Shown here: piece by piece, positions 1 through 64,000 of the stretch
Position numbering within the stretch: the first letter of the stretch is position 1
Layout of the letters: every line of letters begins with the position of its first letter
Origin: Bacteroidota bacterium
Lineage (GTDB): Bacteria > Bacteroidota > Bacteroidia > CAILMK01
DNA: 64,000 bases
NCBI GenBank assembly: GCA_013288555.1
Contig: JABDBQ010000009.1
Span: 1,391 to 65,390 of the forward strand
Direction of reading: 5' to 3'
Made by a program: the position numbers and the translations under genes
Notes under the pieces: model-generated
Database searches by the model: none
What the model was told of the DNA's origin: nothing
What the model saw: only the letters and a program-made list of their open reading frames with translations

Positions 1-320
1 TAAGGAAAATTACCAATGATGGCGATCTGACCTTCAACTATAGATTTAAATTCCAGTTCCAGGAAGTCTTTTTCAAAAATATGGCTGGCTATAAGAGGAT
101 AACTGGTCAACAACCCCGGTATCATGTCCCGGTCAATTTCAACCAGGTATAAATTTTCTTTATATTCCGGGTACAGAAATTGGGTAAGTACCCCTGGTCC
201 TGGGCCAATCTCAAGCACACTGCAGTTCTGTTCTACATCCAATGAATCACAAATCCTTTCGGCAATATGCTTGTCTTTGAGAAAGTGCTGCCCGAATCTT
301 TTTTTAGCGTAGATATACAT
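1..320 (-). CDS. rsmA: 16S rRNA (adenine-N6,N6)-dimethyltransferase RsmA/KsgA, N-terminal part; the gene runs off the left window edge
   Basis: Minus-strand translation from the ATG at 318-320 reads MYIYAKKRFGQHFLKDKHIAERICDSL...VLEIGPGPGVLTQFL...IAIIGNFP. KRFGQHFL and the SAM-binding EIGPGxG are RsmA hallmarks. It is absent from the ORF track because the window truncates it. Confidence 0.85.
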   Translation of the reverse strand, partial: MYIYAKKRFGQHFLKDKHIAERICDSLDVEQNCSVLEIGPGPGVLTQFLYPEYKENLYLVEIDRDMIPGLLTSYPLIASHIFEKDFLELEFKSIVEGQIAIIGNFP

Positions 321-451
321 GTCGGGTACAAATTAAGGTGTTTTTATTTTGCCTGCTGTGATATTGACGGAATACATGCAATGTTGCTGCTTAAATACGC
401 CCCATGATTCAATTATTGGGACATTCAATAAATAGACGATTCAATTATTGC

Positions 452-459
452 TATATTTG
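452..459 (+). promoter_or_regulatory. Candidate Bacteroidota -7 box (TAnnTTTG) for pepA
   Basis: TATATTTG lies 32 nt upstream of the pepA ATG, in AT-rich divergent intergenic DNA. Confidence 0.3.
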
Positions 460-490
460 CCAACTTTTTACTTTATATTTTTATTATTAA

Positions 491-1930
491 ATGGTCAGGT
501 TTCAACACGCTAACAGCTCATCCGCTACTGCTGCGAAGGCAATTTTGACATCAAATGAGAATTTTGATATCAATACTTTTGGTTTGAACAGTGATGAATT
601 GATAACTGTCCAGCGACTTAAAGAAGCCAAGAAACCAGTTATCAGTCTTTATCGTGGAGGAGGGATGAATTCTTTTCAGTTCCTCGATTCAAGTCAATCA
701 AGAAATAAAACGCTTGAAGCTGCAAGAACGGCTGGGGCAAGCCTGGCATCAGAACTCAGGAATCATGATTTTTCTGATATAACAATTGCATTAGCAGAAA
801 AGGACAATGAAATATTGCTTTGTTATGCAACGGGTCTTGCCCTGGCATCTTATCGTTTCACCAGGTATAAAAAAGAATCTCCTGACAAGTCACTAAAATC
901 CATTTCCATTGAAGGAGAAATGAGCCAAAAAGAACTGGATGAATTACAGGCAATTGTAGATGGGATATATTATGCCAGGGACCTGGTGAATACGCCTTCT
1001 TCACATCAGACGGCAGAAGGATTAAGTGCATCTATCCAGGAATTGGGTGCAGAAGCCGGATTCAATGTTGAAGTTTTGAATAAAAGCAAAATTGAGTCAT
1101 TGAAAATGGGAGGATTGCTATCGGTTGCCGCCGGCAGTCTTGATCCCCCTACCTTTAATATACTGGAATGGAAACCCGAAAAAGCGCTGAATTCAAAACC
1201 TGTAATATTAGTAGGGAAAGGCGTCGTTTTTGACACAGGAGGCTTAACCTTAAAGCCGACTCCCAACTCTATGGATCTGATGAAAAGTGATATGGCAGGA
1301 GCTGCTGCAGTTGTTGGTACTTTGTATGCATTGGCGAAATCCAAAATGCCTTATCATGTTATAGGTCTTATTCCGGCTACGGACAATAGACCTGGCGTAA
1401 AAGCAACTGCTCCGGGAGATGTTATCACCATGTATGGCGGGACTACTGTTGAAGTAATGAATACAGATGCGGAAGGACGACTAATCCTTGGTGATGCTTT
1501 GGAATACGCCAAAAAATATGATCCTGAAATCGTCATTGACCTGGCTACACTTACGGGCGCAGCCGTAAAAGCTATAGGGCAATTTGGCATAATATATATG
1601 AGCACGGCTGACGAAAAGGACAAAGAGATTCTTCAAAAAAGCGGTGAGCAAACCTATGAAAGGCTTGTAGAACTGCCTTTGTGGGATGAATATGCAGATA
1701 TGATAAAATCAGATATTGCAGACCTGAAAAATGTATCATCGAGCACCAATGCCGGAGCCATTACGGCAGGCAAGTTCCTGGAACATTTTACCGATTATCC
1801 CTGGGTGCACCTTGATATTGCCGGACCGGCATATATTCCCACAGGGGATGGATATCGTACCAAAAATGCTACCGGAGCCGGCATCAGATTATTAATCAAA
1901 TACTTAAAAAACAGGTATCATAATGCATAA
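491..1930 (+). CDS. pepA: M17 leucyl aminopeptidase
   Basis: Contains the NTDAEGRL signature, VGKGVVFDTGG and MKSDMAGAA motifs; 479 aa. Confidence 0.9.
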   Translation: MVRFQHANSSSATAAKAILTSNENFDINTFGLNSDELITVQRLKEAKKPVISLYRGGGMNSFQFLDSSQSRNKTLEAARTAGASLASELRNHDFSDITIALAEKDNEILLCYATGLALASYRFTRYKKESPDKSLKSISIEGEMSQKELDELQAIVDGIYYARDLVNTPSSHQTAEGLSASIQELGAEAGFNVEVLNKSKIESLKMGGLLSVAAGSLDPPTFNILEWKPEKALNSKPVILVGKGVVFDTGGLTLKPTPNSMDLMKSDMAGAAAVVGTLYALAKSKMPYHVIGLIPATDNRPGVKATAPGDVITMYGGTTVEVMNTDAEGRLILGDALEYAKKYDPEIVIDLATLTGAAVKAIGQFGIIYMSTADEKDKEILQKSGEQTYERLVELPLWDEYADMIKSDIADLKNVSSSTNAGAITAGKFLEHFTDYPWVHLDIAGPAYIPTGDGYRTKNATGAGIRLLIKYLKNRYHNA

Positions 1931-2987
1931 CAACGATAAACCCATTATCGGTATCAGCATTGGCGATCCGAACGGTATCGGCCCCGAGGTTGTAATTAAA
2001 ACCCTTTCTGAGCCAAGGATCATGGATTTTTGTACGCCCATTATTTATGGATCCTCTTCAACCCTTGCATATCACCGCAAAACCATTGAAGGAGTTAATT
2101 TTAATCCATACCTGATCAGGGATATCAAAGAGATGAATCATAATCGTGTGAATCTGATCAATTGCTGGCAGGACACCATTCGGATTACCCTTGGAACGCC
2201 GAGTGAAGAGGCCGGCAAATATGCTTTTCTTTCTATAGAAGGAATGGTAAAAGATGCGAAGGCAGGATTGCTCGATGCTATTGTTACGGCGCCGATTGAT
2301 AAACATACGATACAATCAGAAACTTTTAATTTTCCCGGTCACACAGAATATCTTACCCAGGCTTTTGGCAAAACAGATTCATTGATGGTTCTTTCGGGCG
2401 AAGAATTTAAAATCGGTGTTGTAACTGGTCATATTCCATTGATTGAGGTGCCCGGCAAAATAAGCACTGAAGGTATATTGAGAAAAATTAAATTACTGCA
2501 AACCAGCCTGAGGGAAGATTTTAATATCAGAAAACCCAAAATTGCCGTCCTTGGATTAAATCCTCACGCGGGAGACGGCGGTTTGTTGGGTAAAGAAGAA
2601 ATTGATATCATAACCCCAGCTATTGAAGCGGCTAAAAAACAGGATATCATCGTATTTGGGCCTTATCCTGCCGATGGTTTCTTTGGGGCACATACTTATC
2701 ACAACTTCGATGGCATTCTTGCAATGTACCATGACCAGGGATTGATTCCGTTTAAGTTTGCGAACTTTGATACCGGTGTTAATTTTACTGCTGGATTGCC
2801 GGTTGTCCGTACTTCTCCTGACCATGGAACAGGATATGATATTGCCGGTAAAAACCTCGCCAACGAACAGTCGTTCCGTGAAGCGATATATCTTGCCTGC
2901 GACATTGTAAAAAACCGTAAAATGTATGCTGAAGTCAACAAAAATCCTTTGAAAAACCAGTTGACCCGTGAAAGGGATAATGGGTAA
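1923..2987 (+). CDS. pdxA: 4-hydroxythreonine-4-phosphate dehydrogenase
   Basis: Contains GDPNGIGPEV, LNPHAGDGG and RTSPDHGT motifs. It overlaps the pepA stop by 8 nt, which suggests an operon. Confidence 0.9.
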   Translation: MHNNDKPIIGISIGDPNGIGPEVVIKTLSEPRIMDFCTPIIYGSSSTLAYHRKTIEGVNFNPYLIRDIKEMNHNRVNLINCWQDTIRITLGTPSEEAGKYAFLSIEGMVKDAKAGLLDAIVTAPIDKHTIQSETFNFPGHTEYLTQAFGKTDSLMVLSGEEFKIGVVTGHIPLIEVPGKISTEGILRKIKLLQTSLREDFNIRKPKIAVLGLNPHAGDGGLLGKEEIDIITPAIEAAKKQDIIVFGPYPADGFFGAHTYHNFDGILAMYHDQGLIPFKFANFDTGVNFTAGLPVVRTSPDHGTGYDIAGKNLANEQSFREAIYLACDIVKNRKMYAEVNKNPLKNQLTRERDNG

Positions 2988-3067
2988 GATAGGGATAAGT
3001 GGTAAGGCGAGAGGATTTAATAAACGGGTGGTGGAATTTTGATTGAAAATAGTCTCTGCCTATTTTC

Positions 3068-3140
3068 AATCCCGTTAGGGATGACATATTGGTAGAAATT
3101 TAAAACAATTTGCAATTGAATCCCGTTAGGGATGATATAT
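3068..3140. repeat. Two REP-like hairpins upstream of the RAYT gene (3068-3098 and 3118-3140)
   Basis: Both contain the ATCCC-GTTA-GGGAT hairpin. They are reverse complements of the two copies at 3685-3758. Confidence 0.75.
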
Positions 3141-3200
3141 TTCAAATTTTACGACAGATTTATTCAGGTTTTGTATTTTTGAATTAACTCAATAATACAT

Positions 3201-3662
3201 ATGGCCAATACCTATTCTCAGGTTCATCTTCAATTTGTATTTGCTCCAAAATTCAGAGCAGCGTTAATCAATTCTGATTGGGAAGGTGAATTGTTCAAAT
3301 ACATAACAGCGGTTATCCAAAATAACAAACATAAAATGATTTGTATAAATGGAGTACAGGATCATTTGTACCTATTAATTGGCTTTCACACAACTCAGTC
3401 CATCAGTGATTTAATGTATGATGCAAAATCTTCATCCTCTCAGTGGATTAATGACAATCATTTGACAAAATCGAAGTTTACCTGGCAGGAAGGTTATGGT
3501 GTCTTTTCATATTCCAAATCACAGTTACCCGTTGTCATTCGTTATATAATGAATCAGAAAGAGCATCATAAAAAAAGGACATTTCTTGATGAATATAAAG
3601 AGATGTTGAAAAAATCAGAAATTGATTTTGAGGATCGTTTTATATTCAAGGAACCTGAATGA
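3201..3662 (+). CDS. REP-associated tyrosine transposase (IS200/IS605-family Y1 transposase-like, RAYT)
   Basis: The 153-aa sequence MANTYSQVHLQFVFAPKFR...QDHLYLLIG...WQEGYGVFSYS...IRYIMNQKEHHKK shows the Y1_Tnp fold pattern, including the YxxxQ catalytic-tyrosine helix. REP hairpins flank it. Confidence 0.8.
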   Translation: MANTYSQVHLQFVFAPKFRAALINSDWEGELFKYITAVIQNNKHKMICINGVQDHLYLLIGFHTTQSISDLMYDAKSSSSQWINDNHLTKSKFTWQEGYGVFSYSKSQLPVVIRYIMNQKEHHKKRTFLDEYKEMLKKSEIDFEDRFIFKEPE

Positions 3663-3684
3663 TAAAAATATGAAATAGAAAGAT

Positions 3685-3758
3685 ATATATCATCCCTAAC
3701 GGGATTCAAGATCTTTATTTATTTATTTTTCTACCAATATCACATCCCTAAAGGGATT
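3685..3758. repeat. Two REP-like hairpins downstream of the RAYT gene (3685-3707 and 3728-3758)
   Basis: 3685-3707 is the perfect reverse complement of 3118-3140. 3728-3758 is the reverse complement of 3068-3098 with about 3 mismatches. Confidence 0.75.
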
Positions 3759-3855
3759 TTTAGGATAAAGAATTGATTAATTGAACATGGTCAAAACCCC
3801 TTCTTTCCGAAATTCTTTCGTAAATTCGCTGTTACATGTCTTAAAGGATTGAAAA

Positions 3856-6669
3856 ATGAGTAGTATCATCGCCTATCTCGGTACCCAGTCAAGCAAGGGT
3901 CAAAAGGATTCAACCAAGCCTTCTTCCGGAAAAATAGCCTATATCGATAACAAACCTTATGAAATTGAGGAAGGTGAAACCATTCTTAAATTCATCAAGA
4001 GGAATTTCGGTAATGACCTGGTACCTACCCTTTGTGATGCGCCTAATCTCGATCCATTTGGTGCCTGCAGGGTTTGTAGTGTTGATGTTGCATTAGCAGA
4101 AAACGGACCAGCCAAAGCACAGGCTTCATGTCATACGCCCGTGATGCCGAATTCTTATATCTATCCTGAAAGTGACCGGATACTGAAACTCCGTAAAAAT
4201 ATTGTGGAACTGGTACTTACAGACCATCCGCTCGATTGCCTGACCTGTGAAGTAAATAACAATTGCGAACTTCAGGCAGTCGCCGCCAAAGTAGGTATTC
4301 GTGATGTACGATATCCTGATGGCAAAAACCATCTCGATCGAACCAAAGACCTGAGTCACCCATATATGACTTCTGATATGTCGAAATGCATCAATTGCGG
4401 CCGCTGTGTGCGTGCCTGTGATGAAGTGCAGGGACAGTTTGTGTTGAGCATGGCAGGGCGTGGTTTTGAAAGCCATATCGTAAAAGGTGCCGAGCAAACA
4501 TTTTTTGGAAGCGATTGTGTGAGTTGTGGCGCCTGTGCCCAGGCTTGTCCAACAAGCGCTATTTCAGATGTTTATGAATCAAAAAGTATTGCCGTCGATG
4601 AAAAAATAAGAACTATTTGTACTTATTGCGGTGTCGGTTGTAATCTCGAAGTAAGTGTAAAAGCCGGGAAAGTAAAATCAATCCAGGCACCATACGATGC
4701 TGATACCAACCAGGGACATACCTGCCTGAAGGGTCGTTATGCCTTTTCATTCTACAACCATCCGGATCGCTTGCGCAGTCCGATGATCAAACGTAATGGT
4801 GAATTTGAAAAAGTAAGTTGGGATGAAGCCTATGATTTTATTGCCGGTGAACTGACCCGGATTAAAGATAATTATGGTGCAGATGCCATTGGCGGACTTT
4901 CATCCGCCCGTGGACCAAATGAAGAAAACTACCTGATGCAGAAGTTTATACGTGCTGTTATCGGGACTAACAATATAGACAGTTGTGCCAGGGTTTGCCA
5001 TTCACCAACAGCCATCGGCATGCAACGTACATTTGGAACAGGCGCTGCTACTAATTCTATCCGTGATTTGAAATTGACGGACTTAATTATGGTGATTGGT
5101 GCCAATCCTACAGACGGACACCCTGTAACGGGTGCCAAGCTGAAACAGTTTGCCATGAAAAAGCCCTGTATCGTTATTGACCCGCGCAAGACAGAACTGG
5201 CACGTTATGCAAAATACCATCTTCAATTGAGACCGGGCACCAATGTAGCCCTGCTGAATATGATGTTGTATTATATTCTCAGCGAAGGACTTGAGGATAA
5301 AGAATTTATTGAATCTCGAACGGAAGGATATGCCGAATTCAAACAAAGCATCCTGAACCTTAATGTTGATGAGATGGAAAGGTTGACGGGTGTTGATCGC
5401 AACCTCGTTCGGGAAGCAGCCATTGCTTATGCTACAGCTGAAAGAGCTATGGAATTCCATGGATTGGGTGTTACAGAACACAGCCAGGGTACTTTTGCCA
5501 TAATGCTTATTGCGGATATGGTAATGATAACCGGGAATGTCGGAAAACCAGGCTGCGGCATGAATCCGCTTCGTGGACAAAACAATGTACAAGGGGCCGC
5601 TGATATGGGCTCACAACCCTACCAGGGTGCTGGGTATTTTGATGTGACCAATCCGGAATACCATAAAATGTATGAGGAGTTTTATCATGCCAAACTTCCA
5701 AATTATGTGGGTTTGAAAATACCTCAGATGTATGATGCCGCCCTGAATGGAAAACTCAAAGCCATGTGGGTCATAGGAGAGGATATGGCCCAGACAGACC
5801 CGAATACGCATCATGTGGTTAAAGCTCTTAAGAGCCTGGACCTGTTGATTGTACAGGAACTGTTTATGACCGAAACGGCCAAACTGGCTACAGTAATATT
5901 ACCGGCAGCTTCTTTCCTTGAAAAAGACGGAACCTTTACAAATGGCGAAAGAAGAATACAAAGAGTAAACAAAGTAGTTGAGCCTATTGAAGGCACCAAA
6001 AGTGACGGACAGATCATTGTAGATATCATGAACCGCATGGGTTACCCGCAGCCTGATTATCATCCGAAATGGGTATTGGAAGAAATTGCGCAGATAATAC
6101 CATTTTTTGCGGGCGTTACCTGGGATAACCTCGGTGATGATGGTTTGCAATGGCCAGTTGCTGCCGATGGTACTGATACCCAAATCCTTCATGTTGGGAC
6201 CTTTAAAAGAGGACTTGGCAAGTTTATTTATAATGACTTCAAAGAAAGCCAGGAACTGGTTCAAAACGCAAAAGAATACCCATATATCATCACCACAAAC
6301 CGCGAACTGGAACATTATAATGGCGGCACCATGACTCGTAGAACCCCGAACGTGGAAATCCTTACAGATGATGTATTGATGATAAATCCTGCAGATGCTG
6401 CGAAACATAATATAATGGAAGGCGACATGGTTTGCGTAGAAAGCGTTCGTGGCAAAGTGGATGTTATGGCAAGGATTACTGATGAAGTAAAACCGGGTAT
6501 CCTGAGTTCTACTTTCCACTTCCCGGATATCATGTTAAATAACATAACTTCCAGCATATCAGACTCTGAAGCCATGTGCCCTGAGTTTAAAGTGGTCGCG
6601 GTGAATATCAGGAAGAGCAAGGGGAAGTATAAATACAGTCAACAGGCAGCAGTCGTCAGTCAACAGTAA
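3856..6669 (+). CDS. Formate dehydrogenase alpha subunit (fused 2Fe-2S / 4Fe-4S / molybdopterin oxidoreductase), Cys type
   Basis: The N-terminal part carries a 2Fe-2S motif (CRVCSV) and several 4Fe-4S motifs (CINCGRCVRAC, CVSCGACAQACP). The molybdopterin domain has the FDH active-site context SCARVCHSPT, with a TGC Cys codon at 4996-4998. 937 aa. Confidence 0.85.
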   Translation: MSSIIAYLGTQSSKGQKDSTKPSSGKIAYIDNKPYEIEEGETILKFIKRNFGNDLVPTLCDAPNLDPFGACRVCSVDVALAENGPAKAQASCHTPVMPNSYIYPESDRILKLRKNIVELVLTDHPLDCLTCEVNNNCELQAVAAKVGIRDVRYPDGKNHLDRTKDLSHPYMTSDMSKCINCGRCVRACDEVQGQFVLSMAGRGFESHIVKGAEQTFFGSDCVSCGACAQACPTSAISDVYESKSIAVDEKIRTICTYCGVGCNLEVSVKAGKVKSIQAPYDADTNQGHTCLKGRYAFSFYNHPDRLRSPMIKRNGEFEKVSWDEAYDFIAGELTRIKDNYGADAIGGLSSARGPNEENYLMQKFIRAVIGTNNIDSCARVCHSPTAIGMQRTFGTGAATNSIRDLKLTDLIMVIGANPTDGHPVTGAKLKQFAMKKPCIVIDPRKTELARYAKYHLQLRPGTNVALLNMMLYYILSEGLEDKEFIESRTEGYAEFKQSILNLNVDEMERLTGVDRNLVREAAIAYATAERAMEFHGLGVTEHSQGTFAIMLIADMVMITGNVGKPGCGMNPLRGQNNVQGAADMGSQPYQGAGYFDVTNPEYHKMYEEFYHAKLPNYVGLKIPQMYDAALNGKLKAMWVIGEDMAQTDPNTHHVVKALKSLDLLIVQELFMTETAKLATVILPAASFLEKDGTFTNGERRIQRVNKVVEPIEGTKSDGQIIVDIMNRMGYPQPDYHPKWVLEEIAQIIPFFAGVTWDNLGDDGLQWPVAADGTDTQILHVGTFKRGLGKFIYNDFKESQELVQNAKEYPYIITTNRELEHYNGGTMTRRTPNVEILTDDVLMINPADAAKHNIMEGDMVCVESVRGKVDVMARITDEVKPGILSSTFHFPDIMLNNITSSISDSEAMCPEFKVVAVNIRKSKGKYKYSQQAAVVSQQ

Positions 6670-6675
6670 AGAGTG
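6636..6675 (+). repeat. Word-repeat tail, family B (CAGTCAnCAGTAAAGAG), overlapping the FDH stop codon
   Basis: CAGTCAACAGGCAGCAGTCGTCAGTCAACAGTAAAGAGTG resembles 41068-41101 and the reverse complement of 41647-41680. Confidence 0.6.
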
Positions 6676-6686
6676 TTTTCATTTGT

Positions 6687-7082
6687 ATGATGACAAAGCA
6701 AGATCACATCAAGTATTGGATTGCGACTGCGGAAAAGGATTGGGAAGTAGTTCGATTCCTGATAGGTGGAAATAAATTTATGTATGCCTTGTTTTTAGCT
6801 CATCTAACAATTGAAAAATTAGCTAAGGCTCTTTGGGTAAAAAATAATGTTAATAATGATCCACCTAAAATACATAATATTGCCAGCATATTGAAGCGAG
6901 CCAATGTTGAAATAAGCGAGGAACAGCGAATATTTTTCCTTCAAATGAATGATTTTCATTTGGAAGGACGTTATCCCGATTTTAGAGATATTCTTTACAA
7001 AACCTATGACAAAATAAAAACGGAAGAAATTCTGGACAATGTATTAATAAGCAAGCAATGGTTACTCAACAAGCTGCAATAG
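6687..7082 (+). CDS. HEPN domain protein (putative toxin of a HEPN/MNT pair)
   Basis: 131 aa, predicted all-helical, with a KIHNI...EGRYPD pattern typical of PF05168-type HEPN. It overlaps the following nucleotidyltransferase gene. Confidence 0.7.
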   Translation: MMTKQDHIKYWIATAEKDWEVVRFLIGGNKFMYALFLAHLTIEKLAKALWVKNNVNNDPPKIHNIASILKRANVEISEEQRIFFLQMNDFHLEGRYPDFRDILYKTYDKIKTEEILDNVLISKQWLLNKLQ

Positions 7083-7372
7083 AAGAAGTAAAAGATCTGG
7101 TTAAAGGAATCAAGGGTCTCGGGATTCATTTGAGAAAAGCCATCCTATTCGGCTCTTATGCCCGCAATGAACAAAGAAATTGGTCAGATATTGATGTTGC
7201 ATTGGTTGCTGACGAATTTTCAGGAATTGGGTTTGATGACATAGGATTGTTTGGTAAAGCGTTGGTGCATCATATCGAGATTCAACCAAGAACCTATCCC
7301 ACAGACTATTTCGAGCAAGGTGATCCTTTCATAGAAGAAATAATCAGGACAGGAATTGAGATTGAGGCTTAA
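7058..7372 (+). CDS. Minimal nucleotidyltransferase (MNT) domain protein (putative antitoxin)
   Basis: Contains the GSYARNEQRNWSDIDVALV motif (GSxxRG...DxD type polymerase-beta NTase). 104 aa, with a 25-nt overlap with the HEPN gene. Confidence 0.8.
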   Translation: MVTQQAAIEEVKDLVKGIKGLGIHLRKAILFGSYARNEQRNWSDIDVALVADEFSGIGFDDIGLFGKALVHHIEIQPRTYPTDYFEQGDPFIEEIIRTGIEIEA

Positions 7373-7376
7373 GTAA

Positions 7377-8330
7377 ATGAAAGCCATACCTCTTCTCCTG
7401 GCTTTATTCTTCTTACCCATTATTCTTCATGCCCAGGATCAGGAAAAACTTCTTGAGCATGCCTATAAAACAAAATCAAAGAAAGAACTGAAGCAATTCT
7501 TTGACAATTGGCATAAAGAAATACCACCTATTTCTGATTCTGAATTTGCAAAGTTAAATGACTTACAAAAAGAGGCTTACAAGGTTTTTTCAATTACTTA
7601 TCGCCCAGATTGTCATCTTTTGCTTGATGCGGGATGGATCGATAGTGTTAATAACTTTGAGAATTTCTATGTAATTCATAACTCTTTACAAATTTTAAAG
7701 GTTAATAAGATTTGTGGTACCCATTCAGACAGTGATTCTGCGATTGTAAATTTTGCAATGCAATTCATAGCAGATTCCGCTCAAAAAAAATATTTTCTTA
7801 AAAGAGACAAAAATGGACAACTTGAAATAATTAAATCTTACAAATACGGTTCCTTTAATGCTATAAAAGTGTTTTATTCAGATTATAATAAAGTTGATTC
7901 TTTAACGAATTTTAGACCATCCATAAAAAGCATAGGCAAAATTCCAGTGTACCTAACACCAAAATATAGTGAAATGTTAAATACTTTTTATTTAGGACCT
8001 CGCTGGAGATGGCTTATAAACTGCGATCTTAATAAAGTGAAAAGACTTTTTGGCGTAAATAATGAATTATCTGAACCTTTCAAGCTTTATGAAATGAAAC
8101 AGAAAAGAAAAGATTTCATTAGAAATTATATTCCAGCAAACCTATCTGGATTAGCTCAACCTCAATTTTCTTTCATTATTTTCGATAAGACCATGGCAAA
8201 AGCTGTGGTTGATTTCTGGCAAGATGATCTTTACAATGGATTTAACTGTCATATATCTATCCTCTTATCAAAAAGTGATGGATATTGGAATGTCAGCGGT
8301 TCAAGTGTACAATATTTCCAGCTTATGTAG
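7377..8330 (+). CDS. Hypothetical secreted protein
   Basis: Signal peptide MKAIPLLLALFFLPIILHAQ. No family recognised. It starts 4 nt after the MNT stop. Confidence 0.55.
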   Translation: MKAIPLLLALFFLPIILHAQDQEKLLEHAYKTKSKKELKQFFDNWHKEIPPISDSEFAKLNDLQKEAYKVFSITYRPDCHLLLDAGWIDSVNNFENFYVIHNSLQILKVNKICGTHSDSDSAIVNFAMQFIADSAQKKYFLKRDKNGQLEIIKSYKYGSFNAIKVFYSDYNKVDSLTNFRPSIKSIGKIPVYLTPKYSEMLNTFYLGPRWRWLINCDLNKVKRLFGVNNELSEPFKLYEMKQKRKDFIRNYIPANLSGLAQPQFSFIIFDKTMAKAVVDFWQDDLYNGFNCHISILLSKSDGYWNVSGSSVQYFQLM

Positions 8331-8364
8331 TAAACGACCAATTCACCAACTCACCATTTTCCCC

Positions 8365-8372
8365 TACCTTTG
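8365..8372 (+). promoter_or_regulatory. Candidate -7 box (TACCTTTG) for tatC-rpiB
   Basis: Matches TAnnTTTG 46 nt upstream of the tatC start. Confidence 0.3.
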
Positions 8373-8418
8373 CTGCATTATTCCCTGTTTTATTTTTCGG
8401 GAATAATACAATTATCCA

Positions 8419-9276
8419 ATGAAATTAAGATTCGGGAAGAAGGCAGAAGACATTGAGATGTCTTTTTTAGACCATCTGGAGGCGTTGCGCTGGCATATCA
8501 TCCGGTCTCTGGCAGCAGTGTTGGTATTTGCCGTGGTTGCTTTCCTCAACAAGCATTTTATTTTTGATACTGTCTTTCTTGGCCCTTATCATCCTGATTT
8601 CTGGACTTACCGGCAGTTTTGCACCCTCGGCAGGTTAATGGGAAGTACGGATCCTTGCATCAAAGACATGGGTTTCACCCTTATCAATACCGAAATGGCA
8701 GGGCAGTTCAACCAGCATATCTCAATGTCTTTAACGGTTGGCGTGGTACTGGCCTTTCCTTATGCCTCATGGGAATTGTGGAAGTTTTTAAGACCTGCTC
8801 TTACCAGTAAAGAAATTAAGTATTCAAGAGGTATTGTCACTGCAAGTTCAGCACTTTTCTTTGTTGGCATACTTTTCGGCTATTTTTGCATTACCCCTGT
8901 TACCATCCAGTTTCTCGGTTCCTACCGTATCAGCGATGCTTTTGAGAACAAGATCACCATCGGTGATTATATTGATACGATAACAATGACCACATTAGCC
9001 ATAGCCATCACGTTTGAGTTGCCTATGGTTGTTTATTTCTTAAGCAAGGCCGGCATCTTAACGCCCCCTATCATGCGGGAATACCGGCGCCATGCAATAG
9101 TGTTTATCCTGATCCTGGCCGCTGTGATCACACCAACAACGGATATGCTCACCATGACGCTTGTTGCCCTGCCGTTTTATCTTTTGTACGAGGCAAGTAT
9201 ATCGGTATCTTATATAGTAACGAGGAATAGGAGAAGAAAACAAAAATTAGAAGAAGATGAAGATAGTATTAGCTAA
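8419..9276 (+). CDS. tatC: Twin-arginine translocase subunit TatC
   Basis: Contains the MSFLDHLEALRWHIIRS motif and six predicted TM segments. Confidence 0.9.
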   Translation: MKLRFGKKAEDIEMSFLDHLEALRWHIIRSLAAVLVFAVVAFLNKHFIFDTVFLGPYHPDFWTYRQFCTLGRLMGSTDPCIKDMGFTLINTEMAGQFNQHISMSLTVGVVLAFPYASWELWKFLRPALTSKEIKYSRGIVTASSALFFVGILFGYFCITPVTIQFLGSYRISDAFENKITIGDYIDTITMTTLAIAITFELPMVVYFLSKAGILTPPIMREYRRHAIVFILILAAVITPTTDMLTMTLVALPFYLLYEASISVSYIVTRNRRRKQKLEEDEDSIS

Positions 9277-9682
9277 CGATCACGCGGGATATCCCTTAAA
9301 AGAAACACTTAAAGTCTGGCTTCGTGAGAATGGTTATGAAGTGAACGACCTGGGTTCTTACTCGGAGGAATCTGTTGATTATCCTGATTTTGCGCATAAA
9401 CTCGCCGCTGAAGTGGCTGGCCATGAAGGCCATGAACTCGGTTTGCTTATGTGCGGCTCTGGTAATGGTGTTTGCATCACTGCCAACAAGCATAAATCCA
9501 TCCGCGCAGCATTGGCCTGGAATCCGGAAATAGCATCCCTTGCCCGTCAACACAATAATGCGAATGTACTTTGCCTGCCTGCAAGGTTTATAACGGAACC
9601 ACAAGCCAAAGAAATTGTTAATGCTTTTCTATCAGCTCATTTTGAAGGGGGAAGACATGAGAGAAGGGTGGAGAAGATTTGA
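9257..9682 (+). CDS. rpiB: Ribose-5-phosphate isomerase B
   Basis: Contains MKIVLANDHAGYPLKE, CGSGNGVCITANK and NNANVLCLPARF motifs. It overlaps the tatC end. Confidence 0.9.
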   Translation: MKIVLANDHAGYPLKETLKVWLRENGYEVNDLGSYSEESVDYPDFAHKLAAEVAGHEGHELGLLMCGSGNGVCITANKHKSIRAALAWNPEIASLARQHNNANVLCLPARFITEPQAKEIVNAFLSAHFEGGRHERRVEKI

Positions 9683-9690
9683 ATTATTTG

Positions 9691-9789
9691 GAAATTAGGC
9701 AATTAGACAATGAGGCAATTTGGGAATGAGATAATCAGACAATGAGGCAATTTGGAAATGAGGCAATTAGGCAATTAGACAATTTGTGA
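9691..9789 (+). repeat. Word-repeat arm, family A (GGCAAT / GACAATGAG words), left arm of the four-helix-bundle cassette
   Basis: GAAATTAGGCAATTAGACAATGAGGCAATTTGGGAATGAG...; its reverse complement recurs at 10199-10275. Confidence 0.7.
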
Positions 9790-10142
9790 ATGGAAGATAA
9801 GGGAAACAACATTATTGTAAACCTGACTTTTGAGTTTGCTTCAGGCATAATGGATTATTGCGATTTGCTCGCTGAGAAAAGAAATGGGTTCTTGAAAATC
9901 AACTAATGAAATCGGGTACTTCGATTGGGGCAAACGTCAGAGAAGCACAAAATGCAGAGAGCAAAGCTGATTTTATCCATAAGTTTAAAATAGCAGCAAA
10001 AGAATGTGAAGAAACAATCTATTGGCTTGAGCTTTGCAAATTCAAAAATAACCTACCGGATTGTACACATCTTTTAGACCAGATTATGCATATTAAGAAT
10101 ATTCTTAACAAAATAATAATAACGTCTAAAGCAAAAATATGA
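9790..10142 (+). pseudogene. Four-helix-bundle protein gene (23S rRNA intervening-sequence protein family), frameshifted
   Basis: The N-terminal 38 codons (MEDKGNNIIVNLTFEFASGIMDYCDLLAEKRNGFLKIN*) are in one frame. The family core (VLENQLMKSGTSIGANVREAQNAESKADFIHKFKIAAKECEETIYWLEL) is in another frame. The switch occurs in the A-rich stretch around 9876-9890. Confidence 0.7.
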
Positions 10143-10275
10143 GGCAATTTGAAAATTAGGCAATTTGAAAATTTTGCATACTGATGATTGTGCGTCAGCC
10201 AATTGTCTCATTGTCTTATTGCCTCATTGTCTAATAACTTAATTGTCTCACTTCCAAATTGCCTCATTGCCTAAT
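10143..10275. repeat. Family A word repeats: a short direct copy (10143-10172), then the inverted right arm (10199-10275)
   Basis: CCAATTGTCTCATTGTCTTATTGCCTCATTGTCTAAT...CCAAATTGCCTCATTGCCTAAT is the reverse complement of left-arm-type words. Confidence 0.7.
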
Positions 10276-10286
10276 AATTAAAAACT

Positions 10287-11288
10287 ATGGAATCAAACTT
10301 TATAGATTACGTAAAAATAAATTGTCGCTCCGGGAAAGGAGGTGCAGGGTCGCACCATTTTTTCAGGGATAAAATGAATTCACGTGGTGGTCCTGACGGC
10401 GGTGACGGCGGTAGGGGAGGTCATATCATTTTAAGAGGCAACAAGCAACTCTGGACCTTACTTCATCTGAAATACCGCAAGCATGTCATTGCGACCGGGG
10501 GTGTAAATGGTGGTTCAAGCAATAAAACCGGGGCAGAAGGAGAAGATATTATCCTGGATGTGCCACTCGGTACTATTGCCAAAGATTTTGAAACCGGCGA
10601 AATTGAGTTTGAAATCAATGAAGACGGAGAAGAAAGAATTTTACTTGCTGGTGGCAGGGGAGGACAGGGAAATACGCATTTTAAAAATTCTACCCACCAA
10701 ACCCCCATGTATTCCCAGCCTGGGGAAGAGGGTGAAGAAAGATGGAAGGTACTGGAACTAAAGCTTCTTGCTGATGTGGGTTTGGTTGGTTTCCCCAATG
10801 CAGGGAAATCCACTTTATTATCTGTAATATCAGCCGCGAGGCCAAAAATAGCCGATTATGCATTTACTACTATTGTTCCTAATCTTGGCGTTGTGCCTTA
10901 CAGGGATTTTAAGTCATTCGTAATGGCCGATATCCCCGGGATCATTGAAGGTGCGCATGAAGGCAAAGGCCTGGGTACGAGGTTTTTGCGGCATATTGAA
11001 AGGAATTCTATTCTTCTGTTTATGGTACCGGCTGACAGCAAAGATATCAGGGAAGAATACAATATCCTGCTCAACGAACTGGAACAGTTCAACCCGGAAT
11101 TACTTGTAAAAGACAGGCTTCTGGCTATTTCAAAATCGGATATGCTTGATGAAGAGCTGAAAGAGCATATCGTCCCAACACTCCCTAAGATTCCTTATGT
11201 ATTTATTTCTTCTATTGCCGGTACAGGGCTTGATCAATTAAAAGACATGATCTGGAAGCGGCTGATGATTACAAACAACCTGGAATAG
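10287..11288 (+). CDS. obg: GTPase Obg/CgtA
   Basis: Has the glycine-rich Obg fold ([16 protein letters not shown]) and the G1 motif GFPNAGKST. Confidence 0.95.
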
Positions 11289-11326
11289 ATTAATCAGAGT
11301 CCTTAAATTTATAATCGATCAAAAAA

Positions 11327-11361
11327 ATATCCCATGCTTCTATATCAGAAACATGGGATAT
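11327..11361. terminator. Hairpin between the convergent obg and 11387-12820 genes
   Basis: ATATCCCATG (11327-11336) pairs with CATGGGATAT (11352-11361), with an A-run upstream. Confidence 0.55.
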
Positions 11362-11386
11362 ACCCCAATAGTTATATTTTATTCTT

Positions 11387-12820
11387 CTAGAAAGCAGAAG
11401 CAATTACATTCAGTTTGGTAGTACCCACGGGTTTGCCGTTTTCGTCAATGGCATTCATTAAGTACAATCCGCTTCTAAGGTTTCCTTTGATCTGAACAGG
11501 AATATTCAGGTTGCCTCTTGAAGTAACAGGTATAGATTCAACGATCTGTCCCGTCATGTTCATTATATTCAGGATCCATGTGGCGTCGGAATTTTTTACA
11601 ATAGTAAAGTTCAGTGTGCTTCTGTTTGCAAAAGGATTTGGGTAAACATTGAGCTGAGCAATATTATTGATAGCTGAATTTATACCCGATGCTGATTCGT
11701 TTGAATTTGATGTCCCGTTGAGGAAAGGATCAACCAATTGGACGCTTCCTTCACCATCATTATTGCCCTCAATATCTGTGTTGTACACAATACCTGCAAG
11801 GGTTGAAAATGTATTGTCAGTTCCGAAATCAAAAGTAATAGCAGGTCTGAAATTATCAGTGGTATAAAAAATTTCACTATTGTCATTTGCAGTTACCATT
11901 CCTTGAGATACACCATTTGAAGAGAATAAAGCGTATGGGTCAATAGCCGAACCAAAAGCTTCTTCAAGCCCTGTTATAAAATCAGGGCCGTACAGACTTG
12001 CATATTCATCCACCATACGTTGGGAAGTTGGATAACCAAGTGACCAGCCCTGAATACCAAAATAGCTTTGCAGGATTAAATCGTTGGACACCACACCCAC
12101 AAAAAGGCTGTCGTAGGTATATACACCATGTTTGACCATGAGTGCATCAAAGTCATTTTTATCGTTCTTTTTGGCTGCCGGTATTTTTACATCTCCATAT
12201 CCTACAACTTTATCTGAAACTGAAGTATAAGTTACTTCTCTACATTTTATATCAGACCATCCCAGTTCCTGAAGGGTGAGTGTCCAGTTTAAGGTTTGAG
12301 AATATTTTGAACTCCAGCTGCTGTTATTTGTTGCAGGGAATTTAATAACATCAACCCTTGCAGATGGCACATCATTCTGCTTGGGGATAAAAATGGCATC
12401 ACCCGCCGGAGCAGGAGCCGGTTCTGGTTTGTTGATATCTTCCATCGCGTTGCCAGCCAGAAAGAGCCCTTTGCAATCTTCATCATAAACTATAGAGCCT
12501 GGATAGTTGTCTGCAGGGTCGGTGTCAAAAAGAAAAAAAACGCCAGTATCAACAACAGCTGTTTTAGAAAAGTCTTTGCTTTTGTTTTTGACATAGCCGT
12601 AAGTAATTGCTGAACCACCACTGAGTCCTGAATAATCCCAGGTTTTGCTTGTGCCGGTTGCCGGCAGCTTTACCTTCTTAAAGTCAGCAGAATGTTCATG
12701 GATGGTTCCTGCTTTAAGATTTACATTATCACTGGTTAGAGTGATGGCTTTTTCATTGCATTGGCCGTTTGAAAAGATGGCAGCAAACAGCATAGCTGCA
12801 GATAGTAATAATTTTTTCAT
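11387..12820 (-). CDS. Secreted protein with a type-A T9SS C-terminal sorting domain
   Basis: Has a signal peptide and a C-terminal LNVYPNPFANRSTLNF...GLYLMNAIDENGK pattern. Confidence 0.75.
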   Translation of the reverse strand: MKKLLLSAAMLFAAIFSNGQCNEKAITLTSDNVNLKAGTIHEHSADFKKVKLPATGTSKTWDYSGLSGGSAITYGYVKNKSKDFSKTAVVDTGVFFLFDTDPADNYPGSIVYDEDCKGLFLAGNAMEDINKPEPAPAPAGDAIFIPKQNDVPSARVDVIKFPATNNSSWSSKYSQTLNWTLTLQELGWSDIKCREVTYTSVSDKVVGYGDVKIPAAKKNDKNDFDALMVKHGVYTYDSLFVGVVSNDLILQSYFGIQGWSLGYPTSQRMVDEYASLYGPDFITGLEEAFGSAIDPYALFSSNGVSQGMVTANDNSEIFYTTDNFRPAITFDFGTDNTFSTLAGIVYNTDIEGNNDGEGSVQLVDPFLNGTSNSNESASGINSAINNIAQLNVYPNPFANRSTLNFTIVKNSDATWILNIMNMTGQIVESIPVTSRGNLNIPVQIKGNLRSGLYLMNAIDENGKPVGTTKLNVIASAF

Positions 12821-13635
12821 TTGATTTTAGATGTATTAGGTAACCTCTTTGGCAAAGTACGTAAGTTTAATTGAATCTAACAAATTTTTAATTTTATTTT
12901 GAAAATTGTTAAAATATCTAACAAATCTTACGTACAATAAGATGATTTTATGATTATGAGCTCGTGATCAAGACGCAAAGTGATATTATTGTAAAATGTT
13001 ATTATACAAATATTTATATAAATATACATAAATCTTTAGCTAAAATACAATGATAAAAATATGATAAAAATCATACAATTGAAGATAATTGTAAATATTT
13101 GTAAAGTTTTTCTTTGCAAATACTTCCCTTATTACTCGTTCCTGTAAGTAAAACCCAAAATTTCCCCGACAAATATATTCATTTTGCAATCCGTGAAACT
13201 CTGATTCAAAATTTAATATTTTGTCAGATGATTGCAAAAGTTTGGATTCTGAAATGCTCTACATTTTTTTCATACGCTTCAGATAGCTTTTTCGCAATGA
13301 TGTTTAGCTAAATTAATTCGGGGAAATTTCAGGTTGAAGAGGTTCAATGATGAGATCGTTCCGGACATAAATCTGACGTTGTTAATTTTGCATTATCTTT
13401 AAAAAAATCAGGTTGAAATCTTATGCCTTTTATGAGATTTGCGATTTCTTATGAAAAGATTTCCAGTAATTTATGATCCAAATCATGATCCTGAAATTAA
13501 TATGCCATTGAAGGAACAACATAACTGATTTTTATGTAAATTCGCGGATCAGGTATTCATCTACAGAAAGATATTCTGTACTTGAAAAGAGGTGAAGGCT
13601 GCAAACGGGTTATAATCTATTTTTTGTCTATTCCG

Positions 13636-13665
13636 AGGGGGCATGTTACTTGCCCCTTCTTTTTG
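13636..13665 (+). terminator. Orphan rho-independent-type terminator
   Basis: GGGGCA (13638-13643) pairs with TGCCCC (13651-13656), followed by TTCTTTTTG. No annotated gene lies upstream on this strand. Confidence 0.4.
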
Positions 13666-13795
13666 TTTACAACCTCACCACTTTACGGCACCAGATGGCT
13701 TTGGCGCCTTTTCAAAACATTAGACGAAAGTGGATGGCAAAAGGTGAGGTAAAAATTTCACTTTTTTTTAAATTTCTCAAAAACGCCTCGAAAAT

Positions 13796-13825
13796 AAAAA
13801 GGGCAATCTTTCGAATGCCCTTTTT
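13796..13825. terminator. Bidirectional hairpin just downstream of the TonB-dependent receptor gene
   Basis: AAAAAGGGCA ... TGCCCTTTTT. Confidence 0.55.
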
Positions 13826-13851
13826 ATCAATGCTTTGAGATGTTTTAAGAT

Positions 13852-16353
13852 TTATCCGATAGGGATAATTAATTTGAAACTGAAATTGCGCCCCATGTTG
13901 TAAACCCCTACTCTTGGAGGATTAACAGCGTAGTCTGCCGGATAATATTTAAAGCGGCTCATATAATCCATATAGGCTACATTGGCGAGGTTATCGCACG
14001 AAATATAGAGTGAACATATCTTATGCCCATCTTTGGCCATTATATCGCTGCCAATTCCCGAATTCAATAAAGTATATGCTGCGGTAGGAGCGCGACTTGC
14101 TGCATATTCAGCAGGACTTTGCACAGTGTTGAGTCCCGTGTATATTGAAGATTGAAGATAAATATCATTTTGTTTGAAACTATACAATCCTCCAAAACGG
14201 AAATAAGCATTGTGCAATGATTTAGTAAGTTTTTTAGCTGTAAAGGTTATGGCTGCCTGTAACCTGGCAGGTGGCACAAATGGAAGATACTGGATGGAAT
14301 CAGGTACTCCTTTTAGTTTCGCGTTTACAATGCTATAGGCTGCATAAAAATCAAACCAGCTTACCGCGGCAGGGTGAAAATCCAGCATAGCTTCTCCTCC
14401 GTTAAGTACTGCGTTGGTTTGGCTATAGTTAAATACAGGTGCCGGGCCAAAGCCTGCCGTACTACTATCATAAACCAGGTGTCCATTGGCATCGAGTTTG
14501 GCTTTCGCAAATATGAAGTTATTAATGGTATTGCTGAAGAAATCCAACTCAAATGTAAAATTTTTGGTCCTTATCCCGGGGGCAATATCAAATTCAAGAC
14601 TTTGTTCCGGTTGTAAATCCCTGTTTCCTATTTCATAAACAACTGTGCCGTCATGAATTCCATTAGATCCTGTTTCCGCTACATTAGGCGCCCTGAAACC
14701 CCTGGCAATGTTCACTTTCGTGTATAATGCATCTGTGAAATTGTAAGTCCCGCCTACACTCCCGGACACACCATTAAAATTAGATGTGTATCCTTTAAAT
14801 CGATGCAATGCTCCTGGTGTATTGGCTGCAACGGGTGCCTCCGATGAATCAATCCATGAATCGTGTCCTGTAAACTGCCTTGTGTCATACCTGATGCCGG
14901 CACTAAGGGTTAGTTTGCCTATTTTTTTGTTGGCTATTGCAAAAGCTCCTGCACTTAAAGATGTATATTCAGGTATTAATAAAAGGGTTCCAAGATTTTT
15001 AGAATCCTGGTACAATCCATTGATCCCTATAGCATAGTTGAAATTGTTTTTATTCGGGGATTCATATCTAAGATCGTAAGTATAGGTGTTCAGGTAATAA
15101 TAAATATCTGAGATGTCGGGAATTGTCGGATCATTATTCTCCTGACGCTGGTTTTTCTGCCATGAAAATCTTGCGATAAAATCTCCTTCCCCTGCTTTGA
15201 TATCATTATCCCACACCAGTTTGGTGTGCTGTACCAGCTGGTTGATGACAAATGGTGTATATGATTTCCTTTCCTGGTTTGTGGGATCAACATATATGGC
15301 ACTGTCCATGGTACCGTCATGGGATATCAGGGCGATATTTCGCTGCATTTCTCCATTAGGTCCGCGGGTTCCATCCACAATACCTGTCTGGAGGTTAAAA
15401 TAGCAGTAATGCAATTGTGAATAGCCCCAGCTACGGTGTATACCTATAGTTGCATCGTATGCAATGTTCCTGAACTGGGAATTGATTACGTAACCATCAT
15501 TTGGGTCCTGGTATGAATGCGCCATGATATTGGTGAGGCGACCACTCCAGTTTATCCCGTTTTGGGTACCTCCAATATTAAGGGAAGTATTTATCAACCC
15601 GTTATTGGTTTGATAATTCATCAACATATCGCCTTTTACCTCCCCTTCAGGCAACGGTTTTTCAGGTAATAAATCTATAACGCCTGCCAATGCGTCTGAG
15701 CCGTAGATCAGAGAAGCCGGCCCTTTGAGAATTTCTACCCTGTCAACGGAATTCTGGTCTACTTCAATGCCGAATTCGTCTCCCCACTGCTGTCCTTCCT
15801 GGGGTACACCATCATTGAGGGTTACAAGTCTGTTATACCCAAGGCCCCTGATTACAGGTTTTGAAATGCTTTGTCCGTCTGTGATTGCAGAAACACCGGG
15901 CACTTTTGAGATGGCATCGATAACATTTGTTGAAGCGTTTTGCGTGAGATAGCTGTTTGGTATTTCGGTTACAGGCTGGGAAGATGTCTCAACATCTGAA
16001 CCCATCGCATTACCGTTAATGACCACTTCCTCACCTTCAATGGATGCCGATGTGAGTTCGAAATTCATTTCAACATCTCCTTTGATAGTAATACTTTGTG
16101 TGTAAGTACCGTAACCAATGAAACGAACCTCAACAATATAAGTGCCCGAAGGAATGTTATCAATTGAAAAAGAACCGTCGTTTTTGGAATTTGCTCCCGA
16201 TTTTAGATCAGACAAATAAACACTTGCCCCGGCAATGGCTTCATTGTCTGCAGCGTCTGATACTTTACCGTGCAAACGGCTTTGTGCCTGGCAGGAAATT
16301 TTGAATGCCGCAAACAGCAAAATAAAAACATATATTTTATAATAAGACTTCAT
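13852..16353 (-). CDS. TonB-dependent receptor with a CarboxypepD_reg-like N-domain
   Basis: Has a signal peptide, GKVSDAADNEAIAGASVYL...GTYIVEVRFIGY, a plug region (VEILKGPASLIYGSDALAGVI), and a C-terminal beta-barrel with an aromatic-rich end. Confidence 0.9.
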   Translation of the reverse strand: MKSYYKIYVFILLFAAFKISCQAQSRLHGKVSDAADNEAIAGASVYLSDLKSGANSKNDGSFSIDNIPSGTYIVEVRFIGYGTYTQSITIKGDVEMNFELTSASIEGEEVVINGNAMGSDVETSSQPVTEIPNSYLTQNASTNVIDAISKVPGVSAITDGQSISKPVIRGLGYNRLVTLNDGVPQEGQQWGDEFGIEVDQNSVDRVEILKGPASLIYGSDALAGVIDLLPEKPLPEGEVKGDMLMNYQTNNGLINTSLNIGGTQNGINWSGRLTNIMAHSYQDPNDGYVINSQFRNIAYDATIGIHRSWGYSQLHYCYFNLQTGIVDGTRGPNGEMQRNIALISHDGTMDSAIYVDPTNQERKSYTPFVINQLVQHTKLVWDNDIKAGEGDFIARFSWQKNQRQENNDPTIPDISDIYYYLNTYTYDLRYESPNKNNFNYAIGINGLYQDSKNLGTLLLIPEYTSLSAGAFAIANKKIGKLTLSAGIRYDTRQFTGHDSWIDSSEAPVAANTPGALHRFKGYTSNFNGVSGSVGGTYNFTDALYTKVNIARGFRAPNVAETGSNGIHDGTVVYEIGNRDLQPEQSLEFDIAPGIRTKNFTFELDFFSNTINNFIFAKAKLDANGHLVYDSSTAGFGPAPVFNYSQTNAVLNGGEAMLDFHPAAVSWFDFYAAYSIVNAKLKGVPDSIQYLPFVPPARLQAAITFTAKKLTKSLHNAYFRFGGLYSFKQNDIYLQSSIYTGLNTVQSPAEYAASRAPTAAYTLLNSGIGSDIMAKDGHKICSLYISCDNLANVAYMDYMSRFKYYPADYAVNPPRVGVYNMGRNFSFKLIIPIG

Positions 16354-16440
16354 AATGATTTGAAAATTTTGAGATTAATGAATAGCGCCTGGTTTCTGCA
16401 TATATTGATATGCCCGAGACCAGATAAATAAAAAATAGAG

Positions 16441-16971
16441 TTATGCTGCTATATAATCCGGCGGAGGCACATAGAATTCTATAAATCCATCTTTGGCGGA
16501 TAAGACCGGAAGTTGGTCATAAATGAATGAAATATGACTCCCTGTATTCAAATTCAGTGGAATATTGGCAAGGTATTCTTTAAAAAAGTCTTCGAGAAGC
16601 TGGACTGATCTATGATCGTTTAATGGTGCCTGGCGGCTGATACCATTATTGTACTCATCATTCAAATGAGCCACGAGCCGTTCTTCATTGGCATCGTTAA
16701 TAGCATGAATGATCGTTGTATTTCCCTTATGTTCTATTTTAATAATATCATATCTGTGGCCTTGTCTACTTACCTCATTTCCCTCAATGACAATTTCATT
16801 CTGGTTATTTTCTATTGAAAAAACAATTTCGCTGTTTTTAAATGATCCATTCAGAATAGCCTCTTTCATAAACTCCCTGTTTTCAGAAAGGCGTATCATG
16901 TATATAACAAACTGTCCTCCGAGGAGGAACATAAATATCAACAATATGCCCAAACTGACCAACTTCTTCAT
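16441..16971 (-). CDS. Hypothetical single-pass membrane protein
   Basis: I prefer the ATG at 16971 (MKKLVSLGILLIFMFLLGGQ...) over the longer track ORF. No family recognised. Confidence 0.5.
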   Translation of the reverse strand: MKKLVSLGILLIFMFLLGGQFVIYMIRLSENREFMKEAILNGSFKNSEIVFSIENNQNEIVIEGNEVSRQGHRYDIIKIEHKGNTTIIHAINDANEERLVAHLNDEYNNGISRQAPLNDHRSVQLLEDFFKEYLANIPLNLNTGSHISFIYDQLPVLSAKDGFIEFYVPPPDYIAA

Positions 16972-17378
16972 TATTGAGAACAAAAATAAGGTTGTTTTCC
17001 CAAAATCAACCTTATTATGGATATTTGTCTTCCTTATTCCAGATATTCTCAAAAAAGATAATCAGAATCATTTTCAGGAATCTAAAATTGGATGCTTAAG
17101 GTATTGTCAAAGACAATTTACAGATATAAAAGAGGTTGCACTTTATGAGAGGAATTGCAAAAATCATTGAATAAAATAAATCACCTTAAGCGCGTAAGAA
17201 ATTTTGAATTTTTATTGAATATTCCCATCTGTTTTTGTTATTTTTGAAGCAAAGGAAGGGTTGGGAGCAGATTTTGATTATTGGTGTTTTTTAATTGATT
17301 TGTCTAAAATCAGATGAAAGTATATTCGCTCCAACCAAAAATGGTCTTCATTATGGCAGACCATTTAAAAATGTTTGC

Positions 17379-20300
17379 ATGACCCTGGTCCCATCTAACA
17401 AGTTCAGTAAATTTAACTTTTCAAAATTGAAAGGGAAAATTTGTAAATCCGGGATTTGTTTTTTCATTCTCATATTTTTTCTTTTTCAAGGCTTTAGTGC
17501 CTACGGTCAGAAAGTCGGGACTTTCCAAAAGAGTTTTGGCGGGAGTTCTAATGAATTTGGGTCTACTGTTGTAATGCTTCCGGATAAGGGATTTATTATG
17601 GGAGGAATCACAAATAGTTTTGGATCAGGCAATAATGATATTTTACTTGTCCGCATGGATAGTTTGGGGAAAAAAATATGGTCAAAAACTTATGGTGGGG
17701 CCGGATATGAAGGAACTGTCTCATGGTTGTCCAACTCAGGAGTTGATGCTATTTTGACTCCAGACTCAGAAGTTGTCATATCTTCAACTACAGATAGTTA
17801 TGGCGCAGGTGGTTATGATGTGTATTTTTTTAAAATTGATCTGAACGGGAATGTTGTCTGGTCAAAAACATATGGTGGCACTTCAAATGATTATGGATAC
17901 AGCGTAATGAATGACCCAAAAGGAGGATATCTTATATCTGGCGAAACTTTTAGTTATGGTGCAGGGAGCGGCGACGTTTTATTGATCAAAACCGATAAGA
18001 ATGGAGGGTTGGTCTGGGCAAAAACATACGGAAATTCATCTAATGATGAAGCCGGTTTTCAGATAAGAACATCAATAGACGGGAATTATTTAATCAGCGG
18101 TTTTTCATATAGTAGTTCTTCTCAATATGACCAGCTGTTAATGAAAGTTGATACTGCTGGAAAACTTCTTTTTAGCAAGGTATTTGGCACATCGAACTAT
18201 GATGCGGCTTTGTCAGCCGTCGATATCCCTTCTGATTCAAGTATTTATGTGGCAGGATTTACTTATAATATTTTTAACTCTGCAAACACCGTAGCAACAT
18301 TTACAAAATTTGACAAAACCGGGAAATACCTTTGGACAAATATTTATGACAAAAACAGTCATACCTCGTTTGGATATTTAATTTATGATAATGTAAATAA
18401 GGTTTTCAATTGCAATATCACAGAAAGTGATGTACATAGAATTGGAATTGCAAGGCTTACAACTGCGGGTAAATTAATTTTTATAAAAAACTATGGGCCA
18501 CTTACTGGGTCTGATAGCTATACTGACGGACTTGGTCACGATTTTATTGCCTTACCTACAGGAGGGTTTGCAAAGGCTTATACTACAGATGTTTTCGGCT
18601 ATGGCGGCTGGGATTATTTTTTCATTAAAGTTGATAAAAACGGGTCAAATCCGGATTCATGCAATATTTATCCTGTAAGTTTATCTTCATTTGATTTTAC
18701 CTCTTATATAAAAGATTATTCTTCAACTTTTAGTACCGGATCCCCAAGTCCTAAAGTCGGAACTGGAATGAAAGTGACATCCCCCAATGCAAAAGACACC
18801 CTGGTTTGCGGACCTTTTGTGGCCAATTTCAAATGGCAGAAGACATGCACAGGGTCACCTGTTTCATTTTCAGATTCAACCTATTATAAACCAACAAGCT
18901 GGAAATGGAACTTTGGAGATCCGACTTCGTCATCTAATACTTCTAAAATACAGAATCCGTCACACACTTATACAAAGGCCGGAACTTATACCGTAAAACT
19001 TGTTTCAGGCAATGGGACAGAGACAGATTCGATTACAAAAATTGTTACCATTAATCCTTTGCCGACTCATTCGGGAACAATAACAAAGACTTTTTGTCTG
19101 GGTGACAGTCTGCAACTAAGTGTGGCGGGGACGGGTGGTAAAACTTTTAGCTGGAGCCCTTCATCCCAGGTGGATAAACCTACGGACTCTGTAGTATGGA
19201 TCACACCATATAAGAATGAGACATTATATGCGAATATCACAAATATTTATGGTTGCTCTATTGCAGATACTTTTGTAATCCAAGTTGATTCTTCAAAATG
19301 TCCGGTTTCTTATATTTCTGGTGTTGTAAATAATTATACAAGTGTAACTGCTTTGAAATCACGTTGCCTGCCTGTTCTTACGGTAACTTCAAACAAAGGA
19401 TTTTCAGTAAATGATTATGTATTAATCGTTCAGATGAAAGGTGCAACAGTCGATTCTTCAAATTCATCTAAGTTTGGTTCAATAAAAAGCTATAACAACG
19501 CTGGTAATTATGATTTTGACAGCATTAAATCGATTTCCGGAAATACCATACAACTTAAAAATGCACTCAGCCGCAATTATGATGTCAGTGGTATTGTACA
19601 ATTGGTCAGGGTTCCTATATATCAGAATGCCGTTGTTACGGATACACTTACAGCATCGACATGGAATGGATCCACTGGTGGAGTACTTGCATTAAATGTA
19701 AACGGGACTTTGATACTCGAAAAAGATATCAACGCCAGCAGACTTGGTTTCAGGGGAGGAAGTTATAATACTTCAACCTCGGTAAGTTATGGAGATACCA
19801 ATTATTATGAAACCAAAACAAGCGGATATGGAGGAACGAAAGGAGAGGGGTTAAGTACGCTGGATCGGAATAAAAATTACCAGGCCGCTCGTGGCCCTAT
19901 GGCAAATGGAGGCGGCGGTGGAAATACAGAACAATGTGGCGGCGGTGGTGGCGGCAATTCCGGTTCAGGAGGTGTCGGTGGTGAAGAAGTATCTTATTCA
20001 ACATCTAATATTGCTGATGGCGGTATTGGCGGTATCCCGATCACCTATTCAAATTCTCAAAACAAAATATTCCCTGGCGGTGGTGGTGGTGGTGGGCAGA
20101 ATTATTTCAACAAAAGTTCAAATGGAGGAAATGGAGGAGGTATTGTTATTATCCAGGCAAATACACTTGTCGGGAATAATTATAACATTAAGGCAAATGG
20201 TGATTCTGCAAAAATTGCATACCACGATGGTGCGGGCGGTGGTGGTGCAGGCGGTACAATTATACTGGATATAATTTCCGGGTTTAATAAAACGCTGAAC

Positions 20301-23300
20301 GTATCGGCCAATGGTGGGAATGGGGGAAATGATTACTATGCAAACAGTCAATGTCATGCCCCGGGCGGCGGCGGCGGTGGGGGTATGATATGGTTTAATG
20401 GCAGTGCAACTCCTTCAAACGTAAATACTTCCATTGGCTATGGAAAGGCAGGAACTTTATTGTACCCATCTTCCACTTGTTATGGTTCAACTTATGGTGC
20501 GGCAAATGGCACGTCCGGTTCGGTATTGTATAATCTTGTTTTGCCGGCAAGTACCTTTATCGGTTCATTAAGTGCGTCAGGAGATACGACGATCTGCTAC
20601 GGTGCCTCAACTAAAATACAAGCCTCAAGTCTTTCATCTTCTTATTCATGGACCCCTTCTGGTACCCTGAATAATGCTACAATTGCCTCTCCTGTTGCTG
20701 CGCCTTTGTCTACGACAACTTATACTGTTTCCTCTTCTTTTAGTAATGGTTGCGTGCTGACAGATTCTGTAAAGATTGTTGTATTGCCTGCTAAACCTCC
20801 TAAGCCCATTATTGAGTTTGTAACTGATGACCTGGCCGGCGATAAGAACAATAATACTGGTAGTCACCTTGTAGTGTCGGAGAAAAGCACTCGAAATATC
20901 AAGTCCCTTACTGAGTATATTTCGGTTGATGGTGGTGCTTATTCCAAGATCAGTACGCTTGGATATAAAACTATTTCTGCGACAATTGATTCTGCAATAG
21001 ATTCATTTACAATTAAAACCGGCCTTGCAAACGATAAACATTTATACAAGTACATAGTAATTGCAACTGATTCCTGCGGGATAAATAGCGACACATCCGT
21101 TTTTCATAGTCCTGTTTATTTAAGAGGTAATGCGGGTAATCTTGTTAATTTCCTTCACTTTACTCCTTATGCGGGTTTTGCATCCTCAACCAAGGTAGTA
21201 ATACAACGATTTACAATCAGCCCCGTACCATCTGTAGCAGCTATCATATTGGCAACAATTAAGAGTACTGATACTGCTTATGTTGATAGCTCAGGTTTGA
21301 AATGTGGATACACATATGCCTACCGCATTATTACTCAGTCTTCTAACGGGAGTGCTAGCGTTTCCGATAGTATTGCTCTTTCCCCTTTTGACACCATTTC
21401 TCCCACTCAGGTTAACATCTTGTCAGCATCTGTAACCTCCGGCAGCCATATCGCCCTGCAATTCAACAAAGTCACCAAGAAAACAACACATAAGTACCTG
21501 GTTTATATAAAGAAAAACAGCGGATCATTTGTATTGCTCGATTCAGTTTTAGCAAAGAACATTGCTTTAAGCCCTTACACTTATAATTACAATATTAACA
21601 CCCTTACCGATACTTTCAGTTTTGAGGTTTTTGCACTGGATTCCTGCGGGAATGAGTCAAAAGCGACGCAGAAACATCAGGCAGTTCATCTTGGCGGTAA
21701 AGCTCTTGATGATAGCAGTAAACTCACATGGTCTCCATACCTGGGATTTAATGTTAAAAACTATACAATTCAGACAAGAAGAAAGAATACAAACTGGGCA
21801 GATAACTATACCGGAATATTACCTGCTATAACATCTTATATAGTACCCGGTTCTTGCAATGACTCCTTCTATTTCCGCATTAAAACAATTCAGAATGGCG
21901 GTAATAATGCCATTGCATATTCTGATAGTGTGATGGTTATGCCTTTTGACACCATTGCTCCGGCGAGAGATTCTATAATCAGTGCTTCAGTGATTGATGG
22001 ATCTCATATACAGTTAACTTTCAATAAAGTAGCTGATCCGGATGTTATCGGATATAATATTTATCGGAATAAAAATTCAGGGGTATTTTCTAAAATCGGA
22101 GCAGTAAGCCGGCCTAAAAGCTCTCAAATAGTATTTACAGATAATATCAACACCCTCTCGGATACCTTTAGTTATGAGGTTTTTGCATTTGATTCCTGTG
22201 GAAACACTTCAAAGACTGCACAAACGCATCGCGCCATCCAGCTCAACGGCAAAGCCCTGGATGATTCAAGCCTGCTGTCATGGTCGCCATATGAAGGGTT
22301 TAATATTAAATATTATACCATTCAAACCCGGAAGAAAAATACTAACTGGGTGGACACATATACCGGGATTTCCTCTTCAACCACAACATATATTGCACCC
22401 GGATCCTGCAACGACTCCTTTTATTACCGTATAAAGGCTATTGAAAATGGAGGCACCAATGCCATTGTCTATTCTGACAGCGTGATGGTTATGCCTTATG
22501 ATACTATTTCTCCTTCAAGAGATTCCATCATCAGTGCTTCCGTTACAGATGGCTCACATATCAGTTTAATCTTTAATAAAGTAACTGCCCCGGATGTCAT
22601 TGGTTATAATGTTTACAGAAGTAAAAACAATGGGGTATTTGCTAAAGTTGGAACCATAAGCCGGCCTAAAAATTCTCCGATTACTTTTACCGATAATATC
22701 AATACCCTGACCGATACTTTCAGTTATGAAGTTTATGCTTTTGATTCCTGCGGCAACACTTCAAAAACAACACAGATGCATCGCGCCATCCAGCTGAACG
22801 GTAAGGCATTGGATGATTCGAGTTATTTGTCCTGGTCGGCTTATAAAGGTTTTAATATTAAAAATTATACGGTCCAGACCCGCACAAAGAAGACCACCTG
22901 GGCAGATACTTATACAGGGGTATTGCCCTCAACGACAACCTTTATCGCACCAGGTTCCTGCAACGATACTTTTTATTACCGCGTCGCAGCCATCGAAAAT
23001 GGTGGTACCAATGCCACTGTTTATTCCGATAGTATTGCCATCGTTCCTTTCGACACGATCCGCCCTGCCAAACCTGCCATAACTTATGTTACCGTACTCA
23101 GCAGCAAGTCCATACAGGTCAACTGGATAAAAACAACTTCCAACGATGTTAAAAACTATAATTTATATCGTGATGGAGTTAAAATAGCATCATTAGGCAA
23201 TGTAACCACTTATACGGATACAGGATTAAATACCAGTAATTCTTATTGTTATGCAGTTGAAGCGCAGGACAGCTGCGCAGGCAACCTGAGCGGGCTATCG

Positions 23301-26300
23301 CCATCACATTGCTCGGTTGCATTAAACACTTCAATTAAAGGCTGTGAAAAATCCATTTACCTTTCCTGGAACAAATATTCCGGCTGGGCTACGGTCAAAA
23401 AATACGAGATCTACCGTACGGTTAATGGCGGAACAGAAAGCCTGTTAACCAGCTTAACAGCAGGTACCACAACTTTTAAAGATTCCCTGCTGAACTACCA
23501 TAGCAAATACTGCTACAGGATTTTAGCCTATGACAACAGCACTGCCAATGTTTCCTGGAGCAACCAGAGCTGCAACCAGACCTTTTTTGTGGATACCCCG
23601 CAGATCATAACTGTCACCAAAACAGTTACTTCCACCACCAACGGAACGGTCGTTATCCGCTGGAAAAGTATCAACACCCCCCACCTGGCATACAATACGC
23701 TGTATTATTCTGCTGATGGAACAAACTACAATCTGCTCAAAGACAACATCGCTCCAACCATTGATAGTTTTGCCCACACAGGATTAAATACCCAGAGCGC
23801 CGACCAGCATTATTATCTGGTAAGCGTGGATTCATGCGGTACAAAATCAGACAGTTCGGTCTTTCACAAAAACATGACCCTCACCGTGAGTGTGGGTGAA
23901 CTTCTGCATATTCTGAACTGGACACATTATCAAGGATTCAAGGTAAAAAAATACTATATCCAGAAGTTGATCAGCGGTAATTTTAAAACCATCGACAGTG
24001 TTGCTGATAACGATACGGCATCCAGGTATTTCCCGGCGCCATGCAATTCGGTAGAAAGATATCGCATTGCTGCCGAAGGCTATGCGCCCGGTGAACTGTC
24101 CTGGTCTGATACCATGGGCAGGCAGGCCATAGATACTGTCCCATCCGATGCGCCGCAGTTCAAAAATGCAACGGTAGTTAACGGCACAACTACCAGGATA
24201 GATTTTATCGGTTCAGATTCTTTGGATACCTATGATTTTGTTATTCAGCGTGCTACCGATGGCAACTGGGCCACTGCCGGTAATATTTTGTTTACCACAC
24301 CCGGTAAAGCGCTGAGCTATCTCGATAAAGCTGTGAATACGATAAACCACCAGCTCTGCTATACGATCATCGCAAGAGACTCATGCCTCAATGCCACCCC
24401 TTCTGATACCTTCTGTGTCATCCGGTTAAAGGGAGATTCTCAGAACCTGGGAGATAGCCTGAACTGGACATCTTTCCGGGGTTATGGGTTAAAAGACTAT
24501 GCGATACTCCGTTACAACGGTACACCCAAATGGGATACCCTTGCCAAAGTGAATAATGATATTTTCCATTACACAGATAAACCCCTGCCCTGCGATGTGA
24601 GCCATATCTATAAAATAGAAGGTTTTGAAAACGGAGGAGCCTATGTGACCATGTCGGATTCGATTACATTAACGCCGTTCGATACCATCAAGCCTCCGGG
24701 ACCGGTGATCAAACTGGCAACGGTATTGGATGACAGCCATATACAATTGTCCTGGCACAAGTCAATATCCAAAGTAAAACTTTATGAGCTGAGCATCAAA
24801 ACCGGGAAAGGCAACTGGAAGGTTGCAGATACGGTAAAGGTTGATACCTCATTTATCTTCAATGGATTGAATACGCCTGATTCGGTGTATGATTTTAGGA
24901 TTGTGGCCATCGACAGTTGTGCCGCAAACCGAAGCCAGCCATCGCTTTATCATTCACCTGTGCAGCTCGGCGGACAGGATCAGAACCTATCCAATTTACT
25001 CACCTGGAAAAAATACGAAGGCTGGAATAGTGTATCAAAATACTATATCTACCAGCTCAATAAGGTTACTTCTATCTGGACAAAGATAGATTCGGTCAGC
25101 GGAACGACTTTAAGTTATCTGCATAAACCTTTGCCCTGCGATGTAATGCAGGCTTACCAGGTTGCCGCATTGGACAATACCGGTCAGTATCTCAGCTATT
25201 CCGATACGGTGCAGCTCACTCCTTATGATACGATCAAGCCACCGGCCCCGGTGATTAAGTATACCACGGTGCTCAATGACAACCAGGTAGCACTGTTCTG
25301 GCACAAATCCATCCCAAAAGTAAAACTCTACGAACTGAGCATCAAAACCGGCAAGGGCAACTGGAAAATAGCCGATACCGTAAAGATTGATACCTCATTT
25401 ATTTTCAACGGCTTGAATACCCCTGATTCGATTTATGATTTCCGGATCGTTGCCATCGACAGTTGCGCTGCAAACCGAAGCCAGCCATCAGCTTATCATT
25501 CACCGGTGCAGCTCGGGGGAAAGGACCAGAACCTATCTAATTTACTCACCTGGAAAAAATACGAAGGCTGGAATAGTGTAAGTAAATATTATATCTACCA
25601 TCTCAATAAAAACACCGGTATTTATGTGAAGATCGATTCGGTAAGCGGAACGACGCTAAGCTATCTTCATAAACCGCTGCCTTGTGATGTAATGCAGGCT
25701 TACCAGGTCGTAGCACTGGACAATACGGGTCAGTACCTGAGTTATTCCGATACGGTGCAACTCACCCCTTATGATACCATCAAGCCACCGGAAGTGGTTA
25801 TCAAGTATGCCACGGTGCTCAATGACAACCAAATAGAACTGTTCTGGCACAAATCCATCCCCAAAGTAAAGATCTATGAACTGAGTATCAAAACCGGCAA
25901 TGGCAACTGGAAAATAGCCGATACGGTGAGGATCGATACCTCGTTTATCTTCAATGGCTTGAACACCCCTGATTCGGTGTATGATTTTCGGATCGTTGCC
26001 ATCGATAGTTGTGCGGCCAACCGGAGCCAGCCATCGCTTTATCATTCCCCGGTGCAACTCGGCGGACAGGACCAAAACCTTTCTAACTTGCTGACCTGGA
26101 AAAAATACGAAGGCTGGAATAGTGTATCAAAATACTATATCTACCAGCTCAATAAGACTACCGGTATTTATGTGAAGATCGATTCCGTCAGTGGCACGAC
26201 ATTGAGTTATCTTCATAAACCTTTGCCTTGCGATGTGTTACAGGCCTATAAGATTGCAGCACTGGACAATACCGGTCAGTACCTCAGTTTTTCCGATACG

Positions 26301-29300
26301 GTGCAACTGACCCCTTATGATACCATCAAACCGCCTGCACCTGTGATTAAGTATGCCACCGTACTCGACGGCAGCCATATTCAATTGTACTGGTACAAAT
26401 CCATTCCCAAGGTAAAACTCTATGAACTCAGCATCAAAAGAGCCAATGGCAACTGGCAGGTAGCCAATACAGTGAATATCGATACCTCATTTATCTTCAG
26501 CGGGTTGACGACTTATGATTCTGTATATGCTTTCCGCATTGTAGCCATTGATTCCTGTGCGGCCAACCGCAGTACCTCCAGTAGTTTCCATTCCCCGGTC
26601 AAGATCAGTGGTACCGCGCTCGATGATACGGTTCGTTTGAACTGGAAGCCCTATGAGGGTTTTGCATCCGTGAAAGAATATTATATCTACCAGCTGATTG
26701 CTTCCAGATGGAAGGTACTGGATTCAGTACCGGGCAATATAATTACTTATACATCTAAAACCCTGCCCTGCAATGTTCCTCAGGCCTATCGCATTAAAGC
26801 ATTGGACAATACAGGCGCTTACCTGAGCCAGTCGGATACGGTGAGCGTAACCCCATTTGATACCATCAAACCAAAACCACCGGTTTTAAATTATGCCACG
26901 GTATTGCCTTCCCAATCGGTGAAAATAACATGGCAATGGGACCCGAAAAGCGATGTCAAATTCTTCGAGATCTGGCGCAGCAAAAACAAAGGCATACCGG
27001 TTCTGATTGACACGGTCATTTATGATTCTTCATATACAGATACCAGCGCCCGGCCACATGACAACCGCTACGCCTATTATATCATAGCGATAGATTCCTG
27101 TAATAAAGCCAACCGGTCCAGACCATCCAATTCTGATACGTTGATGTTCCTCAAGATCAGGTCGGTCTTCTGCACCCCCGAGGTCGGCCTGCAGTGGACC
27201 GCCTATACCGGGCCGGATGTGAGCAGCTATCATATCTTCAGGTCAAAAGACGGAAAAACGTTCACCGGCATCGGAACTGTTTCACCCCAACAGCATGCAT
27301 TTAATGATAATTCGGTAAGCCTCGGGTTGCAGTATTATTATACGATACTGGCTATTACCGCGGCCGGTGACAGCAGTTTTTCAGATACACTGGGGATCGT
27401 GCCCAGTGTCGTTCCCCTGGCGGATTCGGCACAACTGGTCTATGCCACCGTCGTCAAAAGTGATGAGAAAAAGGGAGCGATCATGGTAAAATGGCGACAG
27501 GACAGCCCCAATGATACCAATGCCAGAGGTTATTTTATTTATGCGATGAACCCGGTCAATGGCCAGTATACCCTTGTGGAAAACCGCACCAACCTGGGCG
27601 ATACCACCTATATTGATACGGCCCTCAATACCATCGAGTATGCCTATAAATATTATATCGTGATCTATAATGTCTGCGACCTGGGGATCAACTCCCGCAT
27701 CCACCGCCCGATTTTGCTGTCAGTAAAAAACAACGATTTGAATGCACAGCTGACCTGGAAAAATTACCTGGGTGTCCCGGTAAAAAGCTATGTCGTTTAT
27801 AAATCCGAAGACGGCGGACTGCCTTATCTGTTGAAAACGACCGGAACCGATTCGGTACTGGCCGACAGCAATATCTATTGCGGGCACAAGTATACCTACC
27901 AGGTACAGGCATTGCTGGCCAATAATGAAATTACGTTTTCTGATTCGATCACGATCAAAGCTTACGATACGGTCAGACCCAAAACCAGGCCCATTAAGTC
28001 TGTCTCGGTCACCAGGACAGGCAGTTTAACAGGCAATATATCCGTAAGTTGGAACCCTGCCAAAGATGTCAACCTCAAGGGATATAATATCTTCCGGAGC
28101 AACGACGGGTTCAGCTGGTTTTTGATCAAAGAGGTATATGGCGATACGACCATGGTGGATTCGGGACTGAACACTTATGGACAGTCTTATTATTATAAAA
28201 TACAGCCTTTTGACAGTTGCGGCAACCTGGGAAACTACAGCCTTGTCCACGAAAGCATCCGGTTGAAAGTACAGGCCCAGAACAGCTATAACCAGCTGAA
28301 CTGGAATGGATACCAGGGATGGCGGGTGGAAAAATATATCATTTACAGGGATGGAAAAATCTTTGGATCAACTGCAAAAGACAGCTTCCATTTTAACGAT
28401 ACCCTCGTGTATTGCGGTATTGAATACCAATACAAGGTAGTGGGTATTGATAGCCTGGACAGTACCATCATCTCATTCTCCAACACCGACAGTGCCAGGG
28501 CTTTTGACCATGTGGCCCCGGCTAAGGTTTATATCAAAGCGGTATCTGTTCTAAAACCCAACAGGGCGGTAACAATCAGCTGGGCACCATCAACTTCATG
28601 GGACGTAATGAACTATGACCTCTACCGCAAATTTGCCATTGACGGCAGCATGCACCTGGTAGGTATCACAACTGATACTATTTTTGCCGACAGTTCCACC
28701 GAAATAACCCAGCCGGACTGCTATTATGTATTTGCCAATGACCACTGTAGCAACCGCAGCGAAGGCAGCAATCCCGGCTGCATCATGATCCTGAGTGCGA
28801 AAGCTTCAGCAGGCTCAGCCACCGGGCAAAGTTCCAACGACCTGAAATGGAATGGCTACCAGACCTGGTTTGACGGGGTACAAAGCTATAATGTCTATAA
28901 AAAAGATGACAACCAGGGCTGGCGCCTGATCGGGACTACTACCAGCGGCAATGTGCATGAATACAGTGATGCCAACCTGAGCGATTCCACGATTGATTTC
29001 TGCTACCAGGTGGAAGCGGTGGAAAATCCGGGGAAATACAACCAGCTCACCCGCTCCACAGTAGAATGTGTACACCAGGACGCAACAATGTTCATCCCCA
29101 ATTCGTTCAGCCCATACAACCAGGACGGGATCAATGATAAGTTCGGTCCGGTAGGGTTATATGTTAAAAACTATACGATGAAAATCTATGACCGTTGGGG
29201 CGAAGAGATTTACAATACAAATTCGGGACAGCCATGGGATGGAACCTTCCACGGGCAATTTGTACAACAAGGGGTATATATCTATTACATTGCCGTACAG

Positions 29301-29354
29301 GATTATAACGGGAAAATTACACGGTTCAGAGGCAATATATCGATATATGAGTAA
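17379..29354 (+). CDS. Giant cell-surface protein with a type-B (gliding-motility-associated) T9SS C-terminal domain
   Basis: Signal peptide ...FFILIFFLFQGFSAYGQ. The N-terminal part has YGG..D propeller-like repeats, followed by a PKD-like domain and a Gly-rich block. More than 15 FN3-like module pairs carry a DSCGN/DSCAANRS motif. The CTD reads FIPNSFSPYNQDGINDKF...YDRWGEEIY...GVYIYYI. The start is uncertain: the track begins at TTG 17295, and I prefer ATG 17379. Confidence 0.85.
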   Translation: MTLVPSNKFSKFNFSKLKGKICKSGICFFILIFFLFQGFSAYGQKVGTFQKSFGGSSNEFGSTVVMLPDKGFIMGGITNSFGSGNNDILLVRMDSLGKKIWSKTYGGAGYEGTVSWLSNSGVDAILTPDSEVVISSTTDSYGAGGYDVYFFKIDLNGNVVWSKTYGGTSNDYGYSVMNDPKGGYLISGETFSYGAGSGDVLLIKTDKNGGLVWAKTYGNSSNDEAGFQIRTSIDGNYLISGFSYSSSSQYDQLLMKVDTAGKLLFSKVFGTSNYDAALSAVDIPSDSSIYVAGFTYNIFNSANTVATFTKFDKTGKYLWTNIYDKNSHTSFGYLIYDNVNKVFNCNITESDVHRIGIARLTTAGKLIFIKNYGPLTGSDSYTDGLGHDFIALPTGGFAKAYTTDVFGYGGWDYFFIKVDKNGSNPDSCNIYPVSLSSFDFTSYIKDYSSTFSTGSPSPKVGTGMKVTSPNAKDTLVCGPFVANFKWQKTCTGSPVSFSDSTYYKPTSWKWNFGDPTSSSNTSKIQNPSHTYTKAGTYTVKLVSGNGTETDSITKIVTINPLPTHSGTITKTFCLGDSLQLSVAGTGGKTFSWSPSSQVDKPTDSVVWITPYKNETLYANITNIYGCSIADTFVIQVDSSKCPVSYISGVVNNYTSVTALKSRCLPVLTVTSNKGFSVNDYVLIVQMKGATVDSSNSSKFGSIKSYNNAGNYDFDSIKSISGNTIQLKNALSRNYDVSGIVQLVRVPIYQNAVVTDTLTASTWNGSTGGVLALNVNGTLILEKDINASRLGFRGGSYNTSTSVSYGDTNYYETKTSGYGGTKGEGLSTLDRNKNYQAARGPMANGGGGGNTEQCGGGGGGNSGSGGVGGEEVSYSTSNIADGGIGGIPITYSNSQNKIFPGGGGGGGQNYFNKSSNGGNGGGIVIIQANTLVGNNYNIKANGDSAKIAYHDGAGGGGAGGTIILDIISGFNKTLNVSANGGNGGNDYYANSQCHAPGGGGGGGMIWFNGSATPSNVNTSIGYGKAGTLLYPSSTCYGSTYGAANGTSGSVLYNLVLPASTFIGSLSASGDTTICYGASTKIQASSLSSSYSWTPSGTLNNATIASPVAAPLSTTTYTVSSSFSNGCVLTDSVKIVVLPAKPPKPIIEFVTDDLAGDKNNNTGSHLVVSEKSTRNIKSLTEYISVDGGAYSKISTLGYKTISATIDSAIDSFTIKTGLANDKHLYKYIVIATDSCGINSDTSVFHSPVYLRGNAGNLVNFLHFTPYAGFASSTKVVIQRFTISPVPSVAAIILATIKSTDTAYVDSSGLKCGYTYAYRIITQSSNGSASVSDSIALSPFDTISPTQVNILSASVTSGSHIALQFNKVTKKTTHKYLVYIKKNSGSFVLLDSVLAKNIALSPYTYNYNINTLTDTFSFEVFALDSCGNESKATQKHQAVHLGGKALDDSSKLTWSPYLGFNVKNYTIQTRRKNTNWADNYTGILPAITSYIVPGSCNDSFYFRIKTIQNGGNNAIAYSDSVMVMPFDTIAPARDSIISASVIDGSHIQLTFNKVADPDVIGYNIYRNKNSGVFSKIGAVSRPKSSQIVFTDNINTLSDTFSYEVFAFDSCGNTSKTAQTHRAIQLNGKALDDSSLLSWSPYEGFNIKYYTIQTRKKNTNWVDTYTGISSSTTTYIAPGSCNDSFYYRIKAIENGGTNAIVYSDSVMVMPYDTISPSRDSIISASVTDGSHISLIFNKVTAPDVIGYNVYRSKNNGVFAKVGTISRPKNSPITFTDNINTLTDTFSYEVYAFDSCGNTSKTTQMHRAIQLNGKALDDSSYLSWSAYKGFNIKNYTVQTRTKKTTWADTYTGVLPSTTTFIAPGSCNDTFYYRVAAIENGGTNATVYSDSIAIVPFDTIRPAKPAITYVTVLSSKSIQVNWIKTTSNDVKNYNLYRDGVKIASLGNVTTYTDTGLNTSNSYCYAVEAQDSCAGNLSGLSPSHCSVALNTSIKGCEKSIYLSWNKYSGWATVKKYEIYRTVNGGTESLLTSLTAGTTTFKDSLLNYHSKYCYRILAYDNSTANVSWSNQSCNQTFFVDTPQIITVTKTVTSTTNGTVVIRWKSINTPHLAYNTLYYSADGTNYNLLKDNIAPTIDSFAHTGLNTQSADQHYYLVSVDSCGTKSDSSVFHKNMTLTVSVGELLHILNWTHYQGFKVKKYYIQKLISGNFKTIDSVADNDTASRYFPAPCNSVERYRIAAEGYAPGELSWSDTMGRQAIDTVPSDAPQFKNATVVNGTTTRIDFIGSDSLDTYDFVIQRATDGNWATAGNILFTTPGKALSYLDKAVNTINHQLCYTIIARDSCLNATPSDTFCVIRLKGDSQNLGDSLNWTSFRGYGLKDYAILRYNGTPKWDTLAKVNNDIFHYTDKPLPCDVSHIYKIEGFENGGAYVTMSDSITLTPFDTIKPPGPVIKLATVLDDSHIQLSWHKSISKVKLYELSIKTGKGNWKVADTVKVDTSFIFNGLNTPDSVYDFRIVAIDSCAANRSQPSLYHSPVQLGGQDQNLSNLLTWKKYEGWNSVSKYYIYQLNKVTSIWTKIDSVSGTTLSYLHKPLPCDVMQAYQVAALDNTGQYLSYSDTVQLTPYDTIKPPAPVIKYTTVLNDNQVALFWHKSIPKVKLYELSIKTGKGNWKIADTVKIDTSFIFNGLNTPDSIYDFRIVAIDSCAANRSQPSAYHSPVQLGGKDQNLSNLLTWKKYEGWNSVSKYYIYHLNKNTGIYVKIDSVSGTTLSYLHKPLPCDVMQAYQVVALDNTGQYLSYSDTVQLTPYDTIKPPEVVIKYATVLNDNQIELFWHKSIPKVKIYELSIKTGNGNWKIADTVRIDTSFIFNGLNTPDSVYDFRIVAIDSCAANRSQPSLYHSPVQLGGQDQNLSNLLTWKKYEGWNSVSKYYIYQLNKTTGIYVKIDSVSGTTLSYLHKPLPCDVLQAYKIAALDNTGQYLSFSDTVQLTPYDTIKPPAPVIKYATVLDGSHIQLYWYKSIPKVKLYELSIKRANGNWQVANTVNIDTSFIFSGLTTYDSVYAFRIVAIDSCAANRSTSSSFHSPVKISGTALDDTVRLNWKPYEGFASVKEYYIYQLIASRWKVLDSVPGNIITYTSKTLPCNVPQAYRIKALDNTGAYLSQSDTVSVTPFDTIKPKPPVLNYATVLPSQSVKITWQWDPKSDVKFFEIWRSKNKGIPVLIDTVIYDSSYTDTSARPHDNRYAYYIIAIDSCNKANRSRPSNSDTLMFLKIRSVFCTPEVGLQWTAYTGPDVSSYHIFRSKDGKTFTGIGTVSPQQHAFNDNSVSLGLQYYYTILAITAAGDSSFSDTLGIVPSVVPLADSAQLVYATVVKSDEKKGAIMVKWRQDSPNDTNARGYFIYAMNPVNGQYTLVENRTNLGDTTYIDTALNTIEYAYKYYIVIYNVCDLGINSRIHRPILLSVKNNDLNAQLTWKNYLGVPVKSYVVYKSEDGGLPYLLKTTGTDSVLADSNIYCGHKYTYQVQALLANNEITFSDSITIKAYDTVRPKTRPIKSVSVTRTGSLTGNISVSWNPAKDVNLKGYNIFRSNDGFSWFLIKEVYGDTTMVDSGLNTYGQSYYYKIQPFDSCGNLGNYSLVHESIRLKVQAQNSYNQLNWNGYQGWRVEKYIIYRDGKIFGSTAKDSFHFNDTLVYCGIEYQYKVVGIDSLDSTIISFSNTDSARAFDHVAPAKVYIKAVSVLKPNRAVTISWAPSTSWDVMNYDLYRKFAIDGSMHLVGITTDTIFADSSTEITQPDCYYVFANDHCSNRSEGSNPGCIMILSAKASAGSATGQSSNDLKWNGYQTWFDGVQSYNVYKKDDNQGWRLIGTTTSGNVHEYSDANLSDSTIDFCYQVEAVENPGKYNQLTRSTVECVHQDATMFIPNSFSPYNQDGINDKFGPVGLYVKNYTMKIYDRWGEEIYNTNSGQPWDGTFHGQFVQQGVYIYYIAVQDYNGKITRFRGNISIYE
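21384..23045 (+). repeat. Three in-frame tandem coding units (558, 552, 552 bp) inside the giant gene
   Basis: Units start at 21384, 21942 and 22494 and end at 23045 (PFDTI(S/A)P...DSCGNTSK...NGGTNA). Confidence 0.8.
24675..26852 (+). repeat. Four in-frame tandem coding units (546, 546, 546, 540 bp) inside the giant gene
   Basis: Unit starts at 24675, 25221, 25767 and 26313 were counted from the P(F/Y)DTIKPP codons; the next, more diverged unit starts at 26853. Confidence 0.85.
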
Positions 29355-29510
29355 TCGGGGGTAAGGTGATAGGCATAAGGGGTTAGTAAATGCGGATTAA
29401 ATATGTGAAGAACTACTCCAAATAATTAGTCTATTATTGGGCAAAACAGAATTCAGAACAACAGGATGAATATCCTATTTTACTAATGTCTAACGCCTGA
29501 TTCCTGACCC
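29355..29510. repeat. Family C word-repeat tails of two convergent genes, forming an imperfect inverted repeat
   Basis: GGGGGTAAGGTGATAGGCATAAGGGGTTAGTAAA follows the giant-gene stop. The reverse complement of 29472-29510 is GGGGTCAGGAATCAGGCGTTAGACATTAGTAAA, which follows the accC stop. Confidence 0.5.
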
Positions 29511-30848
29511 CTATTTGATCTTAAAATCATTCATGAAAGCCGTGGTGAATTTGCCTTCAATGTAATTTTTATCATTCATGATTTGTTGATGCAAAGGGAT
29601 CGTAGTGTGTACTCCTTCAATCACAAACTCATCCAGGCAACGACGCATTTTTACAATGGCTTCATCGCGGGTACGGGCACTTACAATAAGTTTGGCAATC
29701 ATAGAATCATAATTGGGCGGAATGGTATATCCCGCATAAATATGTGAATCTACCCTGACACCGTGACCTCCGGGTTTGTGCAGGTTTAATATCTTTCCAG
29801 GACTCGGCCTGAAATCATTATATGGATCTTCAGCATTGATGCGGCATTCGATAGCACATTTTTCAGGGAAATAATTTTTCCCGGAAATCGGAATACCAGC
29901 AGCAACCAGAATCTGTTCTTTGATCAGGTCATAGCTTATAACTTCCTCCGTAACAGGGTGTTCTACCTGGATACGGGTATTCATTTCCATGAAATAGAAA
30001 TTCCGGTGTTTGTCAACAAGGAATTCAACGGTCCCAACTCCTTCATAATTTACAGAAGCTCCGGCGGCAATGGCAGCAGCGCCCATTTTTTCCCTGAGTT
30101 CAGGGGTCATAAATGGTGACGGCGTTTCCTCGATAAGTTTCTGATGCCTGCGCTGAATGGAGCAATCACGTTCTGATAAATGACAAAGAGTACCAAACTG
30201 ATCACCAACTATTTGTATCTCAATGTGTCTTGGCTCTTCAATGTATTTTTCAACGTACATGGCATCGCTGCTAAAGGCGGCTCCAGCTTCCATTTTTGCG
30301 GATTCGAAAGCTTTTTCCAGTTCACCTTCTTCCCATACCACGCGCATACCACGACCACCACCACCTGCAGATGCTTTAATAATGATGGGATAGCCGACAT
30401 GTTTGGCAATTTTTTTCAATTCTTTTAAATCAGTAACCAGCCCATCAGAACCCGGTACTACAGGAACTCCCGCTTTTTTCATGGTATCCTTAGCATTGGC
30501 TTTGTCGCCCATGGCTATGATCATTTCTGGCTTGGGTCCTATAAACTTGATCCCATGCATGCCGCATATCTCCGAGAATTTTGCATTTTCAGACAAAAAT
30601 CCATACCCTGGGTGGATCGCATCAGCGGCAGTAATTTCTGCAGCGGCCATAATGCGTGAAATATTCAGGTACGATTGAGCACTTGGAGGGGGACCAATGC
30701 AAACTGCTTCGTCGGCAAAGCGTACATGCAGGCTGTCACGATCAGCGGTGCTGTATACAGCAACCGTTTTGATATCCATCTCCTTACAGGTGCGGATAAT
30801 GCGAAGCGCAATTTCGCCTCGGTTGGCAATCAATATCTTTTTAAACAT
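29511..30848 (-). CDS. accC: Acetyl-CoA carboxylase biotin carboxylase subunit
   Basis: Contains [21 protein letters not shown] and an ATP-grasp domain with [10 protein letters not shown]. 445 aa. Confidence 0.95.
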
Positions 30849-30868
30849 ATGTTTCTGTTGAATGAAAA

Positions 30869-31351
30869 CTATTCTACCAAAAATAATGGCTGATCGTACT
30901 CGACCGGGGTCATGTCATCAACAAGAACCTTGACAACGGTTCCTTCAACATCCGATTCTATTTCGTTAAATAATTTCATGGCTTCGATTACACAAACTAC
31001 CTGTCCTTTAGAAACATGATCCCCTACACTGATAAAGTCTGGTTTGTCAGGCGATGGTTTACGGTAGAATGTTCCAATCATAGGAGATTTTACTTCCTTT
31101 TGGTTTGCGGATTTAACCGGAGCAGCTGGCTCAGCAGCCTTAGTTTCGGAAGAGGTTGTTTGAGAAACTTGAACCGGTGGAGATTGTTGTGCAGGAATAT
31201 TAAATACTTGTGGCGCAGACGGCGCCTGTTGGTATACAACTCCTGTCCCTGTTTTTATAATGATCTTAAAATCATCCTGTTCTACCTCAACTTCACTCAC
31301 TCCTGCCTTTGCTACGAAGCGGATCAGTTCCTGAATTTGTTTTAGGTCCAT
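30869..31351 (-). CDS. accB: Biotin carboxyl carrier protein
   Basis: Has an Ala/Pro-rich linker and the [10 protein letters not shown] biotinyl-lysine motif. Confidence 0.9.
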
Positions 31352-31356
31352 GTTAT

Positions 31357-31926
31357 TTATTTTTTTACGCGTTCGTAATATGCCCTGGTTCGGGTGTCAA
31401 TTTTAATCAAATCTCCGATATTAACAAAAAGTGGTACCATTATTTGTGCTCCAGTTTCCACTGTTGCTGGTTTGAGGGTATTTCCGCTGGCAGTATCTCC
31501 TTTCATCCCTGTTTCAGTATAAGTAACTTCAAGGTTTACGAAGGGAGGAAGGCTGCATACCAGAGGGTTTTCTGTTTCACCATGAAACATGATTTCCACT
31601 TCCTGGCCTTCTTTTAAAAAATCGTGCCCTTCTACCAACTCCTCAGGAATAGTTACCTGTTCAAAGGATTCAGTATTCATAAATACATAACCGAATTCCT
31701 CCTTATAAAGGTATTGGTGTGGCCTGGTTTCAATCCTTGCCGTATTTACTTTAACCCCTGAAGTAAAGGTATTGTCAATAACCTTTCCCGTTGTAAGGCT
31801 TTTCAATTTTGTCCGCACAAATGCGGGCCCTTTTCCAGGTTTTACATGCTGAAATTCAACGATTGTAAATAAGTCGTTGTTGAATTCAAGACACAAACCA
31901 TTTTTAAAATCTGCTGTCGTCGCCAT
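31357..31926 (-). CDS. efp: Elongation factor P
   Basis: Contains the [16 protein letters not shown] loop. 189 aa. Confidence 0.95.
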
Positions 31927-32163
31927 TATAATCTAATGTGTTAATATGCTAATATGTTAATGTATTCTTATTTTCCTGAGTCCTGACTCCTGTCACCTGA
32001 TTCCTCCAAAAAGAGGGCGCAAGTTAGCAAAAGTTTGACAGATGAGAAAAAATTGCCCTAAACGTGCTATAAAGGACGTATAGATTACAGGAAATAACTT
32101 ATCCTGGATTCATTTCAACATACTTAATGTTCTCAAAAGTAGAAGATTGAAAGACTATATAAA

Positions 32164-33291
32164 TTACAACCCTGGATCAAGTAAATGATAAGCTACCCGG
32201 ATTGCTTTAGGGCGATAAACATCAGGGTTCATACGGCCATTTATACATGTATTCACACATGTTCCATATCCGTTGATGCAATAGGTTATGAGCAACTCGT
32301 TTTTCCCATTGTCGAATTCAGGATGGGCATTAGCCAGGTAGAAAAAAGGATAATGTCCATCGAGTAGGTCATCAACCTGCCAAATAGAATGCTTGTTTTC
32401 AAAGGGGCCAAAAGGGTTATCGCTTGTTGTTATATAAATATTTTTCCCCTGGTCGCAGCCAAAACTGAATTCGGTAGAAATCATGATGTATTTCTGTTTG
32501 ACCCGACAAACATAGAATGAGGCTGTAAAATCATTGTAAATGCTTTGTGCGTTCATAGCATTATTAGTCCAACCATGTGAAGAATAATACTGCCAATCGT
32601 TTTTTACTGCATTTATTGGAAACCTTGCTACAAATACATCGTTGCCGATCCCATTTTTCTTTGTGCCATAAACATAACAAAAACCTGATGCAGTGTCCTT
32701 AATAACAGATTTGCTAAAATCAATGCCATTTCTTGATGGTCTTATAAAATAGGATACGATACCGGGATTTGCAATAGGCATGCATGCCACATAATTTGTA
32801 TCAACCCTTGCAAATGAGCTACCACTTGATGTAATTCGCTCAAGCATGACGTAAATGGTATCATTGTTAGCAAAACCGGCTCCCGGCCAGAACCAGAAAT
32901 TATTAGAAGTGCCATAACTGAATAATGGTCCCGGACTACCAATTCCGCTATAAGTCTTTTGATTTACGGGGTTTTGAATATCCCACGTTACGCCACAGTT
33001 GTGAACATTAAAAATGCAAGGTACTGTTTGGGTTACAGGATCATAACTGTCTATATAGCTGTCACCAAAAACCAAGAAAGATTTTCCATTTCCCATAGGG
33101 ATTGAAAAAGCCCCATCTCCAGCAACAAATCCTGTTTTTGTCCTGAAATAATTTGTAAAAATCGTGTCTTTGGTCCCTGGAGTATAAGGGCCGATGATTT
33201 GGGGGTCTTTCTGGCAAGAAGACCAGGGCATACATAGTACCGTAAAGAGGAAGCATCCTAATGTAAATCGTATTCCTGGGGCCATTGTCAT
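32164..33291 (-). CDS. Hypothetical lipoprotein (possibly a DUF4185-like beta-propeller)
   Basis: The signal sequence ends in SSC (lipobox-like). LVFGDSYID and FWFWPGAGF motifs resemble DUF4185-type proteins, but that assignment is weak. Confidence 0.5.
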   Translation of the reverse strand: MTMAPGIRFTLGCFLFTVLCMPWSSCQKDPQIIGPYTPGTKDTIFTNYFRTKTGFVAGDGAFSIPMGNGKSFLVFGDSYIDSYDPVTQTVPCIFNVHNCGVTWDIQNPVNQKTYSGIGSPGPLFSYGTSNNFWFWPGAGFANNDTIYVMLERITSSGSSFARVDTNYVACMPIANPGIVSYFIRPSRNGIDFSKSVIKDTASGFCYVYGTKKNGIGNDVFVARFPINAVKNDWQYYSSHGWTNNAMNAQSIYNDFTASFYVCRVKQKYIMISTEFSFGCDQGKNIYITTSDNPFGPFENKHSIWQVDDLLDGHYPFFYLANAHPEFDNGKNELLITYCINGYGTCVNTCINGRMNPDVYRPKAIRVAYHLLDPGL

Positions 33292-33636
33292 TTCATCGCC
33301 CTTTTAGGGAATAGGCAACAAGACAAAGATATCGCTCTCAAACCCAAATTCCCAAAATGACAGACAAGATTTATTTTTATTTGTAAAATGTTATGAATCA
33401 AAATGATAAAATAGAAACCAACTGTTTTCAAGACCCGATCATTGCAATGATTATACTGTTTTGACGTAACTTGCACCGGAATTGGAGTATTAAGAGGTTA
33501 ATTTAACAAAAATCATAATACAGGATAATAATTGTCATAAAATGTAAGGAGAGCATTCTGTTATTTTGAAAAGATTACAGATGTGCTTTCGAAAAATGAT
33601 ATAGTATCCTGATATAAAATAAGATAGATATACAAA

Positions 33637-34392
33637 ATGTGGATTATTATTTTCTTTGTCGTACACTGGTATGTATCGTTGTTTTCTCAAACATTTCTTA
33701 TGCACCGATATGCGGCACATGCAGCTTTTAAAATGTCTAAAGGATGGGAACGTTTTTTTTACGTTTTTGCATGGATCACCATGGGTTCCTCTTATCTAAG
33801 TACGCGTGCCTATGCCACAATGCACCGTATGCATCATGCGTTTGCTGATACCCCAAAAGACCCGCATTCACCATTGTATTTTAACAGCATTTTTGCCATG
33901 ATGTGGCAGACTGCCAAAACATATACGGCAATATATGAAGGCAGATATGTTATTGAAGAACGGTTTATGAAAAATGTACCAGACTGGCCCGCATTCGACC
34001 GTTTTGCAAGCTCTATGTATACCCGTGTGGCCTGGGTTGCTGTTTATCTGGCTATTTATATAAAATTCGCTACCCATTGGTGGTTATTCCTTTTATTGCC
34101 TTTTACCATTCTTATTGGCCCCGTTCATGGTGCAGTTATCAACTGGTACGCCCACAAGTTCGGATACAAAAGTTTCAAAGTTGGCAATACATCTACAAAC
34201 CTGTTGCCGGTTGATATTATCATGCTTGGAGAATCTTATCATAATAACCATCATAAATACGCTTCGAACATTAACTTCGGAGCCAGGTGGTTTGAAATAG
34301 ACCCTGTCTACTATGCCATTCGTTTTCTGGCCTTTCTTGGAATTGTGAAACTTAAAACCAATCACAAAGAAAAGGTTGCGACGGAGTTCTAG
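33637..34392 (+). CDS. Acyl-CoA (delta-9-type) fatty acid desaturase
   Basis: Contains three histidine boxes: HRYAAH, HRMHH and HNNHH. Confidence 0.85.
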   Translation: MWIIIFFVVHWYVSLFSQTFLMHRYAAHAAFKMSKGWERFFYVFAWITMGSSYLSTRAYATMHRMHHAFADTPKDPHSPLYFNSIFAMMWQTAKTYTAIYEGRYVIEERFMKNVPDWPAFDRFASSMYTRVAWVAVYLAIYIKFATHWWLFLLLPFTILIGPVHGAVINWYAHKFGYKSFKVGNTSTNLLPVDIIMLGESYHNNHHKYASNINFGARWFEIDPVYYAIRFLAFLGIVKLKTNHKEKVATEF

Positions 34393-34510
34393 GGATATTT
34401 CCTATGAAGTCTGAGTATTCATTTTTCGGGGCTTTATAGTCAACGCGTATTAACTTTGCTTTTTTATTGTTAATTACACATTTTATTTAGTTCATTTTCA
34501 AATTATTCGA

Positions 34511-34518
34511 TATTTTTG
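34511..34518 (+). promoter_or_regulatory. Candidate -7 box (TATTTTTG)
   Basis: Matches TAnnTTTG 27 nt upstream of the ATG at 34545. Confidence 0.3.
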
Positions 34519-34544
34519 TTTGGAGAATAATTAAATCTGTAATT

Positions 34545-35807
34545 ATGAAAATAAGATTTTTCCTGTTATTACCAATAGTATTAATTGTTTCCAATATTTT
34601 AACCCTCAAGGGACAATGGCTGGACGCCACTTCAAATAATGATCCATATACAGCAAATGATATCGGTTTTTTTCAATCCAAAACAGGGGTTTCATTTAAT
34701 ATAAATTCACAAGGAGGAGCTGATTACAGGCATACTAGTGATGGTGGACAGACATGGGCCCCATTAGCGATAAACAATATCAGCCGGTTGTCAGTGATTA
34801 GTCCTGTGAACACAACGACAGGATTTGCCGGAGGACGACAGCTTGCTATAACTACCAATGGCGGACTAACTTGGGACAGTGTTTCCAAAATTTCTTTTGT
34901 AGGATTGAGCAGAGCTCAGGTTCTATTCCAAACACTCGTATTCCCGACTACCACAGTTGGTTTTGCCACCCTGGCTGGCAATGGGAATGTGATTTATAAA
35001 ACGACGGATGGAGGCAAATCCTGGACTACTGCGAATAGAGCATCCGGCACTATAAGTAGTCTTTACGCTTACGATTCTAAAAATGTCTATGCTATAATTG
35101 GTGATACTGCCATAAGTTATACCAACAACGGTGGAGGAGGTACTACCTGGAATACGATTTCGTTTTCGGCTTTTAACTTTACAAAGGTTTACAGCGTTTT
35201 ATTTATTAATGCCAATGAAATCTATATCACAGGAGCATCCGGCAATCTTTTTCATACTACCAATGCCGGAACGACATGGAAAGATATTCAAATGGATACT
35301 GCCGTAGATTTGTTCGGTATTCAGTTTTTTAACGGAAAAGATGCCATTATTTCAGGTGGAGCAGAAGTGACTTTTGCAACAACGGACAGCGGAAAAACCT
35401 GGTATCACCGATATAAACATGATCCGAAAAGTTCTTTTGTTTTTGATTTGAAAAAAACATATTATTTTGATCAGAATAGTGGAGCGGCATTAGGCAAAAC
35501 CGGAACCGAAAATGCGCTGTTATATGATACACTGGTACATGCCGGGATCAATAATGCTAAAGGCATTTTCATTCATCTGGATATCTATCCAAATCCATCT
35601 GCCGGCATTGTCAATATCAATACAGGACCAATGGAAGGCAGTGGTCTTTTGACAATATTTAATATTTCAGGAAAGATGTTAGTCAGGCAAAATATAGAAG
35701 GGAATTCAAAAAAGACATTATCTTTAGGCGGTTATGGGAAAGGTGTTTATATTATTGAAATCGCAACTGCAAATAATGTTGGTCATCGACAGGTGATTAT
35801 TGAATAA
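34545..35807 (+). CDS. BNR/Asp-box repeat (Ycf48/sortilin-like propeller) protein with a type-A T9SS CTD
   Basis: Repeated S/TxDGGxTW boxes (TSDGGQTW, TTNGGLTW, TTDGGKSW, TTNAGTTW, TTDSGKTW). The C-terminal end reads LDIYPNPSAGIVNINT...GVYIIEI. Confidence 0.75.
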   Translation: MKIRFFLLLPIVLIVSNILTLKGQWLDATSNNDPYTANDIGFFQSKTGVSFNINSQGGADYRHTSDGGQTWAPLAINNISRLSVISPVNTTTGFAGGRQLAITTNGGLTWDSVSKISFVGLSRAQVLFQTLVFPTTTVGFATLAGNGNVIYKTTDGGKSWTTANRASGTISSLYAYDSKNVYAIIGDTAISYTNNGGGGTTWNTISFSAFNFTKVYSVLFINANEIYITGASGNLFHTTNAGTTWKDIQMDTAVDLFGIQFFNGKDAIISGGAEVTFATTDSGKTWYHRYKHDPKSSFVFDLKKTYYFDQNSGAALGKTGTENALLYDTLVHAGINNAKGIFIHLDIYPNPSAGIVNINTGPMEGSGLLTIFNISGKMLVRQNIEGNSKKTLSLGGYGKGVYIIEIATANNVGHRQVIIE

Positions 35808-36035
35808 AAACAGGAATTGAGTCATAATAATATTGATAAATCAATTTTACTGGTATTAAATTCTGTTCATCTGAAAAGCCCTGTCAGCCTTTTTCCCTAA
35901 CTTTCGGCGTTTTTCCGGATGCTGGCCGCTTGATACATTAATCATTGAAATCATTCTTCAATCCTTTTCTGATTTGGTGACTATAATTCGTGAAAAACCG
36001 GCAACATAAAACATAACAAAAACTTAAAGATTACC

Positions 36036-37817
36036 ATGAATTACAATATGACCGATCCACATTCTTTCGCCAATTCAAATGATGTAGTTGTAAAGGATCT
36101 TGATCTTGACATTAGTGTTGATTTTAAAACCAAAACCATCAGCGGTAAAGCCAGCTATAAGATTGAGAATAAAACAGAAACTGATGTAATTATCCTTGAC
36201 ACAAGGGATATGGATATCGAAAAAGTTACGGAAGGTATGGATGAAACAGTTTCAGTTTTTGAAATGGGACCGGAAATACCTTTTCTTGGCAAATCGCTTA
36301 AAATCAGGATATCACCGGTTGCCAAATACATCCATATTTATTATAAAACCCGTCCTGAAGCTTCGGCTTTGCAGTGGCTGGAGCCAACCCAAACCGCAGG
36401 TGGGGTTCATCCATTTCTTTTCACACAGAGTGAAGCCATCCTTGCCCGGACCTGGGTCCCTTGCCAGGACAGTCCTGGTATAAGATTTACCTATTCAGCC
36501 ACGGTACAGGTTCCTGTAGAATTGATGGCAGTAATGAGTGCTTCAAACCCCGTAGAAAAATCTGAAGACGGTATATATCATTTTCATATGGATGAAGCCA
36601 TCCCGTCTTATTTGATGGCATTGAGTGTTGGTGATATTGAATTTAAGGCCTTAGAATCAAGGACTGGTGTGTATGCAGAACCGGTGACTCTTGCCAAAGC
36701 TGCCTATGAATTTGCAGACATGGAAAAGATGCTCGATGCGGCCGAAGCACTCTATGGCCCGTACAGATGGGAGCAATATGACGTGATTGTGCTTCCTCCA
36801 AGTTTCCCTTTTGGTGGTATGGAAAATCCGAGGCTAACATTTGCAACACCAACCATATTATCAGGTGACCGTTCCCTGGTAAGTCTTATAGCACATGAGC
36901 TTGCGCATTCATGGAGCGGAAATTTGGTAACCAATGCGACATGGAATGATTTCTGGTTGAATGAAGGTTTTACGGTCTATTTTGAGAGAAGGATTATGGA
37001 GGCTCTCGAAGGTAGAGACTATGCGGACATGCTGGAGGTACTGGGCTACCAGGATCTGAAGCGAAATGTAAAGGAAATCGGAGAGACCAGCGATGATACA
37101 AAACTGAAACTCCATCTTGAAGATCGTGACCCGGATGATGGCATGACCCAGATTGCATACGAAAAAGGATTTTCATTCCTGAGACTGGTTGAGGAAAATG
37201 TTGGCAGACCAAGGTTTGATATTTTTGTAAAACAATACTTTAATAAGTTTGCTTTCCAGAGCATGACCACGGAAAAGTTCCTGGATTATTTTGAAGAAGA
37301 CTTAATCAGGCACGATGAAAAACTCGAAAAGGCAATTGATATCCACGCCTGGGTATATGAACCCGGGATTCCATCGAATTGCCTGGTTATCAAATCAGCA
37401 AGATTCGAAAAAGTAAACGCTAGTCTGGCTTCATGGATAGAAGGAGTACCTGCCAAAGATCTCAATACTAAAAAATGGAGTTCACATGAGTGGCTGCAAT
37501 TTATTCGTCACCTTCCGGTAGAGATGACTCTTGATCAGATGTCAGAACTCGATGCGGCTTTTGGATTTACAGATAGTGGCAACTGCGAAATTCTTGCGGC
37601 CTGGTTTGAACATGTTATCAAACACCAATATATTCATGGCTATGCAAGTCTTGAGAAATTTATGGTTAGTGTCGGTAGGCGTAAATTCATAGTGCCGCTT
37701 TATAAGTTGTTGGTCTTGAACCCTGAAGGCAAAAAAATGGCCCAGGATATCTACAAAAAAGCAAGGCCAAATTATCATACCGTTGCAACGAGTACCATTG
37801 ATGAGATTGTGAAATAG
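36036..37817 (+). CDS. M1 family aminopeptidase (leukotriene A4 hydrolase-like)
   Basis: Contains GGMENP, HELAHSWSGN and WLNEGFTVY (HEXXH + E zinc site). Confidence 0.9.
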   Translation: MNYNMTDPHSFANSNDVVVKDLDLDISVDFKTKTISGKASYKIENKTETDVIILDTRDMDIEKVTEGMDETVSVFEMGPEIPFLGKSLKIRISPVAKYIHIYYKTRPEASALQWLEPTQTAGGVHPFLFTQSEAILARTWVPCQDSPGIRFTYSATVQVPVELMAVMSASNPVEKSEDGIYHFHMDEAIPSYLMALSVGDIEFKALESRTGVYAEPVTLAKAAYEFADMEKMLDAAEALYGPYRWEQYDVIVLPPSFPFGGMENPRLTFATPTILSGDRSLVSLIAHELAHSWSGNLVTNATWNDFWLNEGFTVYFERRIMEALEGRDYADMLEVLGYQDLKRNVKEIGETSDDTKLKLHLEDRDPDDGMTQIAYEKGFSFLRLVEENVGRPRFDIFVKQYFNKFAFQSMTTEKFLDYFEEDLIRHDEKLEKAIDIHAWVYEPGIPSNCLVIKSARFEKVNASLASWIEGVPAKDLNTKKWSSHEWLQFIRHLPVEMTLDQMSELDAAFGFTDSGNCEILAAWFEHVIKHQYIHGYASLEKFMVSVGRRKFIVPLYKLLVLNPEGKKMAQDIYKKARPNYHTVATSTIDEIVK

Positions 37818-37937
37818 GGGACAGGAGTAAGGCGTAAGGGATAAGGCTTAAATGGAATTTGAATTGTGGCAAGCAAAGTGACAATTGCGAGCAGACTATG
37901 ATTTTTTATAACTTGCTACAAATTTTATCTTAAAACA

Positions 37938-40900
37938 ATGTCAAAATCACGCTTTGCTTTTGCAGCATTCATACTGTTTGCAGTAATTCAGATATCATCC
38001 AAAACTGATCCATCTCCAAATTTGTATTTCGCTTCTGAACCTTCATTGTCTCCCGATGGAAGTACAATAGTTTTTGTGTATGAAAATGATCTTTGGACTG
38101 TCCCATCCGATGGTGGAAACGCATCAAGGATCACTGGAATGACAGGAAGGGAAAGCAATCCGCATTATTCTCCTGATGGCAAATGGATTGCATTTACAGG
38201 TCGTCAGGATGGGAATGCCAATATATATGTAATGTCTACCGATGGAGGAGATATCAGGCAACTTACCTGGCATGAAGGTACCTCATCAGTAGAAAGCTGG
38301 AGCTGGGATAGCCAGTTTATTTATTTTACTTCAGATGCTAACAACGGCATGAGTTCTTATAAAATAGCTTTAAGCGGCGGGACACCGATCAGGCTTTTTC
38401 CGCACTATTTCAACTGGCCGCATAACCTGGTAGAAAATCCGAAATCCGGCGACTGGTATTTTACCGATTCATGGGAAAGTTCAAGATTTGCAAGCCGCAA
38501 GCATTATAAAGGTGAGTTTAATCCCGATATCAAGAGCTGGGACCCTAAAACCGGTGATTATAAAGTTCATACCAGTTATATCGGGAAAGACATGTGGCCA
38601 ACATTTGATAAAAACGGGGATCTGTATTATGTAAGTGACCAGGAAAATGATGAGTATAACCTTTATAGCCTGAGTGATGATAAACCGAAGGCTCTTACAC
38701 ATTTTAAAACATCCATAAAACAACCACAAATAGATGCATCCGGGGATAAAATTGTTTTTGAAAAAGATTACCAGATTTTCCTCTATAATGTTGCAACAGG
38801 CAAAAGCAATGCGGTACCCATCCGTCTTCCGGCTAACAATACGCTGGACCTTGCCAAGAGTTTCAATGTCAAAGGCAATATCACCTATTTTGATCTGAGT
38901 CCGGACGAAAAGAAACTGGCTTTTGTCAGTCGCGGCGAACTTTTTGTAAGCGATGTGGAGGGAAAATATATAAAACAGTTGAATCTGGAAGGAAATGGGA
39001 GAGCGATCGAAGTAAAATGGCTGGCTGACAGCAAATCACTGGTTTACAGCAAGACCATGAACGGCTGGCCAAATCTGTTCAGGATCAGTGCGGATGGAAA
39101 CGGGAAAGAAGAACAGCTTACCAATGAAAGCAGATCCGACAGGTCGTTGGCTTTAAATAAGAAAAGAACTTTCGGGGTATATCTTAGCGGTAGTGATCAA
39201 CTTCGGAAAATGGACCTGGGAAGTGGAAAGAGTGAGACCATTGTTACGGATGAATTCTGGGCTATTGAGAATACCACACCAACGATATCGCCAGATGATC
39301 AATATGTTGCATATACAGCCAAAAGAAATTTTGAAGATGATATTTTCCTGTTTCATTTTGCGGATAACAATATACAGAACCTTACCAATACAGGGGTAAG
39401 TGAAACGGAGCCCAGGTGGTCACCTGATGGGAAATACATATATTTCAATGCAGACAGAACACATCCTGCTTACCCGTATGGATTAAATAATTCTAAAATT
39501 TACAGGATTGCGCTTGATAATTATGATAAGGAATTTAAGGCCGATAAATTCAATAAATTATTTGCCAAAGATGATAAGCCAGACTCTCTGAATGCCACAC
39601 CATACCCCGTAAAAACCAATGATATGGGCGATATCTGGGAAGAACTTACGACCAATGAAGGGCTACATGAGATAGGACTTGTAACCCGGAAAAAAGAGGA
39701 GACCAGGGCATTTTTCAGTTCCCGGACTGATGGTAAGGCCAACTTACTTTCTTATTGGTCATACAAGCCATTCGCGAAACCCGAAATTAAAAAAATAGAA
39801 GGTTTGGAAGCTTCCGAGCCTGAAATGGTAGAAGGGAAATCGAAGTTGCTCGTGCTCACTTCCGGAACTATTTATGATATCGATGCAGATGGATGCAAAG
39901 CAAAACAAATTGAAATCAGTTTTGAGTTTAACAGGAACCTGAATAAGGAATTCAATGAAATGTTTGAAGAAACCTGGGCCAATCTGGATGAGAATTATTA
40001 TGATAAAGATTTTCATGGGGTAGATTGGGATAAAATGCGGACACGCTATGAGACTTTTTTACCCTATGTTCATACACGCGCCAACCTCAGAATATTGATT
40101 AATGATATGCTTGGGGAGCTGAATTCAAGTCATCTTGGGTTCTATTCAAGCGGAAGTGAGGAAGGAACATTTTATGGTATGAAGACTTTTGAAACGGGTG
40201 TTGTTTTTGATGACAATGATCCTTATAAAGTTGCTTCCATTGTCACTAATTCACCTGCAGATAAAAAAGATAAAGATATCAAGCCTGGGGATGTGTTATA
40301 TGCTGTAGATGATAATATCGTGGATGTTACTAAGAACAGGGATTCTTATTTTTCCAGACCAAATTTTCCGGAAGAAACCGAACTCAGTTTCAAAAGAGGG
40401 ACAGATATTTTCAAAGTTAAAATTCATCCAGAAAGCCCGGGAGAATTTAAGACACAATTATATGATGCCTGGATTGCCTGCAATCAAAAGCAAGTAGATG
40501 ATAAAACGGGGAAACGGGTCGCCTACATTATGATGAAAGATATGGGGGGCGAATCGCTGCATAAATTTGAAATTGAGATTGCCAATGAAGCATACAACCG
40601 TGATGGCCTTATCCTTGATCTTCGCTACAATGTGGGTGGAAATGTGCATGATGAAGTACTCGATATGCTGAGCCGGAGACCTTATCTGCAATGGAAATAC
40701 CGGGATGGCAAAATAACTTCTCAACCAAATTTCTTCCCGGATGGCAAACCCATTATTCTCCTTGTGAACGAACAGACGCTCAGCGATGCAGAAATGACAT
40801 CAGCTGGGTTCCAGGCATTGAAACTGGGCAAGATTGTCGGGGCGCCAACTTATCATTGGATCATCTTTACTTCAGCCAAAACCATGGTCGATGGTAGTGT

Positions 40901-41069
40901 TTGCCGGCTTCCATCCTGGGGCTGCTACAAACTTAATGGGGATGATATAGAAAAGACGGGCGTGATTCCTGAAATTATAGTGAGAAATAATATTAAAGAC
41001 CGGACCGAAGGCAAAGACCCTCAGTTGGATAAAGCGATTGAGGAGATCATGGGGGAGGTTGGGAAATAG
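37938..41069 (+). CDS. Tricorn-like S41 peptidase (TolB-like propellers + PDZ + S41 domain)
   Basis: Has a signal peptide, repeated SPDG..IAF/DLW motifs, and a C-terminal region with a PDZ-like segment and an S41-like LILDLRYNVGG motif. 1043 aa. Confidence 0.8.
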   Translation: MSKSRFAFAAFILFAVIQISSKTDPSPNLYFASEPSLSPDGSTIVFVYENDLWTVPSDGGNASRITGMTGRESNPHYSPDGKWIAFTGRQDGNANIYVMSTDGGDIRQLTWHEGTSSVESWSWDSQFIYFTSDANNGMSSYKIALSGGTPIRLFPHYFNWPHNLVENPKSGDWYFTDSWESSRFASRKHYKGEFNPDIKSWDPKTGDYKVHTSYIGKDMWPTFDKNGDLYYVSDQENDEYNLYSLSDDKPKALTHFKTSIKQPQIDASGDKIVFEKDYQIFLYNVATGKSNAVPIRLPANNTLDLAKSFNVKGNITYFDLSPDEKKLAFVSRGELFVSDVEGKYIKQLNLEGNGRAIEVKWLADSKSLVYSKTMNGWPNLFRISADGNGKEEQLTNESRSDRSLALNKKRTFGVYLSGSDQLRKMDLGSGKSETIVTDEFWAIENTTPTISPDDQYVAYTAKRNFEDDIFLFHFADNNIQNLTNTGVSETEPRWSPDGKYIYFNADRTHPAYPYGLNNSKIYRIALDNYDKEFKADKFNKLFAKDDKPDSLNATPYPVKTNDMGDIWEELTTNEGLHEIGLVTRKKEETRAFFSSRTDGKANLLSYWSYKPFAKPEIKKIEGLEASEPEMVEGKSKLLVLTSGTIYDIDADGCKAKQIEISFEFNRNLNKEFNEMFEETWANLDENYYDKDFHGVDWDKMRTRYETFLPYVHTRANLRILINDMLGELNSSHLGFYSSGSEEGTFYGMKTFETGVVFDDNDPYKVASIVTNSPADKKDKDIKPGDVLYAVDDNIVDVTKNRDSYFSRPNFPEETELSFKRGTDIFKVKIHPESPGEFKTQLYDAWIACNQKQVDDKTGKRVAYIMMKDMGGESLHKFEIEIANEAYNRDGLILDLRYNVGGNVHDEVLDMLSRRPYLQWKYRDGKITSQPNFFPDGKPIILLVNEQTLSDAEMTSAGFQALKLGKIVGAPTYHWIIFTSAKTMVDGSVCRLPSWGCYKLNGDDIEKTGVIPEIIVRNNIKDRTEGKDPQLDKAIEEIMGEVGK

Positions 41070-41101
41070 TCATCAGTCGACAGTCAACAGTAAGGAGTTA
41101 G
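41068..41101 (+). repeat. Family B word-repeat arm (left) directly after the tricorn-like gene stop
   Basis: AGTCATCAGTCGACAGTCAACAGTAAGGAGTTAG matches the reverse complement of 41647-41680 at roughly 28 of 33 positions by eye. Confidence 0.6.
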
Positions 41102-41106
41102 AAATT

Positions 41107-41499
41107 ATGAGCGTAATCGAAACTATAGATAAAATTATAACTTTCCCTTTAGATTATCATAAACAGAATAAATCCCCGAATACGCTAATAAAAGAAAGTG
41201 GTTATTTAGAAAATTATGACAAGATAAATGAAGATGTTATTTATGAAAACCTTATATTAAATCCTGGCGCCATTAATGATTGGATTCAATTTATGTGGGA
41301 TAAACCTACTGGTTCCGGGTGGGCCTTAGATAAAAAAAATGAAGAATACATTGTTTGTTACTTTGTATCTGAGCCTTCATATAAGGAATTAGAAAAAAGA
41401 GCATTCGATGATATTGCCAAAGCCTACGCTGCTTATGTTAAAGGTGAATTAGAATGGATTAGGGGCATATATATTTCAACTTCTTCTCAATCAACTTGA
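41107..41499 (+). CDS. Hypothetical 130-aa protein enclosed by family B inverted arms
   Basis: The ATG at 41107 is preceded by TAAGGAG. No recognisable family. The track ORF start at 41038 overlaps the upstream gene and is unlikely. Confidence 0.5.
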   Translation: MSVIETIDKIITFPLDYHKQNKSPNTLIKESGYLENYDKINEDVIYENLILNPGAINDWIQFMWDKPTGSGWALDKKNEEYIVCYFVSEPSYKELEKRAFDDIAKAYAAYVKGELEWIRGIYISTSSQST

Positions 41500-41527
41500 T
41501 TAAAAAATCATATATATTATTACTGTT

Positions 41528-41593
41528 CGACCCTTTCAGGGTCGTAAAATTGATTCTTGATTTTTCTACAATCATGTTACCCTTATGGGGTAA
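41528..41593. repeat. REP-like hairpin doublet
   Basis: Contains CGACCC-TTTCA-GGGTCG, plus TTCTACAATCATGTTACCC-TTAT-GGGGTAA. The second copy resembles the TTCTACCAATATCACATCCC-TAAA-GGGAT REP next to the RAYT. Confidence 0.55.
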
Positions 41594-41620
41594 TTCATCG
41601 TCTACAATTAATTGATCAAA

Positions 41621-41681
41621 CACTTCTCACCTCTCACTTCTTACTTCTCACTCTTTACTGATGACTGCTAACTGATGACTG
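41621..41681 (-). repeat. Family B word-repeat tail directly after the lutB-like stop (the right arm relative to 41068-41101)
   Basis: The sense (minus) strand reads TGA-CAGTCATCAGTTAGCAGTCATCAGTAAAGAGTGAGAAGTAAGAAGTGAGAGGTGAGAAGTG. Confidence 0.6.
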
Positions 41682-43061
41682 TCATTTCCCCTTGCGTTCC
41701 ATCCATTCTTCATTGAAGGTTTTTGGAGAGAATTTTAAGGCTGCACGTCTTTTGTCCCAGCTGTTTTTGAAGATGGTGGAGAATGCAATATTCTTAAGAT
41801 TGGCATTGCCGCGATTCATCGTTGTACGGTTAAGCATCGCGCGTTCCCAGAAATACCATACCGCTCTTTCAGTTTTACTGCTAAATCCTTCTGCCACATA
41901 ATTTTGACGGTTATAAAGCAGGTATTTGTGGAGATCGATATTTACCGGGCAAACCTCGGTACAGTTGCCGCATAAAGAAGATGCAAAACTCAGATGACCG
42001 TATTCTTTAAATCCATTATAAAACGGGGTAATCACAGAACCAATGGGTCCACTGTAAGCCTTTGCATAAGTGTGGCCTCCTATATTTTTATAAACGGGGC
42101 AGGCATTGAGACATGCGCCACAACGGATGCAGGCCAGAGCTTCACGTTGAGGTACTTTTTCAAGAAGGGTGCTGCGGCCGTTATCGAGAAGGATAACATA
42201 CATTTCTTCAGGGCCATCCTGTTCGGCACGCTTGCGCGGACCTGTGTAAACAGAATTGTAATTGCATATTTTCTGACCGGTTCCAAATGTAGAGAGCAGT
42301 GGAAGAAACAGGCTCAGATCATTCACAGACGGAAGTAATTTTTCAATTCCGGTTATTACAATATGTACTTTGGGAAAAGCGGTGCATAATCTTGCATTTC
42401 CTTCGTTTTCAAGGACATGTACGCCGCCTATATCAGCAAGTAAAAAATTGGCGCCGGTAATTCCGGCTCCTGCCTCAACATATTTCTGCCTGAGAATTTC
42501 GCGGGCTTTTCGAGTTAACTGTTCAGGTGTATAATCTAAGGGTGTACCCAGTTTTTCGTGAAACAGCGCCGCAATGTCTTCTTTCGACTTATGCATGGCC
42601 GGTGTAACGATATGATAGGGAGGTTCGCCGTCCAGCTGCTGAATATATTCACCAAGATCCGTTTCAACACTTTCAATACCGTTGTGTGTCAGGAATTCAT
42701 TGAGTTTTACCTCTTCGGTAACCATGGATTTTGATTTGACGATGCTTTTTACGGCATGTTTTTTCAAAATAGCATAAATCTCATCCTGGGCTTCTTTCAC
42801 ATCCTGTGCCCAGATGATTTTGCCGCCGTTCTTTTTGAAATTGGTTTCCCATTCAATGAGATACCTGTCCAGGTTTTCGACAACTTTTCGTTTGATCATT
42901 CCAGCCCTTTCACGGGCAAGGGTAAGGTTTTCAAACTGTTCTTTACCTTTTATGACGGCAGTATTGTACTTGCCGATATTAAAATTGATTCTCTTCCGCA
43001 GTTCAAGGTCAAATGCTTTCTTTTCGGATTGCTGTTTAAAAGTTATTGATGGAACCGGCAT
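41682..43061 (-). CDS. LutB-like iron-sulfur protein (LUD domain + two 4Fe-4S motifs)
   Basis: Contains CIRCGACLNACPVY and CGNCTEVCPVNID. 459 aa. Confidence 0.75.
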   Translation of the reverse strand: MPVPSITFKQQSEKKAFDLELRKRINFNIGKYNTAVIKGKEQFENLTLARERAGMIKRKVVENLDRYLIEWETNFKKNGGKIIWAQDVKEAQDEIYAILKKHAVKSIVKSKSMVTEEVKLNEFLTHNGIESVETDLGEYIQQLDGEPPYHIVTPAMHKSKEDIAALFHEKLGTPLDYTPEQLTRKAREILRQKYVEAGAGITGANFLLADIGGVHVLENEGNARLCTAFPKVHIVITGIEKLLPSVNDLSLFLPLLSTFGTGQKICNYNSVYTGPRKRAEQDGPEEMYVILLDNGRSTLLEKVPQREALACIRCGACLNACPVYKNIGGHTYAKAYSGPIGSVITPFYNGFKEYGHLSFASSLCGNCTEVCPVNIDLHKYLLYNRQNYVAEGFSSKTERAVWYFWERAMLNRTTMNRGNANLKNIAFSTIFKNSWDKRRAALKFSPKTFNEEWMERKGK

Positions 43062-43085
43062 CTTGTGAATTGTTTTTTTAGAAGA

Positions 43086-43673
43086 TTAACCGACCTGGAA
43101 TTTTAATTTATCAGAAACAGCATTGCAGATACGATCAAATATTTCGCTAACAGTACCAAGACCATTTACGACAGATAATTTCCCTTGCCTGGAATAATGA
43201 CTGGCAACAGGACTTGTTTCCCGGTTATAAACTTCAAGACGTTTACGGACAGTTTCTTCATTATCATCGCTGCGGCCACTGGTTTCACCTCTTTTCAGAA
43301 GTCGTTTCACCAATTCATTTTCATCTACTTCCAATGAAACCATAATGGTAATTTCTGTACCCAGTTCTGTCATAAGTTTATCAAGTTCATGTGCCTGAAC
43401 TACGGTTCGGGGAAACCCGTCAAAAATATAGCCTGGTCCTAATAGATTTCCACTCAGTTTGTTTCGGATCATTCCGATCACCACTTCATCGGGTACGAGG
43501 TGGCCTTCATCAATATATTTTTTAGCTAGCAGACCCAGTTCTGTTTTATTTGCTTTTTCTGAGCGTAACAAATCACCGGTTGAAACATGTAGCAACCCAT
43601 ATCGTTCTATCAGTTTTTCGCTTTGGGTGCCTTTTCCCGCTCCCGGTGGGCCGAATAGGATGATATTCAGCAT
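43086..43673 (-). CDS. adk: Adenylate kinase
   Basis: Contains the GPPGAGKGTQ P-loop and a short lid. 195 aa. Confidence 0.95.
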   Translation of the reverse strand: MLNIILFGPPGAGKGTQSEKLIERYGLLHVSTGDLLRSEKANKTELGLLAKKYIDEGHLVPDEVVIGMIRNKLSGNLLGPGYIFDGFPRTVVQAHELDKLMTELGTEITIMVSLEVDENELVKRLLKRGETSGRSDDNEETVRKRLEVYNRETSPVASHYSRQGKLSVVNGLGTVSEIFDRICNAVSDKLKFQVG

Positions 43674-43677
43674 ATAA

Positions 43678-44220
43678 TCAATTTCCCTTTAGTTTGTAAA
43701 TATCCTTATAATGTCTTCCTTTCCTGTCAAAATCAAGTCCGTAACCGATGAGAAAATCATCAGCTGCCTCAAATCCAACATATTCTGGTTTAACATTGTA
43801 CTTTAATGCTCCTGGTTTAAAGATCAAAGATGCGATTTTTATATCTGAAACGGGAATTTCTTTTAATTGCTTGGACAATTCAAAAATTGTTCTTCCCGTA
43901 TCAATGATGTCTTCTATTATGACAATGTTGCGACCGCCAAGATTTTCATCAACCCCAATCAATGTTTTCATGTTTTCACCGGGATTCATCCCGGTATAAG
44001 AGGCGATTTTTACGAACGAGATTTCATATGGGAAATCTATATTCTTCAAAAGATCGGAGGCGAAATAAAATGAACCATTTAGTATTGCCAAAAAAACAGG
44101 ATCTGTATTAGTTAAGTCCCGGTTCATATTAATGGCCAGTTGGCTTATTCTTTCAGCGATAGCCTCCCTGGAAATAAATTTTTCAAAAGTTTCCCCCAAA
44201 ACCTCTACCTGATCTTTCAT
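43678..44220 (-). CDS. hpt: Hypoxanthine phosphoribosyltransferase
   Basis: Contains the PRPP-binding motif IVIIEDIIDTGRT. 180 aa. Confidence 0.9.
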   Translation of the reverse strand: MKDQVEVLGETFEKFISREAIAERISQLAINMNRDLTNTDPVFLAILNGSFYFASDLLKNIDFPYEISFVKIASYTGMNPGENMKTLIGVDENLGGRNIVIIEDIIDTGRTIFELSKQLKEIPVSDIKIASLIFKPGALKYNVKPEYVGFEAADDFLIGYGLDFDRKGRHYKDIYKLKGN

Positions 44221-44246
44221 AAAAACGGCGCTTCTAACGGTTGGTG

Positions 44247-44254
44247 CAAAGGTA
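44247..44254 (-). promoter_or_regulatory. Candidate -7 box (TACCTTTG on the minus strand) for hpt-adk-lutB
   Basis: The plus-strand CAAAGGTA lies 27 nt upstream of the hpt ATG. Confidence 0.3.
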
Positions 44255-44563
44255 AAATCTTAAAGCTGAATATTGTCGAATATAATAGCCCAATTTCAGT
44301 ATTCAGTTCTTGTTGAATAATCTAATTTTATACCAGGCAACCTTCAGGCTTAATATTACGTCTCATATTTATATCAGAAATGTGAATGTGGATTTGGTTT
44401 TTCTATACTTTGGAAAAACCCGGGAAAATATATAGGTTTTAATTTCATTTTATTGTTTTTAGTACATTAAGCATGGGTTTGTTTATCTGGTTGCATTTCA
44501 GGATTGTATATAATTAGGAAAATTGAAAATAATTCAGTAAGTTTACATTTCCAAAATATCAGG

Positions 44564-47500
44564 ATGGCTTTCAGATTGCGTTATATAGCACTAATCTCGC
44601 TGCTTCAACTGGCATTTTTAACTGCTATGGCCACTCCTAAGGTGAGTTTTACGGTTTCATTTTCATCCGGGTGCAGTCCGCTTTCTGAAAGTTATTTCAA
44701 TCTTACAACGGGTGGCACCGGGCCTTATACTTATTATTGGGTATTGGGGAATTCGAATACCTCAACACTCAAAGATGCAAGTGCCATCTATTATGTTCCC
44801 GGAAAATATCATATTACACTCGTAGTCACAGATTCAAAGGGTAATGTAGATTCAGCCTCTCAAACGATCACGGTATTTAAAAATCCGACAGCTGATTTTT
44901 CTGCCGATAATCTTGTTGGATGCGCACCCTTAAAGGTTAATGTTAAAGATTTAAGCTCAGGAGGTTCGGCCGGCATTTCGCAATGGTTATGGGACTTTGG
45001 AGACGGAAATACATCTACAAGTCAGAATCCGGGTACGCATACCTATTCCAAACCGGGTTATTACAACATTTCGCTGGAAGTCATTGATTCAAATGGATGC
45101 ACAGCTTCTGTTATCAAGAAATCTTATATTTATGTTGATCAGCCTCCGGCGGTTAATTTTTCTGCTTCGGTAAACTACGGGTGCAAACCGCCTTTAACCG
45201 TAAATTTTTCCGGTTCGGTAACTCCAGCGAGAAATGTGAAATATTTATGGGATTTCGGTGACGGTACTACTGCTACAGGTGCCACACCATCAAAAACTTA
45301 TAATGCAAAGGGAGGATATACTGTTACGCTTACAGTAACAGATTCGCTGGGATGCACATCATCAAAAACAATTACCAATTTTATTTATATCGGAAAACCC
45401 GTGGCATCTTATACGACTTCCGGGACACATGGATGCGCACCTCTTACGGTAAAGTTTTCGAATACCTCTACCGGCACACCTCCCGGAACTTCCTTTATAT
45501 GGAGATTTGGGGATGGAACCACTTCTACGGATTTAAGCCCTACACATACCTATGGAGCGGGTAGTTATACAGTTACACTCATCGTGATTACACCAGGGGG
45601 ATGTACCGATACCCTTGTTTTGAATAATGTTATCGCCAGGGCCCCATACACACCCAGTTTTTTGACAGATACTTTTTTATGCCAATTACCTTATAATGAT
45701 TATTTTACAAATACAACGCCGAATAATGCCACGGTACAATACTGGGATTTTGGGGATGGGTCTCCGAAAGTTTCCGGGAATTCCGTTTCGCATAAATTTC
45801 CAAAATCGGGTGGGTATTTTACAATTACATTAACAACTTATGATGCATACGGTTGTGTAGAAACGCTTGTAAAAAAAGATTATGTATTCGCAGGCCCAAC
45901 TTATGCTTTGTTTACTCCGGATAGCGTTCAGGGTTGTGCACCGCTAACAGTCACTTTTAAAAACGAATCAAAAAGTGCCGATTCAATTGTTTCATACCAT
46001 TGGAATTTTGGAAACGGAAACACCTCAGATCAAAAAGATCCGCCGACACAAACATATTCGTTACCAGGTACTTATACGGTAACCCTCACAATCAAAACAA
46101 AACATGGATGCATTGAGACCTACCAGGGATATGTTTCTGCCGGTACGAAACCCGACGCCCGTTTCACATCTTTTCCCGATTCCGGTTGCCTGAATATGCT
46201 CCGGCATATCCATTTTATTAACCTGACCAATAAAGGTACCGGGGCTGTACAAGCCAATATGTTTTATTGGGAAATTGGCGGACAAGTATATAAGACGACA
46301 AGTGATTCGCCTTTTACCTTCCGTTTTGATGAACCTCCCGGAAAGTATCCTGTAACACTTATTGCGTATAATAATAGCAGTTGCCCTGATTCTATTACCA
46401 AAGATTCACTCATTATTGTAATGCCACCATGGGCAAGGTTCGGTGTGATTCGTGATACATGCGCATTGCAGAACAGGCTCACTTTTGTAGATGCATCTAT
46501 TGGCGCATCCCATGTGGAATACTATTTTGGGGATGGAGACTCTTCGGATCTGAGGGATCCTACACATGTATACCAGGATTCCGGGATGTATTATCCTATT
46601 GAAGTCGCTTATGATAGTTTAAATCACTGCAGCGATACTTTTTCATATTTTATGAGGCCGCCGCAGTTTGCAGGTTTATATATAAAACCTCCATGGAAGG
46701 ATTCCATTGCGGCACTTAGCTCCACCATGGGCTGCAGTCCGCTCACGGTCAGATTCAGAGTTTTTGACAATGATACGGCCATTAATACAATTACATGGGG
46801 TGATGGAGATACTACAATCCTATCATCGCCTTTCTATTACGGACCGTTTTATTACCTTGATACTTTTACTGTTGAACACACCTATAATAGTCCGGGTACT
46901 TATACCGTATCCATGCATGACATTAATGATAAAGGATGTAAGGATACATTTCAAATGAAGCCCAAAGTGCAGGTCCTGGGATTAAAATCTGTTTTTTCGG
47001 TCACACCCGTAAAAGGGTGCGTCCCGCTTACTGTCACACTCTATGATTCTTTTCCAAATCTTGCCGGAATCAGAATAAACCATTATGACATGGGGAATGG
47101 CGATACTATTCACGTGAGTTCGCAGATAATGAGATATACCTATACAAAGCCTGCTCCGGATCAGGAAAAGGGCTTTGCAGTAAAGTTGATTGTTGGAAAT
47201 ATATCATGTACAGACACAGCCAGGAAGTTTGTTTTCCCAATACAGCCCACGGCTATCATTGATGAATTTAATGTTTCAAACTGCGATTCGGTTGCTTATG
47301 TATTCACAACCGAAACCAAAGGGATTAAACCATTTAATTATATGTGGGATTTCGGTAATGGGGATAGTATTGCAGGTACACAGGCAAACCATACTTTTGG
47401 GGTAGGATCAAACAGGGTTAAGGTGAGGATTACAGATTCTTTAGGTTGTGTCGATACATTGTCAGCTCCTATTACAGTGATGAGCAAAAAGGATTCTGCG

Positions 47501-49903
47501 GCATTCATAATCAAGCTATCGCAGGGAAATTGCCCACCTATTACAGCAAACTTTATAGACTCATCCAGGTTTGCTGTACCCGGGGCGCACCAATGGCTTT
47601 GGGATTTTGGTGATGGATCGGCTTCAACACTTCAAAATCCGTCTAAGGTTTATTATTTTCCGGGCAATTTTACCATTACGCTCAAAATTAAGGATGCTGT
47701 AGGCTGTACTTCGACCGTTATTAAACTTAATGTAATCATTATCAAAGGGCCAACGGGTGAATATTCAATTACGCCATTACATGGTTGTGTGCCAGTCACA
47801 GTTCATTTTCTGGCTATTTCAAGTAATGCTACAAAATATTCCTGGGATTTTGGTGATGGGTCGCCATTTGGTCCCAACGACACTGCAACACATACATACA
47901 GGTATCCCGGAACATTTATCCCATCCCTGGTATTGGGAGATAATACTTGCACTTATCCGCTACCGCCAAAAGACACAATTGTTGTCGGGCCTCAACCTGT
48001 GCCTGCGTTTGGGTACGATTCAACCTGTTCAGGACTTCCCCTGACTTTTAAAGATCTTTCAACTTCGAAATCTAAAATTATTGATTGGCTCTGGGATTTT
48101 GGTGATGGGAATAGCAGTTTCTTGCAAAATCCGACGCATATTTATCATAAAAACGGATTTTATACAGTGACACTTTCTGTGACAAATATAAATGGATGTT
48201 CCAAATCGATAACAAATTCAGTTAAATACGGAGATATCATTGCCAGGCTTTCAGCTTCAAAAACGGGGTGCATCGGATCACCGGTTCAATTTAAAGATCA
48301 TACGATAAGTGACTCAGCAATAAAATCATGGACCTGGATATTCGGAGATGGCAGCAGTTCCCGCCTGCAAAATCCTACGCATATCTATTTGAAGAAAGGG
48401 ATTTATCCGATTTCTTTATATGTGGAGAATTACAAAGGGTGTTTTGATACGTTAAGGAACGGAGCCTATGTTATCATCGGCGATACTACAGCACCTTTAT
48501 CTCCGAATGTATATAGAGTGACAGTTATTGATGACCATAATGCGGAAGTGGATTTCAGTGAAAACAAGGATTTTGATTTCAAGAAATACCTGATTTATAC
48601 ACGTGATGAAAGCGGGAAAGTAAGGATGGTTGATTCTGTGCTTTTTGCTTCCGACACCATTCATACTGTAGGCGGGTTAAATAATCTCCACCATTCTTTG
48701 TGTTTCCTGGTTCAGGCTGTTAATGTCTGTGGCTTTAAATCAGATACCCTGGCTTCATTATATCATTGTACCATAAACCTTGGTGCCAATCCCGGAATCA
48801 ATGAAGCGATCCTGAATTGGACACCGTACCAGGGATGGCCCGTAGCGCTCTACAAAATATACAGGCAGGGTAATGAATTACCTCCGCAATTTAATTTCCT
48901 GGATTCAGTCCCGGGTACACAGTTGAAATATATTGATACAAGTGTCGTATGTTTCCGGTCGATGGTTTACCGAGTGGAAGGTTTTGAGAAAAATGGAAAC
49001 CTGCAGGTTTCCTGGAGTGATACAGCAGCTACAATACCCATTCATGTGCCCCATGTGCCTCCTGCAGATATGTTAAGGGCCACAGTGGAAAATAACAAAA
49101 GCACAAGGGTAGAATGGATACCTGTACCACATGGACATGTAAAAAAATGGATGCTCGAAAAATCTGCCGATGGTGTCAATTTCCAATTGGTTGATACGCC
49201 TATCGTTTGCAGTGTTTTATCAGTGGCTGACCAGAAAGTTGATGTCCAGAAAAATTCATATACTTACAGGCTACGGATTCTTGACAGTTGTGGTGATCTG
49301 GGTCCTTACAGCGAAATCGGGAAAACCATTCTGCTTTCAATTGATACAACTGTTGATGTAAGGCCCAGCCTTGTCTGGACCTCCTATAAAAACTGGCCTG
49401 AAGGCGTTCAGTATTATGATATCTATAGCGAAGCCGTTGACAAGAATTTTAACTGGCTTGCCCGGACCGTTTCAGGGCAGGATACAACATATGTAGATAA
49501 TATTACAGATCTGAACAGCCTTCCAAACTATACCTATCATGTTGTGGCACATCGAAATGGAACAATTTTGAACCCTAATGTGAATCTCGGAATTACCAGT
49601 ATGTCAAACGATGCCACACTGAGGCCCCATTCCAGGTTATTTATCCCGAATGTATTTACTCCCAATGGGGATGGTATAAATGATTCATTCTTTGTACAGG
49701 GATTGTTTATCAAATCATTTCATATTAAGATATTTGACCGTTGGGGTACCAAAGTATTTGAAGCCAATTCCATGAAGGATAAATGGAGCGGATCATACAA
49801 AAACGGCCCTCCTGTAATGGATGCTTATAAATACCTTATCTATTACCTTGGGGTGGATAATATTGAAAGGTACACGGATGGATGGGTAACTATTCTCTTA
49901 TAA
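44564..49903 (+). CDS. PKD-repeat surface protein with a type-B T9SS C-terminal domain
   Basis: Has about 14 PKD-like repeats (W.FGDG..S....P.H.Y...G.Y.V.L). These are followed by FN3-like module pairs like those of the giant gene, and the CTD FIPNVFTPNGDGINDSF...FDRWGTKVF. I prefer the ATG at 44564 (MAFRLRYIALISLLQLAFLTAMA). Confidence 0.85.
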   Translation: MAFRLRYIALISLLQLAFLTAMATPKVSFTVSFSSGCSPLSESYFNLTTGGTGPYTYYWVLGNSNTSTLKDASAIYYVPGKYHITLVVTDSKGNVDSASQTITVFKNPTADFSADNLVGCAPLKVNVKDLSSGGSAGISQWLWDFGDGNTSTSQNPGTHTYSKPGYYNISLEVIDSNGCTASVIKKSYIYVDQPPAVNFSASVNYGCKPPLTVNFSGSVTPARNVKYLWDFGDGTTATGATPSKTYNAKGGYTVTLTVTDSLGCTSSKTITNFIYIGKPVASYTTSGTHGCAPLTVKFSNTSTGTPPGTSFIWRFGDGTTSTDLSPTHTYGAGSYTVTLIVITPGGCTDTLVLNNVIARAPYTPSFLTDTFLCQLPYNDYFTNTTPNNATVQYWDFGDGSPKVSGNSVSHKFPKSGGYFTITLTTYDAYGCVETLVKKDYVFAGPTYALFTPDSVQGCAPLTVTFKNESKSADSIVSYHWNFGNGNTSDQKDPPTQTYSLPGTYTVTLTIKTKHGCIETYQGYVSAGTKPDARFTSFPDSGCLNMLRHIHFINLTNKGTGAVQANMFYWEIGGQVYKTTSDSPFTFRFDEPPGKYPVTLIAYNNSSCPDSITKDSLIIVMPPWARFGVIRDTCALQNRLTFVDASIGASHVEYYFGDGDSSDLRDPTHVYQDSGMYYPIEVAYDSLNHCSDTFSYFMRPPQFAGLYIKPPWKDSIAALSSTMGCSPLTVRFRVFDNDTAINTITWGDGDTTILSSPFYYGPFYYLDTFTVEHTYNSPGTYTVSMHDINDKGCKDTFQMKPKVQVLGLKSVFSVTPVKGCVPLTVTLYDSFPNLAGIRINHYDMGNGDTIHVSSQIMRYTYTKPAPDQEKGFAVKLIVGNISCTDTARKFVFPIQPTAIIDEFNVSNCDSVAYVFTTETKGIKPFNYMWDFGNGDSIAGTQANHTFGVGSNRVKVRITDSLGCVDTLSAPITVMSKKDSAAFIIKLSQGNCPPITANFIDSSRFAVPGAHQWLWDFGDGSASTLQNPSKVYYFPGNFTITLKIKDAVGCTSTVIKLNVIIIKGPTGEYSITPLHGCVPVTVHFLAISSNATKYSWDFGDGSPFGPNDTATHTYRYPGTFIPSLVLGDNTCTYPLPPKDTIVVGPQPVPAFGYDSTCSGLPLTFKDLSTSKSKIIDWLWDFGDGNSSFLQNPTHIYHKNGFYTVTLSVTNINGCSKSITNSVKYGDIIARLSASKTGCIGSPVQFKDHTISDSAIKSWTWIFGDGSSSRLQNPTHIYLKKGIYPISLYVENYKGCFDTLRNGAYVIIGDTTAPLSPNVYRVTVIDDHNAEVDFSENKDFDFKKYLIYTRDESGKVRMVDSVLFASDTIHTVGGLNNLHHSLCFLVQAVNVCGFKSDTLASLYHCTINLGANPGINEAILNWTPYQGWPVALYKIYRQGNELPPQFNFLDSVPGTQLKYIDTSVVCFRSMVYRVEGFEKNGNLQVSWSDTAATIPIHVPHVPPADMLRATVENNKSTRVEWIPVPHGHVKKWMLEKSADGVNFQLVDTPIVCSVLSVADQKVDVQKNSYTYRLRILDSCGDLGPYSEIGKTILLSIDTTVDVRPSLVWTSYKNWPEGVQYYDIYSEAVDKNFNWLARTVSGQDTTYVDNITDLNSLPNYTYHVVAHRNGTILNPNVNLGITSMSNDATLRPHSRLFIPNVFTPNGDGINDSFFVQGLFIKSFHIKIFDRWGTKVFEANSMKDKWSGSYKNGPPVMDAYKYLIYYLGVDNIERYTDGWVTILL

Positions 49904-49917
49904 TCTGCAGACTCTTA

Positions 49918-51042
49918 TTATTTTACGAATGGACTGTTTAAAGCGCCATTAATAACAAGAAGTCGTTTCAAATCATGATTAAAAGGCGAAACGAGATCAA
50001 GAGGTGTTCTGCCATTTATATCTTTAATATTGAGATTAGCGCCATGATTGATAAGTAATTCAGCAAGATCTGTATGGTCATGTACAACCGCAATATGAAG
50101 CGGGGTAGCTCCCGAATTGTCAATCGCATTTACATTGGCTCCATGGTCAATGAGCAATTTGGCAAGCTCGGTATGTCCCGAAAAAGCAACAATATGAAGC
50201 GCATTACCTTTTCTTCTGTTCGGTTGATTTGGATCAGCGCCATTTTTTAACATAAAGTCGAGCATTCCAAGTCTTTTAGCAGAATCCAATGGCCCCGGAT
50301 CCAATAACCACTCAAGAGGTGTCACGCTATCTTTGGAATAAATATTAATGCTCACTCCTGCATTCATAAGTATAGTTATAGATTCCGGTTGTCCATACTG
50401 TGCTGCAAAATGCATGGCTGTGAGACCGGATGAAGTGGTAATATAAAGATTGGCTTTGTTATCTATATAATATTTCAGAATCTCAGTGCGCCCGTTTCCG
50501 GCTGCGTAAATAATGGGTGACCATTGATATTTATCTTTTGCATTCACATCGGCACCATGGGCGATAAGCATTTTTACAAGATCAAGGTTATTATTGAACG
50601 TCGCCCTGTCGAGAAGACTAAGCCCCATAGAATCAATAGCGTCGGTACCCGCTCCTTTTTTGAGGAGAAAAGTACACATGTCTGTAAAATTCCTGTAAAC
50701 GGCTACGGATAAGGCCGAGATATCATTTTTGTTTTTCTCATTGATATTGGTACCATGTTTTATGAGATACGCTGCAATATCAAGATGATCACCTTCTGCT
50801 GCTGCATCGAGCGGCGTATGTCCCGTTCCGTCAATGCCATTGATATCCTCATGATGTTTTACATGTTTTTTGACAGAATCCATGAGTCCTGCCCTGCAGG
50901 CATTCTGAAAAGCTCCTCCACCTGAAGCATTCACATTCTGGAATTTAAAGACTTCGGGATGCCCATCTTTTTGTGCAAAAGCAAACTGAAAACAAAAAGC
51001 TGAAATACTGAGTAAGAAAATGAGTCTGAATGAATATTTCAT
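49918..51042 (-). CDS. Ankyrin-repeat protein with a signal peptide
   Basis: Has about 8 ANK repeats (G.TPL..A...GH.....LI..GA..N). Confidence 0.85.
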   Translation of the reverse strand: MKYSFRLIFLLSISAFCFQFAFAQKDGHPEVFKFQNVNASGGGAFQNACRAGLMDSVKKHVKHHEDINGIDGTGHTPLDAAAEGDHLDIAAYLIKHGTNINEKNKNDISALSVAVYRNFTDMCTFLLKKGAGTDAIDSMGLSLLDRATFNNNLDLVKMLIAHGADVNAKDKYQWSPIIYAAGNGRTEILKYYIDNKANLYITTSSGLTAMHFAAQYGQPESITILMNAGVSINIYSKDSVTPLEWLLDPGPLDSAKRLGMLDFMLKNGADPNQPNRRKGNALHIVAFSGHTELAKLLIDHGANVNAIDNSGATPLHIAVVHDHTDLAELLINHGANLNIKDINGRTPLDLVSPFNHDLKRLLVINGALNSPFVK

Positions 51043-51205
51043 TGGTTTTTATATATGATTGAACGCTTTTTTAGCCGCTTCGTTTATATTTAGGTTACTT
51101 TTGTACAAAATTACTATGTGAAGATATTTTATCCTGGTGCAAAATAAGGCATCCTTTTTGTAAGTCGTATAAACGTCAGGACATAAAATTCATTATCTAA
51201 GACAG

Positions 51206-52201
51206 ATGAACAAGTCGATACTCAAAAAAATTTGCACTGCCTTATGTTTATTCATTGTTCTTTGTGTTACAGCAAAAGCGCAATATGAAAGTATCCGATC
51301 TCCCTTATCAGATGAAGAAAAAGAACGGATAAGCAGGTATAACCTGAAATCCATGAAACTTTATTTTGTAGCCGATAATCATGATTCCCTCGTACAATCC
51401 ATGCAATACGACCGCAATGGCAAGCTGGTACGGACATTGTCAGAAGGCATTATTTACAATTATAAATACGATAAAGACGAGAATACCATCGAAATGACCG
51501 ATTCGATGCTGAAAAACAATGACGGCAAAGAACTTAGTGACACGTTTAAGTTTCAATATGATGCCAACGGTTACCTGAAATATGCCAGGTTCAACGGCGA
51601 CGAGTCTTTTTTTATCTACGATCCGAAATCATATACGCTGGTGGAAACCCGTCATGACCACGCCTGGCCAGAACCTGTAATAAGTGCCTATACCTATGAT
51701 CCAAACAAGGAAATCACGGAAATGCACTATACAAATCCTTCTGATCAGAGTAAAATAACAGAGAAAATCACATATAATGATCACGCAAAAGTGTTGAAGG
51801 ATTTTATCACCCGTACTTATGGAGACGGGAATGTTGATACTGTCATTACTACTTATAGCTATAATGAGAGAGGCAAACAAAGTTTAGAGGAAACCTATTC
51901 TTCATCGCTTATTGGTAAAGACCATAGTTTTACAAGGTCTCGTACCATCAGAAAGGATTTTTATGATAGCCAGGACCGCATGATTGAGGAATTTCTTTTT
52001 GAAAATGGCAAAGAGAAGGATCGTTATATTTTTACCTATGACGATTATGGCTATGAACCTATTTCAGAGACCTATTATAGTAATGGAATCCAGCAGCGGG
52101 TTGACAAATTTACCCTGGACGAACACGGCTTACCTGCTACTCTTACAGAAACAGAAGGGGATGTGACCACCAGGTACCGTTACGAGTTCAGCCGCTGGTA
52201 G
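51206..52201 (+). CDS. Hypothetical secreted protein (weak YD-repeat-like periodicity)
   Basis: Has a signal peptide and recurring Y.YD..G motifs. Confidence 0.5.
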   Translation: MNKSILKKICTALCLFIVLCVTAKAQYESIRSPLSDEEKERISRYNLKSMKLYFVADNHDSLVQSMQYDRNGKLVRTLSEGIIYNYKYDKDENTIEMTDSMLKNNDGKELSDTFKFQYDANGYLKYARFNGDESFFIYDPKSYTLVETRHDHAWPEPVISAYTYDPNKEITEMHYTNPSDQSKITEKITYNDHAKVLKDFITRTYGDGNVDTVITTYSYNERGKQSLEETYSSSLIGKDHSFTRSRTIRKDFYDSQDRMIEEFLFENGKEKDRYIFTYDDYGYEPISETYYSNGIQQRVDKFTLDEHGLPATLTETEGDVTTRYRYEFSRW

Positions 52202-52349
52202 AAATTGTCTTTACTAAGATTTTTAGGATGTGACAGATTTTAAGATTGAGAAGGCTCTCAATTAAATATTTTTATCATGAAAGAAGGATTGTAAATTCTC
52301 TGATTTTATCTCAAAATCCAGTTAATCCCATAATCCTGGTTCAGACAGC

Positions 52350-55300
52350 TTACACCACTACGTTCACAATCTTTCCTGGGACAACAATAATCTTTTTCAG
52401 AGGGTTGCCATCTGTCCATTTTGAAAGATCCATGTTTTTGATTTCATCTTCAACCTGCTCTTTGGAGAGACTTAAAGGCAATTCAATTTTAGCACGCAGT
52501 TTACCATTGACAGATACCGGATATTCAAAACTGTTTTCGGCGGTATAGCTTTCGATATAAGCAGGATAGGGGGCATAAGCCACAGAAAGACTGTTGCCGA
52601 GTTTTTCCCATAATTCCTCTGCAATATGGGGTGCAAATGGCGAGATCAATATCACCAGCGGCTCCAGTATCTCCTTTTTATGACATTGGTATCCACCCAG
52701 ATCATTTACGGCAATCATTAATGAACTGACGCATGTATTGAGATTGAAACGCTCTATATCATCTTCTATCTTTTTGATGGTTTTATGAAGGGTTTTCAGT
52801 TCTTCGGCATTGGGTTTATCTTCATTTACCAGCCAGTTCCCATCCCGGTCATAAAACAGTCCCCAGAAACGCTTCAAAAAGCGGCTTACCCCATCTATAC
52901 CCTTGGTATCCCAGGGTTTTGATTGTTCTATCGGCCCCAGAAACATCTCGTACATCCGGAAAGCATCACATCCATATTTTTCAATCACTTCATCCGGGTT
53001 GATGACATTGTATTTGGACTTAGACATTTTTTCGACTTCGGACTTTGTTCTGAATTGATCTGAGCCTTCTCCGGTTTTAGTAAAATTACCATTTTGCCAA
53101 AAACCACCTTCACATTTAAATATGAAATCCTTATAATCTGTTCTCCATTTAATAAATGCATCTATGTCCAAAATCGAATTATCCACTAATGAAACATCAA
53201 CATGAATTTCTCTTGTATCATCCTTTAATAATTCTGAACTGATAAAATAATAATTCTCTATACCCTGATCATTTATTCTTTTATCAAGGCTTATTTTTTG
53301 TGATACTCCTTGTATCATCCCCTGATTAATCAATTTCTTAAACGGCTCTTTGGTGCTTACCAGGCCCCTGTCAAACAAAAACTTATTCCAGAACCGGGAA
53401 TAAAGCAAATGCCCTGTAGCATGCTCGGCGCCTCCGATATAGAAGTCAACATTTTTCCAGTATCGCTCTTTGTCTTTGTCAACAAAATCAAAGTCATTAT
53501 CAGGATCCATATACCTCAGATAATACCATGATGAACCTGCCCATCCCGGCATGGTGTTCGTCTCGCGGCGGCCATCAGGTGTGTTTACCCATCTATCAAC
53601 GGAGGCAAGTGGAGATTCTCCGGAGCCGGTGGGTTTATAGCTTTCTACTTCAGGCAGTTCAACCGGTAATGCATCAAAAGGAACAGGATAGGGGAGACCA
53701 TTTTTATATACAATCGGGAAAGGCTCACCCCAATAGCGCTGCCTGCTGAAATTGGCATCACGCAAACGATAATTTGTCTTCATTTTTCCGAGTCCGTCCA
53801 GTTCTATTTCATTGATAGCACGTTTTATGGCCTGGTCAACCAGTAAACCATTCAGGAAGTCAGAGTTTACCAGGTAGCCTTCCTTGGCATCATAACTGGC
53901 TTCTTCCACATTTCCGCCCTCCACGACTTCAATTATCGGCAGGTTGAAATGTTTTGCAAAAGCCCAGTCCCGGCTGTCATGTCCCGGTACGGCCATAATG
54001 GCCCCTGTACCATAATCTCCCAGAACATAATCAGCAATCCAGATGGGAATTTCTTTTCTTGTAAAAGGATTTATCGCATAAGCCCCTGAGAAAACACCAC
54101 TTACTTTGGTTTCGGCCTTTCTTTCCCTTTCAGATTTTAATTTGGCTTGGGCAACATATTTTTCAACCTCAGATTTTTGGTCCTGACTGGTAATAACAGA
54201 AACAAGTTCATGTTCAGGCGCGAGAACCATAAAGCTGGCACCAAAAATAGTATCAGGGCGGGTGGTGAAGATGCGGATTTTCGCCTCACCCCCAGCCCCT
54301 CTCCCCGAGAGAGGGGAGCCAGAGTCAGACGTACTTTGTACGTCTTCCGTATTCTCAGCCCCGAACCTCCCTTGCATTCCCCCCCCCTCCATCGGAGAGT
54401 GGCCGGGGGTGAGGCCATTTGCCAGATTAAGCCTTTCTTTGATTTGTATTAGAACATTTTCCAAATCGTTAATCACTTCTTCATTGGTGAACCTGATAAC
54501 ATCGAACCCAATTTGGTTAAGGATTGAAGTCCTGAATTCGTCTTGTTCCTTTTGTGAGTTGTGAATTTCGCCATCAACTTCAACAATCAGTTTTTTTTCA
54601 AGACAAACAAAGTCAGCGATATATTTATCAATGGCATGTTGCCTCCGAAACTTGAAACCCATTTTACTGTTTCTCAGCGCTTCCCATAATATTTGTTCTG
54701 CCTCCGTTTGTTCTTTTCTGTTTGTGCGTGCATTAGTTTTTAGCGTGCCCCAAATTGTTTTATCGGAGGTCATGTATCCTGGGTCATTCGCCTCACCCCC
54801 GGCCCCTCTCCCAGGGAGAGGGGAGCCAGAGTCAGACGTACTTCGTCCGTCTTCCGTATTCTCAGCCACGAAAGTCCCTTGCATTTCCCCCCTCTCCATC
54901 GGAGAGGGGCCGGGGGTGAGGCGAAAATCAACCTCTGCCCCTACTGATTTTCCAATCCAGTTGGTCTGCATGTCTTTTACCGCCTGTGGCCAGTCGATAT
55001 CATTAAGATCTTGCAAGAGTCTGTCGGCATAAGCGGTGATGCGCAAAAACCATTGTCTCATTTTACGCTTTTCAACAGGGTATCCACCACGCTCGGAAAC
55101 ACCGTCTTTTACTTCCTCATTGGCAAGCACTGTTCCAAGAGCTTCACACCAGTTCACTTCACTCTCGCCAATATAAGCCAGTCGGTAATCCATTAATATT
55201 TTCTGCTGTTCCGCTTCGCTGAAATTGTTCCATTGCTCGGCAGTAAAATAAGTATTGCCATTCTTTTCAAAATCCCTGATCAGGTCATTAATATGTTCAG

Positions 55301-55763
55301 CACAGTTGGTTTTCGGATTGTACCAGCTTTCAAACAACTGGATAAAAATCCATTGCGTCCATTTGTAAAATTTGGGGTCTGAGGTTTTTACTTTTCGGCT
55401 CCAGTCGAACGAAAGACCAATCTTTTTCATCTGGTCTTCGTATCGTGCGATATTTTTATCTGTAAAACCTTCAGGATGGTTTCCGGTATCAATAGCAAAC
55501 TGTTCTGCAGGCAACCCAAAGGCATCATAGCCCATGGGATGCAGTACTTCAAATTGCTTGTTTCTTTTAAAACGCGCCACGATATCAGAAGCAATATATC
55601 CCAGCGGATGCCCTACATGGAGGCCTGCACCTGATGGATAGGGGAACATATCAAGCACATAATACGGCGGTTTTTCGGGGTTTTCTGTGGCTTTAAAAGT
55701 CTCATTCTTTTCCCAGAATCGTTGCCATTTCTGTTCTATTTCATTCGGGTTATACTGCGGCAT
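52350..55763 (-). CDS. leuS: Leucyl-tRNA synthetase carrying a 218-codon in-frame foreign insertion
   Basis: Contains the class I HIGH variant (HVGHPLGY), the KMSKS motif (EKMSKSKYN) and TTRPDT at the CP1 entry. It is 1137 aa, or about 919 aa once the insertion is removed. Confidence 0.9.
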   Translation of the reverse strand: MPQYNPNEIEQKWQRFWEKNETFKATENPEKPPYYVLDMFPYPSGAGLHVGHPLGYIASDIVARFKRNKQFEVLHPMGYDAFGLPAEQFAIDTGNHPEGFTDKNIARYEDQMKKIGLSFDWSRKVKTSDPKFYKWTQWIFIQLFESWYNPKTNCAEHINDLIRDFEKNGNTYFTAEQWNNFSEAEQQKILMDYRLAYIGESEVNWCEALGTVLANEEVKDGVSERGGYPVEKRKMRQWFLRITAYADRLLQDLNDIDWPQAVKDMQTNWIGKSVGAEVDFRLTPGPSPMERGEMQGTFVAENTEDGRSTSDSGSPLPGRGAGGEANDPGYMTSDKTIWGTLKTNARTNRKEQTEAEQILWEALRNSKMGFKFRRQHAIDKYIADFVCLEKKLIVEVDGEIHNSQKEQDEFRTSILNQIGFDVIRFTNEEVINDLENVLIQIKERLNLANGLTPGHSPMEGGGMQGRFGAENTEDVQSTSDSGSPLSGRGAGGEAKIRIFTTRPDTIFGASFMVLAPEHELVSVITSQDQKSEVEKYVAQAKLKSERERKAETKVSGVFSGAYAINPFTRKEIPIWIADYVLGDYGTGAIMAVPGHDSRDWAFAKHFNLPIIEVVEGGNVEEASYDAKEGYLVNSDFLNGLLVDQAIKRAINEIELDGLGKMKTNYRLRDANFSRQRYWGEPFPIVYKNGLPYPVPFDALPVELPEVESYKPTGSGESPLASVDRWVNTPDGRRETNTMPGWAGSSWYYLRYMDPDNDFDFVDKDKERYWKNVDFYIGGAEHATGHLLYSRFWNKFLFDRGLVSTKEPFKKLINQGMIQGVSQKISLDKRINDQGIENYYFISSELLKDDTREIHVDVSLVDNSILDIDAFIKWRTDYKDFIFKCEGGFWQNGNFTKTGEGSDQFRTKSEVEKMSKSKYNVINPDEVIEKYGCDAFRMYEMFLGPIEQSKPWDTKGIDGVSRFLKRFWGLFYDRDGNWLVNEDKPNAEELKTLHKTIKKIEDDIERFNLNTCVSSLMIAVNDLGGYQCHKKEILEPLVILISPFAPHIAEELWEKLGNSLSVAYAPYPAYIESYTAENSFEYPVSVNGKLRAKIELPLSLSKEQVEDEIKNMDLSKWTDGNPLKKIIVVPGKIVNVVV
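54280..54416. repeat. Palindromic GC-rich module A
   Basis: TTCGCCTCACCCCCAGCCCCTCTCC...GGAGAGTGGCCGGGGGTGAGGCC. This is a direct copy of module B. It has internal hairpins (CCCCTCTC/AGAGGGG and AGACGTA-CTTTG-TACGTCT). Confidence 0.8.
54417..54773 (-). other. DUF559 (Vsr-like, PD-(D/E)xK endonuclease) domain-coding core, fused into the leuS frame
   Basis: MTSDKTIWGTLKTNARTNRKEQTEAEQILWEALRNSKMGFKFRRQHAIDKYIADFVCLEKKLIVEVDGEIHNSQKEQDEFRTSILNQIGFDVIRFTNEEV. It retains its own ATG but has no stop codon. Confidence 0.75.
54788..54929. repeat. Palindromic GC-rich module B
   Basis: TCGCCTCACCCCCGGCCCCTCTCC...GGAGAGGGGCCGGGGGTGAGGCGA, with 23-nt perfect terminal inverted arms. Confidence 0.8.
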
Positions 55764-55803
55764 TCAGCTTATATTCTATTAGTAATGATCTTGTAAAAGA
55801 TGG

Positions 55804-55811
55804 CAAAGTTA
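55804..55811 (-). promoter_or_regulatory. Candidate -7 box (TAACTTTG on the minus strand) for leuS
   Basis: The plus-strand CAAAGTTA lies 41 nt upstream of the leuS ATG. Confidence 0.3.
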
Positions 55812-55854
55812 AGGAATGAAAACGGAAGGAGGGAAGAGCATCCTTTTTTGCGGT

Positions 55855-56367
55855 TCAGATAAATCTTGAGTCATATGCCCAATGCAGTAATGCCTGCCGC
55901 TGTCCTTTTCTACAGGAAGTATCTCCCTGTATGCAGTTCAATTCCAATTGCCTGATATGCCTGCGCATGGCATACCACCGACTTATTTGCCGCGCATCAT
56001 CATCAGTTCTTCTTCCCATATAATATCTGCAATACCATTGAAACCATCCTCTTGGGTCCTGCGGATGTATCCAACCTTTTTGCTGCCATACTGAAATAGG
56101 CTGCGATGCCTCAACGCCAAAATAATTCAGGTTTTTATCATGTCCCTTTTTACGTTCAGGTAATAATTTCGCTTCACTGAACCAATCCCGGGGAAATTCG
56201 TCAATACAATCGCGCAAATATCTTCCACCAAAAATACCGAGGGCCAGCATTTCCATAGGTGTCAGCTGTGGCTTAAAATGCGGATCAAAATTTTTACCAA
56301 CAGGTTCTGTACATGCATAGGAATAATCTTTTTGCATCTTATCATTTACGACAATTATTCTGCTCAT
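55855..56367 (-). CDS. Conserved hypothetical protein
   Basis: 170-aa ORF with a GWFQWYCRYYMGRR...RQISRW motif. I cannot name the family with confidence. Confidence 0.55.
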   Translation of the reverse strand: MSRIIVVNDKMQKDYSYACTEPVGKNFDPHFKPQLTPMEMLALGIFGGRYLRDCIDEFPRDWFSEAKLLPERKKGHDKNLNYFGVEASQPISVWQQKGWIHPQDPRGWFQWYCRYYMGRRTDDDARQISRWYAMRRHIRQLELNCIQGDTSCRKGQRQALLHWAYDSRFI

Positions 56368-56479
56368 TTTTAATAATTTCCAGCTTCAAATATAGACGAA
56401 ACAGGCAGAAAGCTTGCTGGCACCCGATTTTGAAAGGTTAATAAAATTATCAATTTATTTTTTTATTTCGTTTAAATGC

Positions 56480-56487
56480 TATTTTTG
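56480..56487 (+). promoter_or_regulatory. Candidate -7 box (TATTTTTG)
   Basis: Lies 41 nt upstream of the ATG at 56528. Confidence 0.3.
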
Positions 56488-56527
56488 CCATCTTAATTTT
56501 TTAACAACCTTTAAAATTCTCACATTC

Positions 56528-56983
56528 ATGAAAAAAATCTTACTATTTTCTTCCCTTGCAGTTTTGGTAATTAGCTTTTCATCATCTTGTAAAAAGGCAA
56601 CGACCAACAATCCGGTTTCAGTGACTAATTCAATGTCTGCTACAATAAACAGTATAGCATGGACCGCAGGGACGGTTACCGGCACCACTAACTCAGGCAC
56701 ATTATTTATTTCAGGAATAAACTCAGGTAGCGGAACCGGGATATCAATGGAGATGCCTTCGAGTACGACAGCAGGAACCTATACTATTTCAAATTCTTCT
56801 GTGAATTATGTTATCGGATATTCAAGTTCAACAAGCTCAAGCATTATGACTGCAGGTACACTTGTAGTGAGTTCAAATGCTAATAATACCATTTCAGGTA
56901 CATTCAATGGCACACTCACTGATCCGGTTAGCATGGGTACTTCAACCGTTAGCAATGGTACTTACACTGTTAAATATCAGTAG
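56528..56983 (+). CDS. Small lipoprotein (paralog of 57148-57612)
   Basis: MKKILLFSSLAVLVISFSSSCKK lipobox. It shares the ...SM(S/T)AT(I/V)...AW.A......GT...ISG...SGTF.G..T pattern with the next gene. Confidence 0.65.
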   Translation: MKKILLFSSLAVLVISFSSSCKKATTNNPVSVTNSMSATINSIAWTAGTVTGTTNSGTLFISGINSGSGTGISMEMPSSTTAGTYTISNSSVNYVIGYSSSTSSSIMTAGTLVVSSNANNTISGTFNGTLTDPVSMGTSTVSNGTYTVKYQ

Positions 56984-57022
56984 TTCAATGTTTTAATTTA
57001 AATATAAAAATTTATACATGGA

Positions 57023-57062
57023 TGCCCGGATATCTAAAAGATTCCGGGCATTTTCTTTTTTA
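57023..57062 (+). terminator. Rho-independent terminator
   Basis: TGCCCGGA (57023-57030) pairs with TCCGGGCA (57043-57050), followed by TTTTCTTTTTT. Confidence 0.65.
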
Positions 57063-57147
57063 AGATTTACAAGTGCAACCTTACATGAAATATTAAGAAA
57101 TTGTAAATTCGCAGCGTTTCATTCACTCATTAATAAAACTACAACGC

Positions 57148-57612
57148 ATGAAAAAGATTTCAGGATTGCCAATCCTCGTATTCCTTTGTGCCGGAATTTT
57201 CGTTTCCTGCACCAAAACCACCAGCCCAACCAGCAACTCAACTCCAAATAATAGTGTTAAGTCATCTATGACTGCCACTGTTGATGGAAACGCCTGGGTA
57301 GCCAGTAATTTTAGCGGAGCCAATATCAGCGGAACCCTGCAGATTGAAGGTGCTGCTTCCGATGGAAGCCAGATTACATTGGGCATTCCAGCTTCATCTA
57401 AAACGGGTTCTTTCGCTGCCGGAGGAACAAATCCTTACCAGGCTACGTACCAGTCAGGGGTAACTTACTGGCGTCTTATAACCGGTACTTTTAAAATTAC
57501 ATCTATTGGAAGCAATGCAGTTTCAGGAACATTTTCAGGGTCATTTACCAATACCACAACCAATGCGACTATGAATATTTCAGGCGGGGTATTTACTTCG
57601 AGTTATCAATAA
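57148..57612 (+). CDS. Small lipoprotein (paralog of 56528-56983)
   Basis: MKKISGLPILVFLCAGIFVSCTK lipobox. 154 aa. Confidence 0.65.
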   Translation: MKKISGLPILVFLCAGIFVSCTKTTSPTSNSTPNNSVKSSMTATVDGNAWVASNFSGANISGTLQIEGAASDGSQITLGIPASSKTGSFAAGGTNPYQATYQSGVTYWRLITGTFKITSIGSNAVSGTFSGSFTNTTTNATMNISGGVFTSSYQ

Positions 57613-57637
57613 GATTGACAGAGAATAACTTATGATT

Positions 57638-57671
57638 ACACCCGGGTAAATATTTTATCCGGGTGTTTTTG
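57638..57671 (+). terminator. Rho-independent terminator
   Basis: ACACCCGG (57638-57645) pairs with CCGGGTGT (57659-57666), followed by TTTTT. Confidence 0.65.
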
Positions 57672-58004
57672 TTTATAAGCGTATAGATTGTGTTGGGTTT
57701 TTTCGTAGTAGATTGAATTAGCTTAAGCCTCGCTGGTTTTTCAAAACTTGCGAGGTTTTGCTGAAAGTGAAACAAATTCAAAAATATTTTCAGTTGTAAT
57801 GTATTGAAATAATTAAAGTTAAAAAATATTTTTACAAATCACCCACCCACTTTGGCACTTCGCTATATATGTATGTAAAAGCCGATGTGATAATCCCGAA
57901 GAAGTCGGGACAAGTTGTGCTAATATGTTGATGTGCTAATTGGCTTACGGCGAATAGCGATCGAGAAGTAAATCATGAAATCATTTTATCCTATAAATCC
58001 TGAT

Positions 58005-58107
58005 TCAGACAAAATGCAAAAGATAAACCGGCCTTTAAGGCCATTCTGGATTGATCTTTTATTGTTATCTATTGATAATCGTCAACGAGTTACGTGTATT
58101 TAATTGA
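58005..58107 (+). repeat. Copy 1 of a ~100-nt direct repeat containing a 29-codon mini-ORF (58014-58103)
   Basis: AGACAAAATGCAAAAGATAAACC...TCTGGATTGAT...TGTTAT...GTCAACGAGTTACGTGTA. About 70 percent identical by eye to 58300-58402. Confidence 0.5.
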
Positions 58108-58299
58108 AAATTAAAATATTAAAAAACTAAAAAATTGAAAAAACATCAATATCAATTCAGAATAGTCAAAAAGGGCGTTTTCTGGAATTTATCAATCAGA
58201 AAACAACAGAAACAGCCTTCGTCAAGACTATGGCGTTCAAAGAAAGGTCGTTTTATGGCATACTGTTTAACGCTTTCCATTCTGGTTTCACACTTTCGA

Positions 58300-58402
58300 A
58301 AAGACAAAATGAAAAAGATAAACCAATGTTTTTTGCTAGTCTGGCTTGATATTTCCCTGTTATTGCCTGATACTTGTCAATGAGTTATGTGTAAATTATT
58401 TA
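58300..58402 (+). repeat. Copy 2 of the ~100-nt direct repeat containing a 24-codon mini-ORF (58309-58383)
   Basis: AGACAAAATGAAAAAGATAAACC...TCTGGCTTGAT...TGTTAT...GTCAATGAGTTATGTGTA. Confidence 0.5.
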
Positions 58403-58620
58403 ATATCAACTGTTTAAAAAATGGAAAATAAATTCCCTGTTATAACAGGAAGAACAGGCCAGAATGGTCTGAAATGCCTGTCCCGCCTGTCCCGACCTAC
58501 ACGGGGATTTCCCGGGATGGGTTTTGTTTGGACAGATTATTATTGCGAGCGTGAAAGTCCGAAGCAATTGTTTCACAATTCCGGCAAACCGCAAAACCCA
58601 AAGCCATTCCCTATCTTTGC

Positions 58621-59895
58621 ATGAATAATATGATTTTAAACAGCTTCATCATCATAGGCATTTGCCTTTTTTTTGGTGCCTTCTTTTCGGGGATGGAGAT
58701 TGCCTATTTGAGCGCCAACCAATTGAGGGTGGAACTTTTGAGCAAAAAAGGCTTCCTGCCCTCACGCATATTTTCATTTTTTTACAAACATTCTTCCCGT
58801 TTTTTTACTGCAACACTAGTTGGAAATAATATTGCCATTGTACTTTACAGTATTTATTCGGCAAGCCTTATTACTTTTTTTTTAACAACCTATACGGGCA
58901 TCAGTCCCGATCACAGGAATTTGATTTTATTTATTCAGACGGTGTTGAGCAGTTTCGTGCTGTTGATCGTAGGTGAGTTTTTGCCAAAGATCTTTTTCAG
59001 GGCCAGGCCAAACCTGATGCTTAATATATTGGCATTGCCATTTGTGCTTTTTTATTGCCTGTTATATCCTTTGGTGATTATCATTGTTTTCCTTGCCCAA
59101 CTTATCCTCAAGTCAATTTTTAAGATGGAATTTTCGCCACAGTCCCCGGAATTCACCAGGCACGACCTGTTTCACTATGTAAGCGAAAGCAGCCCTGTTG
59201 AGGAGGAAAAAGAAATGGACGTGGATAAAGAAATATTCCGCAATGCCATTGAATTTCCCTTTGTTAAAGTGCGGGAGTGCATGACCCCGAGGACGGACAT
59301 CGTAGGCGTGGAGCAAAAGGACAGCATTGCCCATGCAAAAGAATTGTTTATCGAAAGCGGACATTCCAAATTGCCCGTATATCGTGAAACAATAGACCAT
59401 GTAACGGGCTACATCCACCTGGTTGACCTGTATGCCAATCCTTCGAAAATTGAGGAAATAGTTATGCCGATCCTCATAGCTACAGAAGCCATGACGGCTA
59501 CCGAGCTATTAAGGCAGTTTATTGAAAAACACAGGAGTATTGCGCTTGTCGTTGACGAGTTTGGAGGGACTTCCGGTTTAATAACCATGGAGGATATTAT
59601 AGAACAGATAATAGGAGAGATTGAGGACGAACATGATGTTGATGACCTTATTGAAAAGAAAATAAGTGAAAGCGAATATTTGTTTTCGGGCCGGCTTGAA
59701 ATAGACTATCTCAATGAAAAATATGCCTTTAATCTGCCGGAAGGTGATTATGAAACGCTGGGTGGTTTGATATTTTTTATCAACCAGAATATTCCAAAAG
59801 AAGGAGATGTCATCAGTTTGTCCCCTTTCAAATTCAGCATTATTTCTACTGACCAGGCCAGGATAAATGAAGTAAAAATGAAAATTTCGGTTTGA
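58621..59895 (+). CDS. CNNM/HlyC-CorC family protein (DUF21 + CBS pair + CorC_HlyC; GldE-like)
   Basis: Has an N-terminal 4-TM DUF21 with GEFLPK, a CBS pair, and a C-terminal transporter-associated domain. Confidence 0.8.
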   Translation: MNNMILNSFIIIGICLFFGAFFSGMEIAYLSANQLRVELLSKKGFLPSRIFSFFYKHSSRFFTATLVGNNIAIVLYSIYSASLITFFLTTYTGISPDHRNLILFIQTVLSSFVLLIVGEFLPKIFFRARPNLMLNILALPFVLFYCLLYPLVIIIVFLAQLILKSIFKMEFSPQSPEFTRHDLFHYVSESSPVEEEKEMDVDKEIFRNAIEFPFVKVRECMTPRTDIVGVEQKDSIAHAKELFIESGHSKLPVYRETIDHVTGYIHLVDLYANPSKIEEIVMPILIATEAMTATELLRQFIEKHRSIALVVDEFGGTSGLITMEDIIEQIIGEIEDEHDVDDLIEKKISESEYLFSGRLEIDYLNEKYAFNLPEGDYETLGGLIFFINQNIPKEGDVISLSPFKFSIISTDQARINEVKMKISV

Positions 59896-59981
59896 GAATA
59901 TACTTTGATTGCCCTCATGGCCTGCCGAACATCTGAAACCATTACCTTTGCCACGGATTTTAATATTTTGACAAATTATAT

Positions 59982-61055
59982 ATGAAAATTGCAATTATAA
60001 CAGGTTCTGCAGGACTTATCGGAAGTGAAGCTGCGGTATTTTTTTCGGATAAATTTGATTTGATCGTTGGTATTGACAATAACCTCAGACAATATTTTTT
60101 CGGTGAAGAAAGTTCAACGGACTGGAATAAAAAGCGCCTTGAAAATCAGTTAACCAATTACCGGCATTATGCGGCAGACATCAGGGATGTTTCCCAATTG
60201 GAATCCATTTTTAAGGAATATGGTTCAGATATTAAACTGGTTTTGCATACGGCGGCACAACCCAGTCATGACTGGGCAGCTAAGGAGCCTTTTACAGATT
60301 TCAGCGTAAACGCGACAGGGACGTTAAATATGCTTGAAATGAATAGGTTATATTGTCCTGAAGCTGTTTTTATTTTTACATCTACCAATAAAGTATACGG
60401 AGACAATCCAAATTTCCTTCCGCTTATAGAAAAAGAAACCCGCTGGGAAATAGATGAATCGCATCCTTATTTTAAAGATGGGATTGATGAGTTGATGAGC
60501 ATAGACCAAACCAAACATTCACTTTTTGGTGCATCGAAGGTGGCAGCGGATGTATTAGTACAGGAATACGGGAGATATTTTGGAATGAAAACCGGGGTGT
60601 TCCGGGGCGGATGTCTTACGGGTCCAAACCATTCTGGTGCGCAACTTCATGGATTTCTGGCATATCTCATGAAATGTGCTATCACCGGGAATCATTATAC
60701 GATATTCGGGTATAAGGGAAAGCAGGTTCGTGATAATATTCATAGTGCCGATCTTGTAAACATGTTCTGGCATTTTTACCAGGCGCCAAGGCCGGGAGAA
60801 GTCTATAATGCTGGTGGTGGCAGGTTCGCCAATTGCTCTATGATTGAAGCCATTGCAATATGTGAAGAAATCTCAGGAAAGAAAATAGATTACAGTTATA
60901 GTGAGACAAATCGAATCGGTGATCACATCTGGTATGTAAGTGACCTTTCCAAATTTATTTCACATTACCCTGACTGGTACTGGAAATACAATCTTGAGGA
61001 TACCCTGGTTCAGATTCATGACGGCATAGCGGCGAGGCTTGAAACAGCGAAGTAA
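59982..61055 (+). CDS. NAD-dependent epimerase/dehydratase (extended SDR, CDP-paratose-2-epimerase-like)
   Basis: Contains the [10 protein letters not shown] Rossmann motif and TSTNKVYGD. The expected YxxxK position reads FGASK. Confidence 0.8.
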
Positions 61056-61116
61056 GTGCGAAGAGCGTAGAAAGAGAGCGGCTTCGCACTCCACTTTATC
61101 GCACTCCGCTCTTCTT
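61056..61116. repeat. Family D word-repeat tails (GTGCGAAGAGCG) of two convergent genes; probably acts as a bidirectional terminator hairpin
   Basis: GTGCGAAGAGCGTAGAAAGAGAGCGGCTTCGCACTCCACTTTATCGCACTCCGCTCTTC; the arms are mutually complementary. Confidence 0.5.
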
Positions 61117-61118
61117 AT

Positions 61119-61781
61119 TTAACGCTGATTGAATACGTACTGGATAATATTTGCGCCCATTTTGAGCGCTTCCTGGCGTTTAAAATCAGGATCTTTGTGA
61201 ACTTCAGGATCTTCCCAGCCGTCGCCAATATCGGATTCGAGAACATAATAGCAAACAAGCCTGCCATTGTATACTAAACCAAAGCCCTGCGCGGGTTTAC
61301 CATCGTGTTCGTGAATTTTAGGGACACCATTTGGGAATTCATATTTCTGATGATAAATAGGGTGACTATATGGGAGTTCTATAAAACCAAGTTCAGGAAA
61401 TACTTTTTTCATAGCAATTCTGATATATGGATCAAGCCCATAACTGTCGTTAATATTAAGAAAACCGCCTGCAATAAGGTAATTCCTTAAATTCTGGGCT
61501 TCAGCATCAGTAAATGTTATAGCACCGTTACCTGTGATATGAATAAACGGATAGTTGAAAATGTCTTTGCTACCTGGTTCAACAACATCTTCAGTTGAAG
61601 CGATATTTGTTCCAAGGTTTTTATTGCAATAAGCAATAAGATTTGGCAAAGAAGTTGGGCTCACATACCAGTTCCCGCCGCCATCATACTTCATTCTGGC
61701 AATTTTCAGGGTATTTGCAGGCTGACTGAACGAAGTCAGTACCAGAAATCCCGCTACAATGAGGCAATATTTTTTAAGCAT
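61119..61781 (-). CDS. DUF4159 domain protein
   Basis: Has a signal peptide and a KYDGGGNWYVSPTSLPNLI pattern that I associate with DUF4159. Confidence 0.65.
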   Translation of the reverse strand: MLKKYCLIVAGFLVLTSFSQPANTLKIARMKYDGGGNWYVSPTSLPNLIAYCNKNLGTNIASTEDVVEPGSKDIFNYPFIHITGNGAITFTDAEAQNLRNYLIAGGFLNINDSYGLDPYIRIAMKKVFPELGFIELPYSHPIYHQKYEFPNGVPKIHEHDGKPAQGFGLVYNGRLVCYYVLESDIGDGWEDPEVHKDPDFKRQEALKMGANIIQYVFNQR

Positions 61782-62046
61782 TATACATGGAGTAACGCCG
61801 TAAAATTAGGAAAAATTGCGCTATTATCTCGTATTTGCATTAATAAGTAGGTTCAAATCGCATAGAGCATTGATTGGTATTCATCAATGAAATTGTACAT
61901 TTTATGTTTTGGCAGGGCTTTTGTAAGTTGAATCATGAATGTTTAGAAAATGCAGGAAGGTAAAAATTTTCTATTATTTTAGCTAAATTTGAATTTGGAA
62001 TAAAAATAAGGGTTTTAAATTGGATTTTTAATTAATAAAGAAATAC

Positions 62047-62529
62047 ATGAATAAGATTTTGTTAATCATTGGGTTTGCTTTTTTTTCTGCGGCGGCATTA
62101 TTTGCACAAACAAACACACCACCGCCCCCGCCGCCCCCACCTGCACCAGCTGGCAAAAATATGCCACCACCGATTGCACCGAATAAACCTGCAGATGCAA
62201 GTGCGGTAAAATTTAATGAGTTGGTACATAATTTTGGGCAGGTAGCTTATAATTCAGATGTCAAATGCACTTTTGAATTTAAGAATACCAGTAATGAACC
62301 TGTAGCTATAAAGGATGTAGGCACTTCATGTGGTTGTACTACGCCAAGCTATTCCAAAGAACCTGTAGCTCCCGGAAAAACCGGTAGTGTGACGGCAAAA
62401 TATGATAGCTCACGCATTGGAGCTTTTACTAAAACACTTACTGTTTATATTAATAATGATCAAATAAGGCTAATGATAAGGGGTACAATTCTTCCTCCTA
62501 AGTCTGATAATACGCCGCAATCAAAATAG
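62047..62529 (+). CDS. DUF1573 domain protein with an N-terminal polyproline tract
   Basis: Contains TSCGCTTPSYSKEPVAPGKTG...AKYDS and TPPPPPPPPAPAGKNMPPPIAP. Confidence 0.8.
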   Translation: MNKILLIIGFAFFSAAALFAQTNTPPPPPPPPAPAGKNMPPPIAPNKPADASAVKFNELVHNFGQVAYNSDVKCTFEFKNTSNEPVAIKDVGTSCGCTTPSYSKEPVAPGKTGSVTAKYDSSRIGAFTKTLTVYINNDQIRLMIRGTILPPKSDNTPQSK

Positions 62530-62531
62530 CG

Positions 62532-62978
62532 ATGAAAATCTTTTTTGGCTTGTTGCTGACATTTTTTCTGATTTCGGGTCATTCTTATGGGCAAAGTAAT
62601 GATTCTAACCAGCAGACACCTGAACTTTCTAAATCTGATGTCAGTTTTAAGGAAACAGTATATAACTTTAAAACAGTTGATTTTAATTCAGATGTAAGCC
62701 ATTCCTTTATCTTTACCAATACAAGTCATGCTCCGGTATCTATAAGCCGTGTAACGCCAAGTTGTGGCTGTACAACAACCGATTATACAAAGGGTCCAAT
62801 AATGCCCGGAAAATCGGGATTCGTATCCATAAAGTATGATAGTACACGTCCTGGATATTTTTCAAAAAGTGTTACTGTAGTTGTTGGCGATGAGTCATAT
62901 ACACTTATTTTCCTTGGTACTGTGCAGTCTAACCCGAATGAGAAAACCAGTACACCACAAAATGCTACACATTATTAA
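62532..62978 (+). CDS. DUF1573 domain protein
   Basis: Contains PSCGCTTTDYTKGPIMPGKSG...IKYDS. Confidence 0.8.
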   Translation: MKIFFGLLLTFFLISGHSYGQSNDSNQQTPELSKSDVSFKETVYNFKTVDFNSDVSHSFIFTNTSHAPVSISRVTPSCGCTTTDYTKGPIMPGKSGFVSIKYDSTRPGYFSKSVTVVVGDESYTLIFLGTVQSNPNEKTSTPQNATHY

Positions 62979-63022
62979 TTATTAATTCAGGATCATTTTA
63001 TGTTAAAGTTAAATCGTTATAA

Positions 63023-63442
63023 ATGAGGAAAATATGTATTTTGGCCGTGATACTTGCATTCAGTTTAAGAACATCTTACGCACAGGATCAACCTGGTCTG
63101 AGTGCATCTCACAGTGTGATTAAATTTAATGAGTTAACATATGATTTTGGTGTAAAAGCACTGGGAGCGGATGTTACTCATAAATTCGAATTTAAAAATG
63201 TGAGTAAGAATCGAATTGCAATTACTGAAGTAAAGGCAAGTTGCGGATGCACAACCCCTCAATATCCCACAGAACCAATAAAGCCTGGTAAAAAAGGGGT
63301 TATTACCGTAAAGTATGACAGCAAGCGTCCGGGAGTTTTTGTAAAAACACTAACTGTGAATATAAATGATGGCGAACAAGTCATTTTAACTATAAAAGGT
63401 GACATTAAATCTCCAAATGTTGGAGCGGCACTACCCAAATAG
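63023..63442 (+). CDS. DUF1573 domain protein
   Basis: Contains ASCGCTTPQYPTEPIKPGKKG...VKYDS. Confidence 0.8.
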   Translation: MRKICILAVILAFSLRTSYAQDQPGLSASHSVIKFNELTYDFGVKALGADVTHKFEFKNVSKNRIAITEVKASCGCTTPQYPTEPIKPGKKGVITVKYDSKRPGVFVKTLTVNINDGEQVILTIKGDIKSPNVGAALPK

Positions 63443-63447
63443 AAGTG

Positions 63448-64000
63448 TTATTTAGAAACTGTTTTTTTTTCGATTTTGTGTTCATTTTCTTCCATGAGCC
63501 TAAGCATAACACCCTCTTTTAAAGCGTAATCTGATGTGATGATTTTATGTATTCCCGTTCTTTTCAGTACATAATTTATCATAACCGCGGCCATTGAAAT
63601 CATTTCAACCCTGAAAGCAGGAATTCCAGGGAAATACATAATTTCTTCCTGTGTTGCACTGATGATTTTTTGATATATATGTTCAAAATGAAAATAATCT
63701 ATTTCATGATGCAACGAATACTGTGCTTTTTTTTCAAGGTTAAAGATATTGCGCTCCATCTTGCCTAATGACTCAAAAGAGCCTGATGCACCCACCAGTG
63801 TTTTAACGTTAAAGTTTAATGCCTGTTCCCAAAGTTCGGTCAGTTCAGTTTCAAGAAATGCTTCAACCTCGCTGATTTTATCTTCATGCATCGGATCCAT
63901 TCCCGGGAATCGGTCAATAAGTCTGGCTGCACCTATTTCATAGCTTTTTATCCATGAAATTGATTTATTATTTCCAATGATAAATTCTACACTTCCGCCG
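63448..64000 (-). CDS. Ppx/GppA family phosphatase, C-terminal part; the gene continues past the right window edge
   Basis: The minus-strand frame stays open to the window end: ...GGSVEFIIGNNKSISWIKSYEIGAARLIDRFPGMDPMHEDKI... (the GGGS.E actin-like ATPase motif region). Confidence 0.75.
   Translation of the reverse strand, partial: GGSVEFIIGNNKSISWIKSYEIGAARLIDRFPGMDPMHEDKISEVEAFLETELTELWEQALNFNVKTLVGASGSFESLGKMERNIFNLEKKAQYSLHHEIDYFHFEHIYQKIISATQEEIMYFPGIPAFRVEMISMAAVMINYVLKRTGIHKIITSDYALKEGVMLRLMEENEHKIEKKTVSK

Follow-up and report, generated by a model that had tools for sequence, protein, structure and literature searches.

Stop-codon-anchored heptamer and octamer repeat arrays with fixed strand polarity in an uncultured Bacteroidota genome

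Many genes in a 64,000-nucleotide stretch of DNA from an uncultured Bacteroidota bacterium (hereafter the window) end in short words repeated at or right after the stop codon, and the question raised by this locus is what kind of element these tails represent. An initial annotation had described the tails and stated that they could be placed in no described element class. They are present at 11 of 11 loci where they had been reported, and an independent 12-mer dictionary recovered eight of them (pdxA, FDH, rpiB, the giant gene, accC, M1, tricorn and lutB), sense-oriented and 0-16 nt from the stop. The statement on class does not hold: the tails are members of the known intergenic heptameric and octameric simple-sequence repeats (cyanobacterial STRR, LSSR as in Mrazek 2007, TAACTGA repeats or Rehm-type).

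The individual tails show how closely the arrays are fitted to gene ends. The pdxA tail (2974..3014, +) reads GGGATAA TGGGTAA GATAGGGATAA GTGGTAA GGCGAGA GG, and the pdxA stop TAA (2985-2987) is the TAA of its second unit. The accC tail (29480..29513, -) reads TAG GGGTCAG GAATCAG GCGTTAG ACATTAG TAA with the stop codon as its first unit, and since the accC C-terminus agrees with that of orthologues the array begins at the native stop. Similar tails follow the gene for a 4019-aa giant protein (GGGGTAA GGTGATA GGCATAA GGGGTTAG; 29355..29385, +), the M1 peptidase gene (GGGACAG GAGTAAG GCGTAAG GGATAAG GC, 4.1 units, unpaired in the predicted fold; 37818..37851, +) and tricorn (TAG TCATCAG TCGACAG TCAACAG TAAGGAG; 41068..41093, +). 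The lutB tail (41621..41681, -) consists of 3.6 units of CAGTCAT/CAGTTAG continued in phase by 4.6 units of GAGTGAG/AAGTAAG, with no fold (z +0.58). The leuS tail (52310..52349, -), a weak octamer of 3 units (GGATTATG GGATTAAC TGGATTTT) below the TRF threshold, is the least convincing among the listed loci.

Three further loci are special cases. Placement at or after the stop, correct for most genes, fails for FDH, where a CAGTCAA-type array of 4.7 units (6635..6669, +) forms the last ~11 codons of an ORF that terminates at the first unit reading CAGTAAA; this tail, lying inside the ORF, is therefore translated. The sense array reported 5' of efp exists (GTCAGGA-type, 31974..32005, -, 48 nt upstream) and belongs to a rare class, as arrays near 5' ends in tandem gaps number 44 antisense vs 9 sense. 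The words attributed to the epimerase (+) and DUF4159 (-) genes are likewise present (61056..61118, no single strand), arranged as a convergent inverted pair of facing GAGCGAA/GTGCGAA-type arrays that folds as a hairpin (z -1.45 on +, -2.53 on -).

Across the 2.84 Mb genome, scanned with a crude map of 2212 ORFs, TRF found 348 period-7 arrays vs 54 after block shuffling and 275 period-8 arrays vs 82, and the non-coding 15% of the genome holds 71% of the period-7 arrays. The enrichment at stop codons and the strand bias relative to the upstream gene, which the initial annotation had offered for checking, were both borne out: sense words occur at +0..19 nt past the stop in 5.4% of genes over a background of about 0.05-0.1%, and of the arrays of strict oriented families that lie no more than 20 nt from an ORF stop, 64 are sense and 5 antisense (p=4e-14). 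Flush tails are carried by about 7% of ORFs (~1 gene in 14) at a median gap of 3 nt (mainly -3 to +10 nt), and 45% of them include the ORF's own stop codon. At gene starts the ratio of sense to antisense arrays is 1:20, ORF interiors are nearly free of sense arrays (1 vs 10), and 13.8% of divergent gaps contain arrays, though no transcript ends there. The arrays hold a fixed polarity at gene borders: the strand that is rich in purines, poor in C and supplied with stop triplets (X) reads outward from the adjacent ORF, flush with or overlapping its stop codon, and the reverse orientation (rcX) is found 40-100 nt farther along or right ahead of the next gene.

The arrays are also modular. Tandem units are 7 and 8 nt, a typical array has about 4.3 units, array lengths peak at 30-31 nt (period 7) and 34-35 nt (period 8), and perfect 4-unit runs are far commoner than 5-unit runs (29 vs 3 in one family, F1), making about four units the module size. 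At least ten word families recur at several loci, as had been noticed in the window, including GGCGTAA, GAAGTGA, AATGATC, CAGGAGT, CAGTCAA, AAATTTG, AATTACG, AATGAGGC and GAGCGAA. Most have no G-tracts (AATGATC, AAATTTG, CAGTCAA, AATTACG), so that neither the preference for four units nor the strand rule can be explained by G-quadruplex formation. The purine-rich, C-poor sense strand described earlier was confirmed in the overall composition: C makes up.10 of tail bases and G.26, with A at.37 and T at.27, whereas G and C both stand at.17 in 3' regions free of arrays. There is no C/G skew in the AATGATC and AATTACG families, and the skew is opposite in CAGTCAA. Stop triplets in the tails, 0.63 per unit, are phased at +7, +14 and +21 relative to the ORF stop. 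Within 30 nt, 33% of tails have a stop in every frame, vs 7% of array-free 3' regions, 27% of reverse-complemented tails and 15% of shuffled tails; the number of frames closed is 2.09 vs 1.73 in composition-matched shuffles.

That the tails are not classic terminators was also upheld, as a GC stem with T-run occurs in 6.8% of flush-tail 3' regions vs 3.7% of coding controls, for six of eight tails in the window the fold is no stronger than in shuffles, and fold z-scores of tails resemble those of array-free 3' regions. The genome has few classic intrinsic terminators. Canonical terminators were found in 6.8% and 12.9% of its 3' regions; at 80 loci of other Bacteroidota the share was 28.5% over all genes and 69% downstream of accC, in a comparison that mixes gene sets.

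The initial annotation overlooked that arrays occur in mirror image, that their unit number is fixed and that they are linked to PF05635 cassettes. Array pairs are ordered X..rcX in 67 cases vs rcX..X in 7, with spacers typically of 16-40 nt and a second class of 390-450 nt. Flush tails are solo in 94 of 144 cases, only about a third being matched by an inverted array; roughly 18 of 46 close pairs (about 40%) combine different families, so that no stem can form. All six PF05635 genes of the genome lie between inverted X..rcX arrays, each with its own word family and some with an inner GGGCTGACGC / GCGTAAGCCC boundary. In the window, the rpiB tail, an octamer array (AATTAGGC/AATGAGGC, 11.5 units; 9686..9786, +), is the left (X) arm of such a cassette; a broken PF05635 gene of the 23S-rRNA-IVS-type four-helix-bundle kind with one TGA inside (9867..10109, +; C9:11257-11499) lies between the arms, and the right (rcX) arm, an inverted array from that octamer family (10201..10281, -), stops 6 nt short of the next ORF. 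The cassettes resemble the ORF-bearing 23S rRNA intervening sequences of Coxiella burnetii and Leptospira (S23p/PF05635; Warrier et al. 2016, PMC4990558) in that a long stem carries a PF05635 four-helix-bundle gene in its loop. The Coxiella stem carries tandem heptamers just upstream of the ORF in strain-variable number, and a transposition remnant has been proposed (PMC4990558). Unlike those sequences, the cassettes have protein-coding genes on either side instead of lying in 23S helix 45, and most arrays here are gene-less.

We place the tails in the known class because their position, strand rule, four-unit preference and scarcity in divergent gaps match the G-rich heptamers of Xanthomonas (GGGAATC) and Nostoc PCC 7120 (GGGGA(C/T)T) described by Rehm et al. 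2015 (PMC4692102). Those repeats too are strongly intergenic 7-nt tandem units that occupy the coding strand 0-50 bp from the stop, stop overlap included, and the non-coding strand 0-50 bp upstream of ORFs; they prefer four units, include inverted pairs, are under-represented between divergent ORFs, and differ in length and sequence among close relatives at the same gene pair. Most Xanthomonas repeats are transcribed, and transcript begins and ends are more frequent at G4-capable repeats than at non-G4 control repeats (PMC4692102). The repeats studied here differ in their phylum, in comprising at least ten word families mostly without G-tracts, and in including 8-nt units. Two points are new: words lacking G-tracts obey the rules as well, and genomes of the class with more PF05635 genes tend to have more arrays (rho 0.67 over 99 genomes, with no GC correction and phylogeny only partly corrected). 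TAACTGA direct repeats of marine Beggiatoaceae, cyanobacteria and five Bacteroidetes (MacGregor 2015, PMC4679880) are likewise intergenic tandem heptamers, some overlapping the upstream gene's stop; their forward strand stops all three frames, cold-shock-type single-strand binders have been proposed as their readers, and other heptamer arrays occur in Gramella, Aequorivita and Elizabethkingia. In BOGUAY most sets (one word, forward, 2-6 copies) precede a start codon by a few nt, whereas here tails are stop-anchored, pre-start arrays are reversed and words are many.

TAACTGA is not among the most frequent units in this genome, where the CAGTCAA family is a rotation of the STRR heptamer CAACAGT and AATGATC is near the complement of TTGGTCA. 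These two words and CCCCAGT are reportedly the STRR heptamers that Mazel et al. described in 1990 from heterocystous cyanobacteria, dispersed intergenic tandem heptamers like ours in another phylum; they are said to have served mainly as fingerprinting targets and are not known to follow a stop-anchored strand rule. Enterobacterial REP/BIME elements are also short intergenic repeats often right after a stop codon (many REPs reportedly within 15 nt, in the work of Liang, Rudd and Deutscher in 2015) and are transcribed together with the upstream gene. REPs are single imperfect palindromes of conserved sequence with a cognate RAYT transposase, whereas the tails are tandem repeats, mostly unpaired and of many families.

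In relatives at about 80% amino acid identity the place of an array is kept and its word replaced: the lutB orthologue of relative L101 has a GAATTAA array at the same place, and AAATTTG occupies the M1 peptidase tail position. A small ORF present between the tricorn and lutB tails is missing from L101. The layout recurs with different words in a second, independent lineage, G197 (counts 7:0, 7:0 and 11:3), whose arrays are much longer, so the four-unit rule is not universal; the GTTATGG family of G197 is flush yet stop-poor on the sense strand, and its TAAAGCC family has the opposite C/G skew.

The best explanation as a whole, which we hold tentatively, is that these tails, as members of the known repeat class, act as a transcript-end platform. 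The tail would be transcribed as the initial ~30 nt of the 3' UTR, mostly single-stranded, and would shut reading frames fast, so that it could abut or replace a native stop harmlessly. Its fixed number of units may be read by a putative multimeric nucleic-acid-binding factor, whose role would be to mark the ends of transcripts or process them and to keep adjacent genes insulated; X and rcX of one family would in addition form a long stem, the architecture around every PF05635 gene here and in ORF-bearing 23S rRNA intervening sequences. The strand rule (64:5 at stops, 1:20 at starts, 67:7 in pairs), module size, in-phase stops, native accC C-terminus, kept places with changed words, G197 layout, few canonical terminators, PF05635 bracketing and correlation, and the transcription findings of Rehm et al. 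(PMC4692102) argue for this reading. Ten unrelated-looking word families fit a single sequence-specific reader poorly, however, and the unremarkable folds, arrays in divergent gaps, few and often unlike inverted partners, longer G197 arrays and stop-poor GTTATGG also weigh against it.

A functionless origin is only slightly less favoured: slippage in 7-8-nt steps would make and remake neutral or selfish arrays in dispensable DNA, deletion bias would push them toward gene ends, and purifying selection would tolerate contact with an ORF end only in the stop-supplying orientation. Fast word turnover, stops within tails beside near-absence of sense arrays from ORFs, arrays in divergent gaps and the lack of special folding agree with this origin, as does the rank of heptamers as commonest long simple-sequence repeats of prokaryotes, with slippage as the proposed cause (Mrazek 2007, as relayed in PMC4679880). 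Free slippage predicts neither a sharp four-unit ceiling at both periods nor few word families recurring at unlinked loci; the antisense rule at gene starts, with no reading frame at stake, the modest stop enrichment over matched shuffles and the flush, stop-poor G197 family are further difficulties. It is improbable that the tails are the arms of hairpin elements that move or once moved (REP/BIME-like or gene-less PF05635 'IVS-like' derivatives) and insert beside gene ends, with solo tails as decayed halves. Pair polarity and spacing, the bracketed PF05635 genes, the small ORF absent from L101 and the Coxiella heptamer stem point that way, but most flush tails are solo, many close pairs cannot pair, arms differ in each cassette, neither a transposase nor target duplication nor identical copies turned up, and the Rehm repeats were not generally tied to mobile elements (PMC4692102).

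Selection of the tails as translational backstops for read-through and frameshifted ribosomes seems very unlikely. As 7 and 8 are not multiples of 3, one stop triplet per unit would close all three frames, and the frame closure, the register of tail stops with the ORF stop and the same property of TAACTGA (PMC4679880) fit; however, units average fewer stops than one, closure is also frequent in reverse-complemented and shuffled tails, the FDH units are translated through, GTTATGG is stop-poor, and antisense pre-gene arrays and the four-unit limit are left unexplained. We give still less credence to directional Rho insulators, in which the C-rich, G-poor complement, always reading into the gene, would confront incoming transcripts, whether antisense ones at the 3' end of a gene or read-through ones at its 5' end, with a Rho loading site, and outgoing ones with the G-rich strand. 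Families without skew (AATGATC, AATTACG) or with the opposite skew (CAGTCAA; TAAAGCC in G197) contradict it, and 30 nt would be short for Rho loading by the measure of E. coli rut sites; it does agree with a polarity valid at both 3' and 5' gene ends, with the G and C content of the outgoing strand and with the scarcity of classic terminators.

The repeat tails behind genes in the window are real and belong to a pattern found throughout the genome. The initial annotation had described iterated short words after at least ten stop codons; all of the tail sequences it listed were found, and the association with stop codons was confirmed both in the window and genome-wide. Read in register, the window tails consist of degenerate 7- or 8-nt units in tandem, and TRF reports most of them. 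They include GGGATAA TGGGTAA ... GTGGTAA GGCGAGA 3' of pdxA, CAGTCAA CAGGCAG CAGTCGT CAGTCAA CAGTAAA closing the FDH ORF, 11.5 copies of AATTAGGC/AATGAGGC 3' of rpiB, GGGTCAG GAATCAG GCGTTAG 3' of accC, GAGTAAG GCGTAAG GGATAAG 3' of the M1 peptidase gene, and CAGTCAT CAGTTAG ... GAGTGAG AAGTAAG 3' of lutB. Rfam and tRNA scans of the window returned no RNA family and no tRNA.

The assembly holding the window comprises 2.84 Mb in 102 contigs (39.7% GC, 67.5% complete), and no AccC protein from another Bacteroidota in the genome collection exceeds 77% identity to its own. Arrays were called by TRF over the whole genome and placed on a crude map of 2212 non-overlapping ORFs (85% coding), with the genome shuffled in 200-nt blocks as the null for array counts. 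Tandem units of 7 and 8 nt occur far above chance, with 348 period-7 arrays in the real sequence against 54 in the shuffled one and 275 against 82 for period 8. These arrays avoid coding sequence, as 238 of 337 period-7 arrays (71%) lie outside ORFs, that is, in 15% of the DNA. An array start within 15 nt of a stop codon was seen for 102 arrays of period 7 or 14 and 64 of period 8 or 16; in the same TRF calls, arrays of period 9-12 had no association with stop codons.

The polarity of the arrays is anchored on the stop codon. We refer to the purine-rich, C-poor, stop-bearing strand that reads out of an ORF as X, to its inverted copy as rcX, and to a sense array of 7- or 8-nt units at or overlapping an ORF stop as a flush tail. 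Oriented word families, written as regular expressions that require at least three perfect degenerate units, gave 161 strict arrays. Those within 20 nt of a stop were 64 sense and 5 antisense (p=4e-14), those beside ORF starts 1 sense and 20 antisense, and those within ORFs 1 sense and 10 antisense. The enrichment of words at stops, the strand bias relative to the upstream gene and the recurrence of families proposed in the initial annotation are thus all borne out, as is its description of the sense strand as poor in C (base fractions A.37, T.27, G.26, C.10 in tails, as against G.17 and C.17 in 3' regions free of arrays). A metaprofile based on a dictionary of 12-mers places sense words at +0 to +19 nt past the stop in 5.4% of all genes, over a background of 0.05-0.1%, and antisense words in peaks at +40 to +100 nt past the stop (1.9%) and at -40 to -1 nt before the next ORF (2.0%). 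About 150-166 ORFs (7%) carry a flush sense tail. The gap from stop to array is mostly -3 to +10 nt, the stop codon is already part of the array in 45% of tails, and the stop triplets of the tail are phased with the ORF stop at +7, +14 and +21. The AccC C-terminus (…FMNDFKIK) ends level with its closest orthologues, so the array there starts at the native stop and the gene is not truncated.

Arrays also occur as mirror-image pairs, and neighbors less than 130 nt apart are arranged X..rcX in 67 cases and rcX..X in 7. Between ORFs of at least 150 aa each, arrays are commonest in convergent gaps (29.7%; left half +31/-3, right half +6/-30); the share is 16.6% for tandem gaps and 13.8% for divergent ones, where arrays are under-represented although this is the longest gap type. 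Within tandem gaps, the median distance from the stop is 3 nt for sense arrays and 72 nt for antisense arrays, the latter with a median of 20 nt left to the next maximal ORF; 44 such gaps hold a sense array only, 25 an antisense array only, 22 sense followed by antisense and 1 the reverse order. A purely geometric rule, with X at the left and rcX at the right of any gap as might follow double-strand-break healing, was set aside: the polarity is marked where genes converge or run in tandem, but between divergent genes it does not reach significance (Fisher p=0.30).

The arrays are modules of about four units. Array length has modes at 30-31 nt for period 7 and 34-35 nt for period 8, equivalent to ~4.3 units in both, and this 4-nt shift between the two periods indicates that the preference is not a TRF score-threshold effect. 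Perfect four-unit runs exceed five-unit runs in every word family (in one of them, F1, there are 18, 29 and 3 runs of 3, 4 and 5 units, respectively). The units of 212 of the 348 period-7 arrays reported by TRF lack GG or CC, and the AATGATC, AAATTTG, CAGTCAA and AATTACG families keep the same strand rules without a G-tract. A likeness of the words to parts of the anti-Shine-Dalgarno complement (TAAGGAGGTGATC) was also considered and dropped; only some families fit.

Several phyla have heptamer arrays at gene ends. The first description, from cyanobacteria, dates to around 1990, and we know of no function that has been accepted for the arrays since. The repeats GGGAATC and GGGGA(C/T)T of Xanthomonas and Nostoc lie 0-50 bp from stops on the coding strand, stop overlap included, or on the non-coding strand in the 0-50 bp that precede an ORF; they prefer four units, are few between divergent ORFs, form inverted pairs, vary among close relatives and are mostly transcribed (Rehm et al. 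2015; PMC4692102). The pattern in the present genome is alike, while the words differ and most families have no G-tract. This places the arrays as a new member of a described class, the broad heptamer class rather than the G4 subclass of Rehm et al., and not as a new class. TAACTGA arrays are known from Beggiatoaceae, cyanobacteria and five Bacteroidetes; their forward strand closes all three frames and some sets overlap upstream stops, and further heptamer arrays occur in Gramella, Aequorivita and Elizabethkingia (MacGregor 2015; PMC4679880). TAACTGA itself is absent from the 45 commonest period-7 units of this genome. As described, it lies mostly in forward orientation a few nt before starts, whereas the pre-start arrays found here are antisense. 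The earlier interpretation therefore stands for strand-specific tails in recurring families that are not terminators, but its statement that no described element class fits was wrong, since the heptameric SSR class (Mrazek 2007; Rehm 2015), defined by tandem units of 5-11 nt, chiefly 7 nt, does.

Among relatives, the places of the arrays are kept and the words are exchanged. Three tandem copies of GGNRTAA have 66 hits here and almost none in 40 relatives (7 of the same family), so the particular words are lineage-specific. On two metagenome contigs whose M1 peptidases are 80-81% identical to that of the window, different words occupy the corresponding array positions: GAATTAA GAATTAG GAATTAA comes after the lutB stop in one (L101), which has TCAGGAG and CAGTCAA arrays as well, and four copies of AAATTTG come after the M1 stop in the other (L102). 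A metagenome scan returned no relative above 81% amino acid identity, and an exact-protein look-up for efp gave no match. A generic five-unit pattern run against 400 Bacteroidota yielded heptamer-array counts in the tens to hundreds for many families; the reversed-pattern control of this survey is not a valid null because heptamer arrays also match that pattern. A second array-rich genome (G197), from another family of the class, was sampled over 400 kb in regions picked because arrays had already been found there, and it has the same architecture with other words. Its sense:antisense counts at stops are 7:0 for TAAAGCC, 7:0 for TGAACGC and 11:3 for GTTATGG, its array pairs are X..rcX only, and its arrays are longer and more variable. 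Another Bacteroidota genome (G270:C2:1376325-1491477) contains many (CCCTAAA)n arrays of up to about 20 units; on the opposite strand CCCTAAA reads as TTTAGGG, the plant-type telomere unit.

PF05635, the four-helix-bundle family of 23S rRNA intervening sequences (IVS), is an orphan family that is also known from diversity-generating retroelements. In this assembly it is linked to the arrays, since a second class of X..rcX spacer, 390-450 nt long, holds small genes, and all six PF05635 genes lie between inverted arrays, each with arms of a different word family (TAGTTAG, GAGCGAA, AAATTTG, CAGGAGT, AATGAGGC and AATGATC). The window contains one such cassette at 9686-10281, in which a broken PF05635 gene (9867-10109) is enclosed by the rpiB tail and its mirror image; the other window tails are gene-less. 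The Coxiella 23S IVS likewise carries a PF05635 gene within a stem cut by RNase III, and the ORF is immediately preceded by three to four heptamers in tandem; the same paper recalls that a Xanthomonas homologue is a homopentamer (PMC4990558). That element is inside 23S rRNA, whereas all 6/6 cassettes here are between protein-coding ORFs. A literature search on PF05635 together with inverted repeats gave nothing useful.

PF05635 was present in 323 of 401 sampled Bacteroidota. Among 99 genomes of the same class, with PF05635 matches listed up to 11 per genome, the number of matches listed correlates with heptamer-pattern hits (Spearman 0.67; 0.53, p=0.02, for 19 family means), a correlation that controls for neither GC content nor genome size and draws on relatives that are not independent, and is therefore a lead rather than a result. 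Median pattern hits rise with PF05635 from 2 (none) through 14 and 80 to 167 (8 to at least 11 matches listed); genomes of this set without PF05635 have almost no arrays. Only 12 of the 161 strict arrays flank PF05635 genes, so cassette arms alone cannot explain the numbers. The motif GGCTGRCRC, which looks like an inner boundary of the repeat elements, has 95 hits in the genome, among them window 10175-10200 (minus strand of contig C9), C17:12805-12813 and C14:45830. About half of the hits adjoin the distal end of an X array, and in some cases the complementary GCGYCAGCC follows 13-35 nt on.

Several explanations of the tails concern the end of the gene itself. Canonical terminators are few, as a GC stem with a T-run was detected in 6.8% of flush-tail 3' regions, 12.9% of array-free 3' regions and 3.7% of coding controls, and the initial view that the tails are not classic terminators holds. 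The same detector applied to 80 other Bacteroidota scored 69% after accC and 28.5% over all genes in those loci. A separate terminator scan of the window at 26-46 kb gave 18 sites against 17.8 expected, with 0 at gene ends. The tails are strand-specific and stand where such terminators are scarce; that they serve as directional Rho insulators is nevertheless the reading to which we give the least credence. The X..rcX pairs could be read as decayed mobile hairpin elements, which we consider unlikely: 94 of 144 flush tails are missing an inverted partner, and in about 18 of 46 close pairs the two arrays come from different families. Folding is also limited, with RNAfold z < -2 for 37% of tails versus 28% of array-free 3' regions. 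Of eight window tails folded, two are structured, the accC tail (z -2.4) and, in the convergent pair, the array on the DUF4159 side (z -2.5), and the repeat is unpaired in the predicted pdxA, M1 and lutB folds. With 6/8 window tails unstructured and so many partners missing, the copies are not the self-folding palindromes of REP/BIME elements, and the idea that tails are 5' arms of terminator-like hairpins fails as a general rule. Selected translational backstops are very improbable. All three frames are closed within 30 nt in 33% of tails, compared with 7% of controls, 15% of composition-matched shuffles and 27% of reverse complements, but the notion that every unit holds a stop is weakened by a mean of 0.63 stop triplets per unit, a modest excess over shuffles. 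The GTTATGG family of G197, flush yet stop-poor in sense, argues that stops are a tolerated or helpful side effect and not the organizing principle.

The remaining explanations concern how the arrays arise and what might read them. A general excess of heptamer repeats and a slippage hypothesis are attributed to Mrazek 2007 by MacGregor 2015 (PMC4679880), and a neutral by-product of slippage plus selection is a possible, if doubtful, account of the tails. A unit cap common to two periods and many words is hard to obtain from free slippage and is explained most simply by a multimeric reader. This favors, tentatively, an RNA-level platform at gene ends that would act in transcript-end marking, processing or insulation. 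As in Xanthomonas, such tails would be transcribed together with the gene before them; they would presumably stay single-stranded and could abut or replace the stop because the X strand closes frames. A narrower proposal is that four-unit arrays are cognate binding or processing sites of homopentameric PF05635 (S23p/Avd-like) proteins, with one word per paralogue, in a genome-wide border system widespread in Bacteroidota, cyanobacteria and Xanthomonas, whose role would be transcript-end marking or insulation. It draws on the position of each PF05635 gene between arrays of its own word family, the use of the same families in gene-less tails, the limit near four to five units and the tracking of arrays by PF05635 count, and we regard it as distinctly unlikely.

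This genome adds three constraints on any explanation of heptamer arrays. A/T-rich words that have no G-tracts obey both the stop-anchored strand rule and the four-unit preference, which speaks against the G-quadruplex rationale offered for both in Xanthomonas and Nostoc; the place is kept while the word is swapped between relatives; and array abundance goes with PF05635 gene number. If a reader protein or a role at transcript ends were demonstrated, the arrays would represent a common, unrecognized gene-boundary signal in Bacteroidota. For now, the genome provides one more clean example of a puzzle already known.

Other repeats and small ORFs were observed near arrays. An element of ~100 nt with at least eight copies, all outside the window, combines CTATATATGTAYATAAAA, a GGCGTAA-type array, GTGGCTGGCGC and GAGATAAAAATAAAATGCAAAAGATAAACCAGC; it occurs at C2:18430-18560 and elsewhere on contigs C2, C6, C8, C10, C12, C14 and C32, and may represent a MITE or a gene for a small RNA. 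At window 3060-3135, beyond the pdxA tail, the small hairpin ATCCCGTTAGGGATGA appears twice, 55 nt apart; it is another dispersed repeat type, and similar CCCGAATAAGTCGGGACAAG hairpins flank arrays on contig C70. In the two array-rich genomes, this one and G197, classic terminators occur in about 12-13% of 3' regions, about half of the 28.5% at the accC loci of the 80 Bacteroidota, in gene sets that are unmatched. Between the tricorn and lutB tails is a 130-aa ORF with no assigned function (window 41108-41499); on L101 the M1 peptidase and lutB genes are adjacent across a 39-nt gap (11780-11818), and both tricorn and this ORF are missing. Directly 3' of the FDH tail are two small overlapping ORFs of 131 and 104 aa (window 6687-7372), the first of which looks HEPN-like by eye, so that the two may form a HEPN/nucleotidyltransferase pair.

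Follow-up and report, generated by a model that had tools for sequence, protein, structure and literature searches.

Relation to known elements

Inteins with homing endonucleases lie in frame in housekeeping genes, including those of aminoacyl-tRNA synthetases and helicases, beside conserved motifs. They are co-transcribed and co-translated with their hosts, carry a nuclease domain, and show a patchy distribution and signs of loss. The cassette described here, a nuclease-encoding insert in the leuS gene of a 64-kb stretch of DNA from a Bacteroidota bacterium (the window, i.e. the whole stretch analysed), is like them in all of these respects. It is unlike them in having no Hint domain, N-terminal Cys/Ser, C-terminal His-Asn or +1 nucleophile, in evidently staying in the protein, and in being bounded by palindromic DNA, which is absent from inteins.

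Rickettsia palindromic elements (RPEs) are palindromic repeats that occur in frame in protein-coding genes. Like RPEs, the two modules bounding the cassette are palindromes of about 100–150 nt found in and between genes, where in-frame copies add a surface peptide that is tolerated in essential proteins; many copies were detected in both locations, and those within ORFs leave the reading frame intact and lengthen the protein by a peptide segment. RPEs are gene-free and belong, by description, to another phylum and sequence family, whereas a subset of the elements here carries a read-through nuclease ORF. The intervening sequences of 23S rRNA, which are cut out by RNase III without religation, are also small ORF-bearing (PF05635) inserts with inverted-repeat flanks in an essential gene, in Bacteroidota and other phyla. 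In contrast to them, the cassette has a protein-coding host, and the frame evidence favours read-through.

As in REP/REPIN-RAYT systems and MITEs, one enzyme gene has inverted hairpin flanks and gene-less doublets are far commoner. The enzyme in those systems is an HUH Y1 or DDE transposase, in contrast to the PD-(D/E)XK nuclease here; the gene associated with the repeats was DUF559 and not an HUH Y1 (RAYT) transposase. The cassette further differs in its many copies inside ORFs, and no target-site duplication was visible at the few junctions inspected. The Vsr-like homing endonucleases of the I-Bth0305I family have a homologous catalytic domain (3R3P, E = 3e-5) and are likewise associated with conserved host genes, but they are carried by group I introns or inteins, or lie between the halves of split inteins, and have extra DNA-binding regions (PMC3239194, PMC2677866). 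Members of this family match Pfam DUF559 less closely than structure 3HRL does.

We consider it probable that leuS holds a selfish nuclease cassette, one of a widespread palindromic-repeat family, which is translated through and not removed, and which moves by a mechanism that we infer below.

Structure of the insert in leuS

The 1137-aa ORF product was identified as a bacterial LeuRS (NCBIfam leuS_bact equivalog, 963 bits with a cut-off of 548). Comparison of its host part with that of an 86%-identical relative (L003) gave a dN/dS of 0.059, which indicates an active gene under strong purifying selection. An identical 1137-aa protein (P0121) is held in public collections (NCBI, JGI), derived from either an independent assembly or the window's own source, and the ORF is thus not confined to this copy of the window. 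The extra segment is flanked by ...WIGKSVGAEVDF and KIRIFTTRPDT... and falls in the first β-hairpin, on the N-terminal border of the CP1 editing domain, where the usual loop length is 17–21 residues. The features of the locus are as follows.

52350..55763, minus strand: leuS host gene, a continuous 1137-codon ORF in the ORF list, insert included
54924..54929, minus strand: host codons GAT TTT (D F), directly 5′ of the element
54282..54923, minus strand: whole element (R...A), 642 nt or 214 codons, bounded by terminal inverted repeats CGCCTCACC...GGTGAGGCG
54789..54923, minus strand: 5′ (gene-sense) palindromic module, 135 nt, GC 66%, encoding RLTPGPSPMERGE...SPLPGRGAGGEA
54417..54788, minus strand: DUF559 / Vsr-like PD-(D/E)XK nuclease core, 372 nt, 124 codons, GC 37%
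54282..54416, minus strand: 3′ (gene-sense) palindromic module, 135 nt, GC 66%, encoding GLTPGHSPMEGGG...SPLSGRGAGGEA
54276..54281, minus strand: host codons AAA ATC (K I), directly 3′ of the element
54249..54269, minus strand: conserved host motif FTTRPDT (TTCACnACnCGnCCnGAnAC), consensus of the occupied leuS copies

The 214 codons are translated in frame with leuS without a stop, and each of the three pieces (135, 372 and 135 nt) is by itself a multiple of 3. The element boundaries, with TTT before CGC or AGC CTC ACC at the start and GGT GAG GCN at the end, are common to the leuS copies L001, L002, L003 and L106. In L003, a single (solo) module is preceded by GAT TTC and followed by AAA ATC CGC, the latter identical to the window, and D F codons also precede the short loops of two further relatives (L204 and L205). 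If the nuclease homes, the FTTRPDT motif, which follows the insertion point at a distance of 6–15 nt, is a candidate for its recognition sequence.

The 5′ module consists of an inverted repeat (I2) with 37-nt arms that are 95% complementary and contains one copy of a direct repeat (D1), with a DNA hairpin energy of −51.6 kcal/mol (z = −10.3). The 3′ module has its own inverted repeat (I4) and the other copy of D1, 92% identical to the 5′ module, with a hairpin energy of −39.5 kcal/mol (z = −6.3). The direct repeat copies span 136 nt each (54280–54415 and 54787–54922), both with inverted arms. While the two modules are 92% identical mutually, they are only about 75% identical to the solo module of L003. 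This double-module layout is unusual, most copies having only half-arms on each side. The arm motif occurred four times in the 64-kb window, where none was expected by chance, and neither GC-rich hairpin islands nor other repeat copies were found elsewhere in the window.

An earlier note, made from the sequence, had proposed a tripartite endonuclease insert within the leuS frame, with a core that has its own ATG and no stop codon between direct-copy modules with inverted arms. This layout was borne out by the single open 1137-aa frame, the DUF559 match described below, the internal ATG (MTSDK...) without a stop codon in the core, and the 92% identical module copies with their arms. The size of 218 codons (654 nt) given there had counted the host codons DF and KI and is corrected to 214 codons (642 nt), and the arms, put at about 23 nt, are 34–37 nt long. 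The insert-free size, estimated at about 919 aa, came to 923 aa, in line with 920–931 aa in the nearest relatives without extra loop length.

The nuclease core

In the Pfam search, DUF559 (PF04480) matched insert residues 63–167 (about 54429–54743) with an E-value of 4e-37 over profile positions 3–108 of 109; apart from a weak MTES_1575 match, nothing else was found. A profile of 15 core sequences, the window's placed first, matched PDB 3HRL with E = 2e-31 and the homing endonuclease I-Bth0305I with the E-value given above. The active-site residues ADF (D56), EVD (E67, D69) and H73 are all present in the window core and were kept in 67–68 of 68 embedded copies (99–100%). Pairs of embedded cores had pN of 0.11–0.27 and pS of 0.57–0.83, indicating purifying selection on the embedded nuclease, with synonymous sites near saturation in most pairs of the selection tests. 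On these sequence comparisons the embedded nuclease looks functional.

At E ≤ 1e-3, a library of 1.8 billion proteins contains about 24,000 representative DUF559 clusters, and of the 150 best representatives at least about 40% exceed 250 aa. Free DUF559 ORFs are annotated, for example, as 'methylmalonyl-CoA mutase' or 'RecG', and annotation pipelines misname DUF559 fusions. Three candidate connections of the nuclease were dropped. A phage vector was considered, and IMG/VR contained only 13 distant relatives of about 39% identity; for membership in a defence system, PADLOC gave one weak match (E = 0.002) and PHROGs matched families of unknown function only; and a Dcm-like CCWGG loop as a Vsr target was present in some hairpins and inconsistent across copies.

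Cassettes in other host genes

A search of public genomes, which the earlier note had recommended, recovered further copies inside many ORFs. In-frame relatives were detected in genes for ValRS, IleRS, MetRS, MetH, RecG, Gmk, AroC, TsaB, Tgt, Acs, IspF, IspG and others. The hosts confirmed by Pfam were MetH, RecG, a methylmalonyl-CoA mutase/MeaB fusion, Acs, iPGM, HsdM, CinA, TGT, IleRS, ValRS, MetRS, GcpE, YgbB, DegT and Epimerase_2. At least 25 unrelated host genes were represented, N- and C-terminal fusions among them.

Among the 80 closest metagenomic DUF559 copies, 63 (79%) lay inside an open host frame, a proportion that is probably inflated because the sampling profile was built mostly from embedded copies. 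Three intergenic copies (L102, L085 and L093) had their own ATG and stop as well as arm motifs, on both sides in L102 and L093 and with one detected upstream in L085. Copy-to-copy divergence was deep, with pairwise identities of 45–60%. In Prevotella gmk, alleles whose flanks are 96–98% identical at the DNA level differ in the cassette they carry at this position, which is the DUF559 one in some and one of another kind, PDDEXK_3, in others; this comparison of alleles shows a recent cassette replacement and thus turnover in the family.

The palindromic repeat family

The arm motif was found at no fewer than 120 genome loci in many phyla, and DUF559 was alongside in 6 of 120 among the matches listed. 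Arm matches without a nuclease were located in open frames in 58 of the 148 matches listed, with the frame kept and arm peptides such as SLTPxPSPxGEGS...PLSxGEGxGVRL encoded. In a stretch of Prevotella veroralis, nearly every intergenic gap was filled with arms. Most DUF559 copies were placed at the exact spacer position of a solo doublet, and the association of DUF559 with arms reached Patescibacteria (L093). Flanking inverted repeats with an exact match of 9 nt or more were present at 43 of 72 DUF559 loci and at 1 of 72 controls. As far as sequence comparison can tell, the modules are a large independent palindromic-repeat family, with members inside genes and in intergenic DNA across many Bacteroidota and other phyla, and DUF559 accompanies only a minority of them. 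The tripartite layout of the window is, to this extent, not unique.

These distributions would also be expected if the repeat family were itself the mobile unit and DUF559 its trans-acting nuclease, comparable to RAYT with REP/REPIN or to an autonomous element with its MITEs. On this account leuS was reached via a pre-tolerated repeat copy, not through recognition of leuS, and spread proceeded by repeat-targeted cutting and gene conversion. The solo module in the closest leuS relative points the same way, and the closer mutual similarity of the window's two modules than of either to that solo module fits import of, or conversion by, a donor cassette. We regard this account as possible but rather doubtful. 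In a nearest-neighbour analysis, DUF559 lineages were specific to the host gene (4 of 4 for RecG, 5 of 5 for Gmk, 4 of 5 for MetH and 47 of 54 overall), a pattern that free hopping would erase, and arm sequences varied between these lineages. The insertion sites adjoin strongly conserved motifs of the host, which is also typical of classical homing sites. Furthermore, no target-site duplication was seen at the few junctions inspected (those of the window, L001, L002 and L102), where terminal inverted repeats were clear, and the window holds no further repeat copy.

Alleles of the leuS insertion site

At least 25 independent assemblies from different projects carry a DUF559 relative in this LeuRS loop, among them L001, L002, L106, L113 and 20 of the 80 metagenome loci. 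Among the nearest 120 LeuRS clusters, DUF559 was present in 6 (the window's own included) and modules alone in 2, and the loop was 17–21 residues long in 96 of the 111 clusters that could be parsed. The 86%-identical relative carries its solo module of 44 codons at the same site, and two 73%-identical relatives (L204 and L205) have AGCACCGCCGGCTCCGGTGAGGCT there, which looks like remnants of both arms. The alignment of orthologs recommended in the earlier note yielded the conserved site both with and without the element, as occupied, solo-module, footprint and short-loop alleles. Read from these alignments, the occupied, solo-module and footprint alleles form a gain-and-loss series in which loss is apparently tolerated. 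A small PF05635 ORF of the 23S rRNA intervening-sequence type adjoins leuS in L204.

The insertion point within the loop shifts by 0–13 residues between lineages, which repeated independent insertions and later indels explain equally well. Since the BLAST cluster labelled 'LeuRS' mixes LeuRS site 1, LeuRS site 2, IleRS, ValRS and MetRS, 18 same-site LeuRS copies were taken for comparing nuclease with host divergence. The two were weakly correlated (Mantel r = 0.31, p = 0.009), and no pair among the 18 had nucleases much closer than their hosts. This sequence pattern favours long, mostly vertical residence, with no direct sign of recent transfer, and the homing type suggested in the earlier note is accordingly kept as a conditional reading of the cassette. 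An apparent occurrence of very different nucleases in related hosts vanished once the comparison was kept to these 18 copies, and cross-homing of LeuRS and ValRS nucleases into each other's homologous site was discarded, as ValRS nucleases do not cluster with LeuRS ones.

Mostly vertical residence and the deep divergence between copies would also suit an immobile ancient insertion, either frozen, since in an essential gene no deletion other than a precise in-frame one would be viable, or domesticated for a host use such as Vsr-type T:G mismatch repair. The purifying selection on the core is equally compatible with a host-useful function, and the Caulobacter DUF559 protein VsrA has been functionally linked in vivo to a cytosine methyltransferase, with DNA damage in vivo (PMC12907096). 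We consider such a relic or domesticated domain unlikely: its distribution in LeuRS is patchy (6 of the 120 nearest clusters, one of them the window's own), the solo-module and footprint alleles imply that loss is possible and tolerated, and at least 25 unrelated hosts with N- and C-terminal fusions speak against a LeuRS-specific function. A relic would, moreover, lose its catalytic residues, which are about 99% conserved, and the recent replacement at Prevotella gmk does not agree with immobility.

Fate of the insert in the gene product

The module-encoded peptides had dN/dS of 0.6–1.3, with dS lower than in the host, and appear from these ratios to evolve neutrally. AlphaFold pLDDT was below 50 at residues 292–328 (5′ module) and 450–491 (3′ module), 78–96 for the nuclease core and about 90 for the host; in the prediction, the module peptides thus form disordered linkers on either side of a core whose fold is confident. 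The tolerance of an extra domain contemplated in the earlier note is supported by these predicted linkers, by family-wide frame continuity, and by the location in a variable hairpin at a domain boundary.

The other possibility raised there, removal at the DNA or RNA level, was not upheld. In its broadest form, this explanation holds that the insert is removed before the mature enzyme arises, either through a novel type of arm-guided RNA splicing or processing or through a novel protein-splicing reaction. In the predicted RNA fold of lowest energy, the outer arms pair, as do the inner arms, and the host junctions are juxtaposed (−280 kcal/mol, z = −10.7), and a small central module hairpin keeps its pairing while its sequence has changed between orthologous modules. 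The outer-arm pairing follows trivially from the inverted repeats and is no evidence of function; inverted repeats that act only as DNA would give such hairpins too. Frame continuity, which is not required of introns, was kept in all leuS copies that were read at the sequence level and in 63 of 80 relatives, and sub-pieces in multiples of 3 would be needless if the insert were removed before translation. Such removal leaves no reason for in-frame, stop-free reading in these relatives as opposed to the own start and stop of intergenic copies, and it is therefore disfavoured. An Rfam search of 53800–55400 at permissive E-values gave no known intron or ribozyme, only miRNA-hairpin matches of 22–26 bits against gathering thresholds of 87–100. 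Pfam found no Hint splicing domain in the insert, and intein junction residues were not found: the first residue of the insert is R (S in relatives), its last residues are ...GGEA, and K, I, V, N or T stands at +1 across copies, with no conserved Cys, Ser, Thr or Asn nucleophile. Nor can splicing explain the N- and C-terminal fusions. We consider removal very improbable, and the Pfam, Rfam and dN/dS results agree with the view, already taken in the earlier note, of a selfish-looking cassette in an essential gene without intein or intron machinery.

An assembly chimera, or a leuS decaying into a pseudogene, is hardly credible even for a metagenome-type assembly in which GC-rich palindromes can mislead assemblers, given the same architecture in the same loop of at least 25 independent contigs from different projects, the identical protein on record (which may be the window's own source), the intact 1137-codon frame and the low host dN/dS.

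A nuclease cassette probably kept as a translated domain

If the insert is a selfish nuclease cassette that is translated and retained, the LeuRS product would weigh about 130 kDa and have a folded nuclease domain hung on two flexible linkers of roughly 45 residues each, with aminoacylation and editing intact. The cell would express the nuclease whenever it expresses this essential gene. The nuclease would cut alleles or repeat copies without the element and so maintain the cassette in the population, and repair would copy the cassette in by homing or gene conversion, for which the modules may act as homology arms. Recombination between the two direct modules would delete the nuclease and leave a solo module, as in the closest relative, and further deletion would leave an arm footprint.

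Beyond this locus, we tentatively propose, at somewhat less than an even chance, an undescribed class of selfish elements in which a nuclease gene occupies the niche of inteins, at conserved sites of essential genes, without splicing and is kept as a translated domain. Its palindromic ends would serve both as cis-sites or homology arms for spread and as coding sequence for the disordered linkers that make insertion tolerable, and dozens of Bacteroidota housekeeping genes, including those of four class I aminoacyl-tRNA synthetases, would have been colonised. In a literature search, no paper was found to describe either in-frame DUF559 cassettes or the repeat family, which is not proof of novelty.

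If this is true, selfish nuclease genes in essential genes would have a third lifestyle besides introns and inteins, in which the elements stay in the protein, tethered via linkers coded by their own terminal repeats. It would bear on the tolerance of LeuRS, ValRS, IleRS, MetRS, MetH and RecG for large domains and would offer a natural path for new domains into old proteins. The compact and possibly site-specific nucleases may be of interest as tools. DUF559, a large family of unknown function, would gain a concrete and testable role, and the widespread GC-rich palindromic repeat of Bacteroidota would gain a candidate partner enzyme.

Architecture of the cassette in leuS

The window's leuS scored 963 bits as a bacterial leuS against a curated cut-off of 548, and a protein identical to its product is recorded in NCBI and JGI (P0121). 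Extra sequence was found between ...NWIGKSVGAEVDF and KIRIFTTRPDT..., where a full-length DUF559 domain (PF04480, E = 4e-37) is bracketed by a GC-rich unit of 136 nt in two direct copies, which are 92% identical and each palindromic with arms of 34–37 nt.

52350-55763, minus strand: leuS, one open frame of 1137 codons
54282-54923, minus strand: the element, 642 nt, bounded by the terminal repeats CGC CTC ACC ... GGT GAG GCG

The earlier note had likewise described an in-frame insert with modules that are direct copies of each other and each carry inverted arms, but its size of 654 nt counted the host codons for DF and KI, which the terminal repeats exclude, and its estimate of ~23 nt for the arms was too short. 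The element divides into pieces of 135, 372 and 135 nt, each divisible by three, and the modules have a GC content of 66%, against 37% for the nuclease core and 42% for leuS outside the element. Both flanks of the nuclease are complete arm-spacer-arm doublets. The arm motif occurred four times in the window, always in the element, with none expected by chance, and no comparable GC-rich hairpin island was found elsewhere in the 64-kb window.

Host gene and insertion site

For the host part of leuS, comparison with the closest leuS relative (L003, 86% amino acid identity) gave a dN/dS of 0.059 at a dS close to 1, pointing to a living host gene. By alignment, the insertion site falls on the short turn F-PVEGKEV-R in the LeuRS of Thermus thermophilus. 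It also coincides with the start point of crystallised stand-alone editing-domain constructs and so lies in the first beta-hairpin, where the editing domain CP1 has its N-terminal edge. This hairpin is a permissive site. Loop length, taken from NWIGxS to xTTRPDT, was parsed in 111 of the 120 nearest LeuRS clusters and was 17–21 residues in 96 of them; among the 120, the loop held DUF559 in six, including the window's own P0121, and repeat modules without a nuclease in two.

AlphaFold2 modelling of all 1137 residues gave a mean pLDDT of 84, with ~90 in the LeuRS parts, 78–96 in the nuclease core and less than 50, without secondary structure, at 292–328 and 450–491, the two module-encoded segments. 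The predicted picture is an additional folded domain hung on two flexible tethers.

A different insert of ~115 aa was present in the leucine-specific region of two LeuRS relatives, P0195 (1041 aa) and P0239 (1039 aa). It contains FDFYLPDKELIVEIK, a PD-ExK-like motif, has neither GC-rich arms nor a Pfam match, and may be a second, unrelated nuclease-like LeuRS insertion.

Embedded and intergenic relatives of the nuclease

A protein search with the insert returned DUF559 relatives of 45–60% identity at the identical site in LeuRS, and DUF559 also inside TsaB, guanylate kinase, chorismate synthase, MetH and others. Scanning metagenomes with a nuclease-core profile detected 587 relatives, and 63 of the best 80 were embedded (an open frame reaching at least 60 codons past the nuclease), a share of 79% that is probably too high since the sampling profile was built mainly from embedded copies. 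Hosts among these best 80 included LeuRS at the same loop (20 copies) and at a second site immediately ahead of TMPGWAGSSWY (three copies; L138, L140, L178), IleRS (L147, L176), MetRS (L168, L187) and ValRS (L160, L183). The ValRS copies lie at the pre-CP1 strand ATTRPET, homologous to the leuS site, and their nucleases did not cluster with those of LeuRS. Further hosts, confirmed by Pfam or direct reading, were MetH, RecG, a methylmalonyl-CoA mutase/MeaB fusion, Acs, a DNA2-like helicase, iPGM, HsdM, a type ISP enzyme, CinA, Tgt, DegT, UDP-GlcNAc 2-epimerase, a PurQ-like amidotransferase, IspG and IspF.

When 1.8 billion representative proteins were searched exhaustively, ~24,000 matched at E ≤ 1e-3, and roughly 40% of the best 150 among them were longer than 250 aa. 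The top-scoring representative for the nuclease core (P0241, 377 aa) consists of three tandem DUF559 stretches. Three free-standing DUF559 proteins of ~132–135 aa (P0011, P0052 and P0112) are named 'methylmalonyl-CoA mutase', 'methionine synthase' and 'RecG', names probably carried over from fusion proteins as an annotation artefact of the cassettes.

The arm repeat family

In the simple form of the element, the nuclease ORF lies between two half-arms, with the layout 5'-GCCTCACCCC-N-CCCCTCTCC-loop-GGAGAGGGG ... CCCCTCTCC-loop-GGAGAGGGG-N-GGGGTGAGGC-3'. This form was found in four leuS loci (L001, L002, L106 and L113). An intergenic locus of a Prevotella MAG (L102) has simple-form arms around a nuclease with its own ATG and TAA-TAG stop; the nucleases of L085 and L093 likewise have their own start and stop, and the arms of L093 are in the opposite orientation, matching the window's inner arms. 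Exact inverted repeats of at least 9 nt joined both 100-nt flanks at 43 of 72 DUF559 loci versus one in distal controls, and the hairpin sequence differed among lineages.

Scanning one genome per species, we found the arm motif at at least 120 loci, mostly in Bacteroidota, with Chloroflexota, Planctomycetota, Patescibacteria, Acidobacteriota and others also represented among the matches listed. DUF559 adjoined an arm at six loci among the matches listed from these at least 120, and 58 of the 148 arm matches listed lay within long open frames, giving peptides such as SLTPxPSPxGEGS...PLSxGEGxGVRL. In an 8-kb stretch of Prevotella veroralis DSM 19559 (L086), arms occupied almost every intergenic gap (six forward, four reverse), often together with other repeats. 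The arms are thus an independent, abundant repeat. One LeuRS (P0134, 1057 aa) carries two repeat-only in-frame inserts, one at the window's loop and the other between ...FWGLFD and ...ELKALH, with peptides such as LTPSPSPKERG and PPLGGFRGV.

Turnover at the insertion sites

At the same codon position, L003 carries a single 132-nt module without nuclease, and relatives of 73% identity carry an eight-codon loop, AGCACCGCCGGCTCCGGTGAGGCT, which reads as remnants of both terminal arms. We take these states for steps of one series, in which a full cassette is reduced to a solo module and then to a footprint, or which runs the opposite way. The window's modules were 92% identical to each other versus ~75% to the orthologous solo module, so their duplication, conversion or import postdates the split between the lineages. 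Directly after leuS in one 73%-identical relative is a 118-aa 23S_rRNA_IVP ORF (PF05635; L204:3371-3727), of a small gene family that often occurs as an insert.

The nearest-neighbour nuclease had the same host gene in 47 of 54 cases, including all four in RecG and all five in Gmk; nuclease lineages are specific to the host gene. Nuclease divergence correlated only weakly with host divergence across 18 LeuRS copies at the same site (Mantel r = 0.31, p = 0.009), and in no pair did the nucleases resemble each other much more than the hosts did, which argues that long vertical residence dominates in leuS; these 18 gave no direct sign of recent transfer into the gene.

In Prevotella gmk, flanks 96–98% identical in DNA enclose cassettes that differ:

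State 1: DUF559 cassette, fused to gmk
State 2: the same DUF559 cassette as a separate overlapping ORF
State 3: another cassette, encoding a PDDEXK_3 nuclease

The yicC-gmk gap has two alternative occupants, a DUF559 cassette or a PDDEXK_3 (PF13366) gene that brings AT-rich repeats of its own (L219:897-1331 versus L220:1392-1958), and small nuclease cassettes of different kinds appear to be in competition for this locus.

Selection on the nuclease and the modules

Embedded nuclease cores had pN of 0.11–0.27 versus pS of 0.57–0.83, resembling the host flanks, with synonymous sites near saturation in most pairs used for the selection tests on cores, modules and host. D56, E67, D69 and H73 were kept in 67–68 of 68 embedded copies, as in free-standing ones. 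In a merely tolerated relic, surface catalytic residues would not stay conserved, yet they are. A profile of the core matched 3HRL, a DUF559 structure (E = 2e-31), and also 3R3P, the catalytic domain of the homing endonuclease I-Bth0305I (E = 3e-5). At the window's loop in another LeuRS (P0189, 1065 aa), the nuclease has lost its N-terminal part and RRQH has become KQQY; this copy is degenerating, so some embedded copies do decay.

Module peptides evolve neutrally, with dN/dS of 0.6–1.0 relative to the orthologous module and of 1.3 when the window's two modules are compared. Their synonymous divergence of 0.35–0.57, below the host value of 0.98, points to nucleotide-level conservation or younger shared ancestry. 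In the central small hairpin, pairing was kept as the sequence changed (GACGTAC-AAA-GTACGTC in the window, TCCGGAC-GAA-GTCCGGA in L003).

Translation, spread and relation to known systems

Embedded copies were in frame and stop-free throughout, and intergenic ones kept their own start and stop. Together with N- and C-terminal fusions and the lack of any resemblance to inteins or known introns in the insert, as the earlier note had also observed, this frame continuity indicates that the cassette is probably translated through as a tethered nuclease domain. Arm pairing in the mRNA, which that note had thought might juxtapose the host junctions, is predicted over long range, but it is expected from any inverted repeat. 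The removal at the RNA level that it had entertained is decisively disfavoured, because a sequence spliced out before translation would not need frame continuity; splicing in general cannot account for the terminal fusions. The cassette could spread by homing of the classical kind at the conserved site next to FTTRPDT, or by nuclease-triggered gene conversion between repeat copies, in which the flanking modules would be the homology arms; the latter would also explain the doublet-nuclease-doublet layout and nuclease loss to a solo module.

Inteins share the niche of the cassette, which lacks their splicing domain, and Vsr-like homing endonucleases have a homologous catalytic domain but reside in introns or inteins. 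Rickettsia palindromic elements show the same in-frame tolerance but carry no gene, and the arm repeat family behaves like them and also like non-autonomous repeats of which a rarer form bears a gene. REPIN/RAYT and MITE/parent pairs share the logic of cassette and repeats with different enzymes. Our literature search turned up no account of DUF559 cassettes lying in frame, nor of the arm repeat family, and there is a substantial chance that the cassette deserves the name of a new class. Prevotella veroralis DSM 19559 is cultured and could allow the repeat family to be studied by experiment.

Follow-up and report, generated by a model that had tools for sequence, protein, structure and literature searches.

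Inteins with a homing endonuclease sit in frame at conserved sites of essential proteins, carry the nuclease within the host polypeptide, are patchily distributed and reuse one site in distant lineages. REP/RAYT systems (REPINs) and the IS200/IS605 family have a nuclease gene between short hairpins, together with many hairpin copies devoid of the nuclease; both RAYT and TnpA belong to the HUH Y1 class, and REPs lie outside genes. The Vsr-like (EDxHD) homing endonucleases, represented by I-Bth0305I (PDB 3R3P) and the fractured-gene family (PMC2677866), lead a selfish life in conserved genes, mainly of phages, where they are housed in group I introns, in inteins or between the halves of split genes. 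The insertion in the DNA methylase gene of phage ShiLan provides a precedent for non-splicing homing with an endonuclease: it is neither intron nor intein, introduces no stop into the host frame and has a homing-like distribution, with an HNH nuclease encoded out of frame with the phage gene (PMC11855218). Finally, PMC10969869 summarises the palindromic elements of Rickettsia (RPEs; Ogata et al. 2000), palindromes of ~100–150 bp that are inserted in frame into housekeeping genes unrelated to one another and are translated as additional peptide segments, the host protein being left intact. RPEs occur only in Rickettsia and are not known to be accompanied by a nuclease gene.

Here, we describe an in-frame insert in leuS, the gene for leucyl-tRNA synthetase (LeuRS), within a 64,000-nt stretch of bacterial DNA (the window, i.e., the whole stretch analysed). 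Our best reading, to which we give a probability of roughly 0.55, is that of a selfish nuclease element, bounded by hairpins, that resembles an intein but does not splice, spreads in a homing-type manner and subsequently decays. Literature searches on DUF559, on the peptides encoded by the arms (GEGPGVR, LTPNPSP and others) and on in-frame insertions in leuS or of endonucleases yielded no description of the element.

A DUF559 domain between two hairpins in leuS

The leuS product matches TIGR00396 (leuS_bact; E = 1e-289) and contains the Pfam tRNA-synt_1, editing and anticodon domains. The AF2 model of the full-length protein has a confident LeuRS core, with low confidence limited to residues 286–491; the alignment is shallow over the insert, on which the model is uninformative. 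The insertion site corresponds to the position between residues 235 and 238 of Thermus thermophilus LeuRS, a beta-hairpin turn on the surface of the editing domain, which is short and variable and is flanked by the invariant F280 and F499-TTRPDT. The insert comprises 642 nt, with two 139-nt modules around an intact DUF559 domain (Table 1).

Table 1. Positions of leuS, its insert and the parts of the insert in the window
Feature	Position	Strand	Remarks
leuS (leucyl-tRNA synthetase), 1137 aa, with insert	52350–55763	−	ORF
In-frame insert, 214 codons, LeuRS residues 281–494	54282–54923	−	DNA boundaries uncertain by 2–3 nt
Module B	54787–54925		Imperfect palindrome; upstream in leuS; encodes RLTPGPSPMERG...SPLPGRGAGGEA
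Module B parts	Arm 54787–54823, spacer 54824–54888, arm 54889–54925		
DUF559 nuclease cassette, 368 nt	54419–54786	−	Pfam domain about 54429–54743
Module A	54280–54418		Downstream in leuS; direct repeat of module B
Module A parts	Arm 54283–54316, spacer 54317–54381, arm 54382–54415		
Host flank extending the palindrome	54264–54282		gattttcg here, cgaaaatc at 54922–54929; inverted repeat

Each module, with its inverted arms of 34–37 nt, is a strong hairpin; the 37-nt arms of module B are 95% complementary, and as single-stranded DNA this module folds with −50.2 kcal/mol (z = −9.9). The direct repeat of modules A and B spans 136 nt at 92% identity with a spacing of 507 nt, and the two agree at 126 of 139 positions (91%). 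No further copy was found in the window, where three other G+C-rich islands proved to be ordinary Gly- or Pro-rich coding DNA, and no tRNA was found near the insert. A Vsr-type CCWGG site was considered for the arm loops and rejected, as it occurs in a single arm, in module B, and is not conserved. The cassette contains an internal ATG (54770–54768) and has no stop codon of its own, so that reading continues into module A.

The DUF559 domain matches PF04480 from profile position 3 to 108 of 109 (E = 4.4e-37); DUF559 and MTES_1575 are the only Pfam matches of the insert, and NCBIfam PRK09767 (E = 1e-21) stays under its cut-off. All 16 invariant columns of the family are kept, and D58, E69, D71 and H75, which are invariant in the family, are present in this copy. 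Profile matches extend to PDB 3HRL (E = 7e-33) and to the catalytic domain of I-Bth0305I (E = 5e-6). The AF2 model of the domain (pLDDT 88.9) was aligned by Foldseek to 3hrl (TM 0.84), 3r3p (0.66–0.75) and 1vsr (0.42–0.46), with a probability of 1.0 for the Vsr-like homing endonuclease fold. By sequence and predicted fold, the domain is assigned to the DUF559 / Vsr-fold nuclease superfamily, and it is probably an active nuclease. The phage and plasmid collections contained no obvious vector, with three weak phage protein matches and one 41-nt plasmid match.

The intactness of the domain and its place on a hairpin at the surface of the LeuRS editing domain could mean that the host has co-opted it, for example, as a nuclease or nucleic-acid-binding activity coupled to LeuRS or to defence. 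However, the search against PADLOC defence families gave nothing significant (best E-value 0.002), the domain is missing from most close LeuRS relatives, and over a dozen enzymes with no relation to each other contain it, nested at various sites; we give this explanation hardly any weight.

Splicing elements were considered as well. An Rfam scan of positions 53800–55400 yielded no intron or known RNA, only sub-threshold matches to miRNA-type hairpins; a group I or group II intron is rejected, with no covariance-model match and the insert open in the host frame. Pfam detected no Hint/intein family in the insert, and its junctions (F/RLTP and GGEA/KIRI) offer neither a Cys, Ser or Thr nucleophile nor His-Asn; an intein, too, is rejected, both the Hint splicing blocks and the nucleophilic junction residues being missing. 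Given that features of neither introns nor inteins are present, the element most likely remains part of both the mRNA and the protein. The predicted RNA fold, in which the outer arms of modules B and A pair, as do the inner arms, looping out DUF559 (z = −10.9), would suit removal of the insert before maturation, be it as an unrecognised intron or intein or as a ribosome-bypass element whose paired hairpins join the ends. Yet removal from the RNA would not need an open frame, whereas the frame is kept free of stops across the 214 codons of this insert and likewise in 54 of the 80 relatives described below, and 642 nt is far above known bypass gaps, that of T4 gene 60 being given as 50 nt in bioRxiv 10.1101/2022.08.31.505936. 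Together with the missing intron matches, Hint domain and junction nucleophile, these points render such removal highly improbable, and the insert is most likely translated as part of LeuRS.

Stop codons in the modules and arm units in other genomes

The first-pass annotation had noted that the modules are almost free of stops in most reading frames and had proposed this property as the explanation of how the element survives inside leuS. A recount of 54788–54929 reproduced its figures for module B exactly: a single stop on the plus strand (TGA at 54917) and three TGAs on the minus strand (first bases 54864, 54834 and 54795), all in the same frame, leaving four of the six frames open. Module A (54280–54418) has the same stop pattern, and the four module-crossing ORFs that had been cited, with their peptides, are present in the ORF list. 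The idea that this stop-freeness is special did not hold, as composition-matched shuffles turned out to be about equally stop-free. For module B, at least four frames were open in 9.6–10.3% of dinucleotide-preserving shuffles, and at most four stops were present in 24–26%; the corresponding figures for module A were 4.5% and 12%. Only against the 40% G+C host are the modules unusual: random 139-nt segments of the window have a mean of 1.3 open frames, and 0.7% of them have at least four.

The same frame test was extended to 29 arm-spacer-arm modules, 27 from other genomes and the two from the window. Modules outside long ORFs had 17 open frames versus 14.8 expected (z = 0.8). Those inside ORFs had 41 versus 30 expected, 19 of the 41 being open by ascertainment, and removal of the ascertained frames left 22 versus about 25 expected. 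The 36-nt arm unit itself contained 1 stop, with 0.39 expected. Neither the shuffles nor the 29 modules revealed stop avoidance beyond that conferred by G+C-rich hairpin composition; the low stop content is a by-product of this composition and permits read-through. Composition by itself can make a sequence compatible with coding, which sets a limit to arguments from the absence of stops.

As an account of survival in leuS, the proposal stands in so far as the modules are compatible with coding DNA and is incomplete in three respects. First, the composite element can be read through in a single frame, since the nuclease ORF enclosed by the modules is itself in phase with leuS; of the six frames of the whole 642-nt insert, the leuS frame alone is open, and the DUF559 core (G+C 0.38) has stops in all five others. 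Second, the element is 214 codons long. Third, the site is a short variable turn between invariant residues.

The 139-nt module had been regarded as the unit, and this did not withstand comparison with other genomes: only its two arms recur elsewhere, where matches are restricted to the arms, at 94–97% identity. The conserved part is a ~36-nt arm unit, consisting of GCCTCACCCCCNGCCCCTCTCC, a short loop and GGAGAGGGG, which was found at no fewer than 120 loci in about eight phyla. The 65-nt spacer matched none of 201 fetched loci and is therefore private to this lineage. Solo modules occur elsewhere, too. The tally of other copies by ORF and frame, which the first-pass annotation had suggested, placed them within ORFs at the random rate: 16 of 30 related arm-spacer-arm modules (0.53) lie in frames that are stop-free for at least 300 nt on each side, versus 0.52 when segments were drawn at random from these loci. 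Long ORFs contain 87 of 188 arms, with all five stop-free frames used, and Pfam supports genuine host genes in 7 of 10 tested cases. Since modules lie in ORFs at the random rate, arms are used in five frames and Pfam identifies the hosts, the compatibility with coding DNA is real. Arm peptides are rich in Pro, Gly, Ser and Glu (LTPxPSP..ERG and SPL.GRGAGGEA), and peptides resembling them are present in 23 of 120 DUF559 proteins, versus 0.2 in shuffled controls.

Conservation is distributed unevenly over the element, with DUF559 proteins being ~50% identical and the arms 94–97% identical across phyla. Such a disparity is what one would expect of a transposase and its ends or of a REP/RAYT-type relation, and a homing endonuclease needs no conserved terminal repeats. 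At 113 of the 120 arm loci, no DUF559 lies nearby, so that most arm copies are on their own, and tandem arrays of arm units occur at three loci (L068, L102 and L122). These observations, together with the random in-ORF rate, which unselective insertion followed by filtering could also yield, would fit REP/RAYT- or MITE-like mobility, in which a DUF559 nuclease that recognises the arms or modules would cut and paste or copy them, in cis or in trans and without site specificity, with selection retaining only the copies that are in frame in tolerant loops or are intergenic. The layout of hairpin, nuclease and hairpin is repeated as well: the L arm upstream and the R arm downstream of DUF559 were found at 16 of 80 metagenomic loci, and free-standing DUF559 copies with their own start and stop are represented by L022 and L198 and by 15 of the 80 loci. 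On the other hand, none of 64 arm pairs displayed a direct target-site duplication; their flanks tend instead to extend the palindrome in a copy-specific manner, as in the window. Compared with MITEs, the module has terminal inverted repeats and a small size with no transposase, and it lacks the target-site duplication. To our knowledge, no Vsr-fold enzyme acts as a transposase, which further counts against such mobility.

Recurrence of DUF559 insertions in LeuRS and other enzymes

Within LeuRS, the insert is missing from relatives at 72–76% identity, which have short loops at this position, and long inserts are present in 7 of 106 close relatives, a patchy distribution. The closest relative (P0122; 86–88% identical) carries one module, with junctions identical to those in the window. 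Modules A and B are 91% alike and are 70–73% identical to this solo module, indicating that the cassette was duplicated or arrived after this lineage had parted from the 84%-identical relative. The relatives that come next may retain arm remnants in their loops, where AGC ACC GCC GGC TCC GGT GAG GCT matches the arm ends at 19 of 20 nt; the 8-aa loops of P0123 and P0125 may be scars. In 25 LeuRS sequences, DUF559 lies between the invariant Phe and FTTRPDT, and more distant LeuRS lineages have the arm–DUF559–arm arrangement at the same codon.

Between pairs of sequences occupied at this site (LeuRS site 1), the mean DUF559 identity (0.46) is below that of the host flanks (0.59), the two are weakly correlated (rho 0.32), and DUF559 is the more similar part in 13 of 231 pairs. 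Homing and ancient vertical inheritance with loss account about equally well for these values. Another explanation would be an old, by now neutral in-frame expansion of a LeuRS loop that is vertically transmitted, decaying and inactive in this lineage, with stop-poor modules that reflect composition and carry no information. Non-significant shuffle tests, the weak co-divergence and a progression from solo module to possible remnants would be expected under this explanation, but the 16 invariant positions and end-to-end Pfam match of the DUF559 domain would not, nor would a cassette duplication or arrival younger than the split from the closest relative or the patchy distribution among LeuRS relatives, and we consider it improbable.

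The recurrence extends well beyond leuS. Of the 80 closest metagenomic relatives of this DUF559, 54 lie in frame inside a host gene whose reading frame extends 240 nt or more to either side; these hosts are housekeeping enzymes, including LeuRS, ValRS, IleRS, MetRS, MetH and RecG. By Pfam, DUF559 splits the host domains of RecG, MetH (at two sites), MetRS, IleRS and ValRS, as well as those of LeuRS at a second site, Acs, iPGM and TGT; protein matches add fusions with TsaB-like proteins, RecJ, Gmk, RNase H and chorismate synthase. Besides LeuRS, fixed sites are evident in ValRS, MetRS, IleRS, RecG and MetH. A library clustered at 50% identity contains 10,425 DUF559 clusters at E ≤ 1e-10; of the 150 top-ranking ones, about 40% have a length of 250 aa or more.

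DUF559 lineages follow the host site, the nearest neighbour of a domain occupying the same one in 36 of 49 cases (21 of 25 for LeuRS site 1). No near-identical DUF559 copies were found in different genes, the best cross-site identity being ~0.6. Both observations count against REP/RAYT-like mobility, and occupation of one LeuRS codon beside invariant motifs in 25 sequences is unexpected from random insertion and filtering; even with the conserved arms and their nuclease-free copies, we therefore deem that explanation rather unlikely. The recurrence at one LeuRS codon and the sister elements beside conserved motifs of other essential enzymes point instead to site-specific, homing-type spread.

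In the non-splicing, homing-type reading that we prefer, the host ribosome would translate through the element, the arms would be rendered as linker-like peptides, and the nuclease would be produced as an extra domain on the surface beta-hairpin turn of LeuRS. The element would thereby rely on an essential gene for its promoter and its translation, much like the endonuclease of an intein, in this case without splicing. The nuclease would cut the empty site and the occupied copy would serve as the template for repair; afterwards, elements would decay into nuclease-less hairpin remnants, of which the solo module of the closest relative may be one, and the scars would become ordinary-looking protein loops. 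Both the homing and the direction of decay are suggested by comparisons between species, in which neither occupied and empty alleles within one species nor co-conversion tracts were found. Simple homing does not explain why a complete, duplicated module flanks the cassette at either end, as observed in the window and at L198.

More tentatively, and with a little less confidence than we have in the reading of this locus, we propose that the element belongs to a widespread undescribed class of selfish elements that fill the role of inteins without splicing, in which DUF559 lies between hairpin arms that double as flexible linkers, invades short loops beside the most highly conserved motifs of essential enzymes in several phyla (class I tRNA synthetases, MetH, RecG, TGT and others) and is made as a host domain, and which decay to short G+C-rich hairpin scars. 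If true, a third route, besides introns and inteins, would be available to a nuclease parasite of essential genes, namely, that of a tolerated surface-loop domain. Such a class would account for the thousands of DUF559 fusions and for the "PSPxGEG / GEGxGVR" segments in annotations, would provide a concrete origin for new loops and linkers of conserved enzymes and would define a family of small nucleases that target conserved housekeeping sequences.

Comparison with known systems

The insert resembles inteins with homing endonucleases in its in-frame position at a conserved site of an essential protein, its nuclease within the host polypeptide, its patchy distribution and the reuse of one site in distant lineages. 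It differs from them in that the nuclease is DUF559 rather than LAGLIDADG or HNH and in that the insert is presumably kept in the mature protein. With the REP/RAYT and IS200/IS605 systems, it shares the nuclease between short hairpins and the abundance of nuclease-less copies, whereas the enzyme here has the Vsr fold and the hairpins lie inside genes as often as outside.

The Vsr-like homing endonucleases have a related catalytic fold and a similar selfish life style in conserved genes. Unlike those enzymes, which have extra DNA-binding regions and reside in introns, inteins or split genes, the DUF559 domain of ~120 aa is fused straight into host proteins. The ShiLan insertion is alike in being neither intron nor intein and in leaving the host frame without a stop; here, however, the nuclease is DUF559 and shares the reading frame of its hosts, which are housekeeping genes of bacteria, and the element is bounded by G+C-rich hairpin arms.

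Finally, the likeness to RPEs is one of behaviour only. Membership in that group is rejected, as there is no sequence similarity and the host is Bacteroidota-like by its LeuRS relatives. In contrast to the Rickettsia palindromes summarised in PMC10969869, the present element is built on a G+C-rich 36-nt arm that occurs across phyla, often bounds a DUF559 ORF and lies beside conserved motifs.

The leuS insert and its nuclease

The leuS product of the window contains a DUF559 domain (PF04480, E = 3e-36) within an in-frame insert, where two palindromic modules enclose a nuclease cassette (see table). As direct repeats, the modules share 92% identity over 136 nt at a spacing of 507 nt; their arms measure 34-37 nt, each module folds into a long hairpin, and no further copy was found in the 64-kb window. 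Across the insert, the leuS frame is the sole open frame, the A+T-rich DUF559 core having stops in the other five.

Coordinates of leuS and of the components of its insert
Feature	Position	Strand	Description
leuS	55763 to 52350	minus	ORF, 1137 aa; all LeuRS domains and a complete DUF559 domain
insert	54282-54923	minus	642 nt, LeuRS residues 281-494; module B, DUF559 cassette and module A
module B	54787-54925		imperfect palindrome
DUF559 cassette	54419-54786		368 nt; internal ATG at 54770; no stop of its own
module A	54280-54418		imperfect palindrome

Profile comparison links DUF559 to PDB 3HRL (E = 7e-33) and, at E = 5e-6, to 3R3P, the catalytic domain of the homing endonuclease I-Bth0305I. 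An AF2 model of the domain (pLDDT 88.9) superposes on 3hrl, 3r3p and Vsr, and the copy in the window retains every invariant position of the family, D58, E69, D71 and H75 among them. A Foldseek search with the DUF559 model (m6c31a6b49022) also returned mitochondrial ribosome proteins of Toxoplasma and Tetrahymena (9i05, 6z1p, 9g6k; probability ~1.0), a model-based match which suggests that DUF559-fold domains have been recruited into mitoribosomes. Because the frame is kept across 214 codons here, and likewise in two thirds of relatives, and no intron or intein features were found in the insert, we infer that it is translated. The nuclease would then be produced as an additional LeuRS domain, and the arms would serve as linkers.

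The insertion site falls between residues 235 and 238 of Thermus thermophilus LeuRS, in a beta-hairpin turn at the entry to the editing domain, flanked by the invariant F280 and F499-TTRPDT. In the full-length AF2 model, the LeuRS core and both flanking strands are confident, and confidence is low for the insert owing to the shallow alignment in that part. At this position, LeuRS relatives with 72-76% identity carry a loop of 8-11 aa; the site could be recognised in 106 close relatives, of which 93 have short loops and 7 inserts of more than 60 aa. Arm-DUF559-arm recurs after the same Phe and before FTTRPDT in distant LeuRS lineages (56-60% identity; 25 sequences collected). The closest relative (P0122, contig L121; 86-88% identity) has one module without DUF559, its outer junctions being identical to those of the window (GTTGATTT / AGCCTCACC ... 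GAGGCGAAAATCCGCAT). The leuS flanks of the two share 83-85% DNA identity. Modules A and B share 91% identity with one another and only 70-73% with this solo module, so module duplication, or arrival of the cassette, is younger than the split of the two lineages.

Other LeuRS proteins show further peculiarities. The "empty" loops of P0123 (L202:201-2996) and P0124 (L203), between F and IRIFTTRPDT, are of normal length (10-11 aa) and nonetheless resemble arm remnants: AGC ACC GCC GGC TCC GGT GAG GCT matches 19/20 positions of the outer ends of the upstream (L) and downstream (R) arms, and CCG GGT CAG GCG is similar to CCGGGGGTGAGGCG. Either a lost module has left its scars in these loops, or the ancestral target may be similar to the arm ends. 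In P0134 (1057 aa), a G+C-rich insert of 65 aa at the same site consists of arms only, and the C-terminal half contains another arm-type insert (FDLTPSPSPKERGAS...), so several such insertions are possible in one gene. Finally, P0195, P0199 and P0239 (~1040 aa) carry a different in-frame insert of ~110 aa in the leucine-specific region (..EYKDGRRKFDFY..ELIVEIK..); with only sub-threshold restriction-endonuclease-like matches (DpnII-MboI, E = 0.01; SfsA, E = 0.07), it may represent a second kind of LeuRS-nested nuclease.

Stop content and coding compatibility of the modules

The first-pass annotation had described module B as almost free of stops and proposed that this allows the element to survive within ORFs. 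The count is exact: positions 54788-54929 contain one TGA on the plus strand (54917) and three on the minus strand, all in a single frame (54864, 54834 and 54795), leaving four frames open. Module A shows the same pattern, and the quoted ORFs and peptides are present. However, comparison with shuffled sequences revealed no excess over composition. Four or more open frames occurred in ~10% of dinucleotide shuffles of module B and 4.5% of those of module A, and four or fewer stops in 24-26% and 12%, respectively. Across 29 arm-spacer-arm modules (27 from other genomes and the two of the window), those outside ORFs had 17 open frames versus 14.8 expected. Those within ORFs had 41 versus 30, but 19 of the 41 are open only by ascertainment, the module having been found in an ORF, and removing these leaves 22 versus ~25 expected. 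The 36-nt arm itself holds one stop versus 0.39 expected. Thus, the stop-codon observation is true, yet accounted for by composition, and the modules are exceptional only relative to the 40% G+C host, in which 0.7% of random 139-nt segments have at least four open frames.

The recurring part of the module is only ~36 nt at each end. The 65-nt spacer has no match among 201 fetched loci, and the 22-mer GCCTCACCCCCNGCCCCTCTCC is present in at least 120 loci of species-representative genomes, the matches listed including Bacteroidota, Chloroflexota, Armatimonadota, Acidobacteriota, Planctomycetota, Xanthomonas, Myxococcales and Burkholderiaceae. Tabulation of the copies bore out their residence in ORFs: 16 of 30 arm-spacer-arm modules lie in a frame that stays free of stops for at least 300 nt to either side (0.52 for random segments of the same loci), and 87 of 188 arms lie within long ORFs, using five frames, namely LTPxPSP (34 arms), GRGAGGEA (25), GEGxGVR (20), ASPPAPL (10) and PHPxPLS (8). 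The sixth frame, which holds the TGA, was unused among arms in long ORFs (188 arms examined). Pro, Gly, Ser and Ala abound in all five translations, whose linker-like character is a direct consequence of the sequence. A genuine host gene was confirmed by Pfam in 7 of 10 cases tested (ABC ATPase, MutS2, GltB, carbamoyl-phosphate synthase, rhamnosidase, ABC-2 permease and a transglutaminase-like protein). Arm repeats therefore do not shun coding DNA; the element can indeed live in ORFs, as first proposed, although stop poverty was too narrow a reason and a broader one applies.

Arms also form tandem arrays with a 42-45-nt period (L068:67-223, L102:34-100, L122:1-131 and L130:2747-2937); in L122, three copies upstream of DUF559 translate as PHPNPLSEGEGLNS repeats.

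Hosts of DUF559 and spread of the element

In metagenome contigs, the 80 nearest DUF559 relatives, selected blind to arms, comprise 54 loci in which a long ORF continues in frame to either side of DUF559, 11 in which it is fused on one side and 15 in which it is free-standing; consensus arms (L upstream, R downstream) bound it in 16 of the 80. Host domains interrupted according to Pfam are those of RecG, MetH (two sites), MetRS, IleRS, ValRS, a second LeuRS site, acetyl-CoA synthetase, iPGM and TGT, to which protein searches added TsaB-like, RecJ, Gmk, RNase H and chorismate synthase. Judged by eye, the junctions lie a few residues from highly conserved motifs (FTTRPDT, ATTRPET, DVWFDSG, WFDAPIGY, DEQHRFG and GDVHDIGKN). 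DUF559 lineages track the insertion site, the nearest neighbour occupying the same host site 36 times out of 49. Peptides resembling the arms were present in 23 of 120 DUF559 proteins versus 0.2 in shuffled controls. At E ≤ 1e-10, DUF559 matches 10,425 clusters of a protein library built at 50% identity, and 61 of the best 150 of these are at least 250 aa long.

Free-standing copies were also encountered. In a Prevotella MAG (L022:1354-2143), arm-DUF559-arm lies exactly between etfB and etfA, the right arm supplying the first codons of EtfA (MSTQ..TPLSPGRGAGGEA), and an additional solo arm is in frame within EtfB. Locus L198, from a high-G+C genome and in a context unrelated to that of the window, has the same unusual architecture, with two complete palindromic modules (698-830 and 1248-1380; 95% identical direct repeats) around a free-standing DUF559 gene.

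Exact same-site recurrence beside invariant motifs argues for homing-like spread, with nuclease-less modules presumably representing decay products or non-autonomous derivatives. In LeuRS, DUF559 is more diverged than the host flanks (identity 0.46 versus 0.59; rho 0.32), so long vertical descent with loss may also account for the distribution. Alternatively, movement may be arm-directed, akin to REP/RAYT: arms are 94-97% identical across phyla versus ~50% for the nuclease, the majority of the arm loci (among at least 120) lack DUF559, and the whole module is doubled around the cassette independently in the window and in L198. Direct target-site duplications were sought at arm-bounded elements and none was seen, which fits such movement, as do flanks that often prolong the palindrome. 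This prolongation, by copy-specific bases just outside the arms, was observed in L003:6433-6639 (reaching 16 nt), L019, L010, L118, L114 and the window (54274-54282 / 54922-54929); the elements look as if centred in pre-existing palindromes, or as if the target had been duplicated in inverted orientation.

In the literature searched, we found no description of the arm repeat or of DUF559 nested in frame in housekeeping genes, and the element described here is probably a widespread, so far undescribed variant of in-frame selfish nuclease elements. The modules resemble in behaviour the Rickettsia palindromic elements, which are in-frame palindromes within housekeeping genes (PMC10969869). As a whole, the element is akin to an intein with a homing endonuclease, but without any splicing feature. 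Introns, inteins and fractured genes are known to harbour Vsr-like homing endonucleases (PMC2677866; PDB 3R3P). The nearest published concept is ShiLan, a non-splicing homing insert in a phage methylase (PMC11855218), which, however, has no hairpin arms and encodes an HNH nuclease out of frame with its host.
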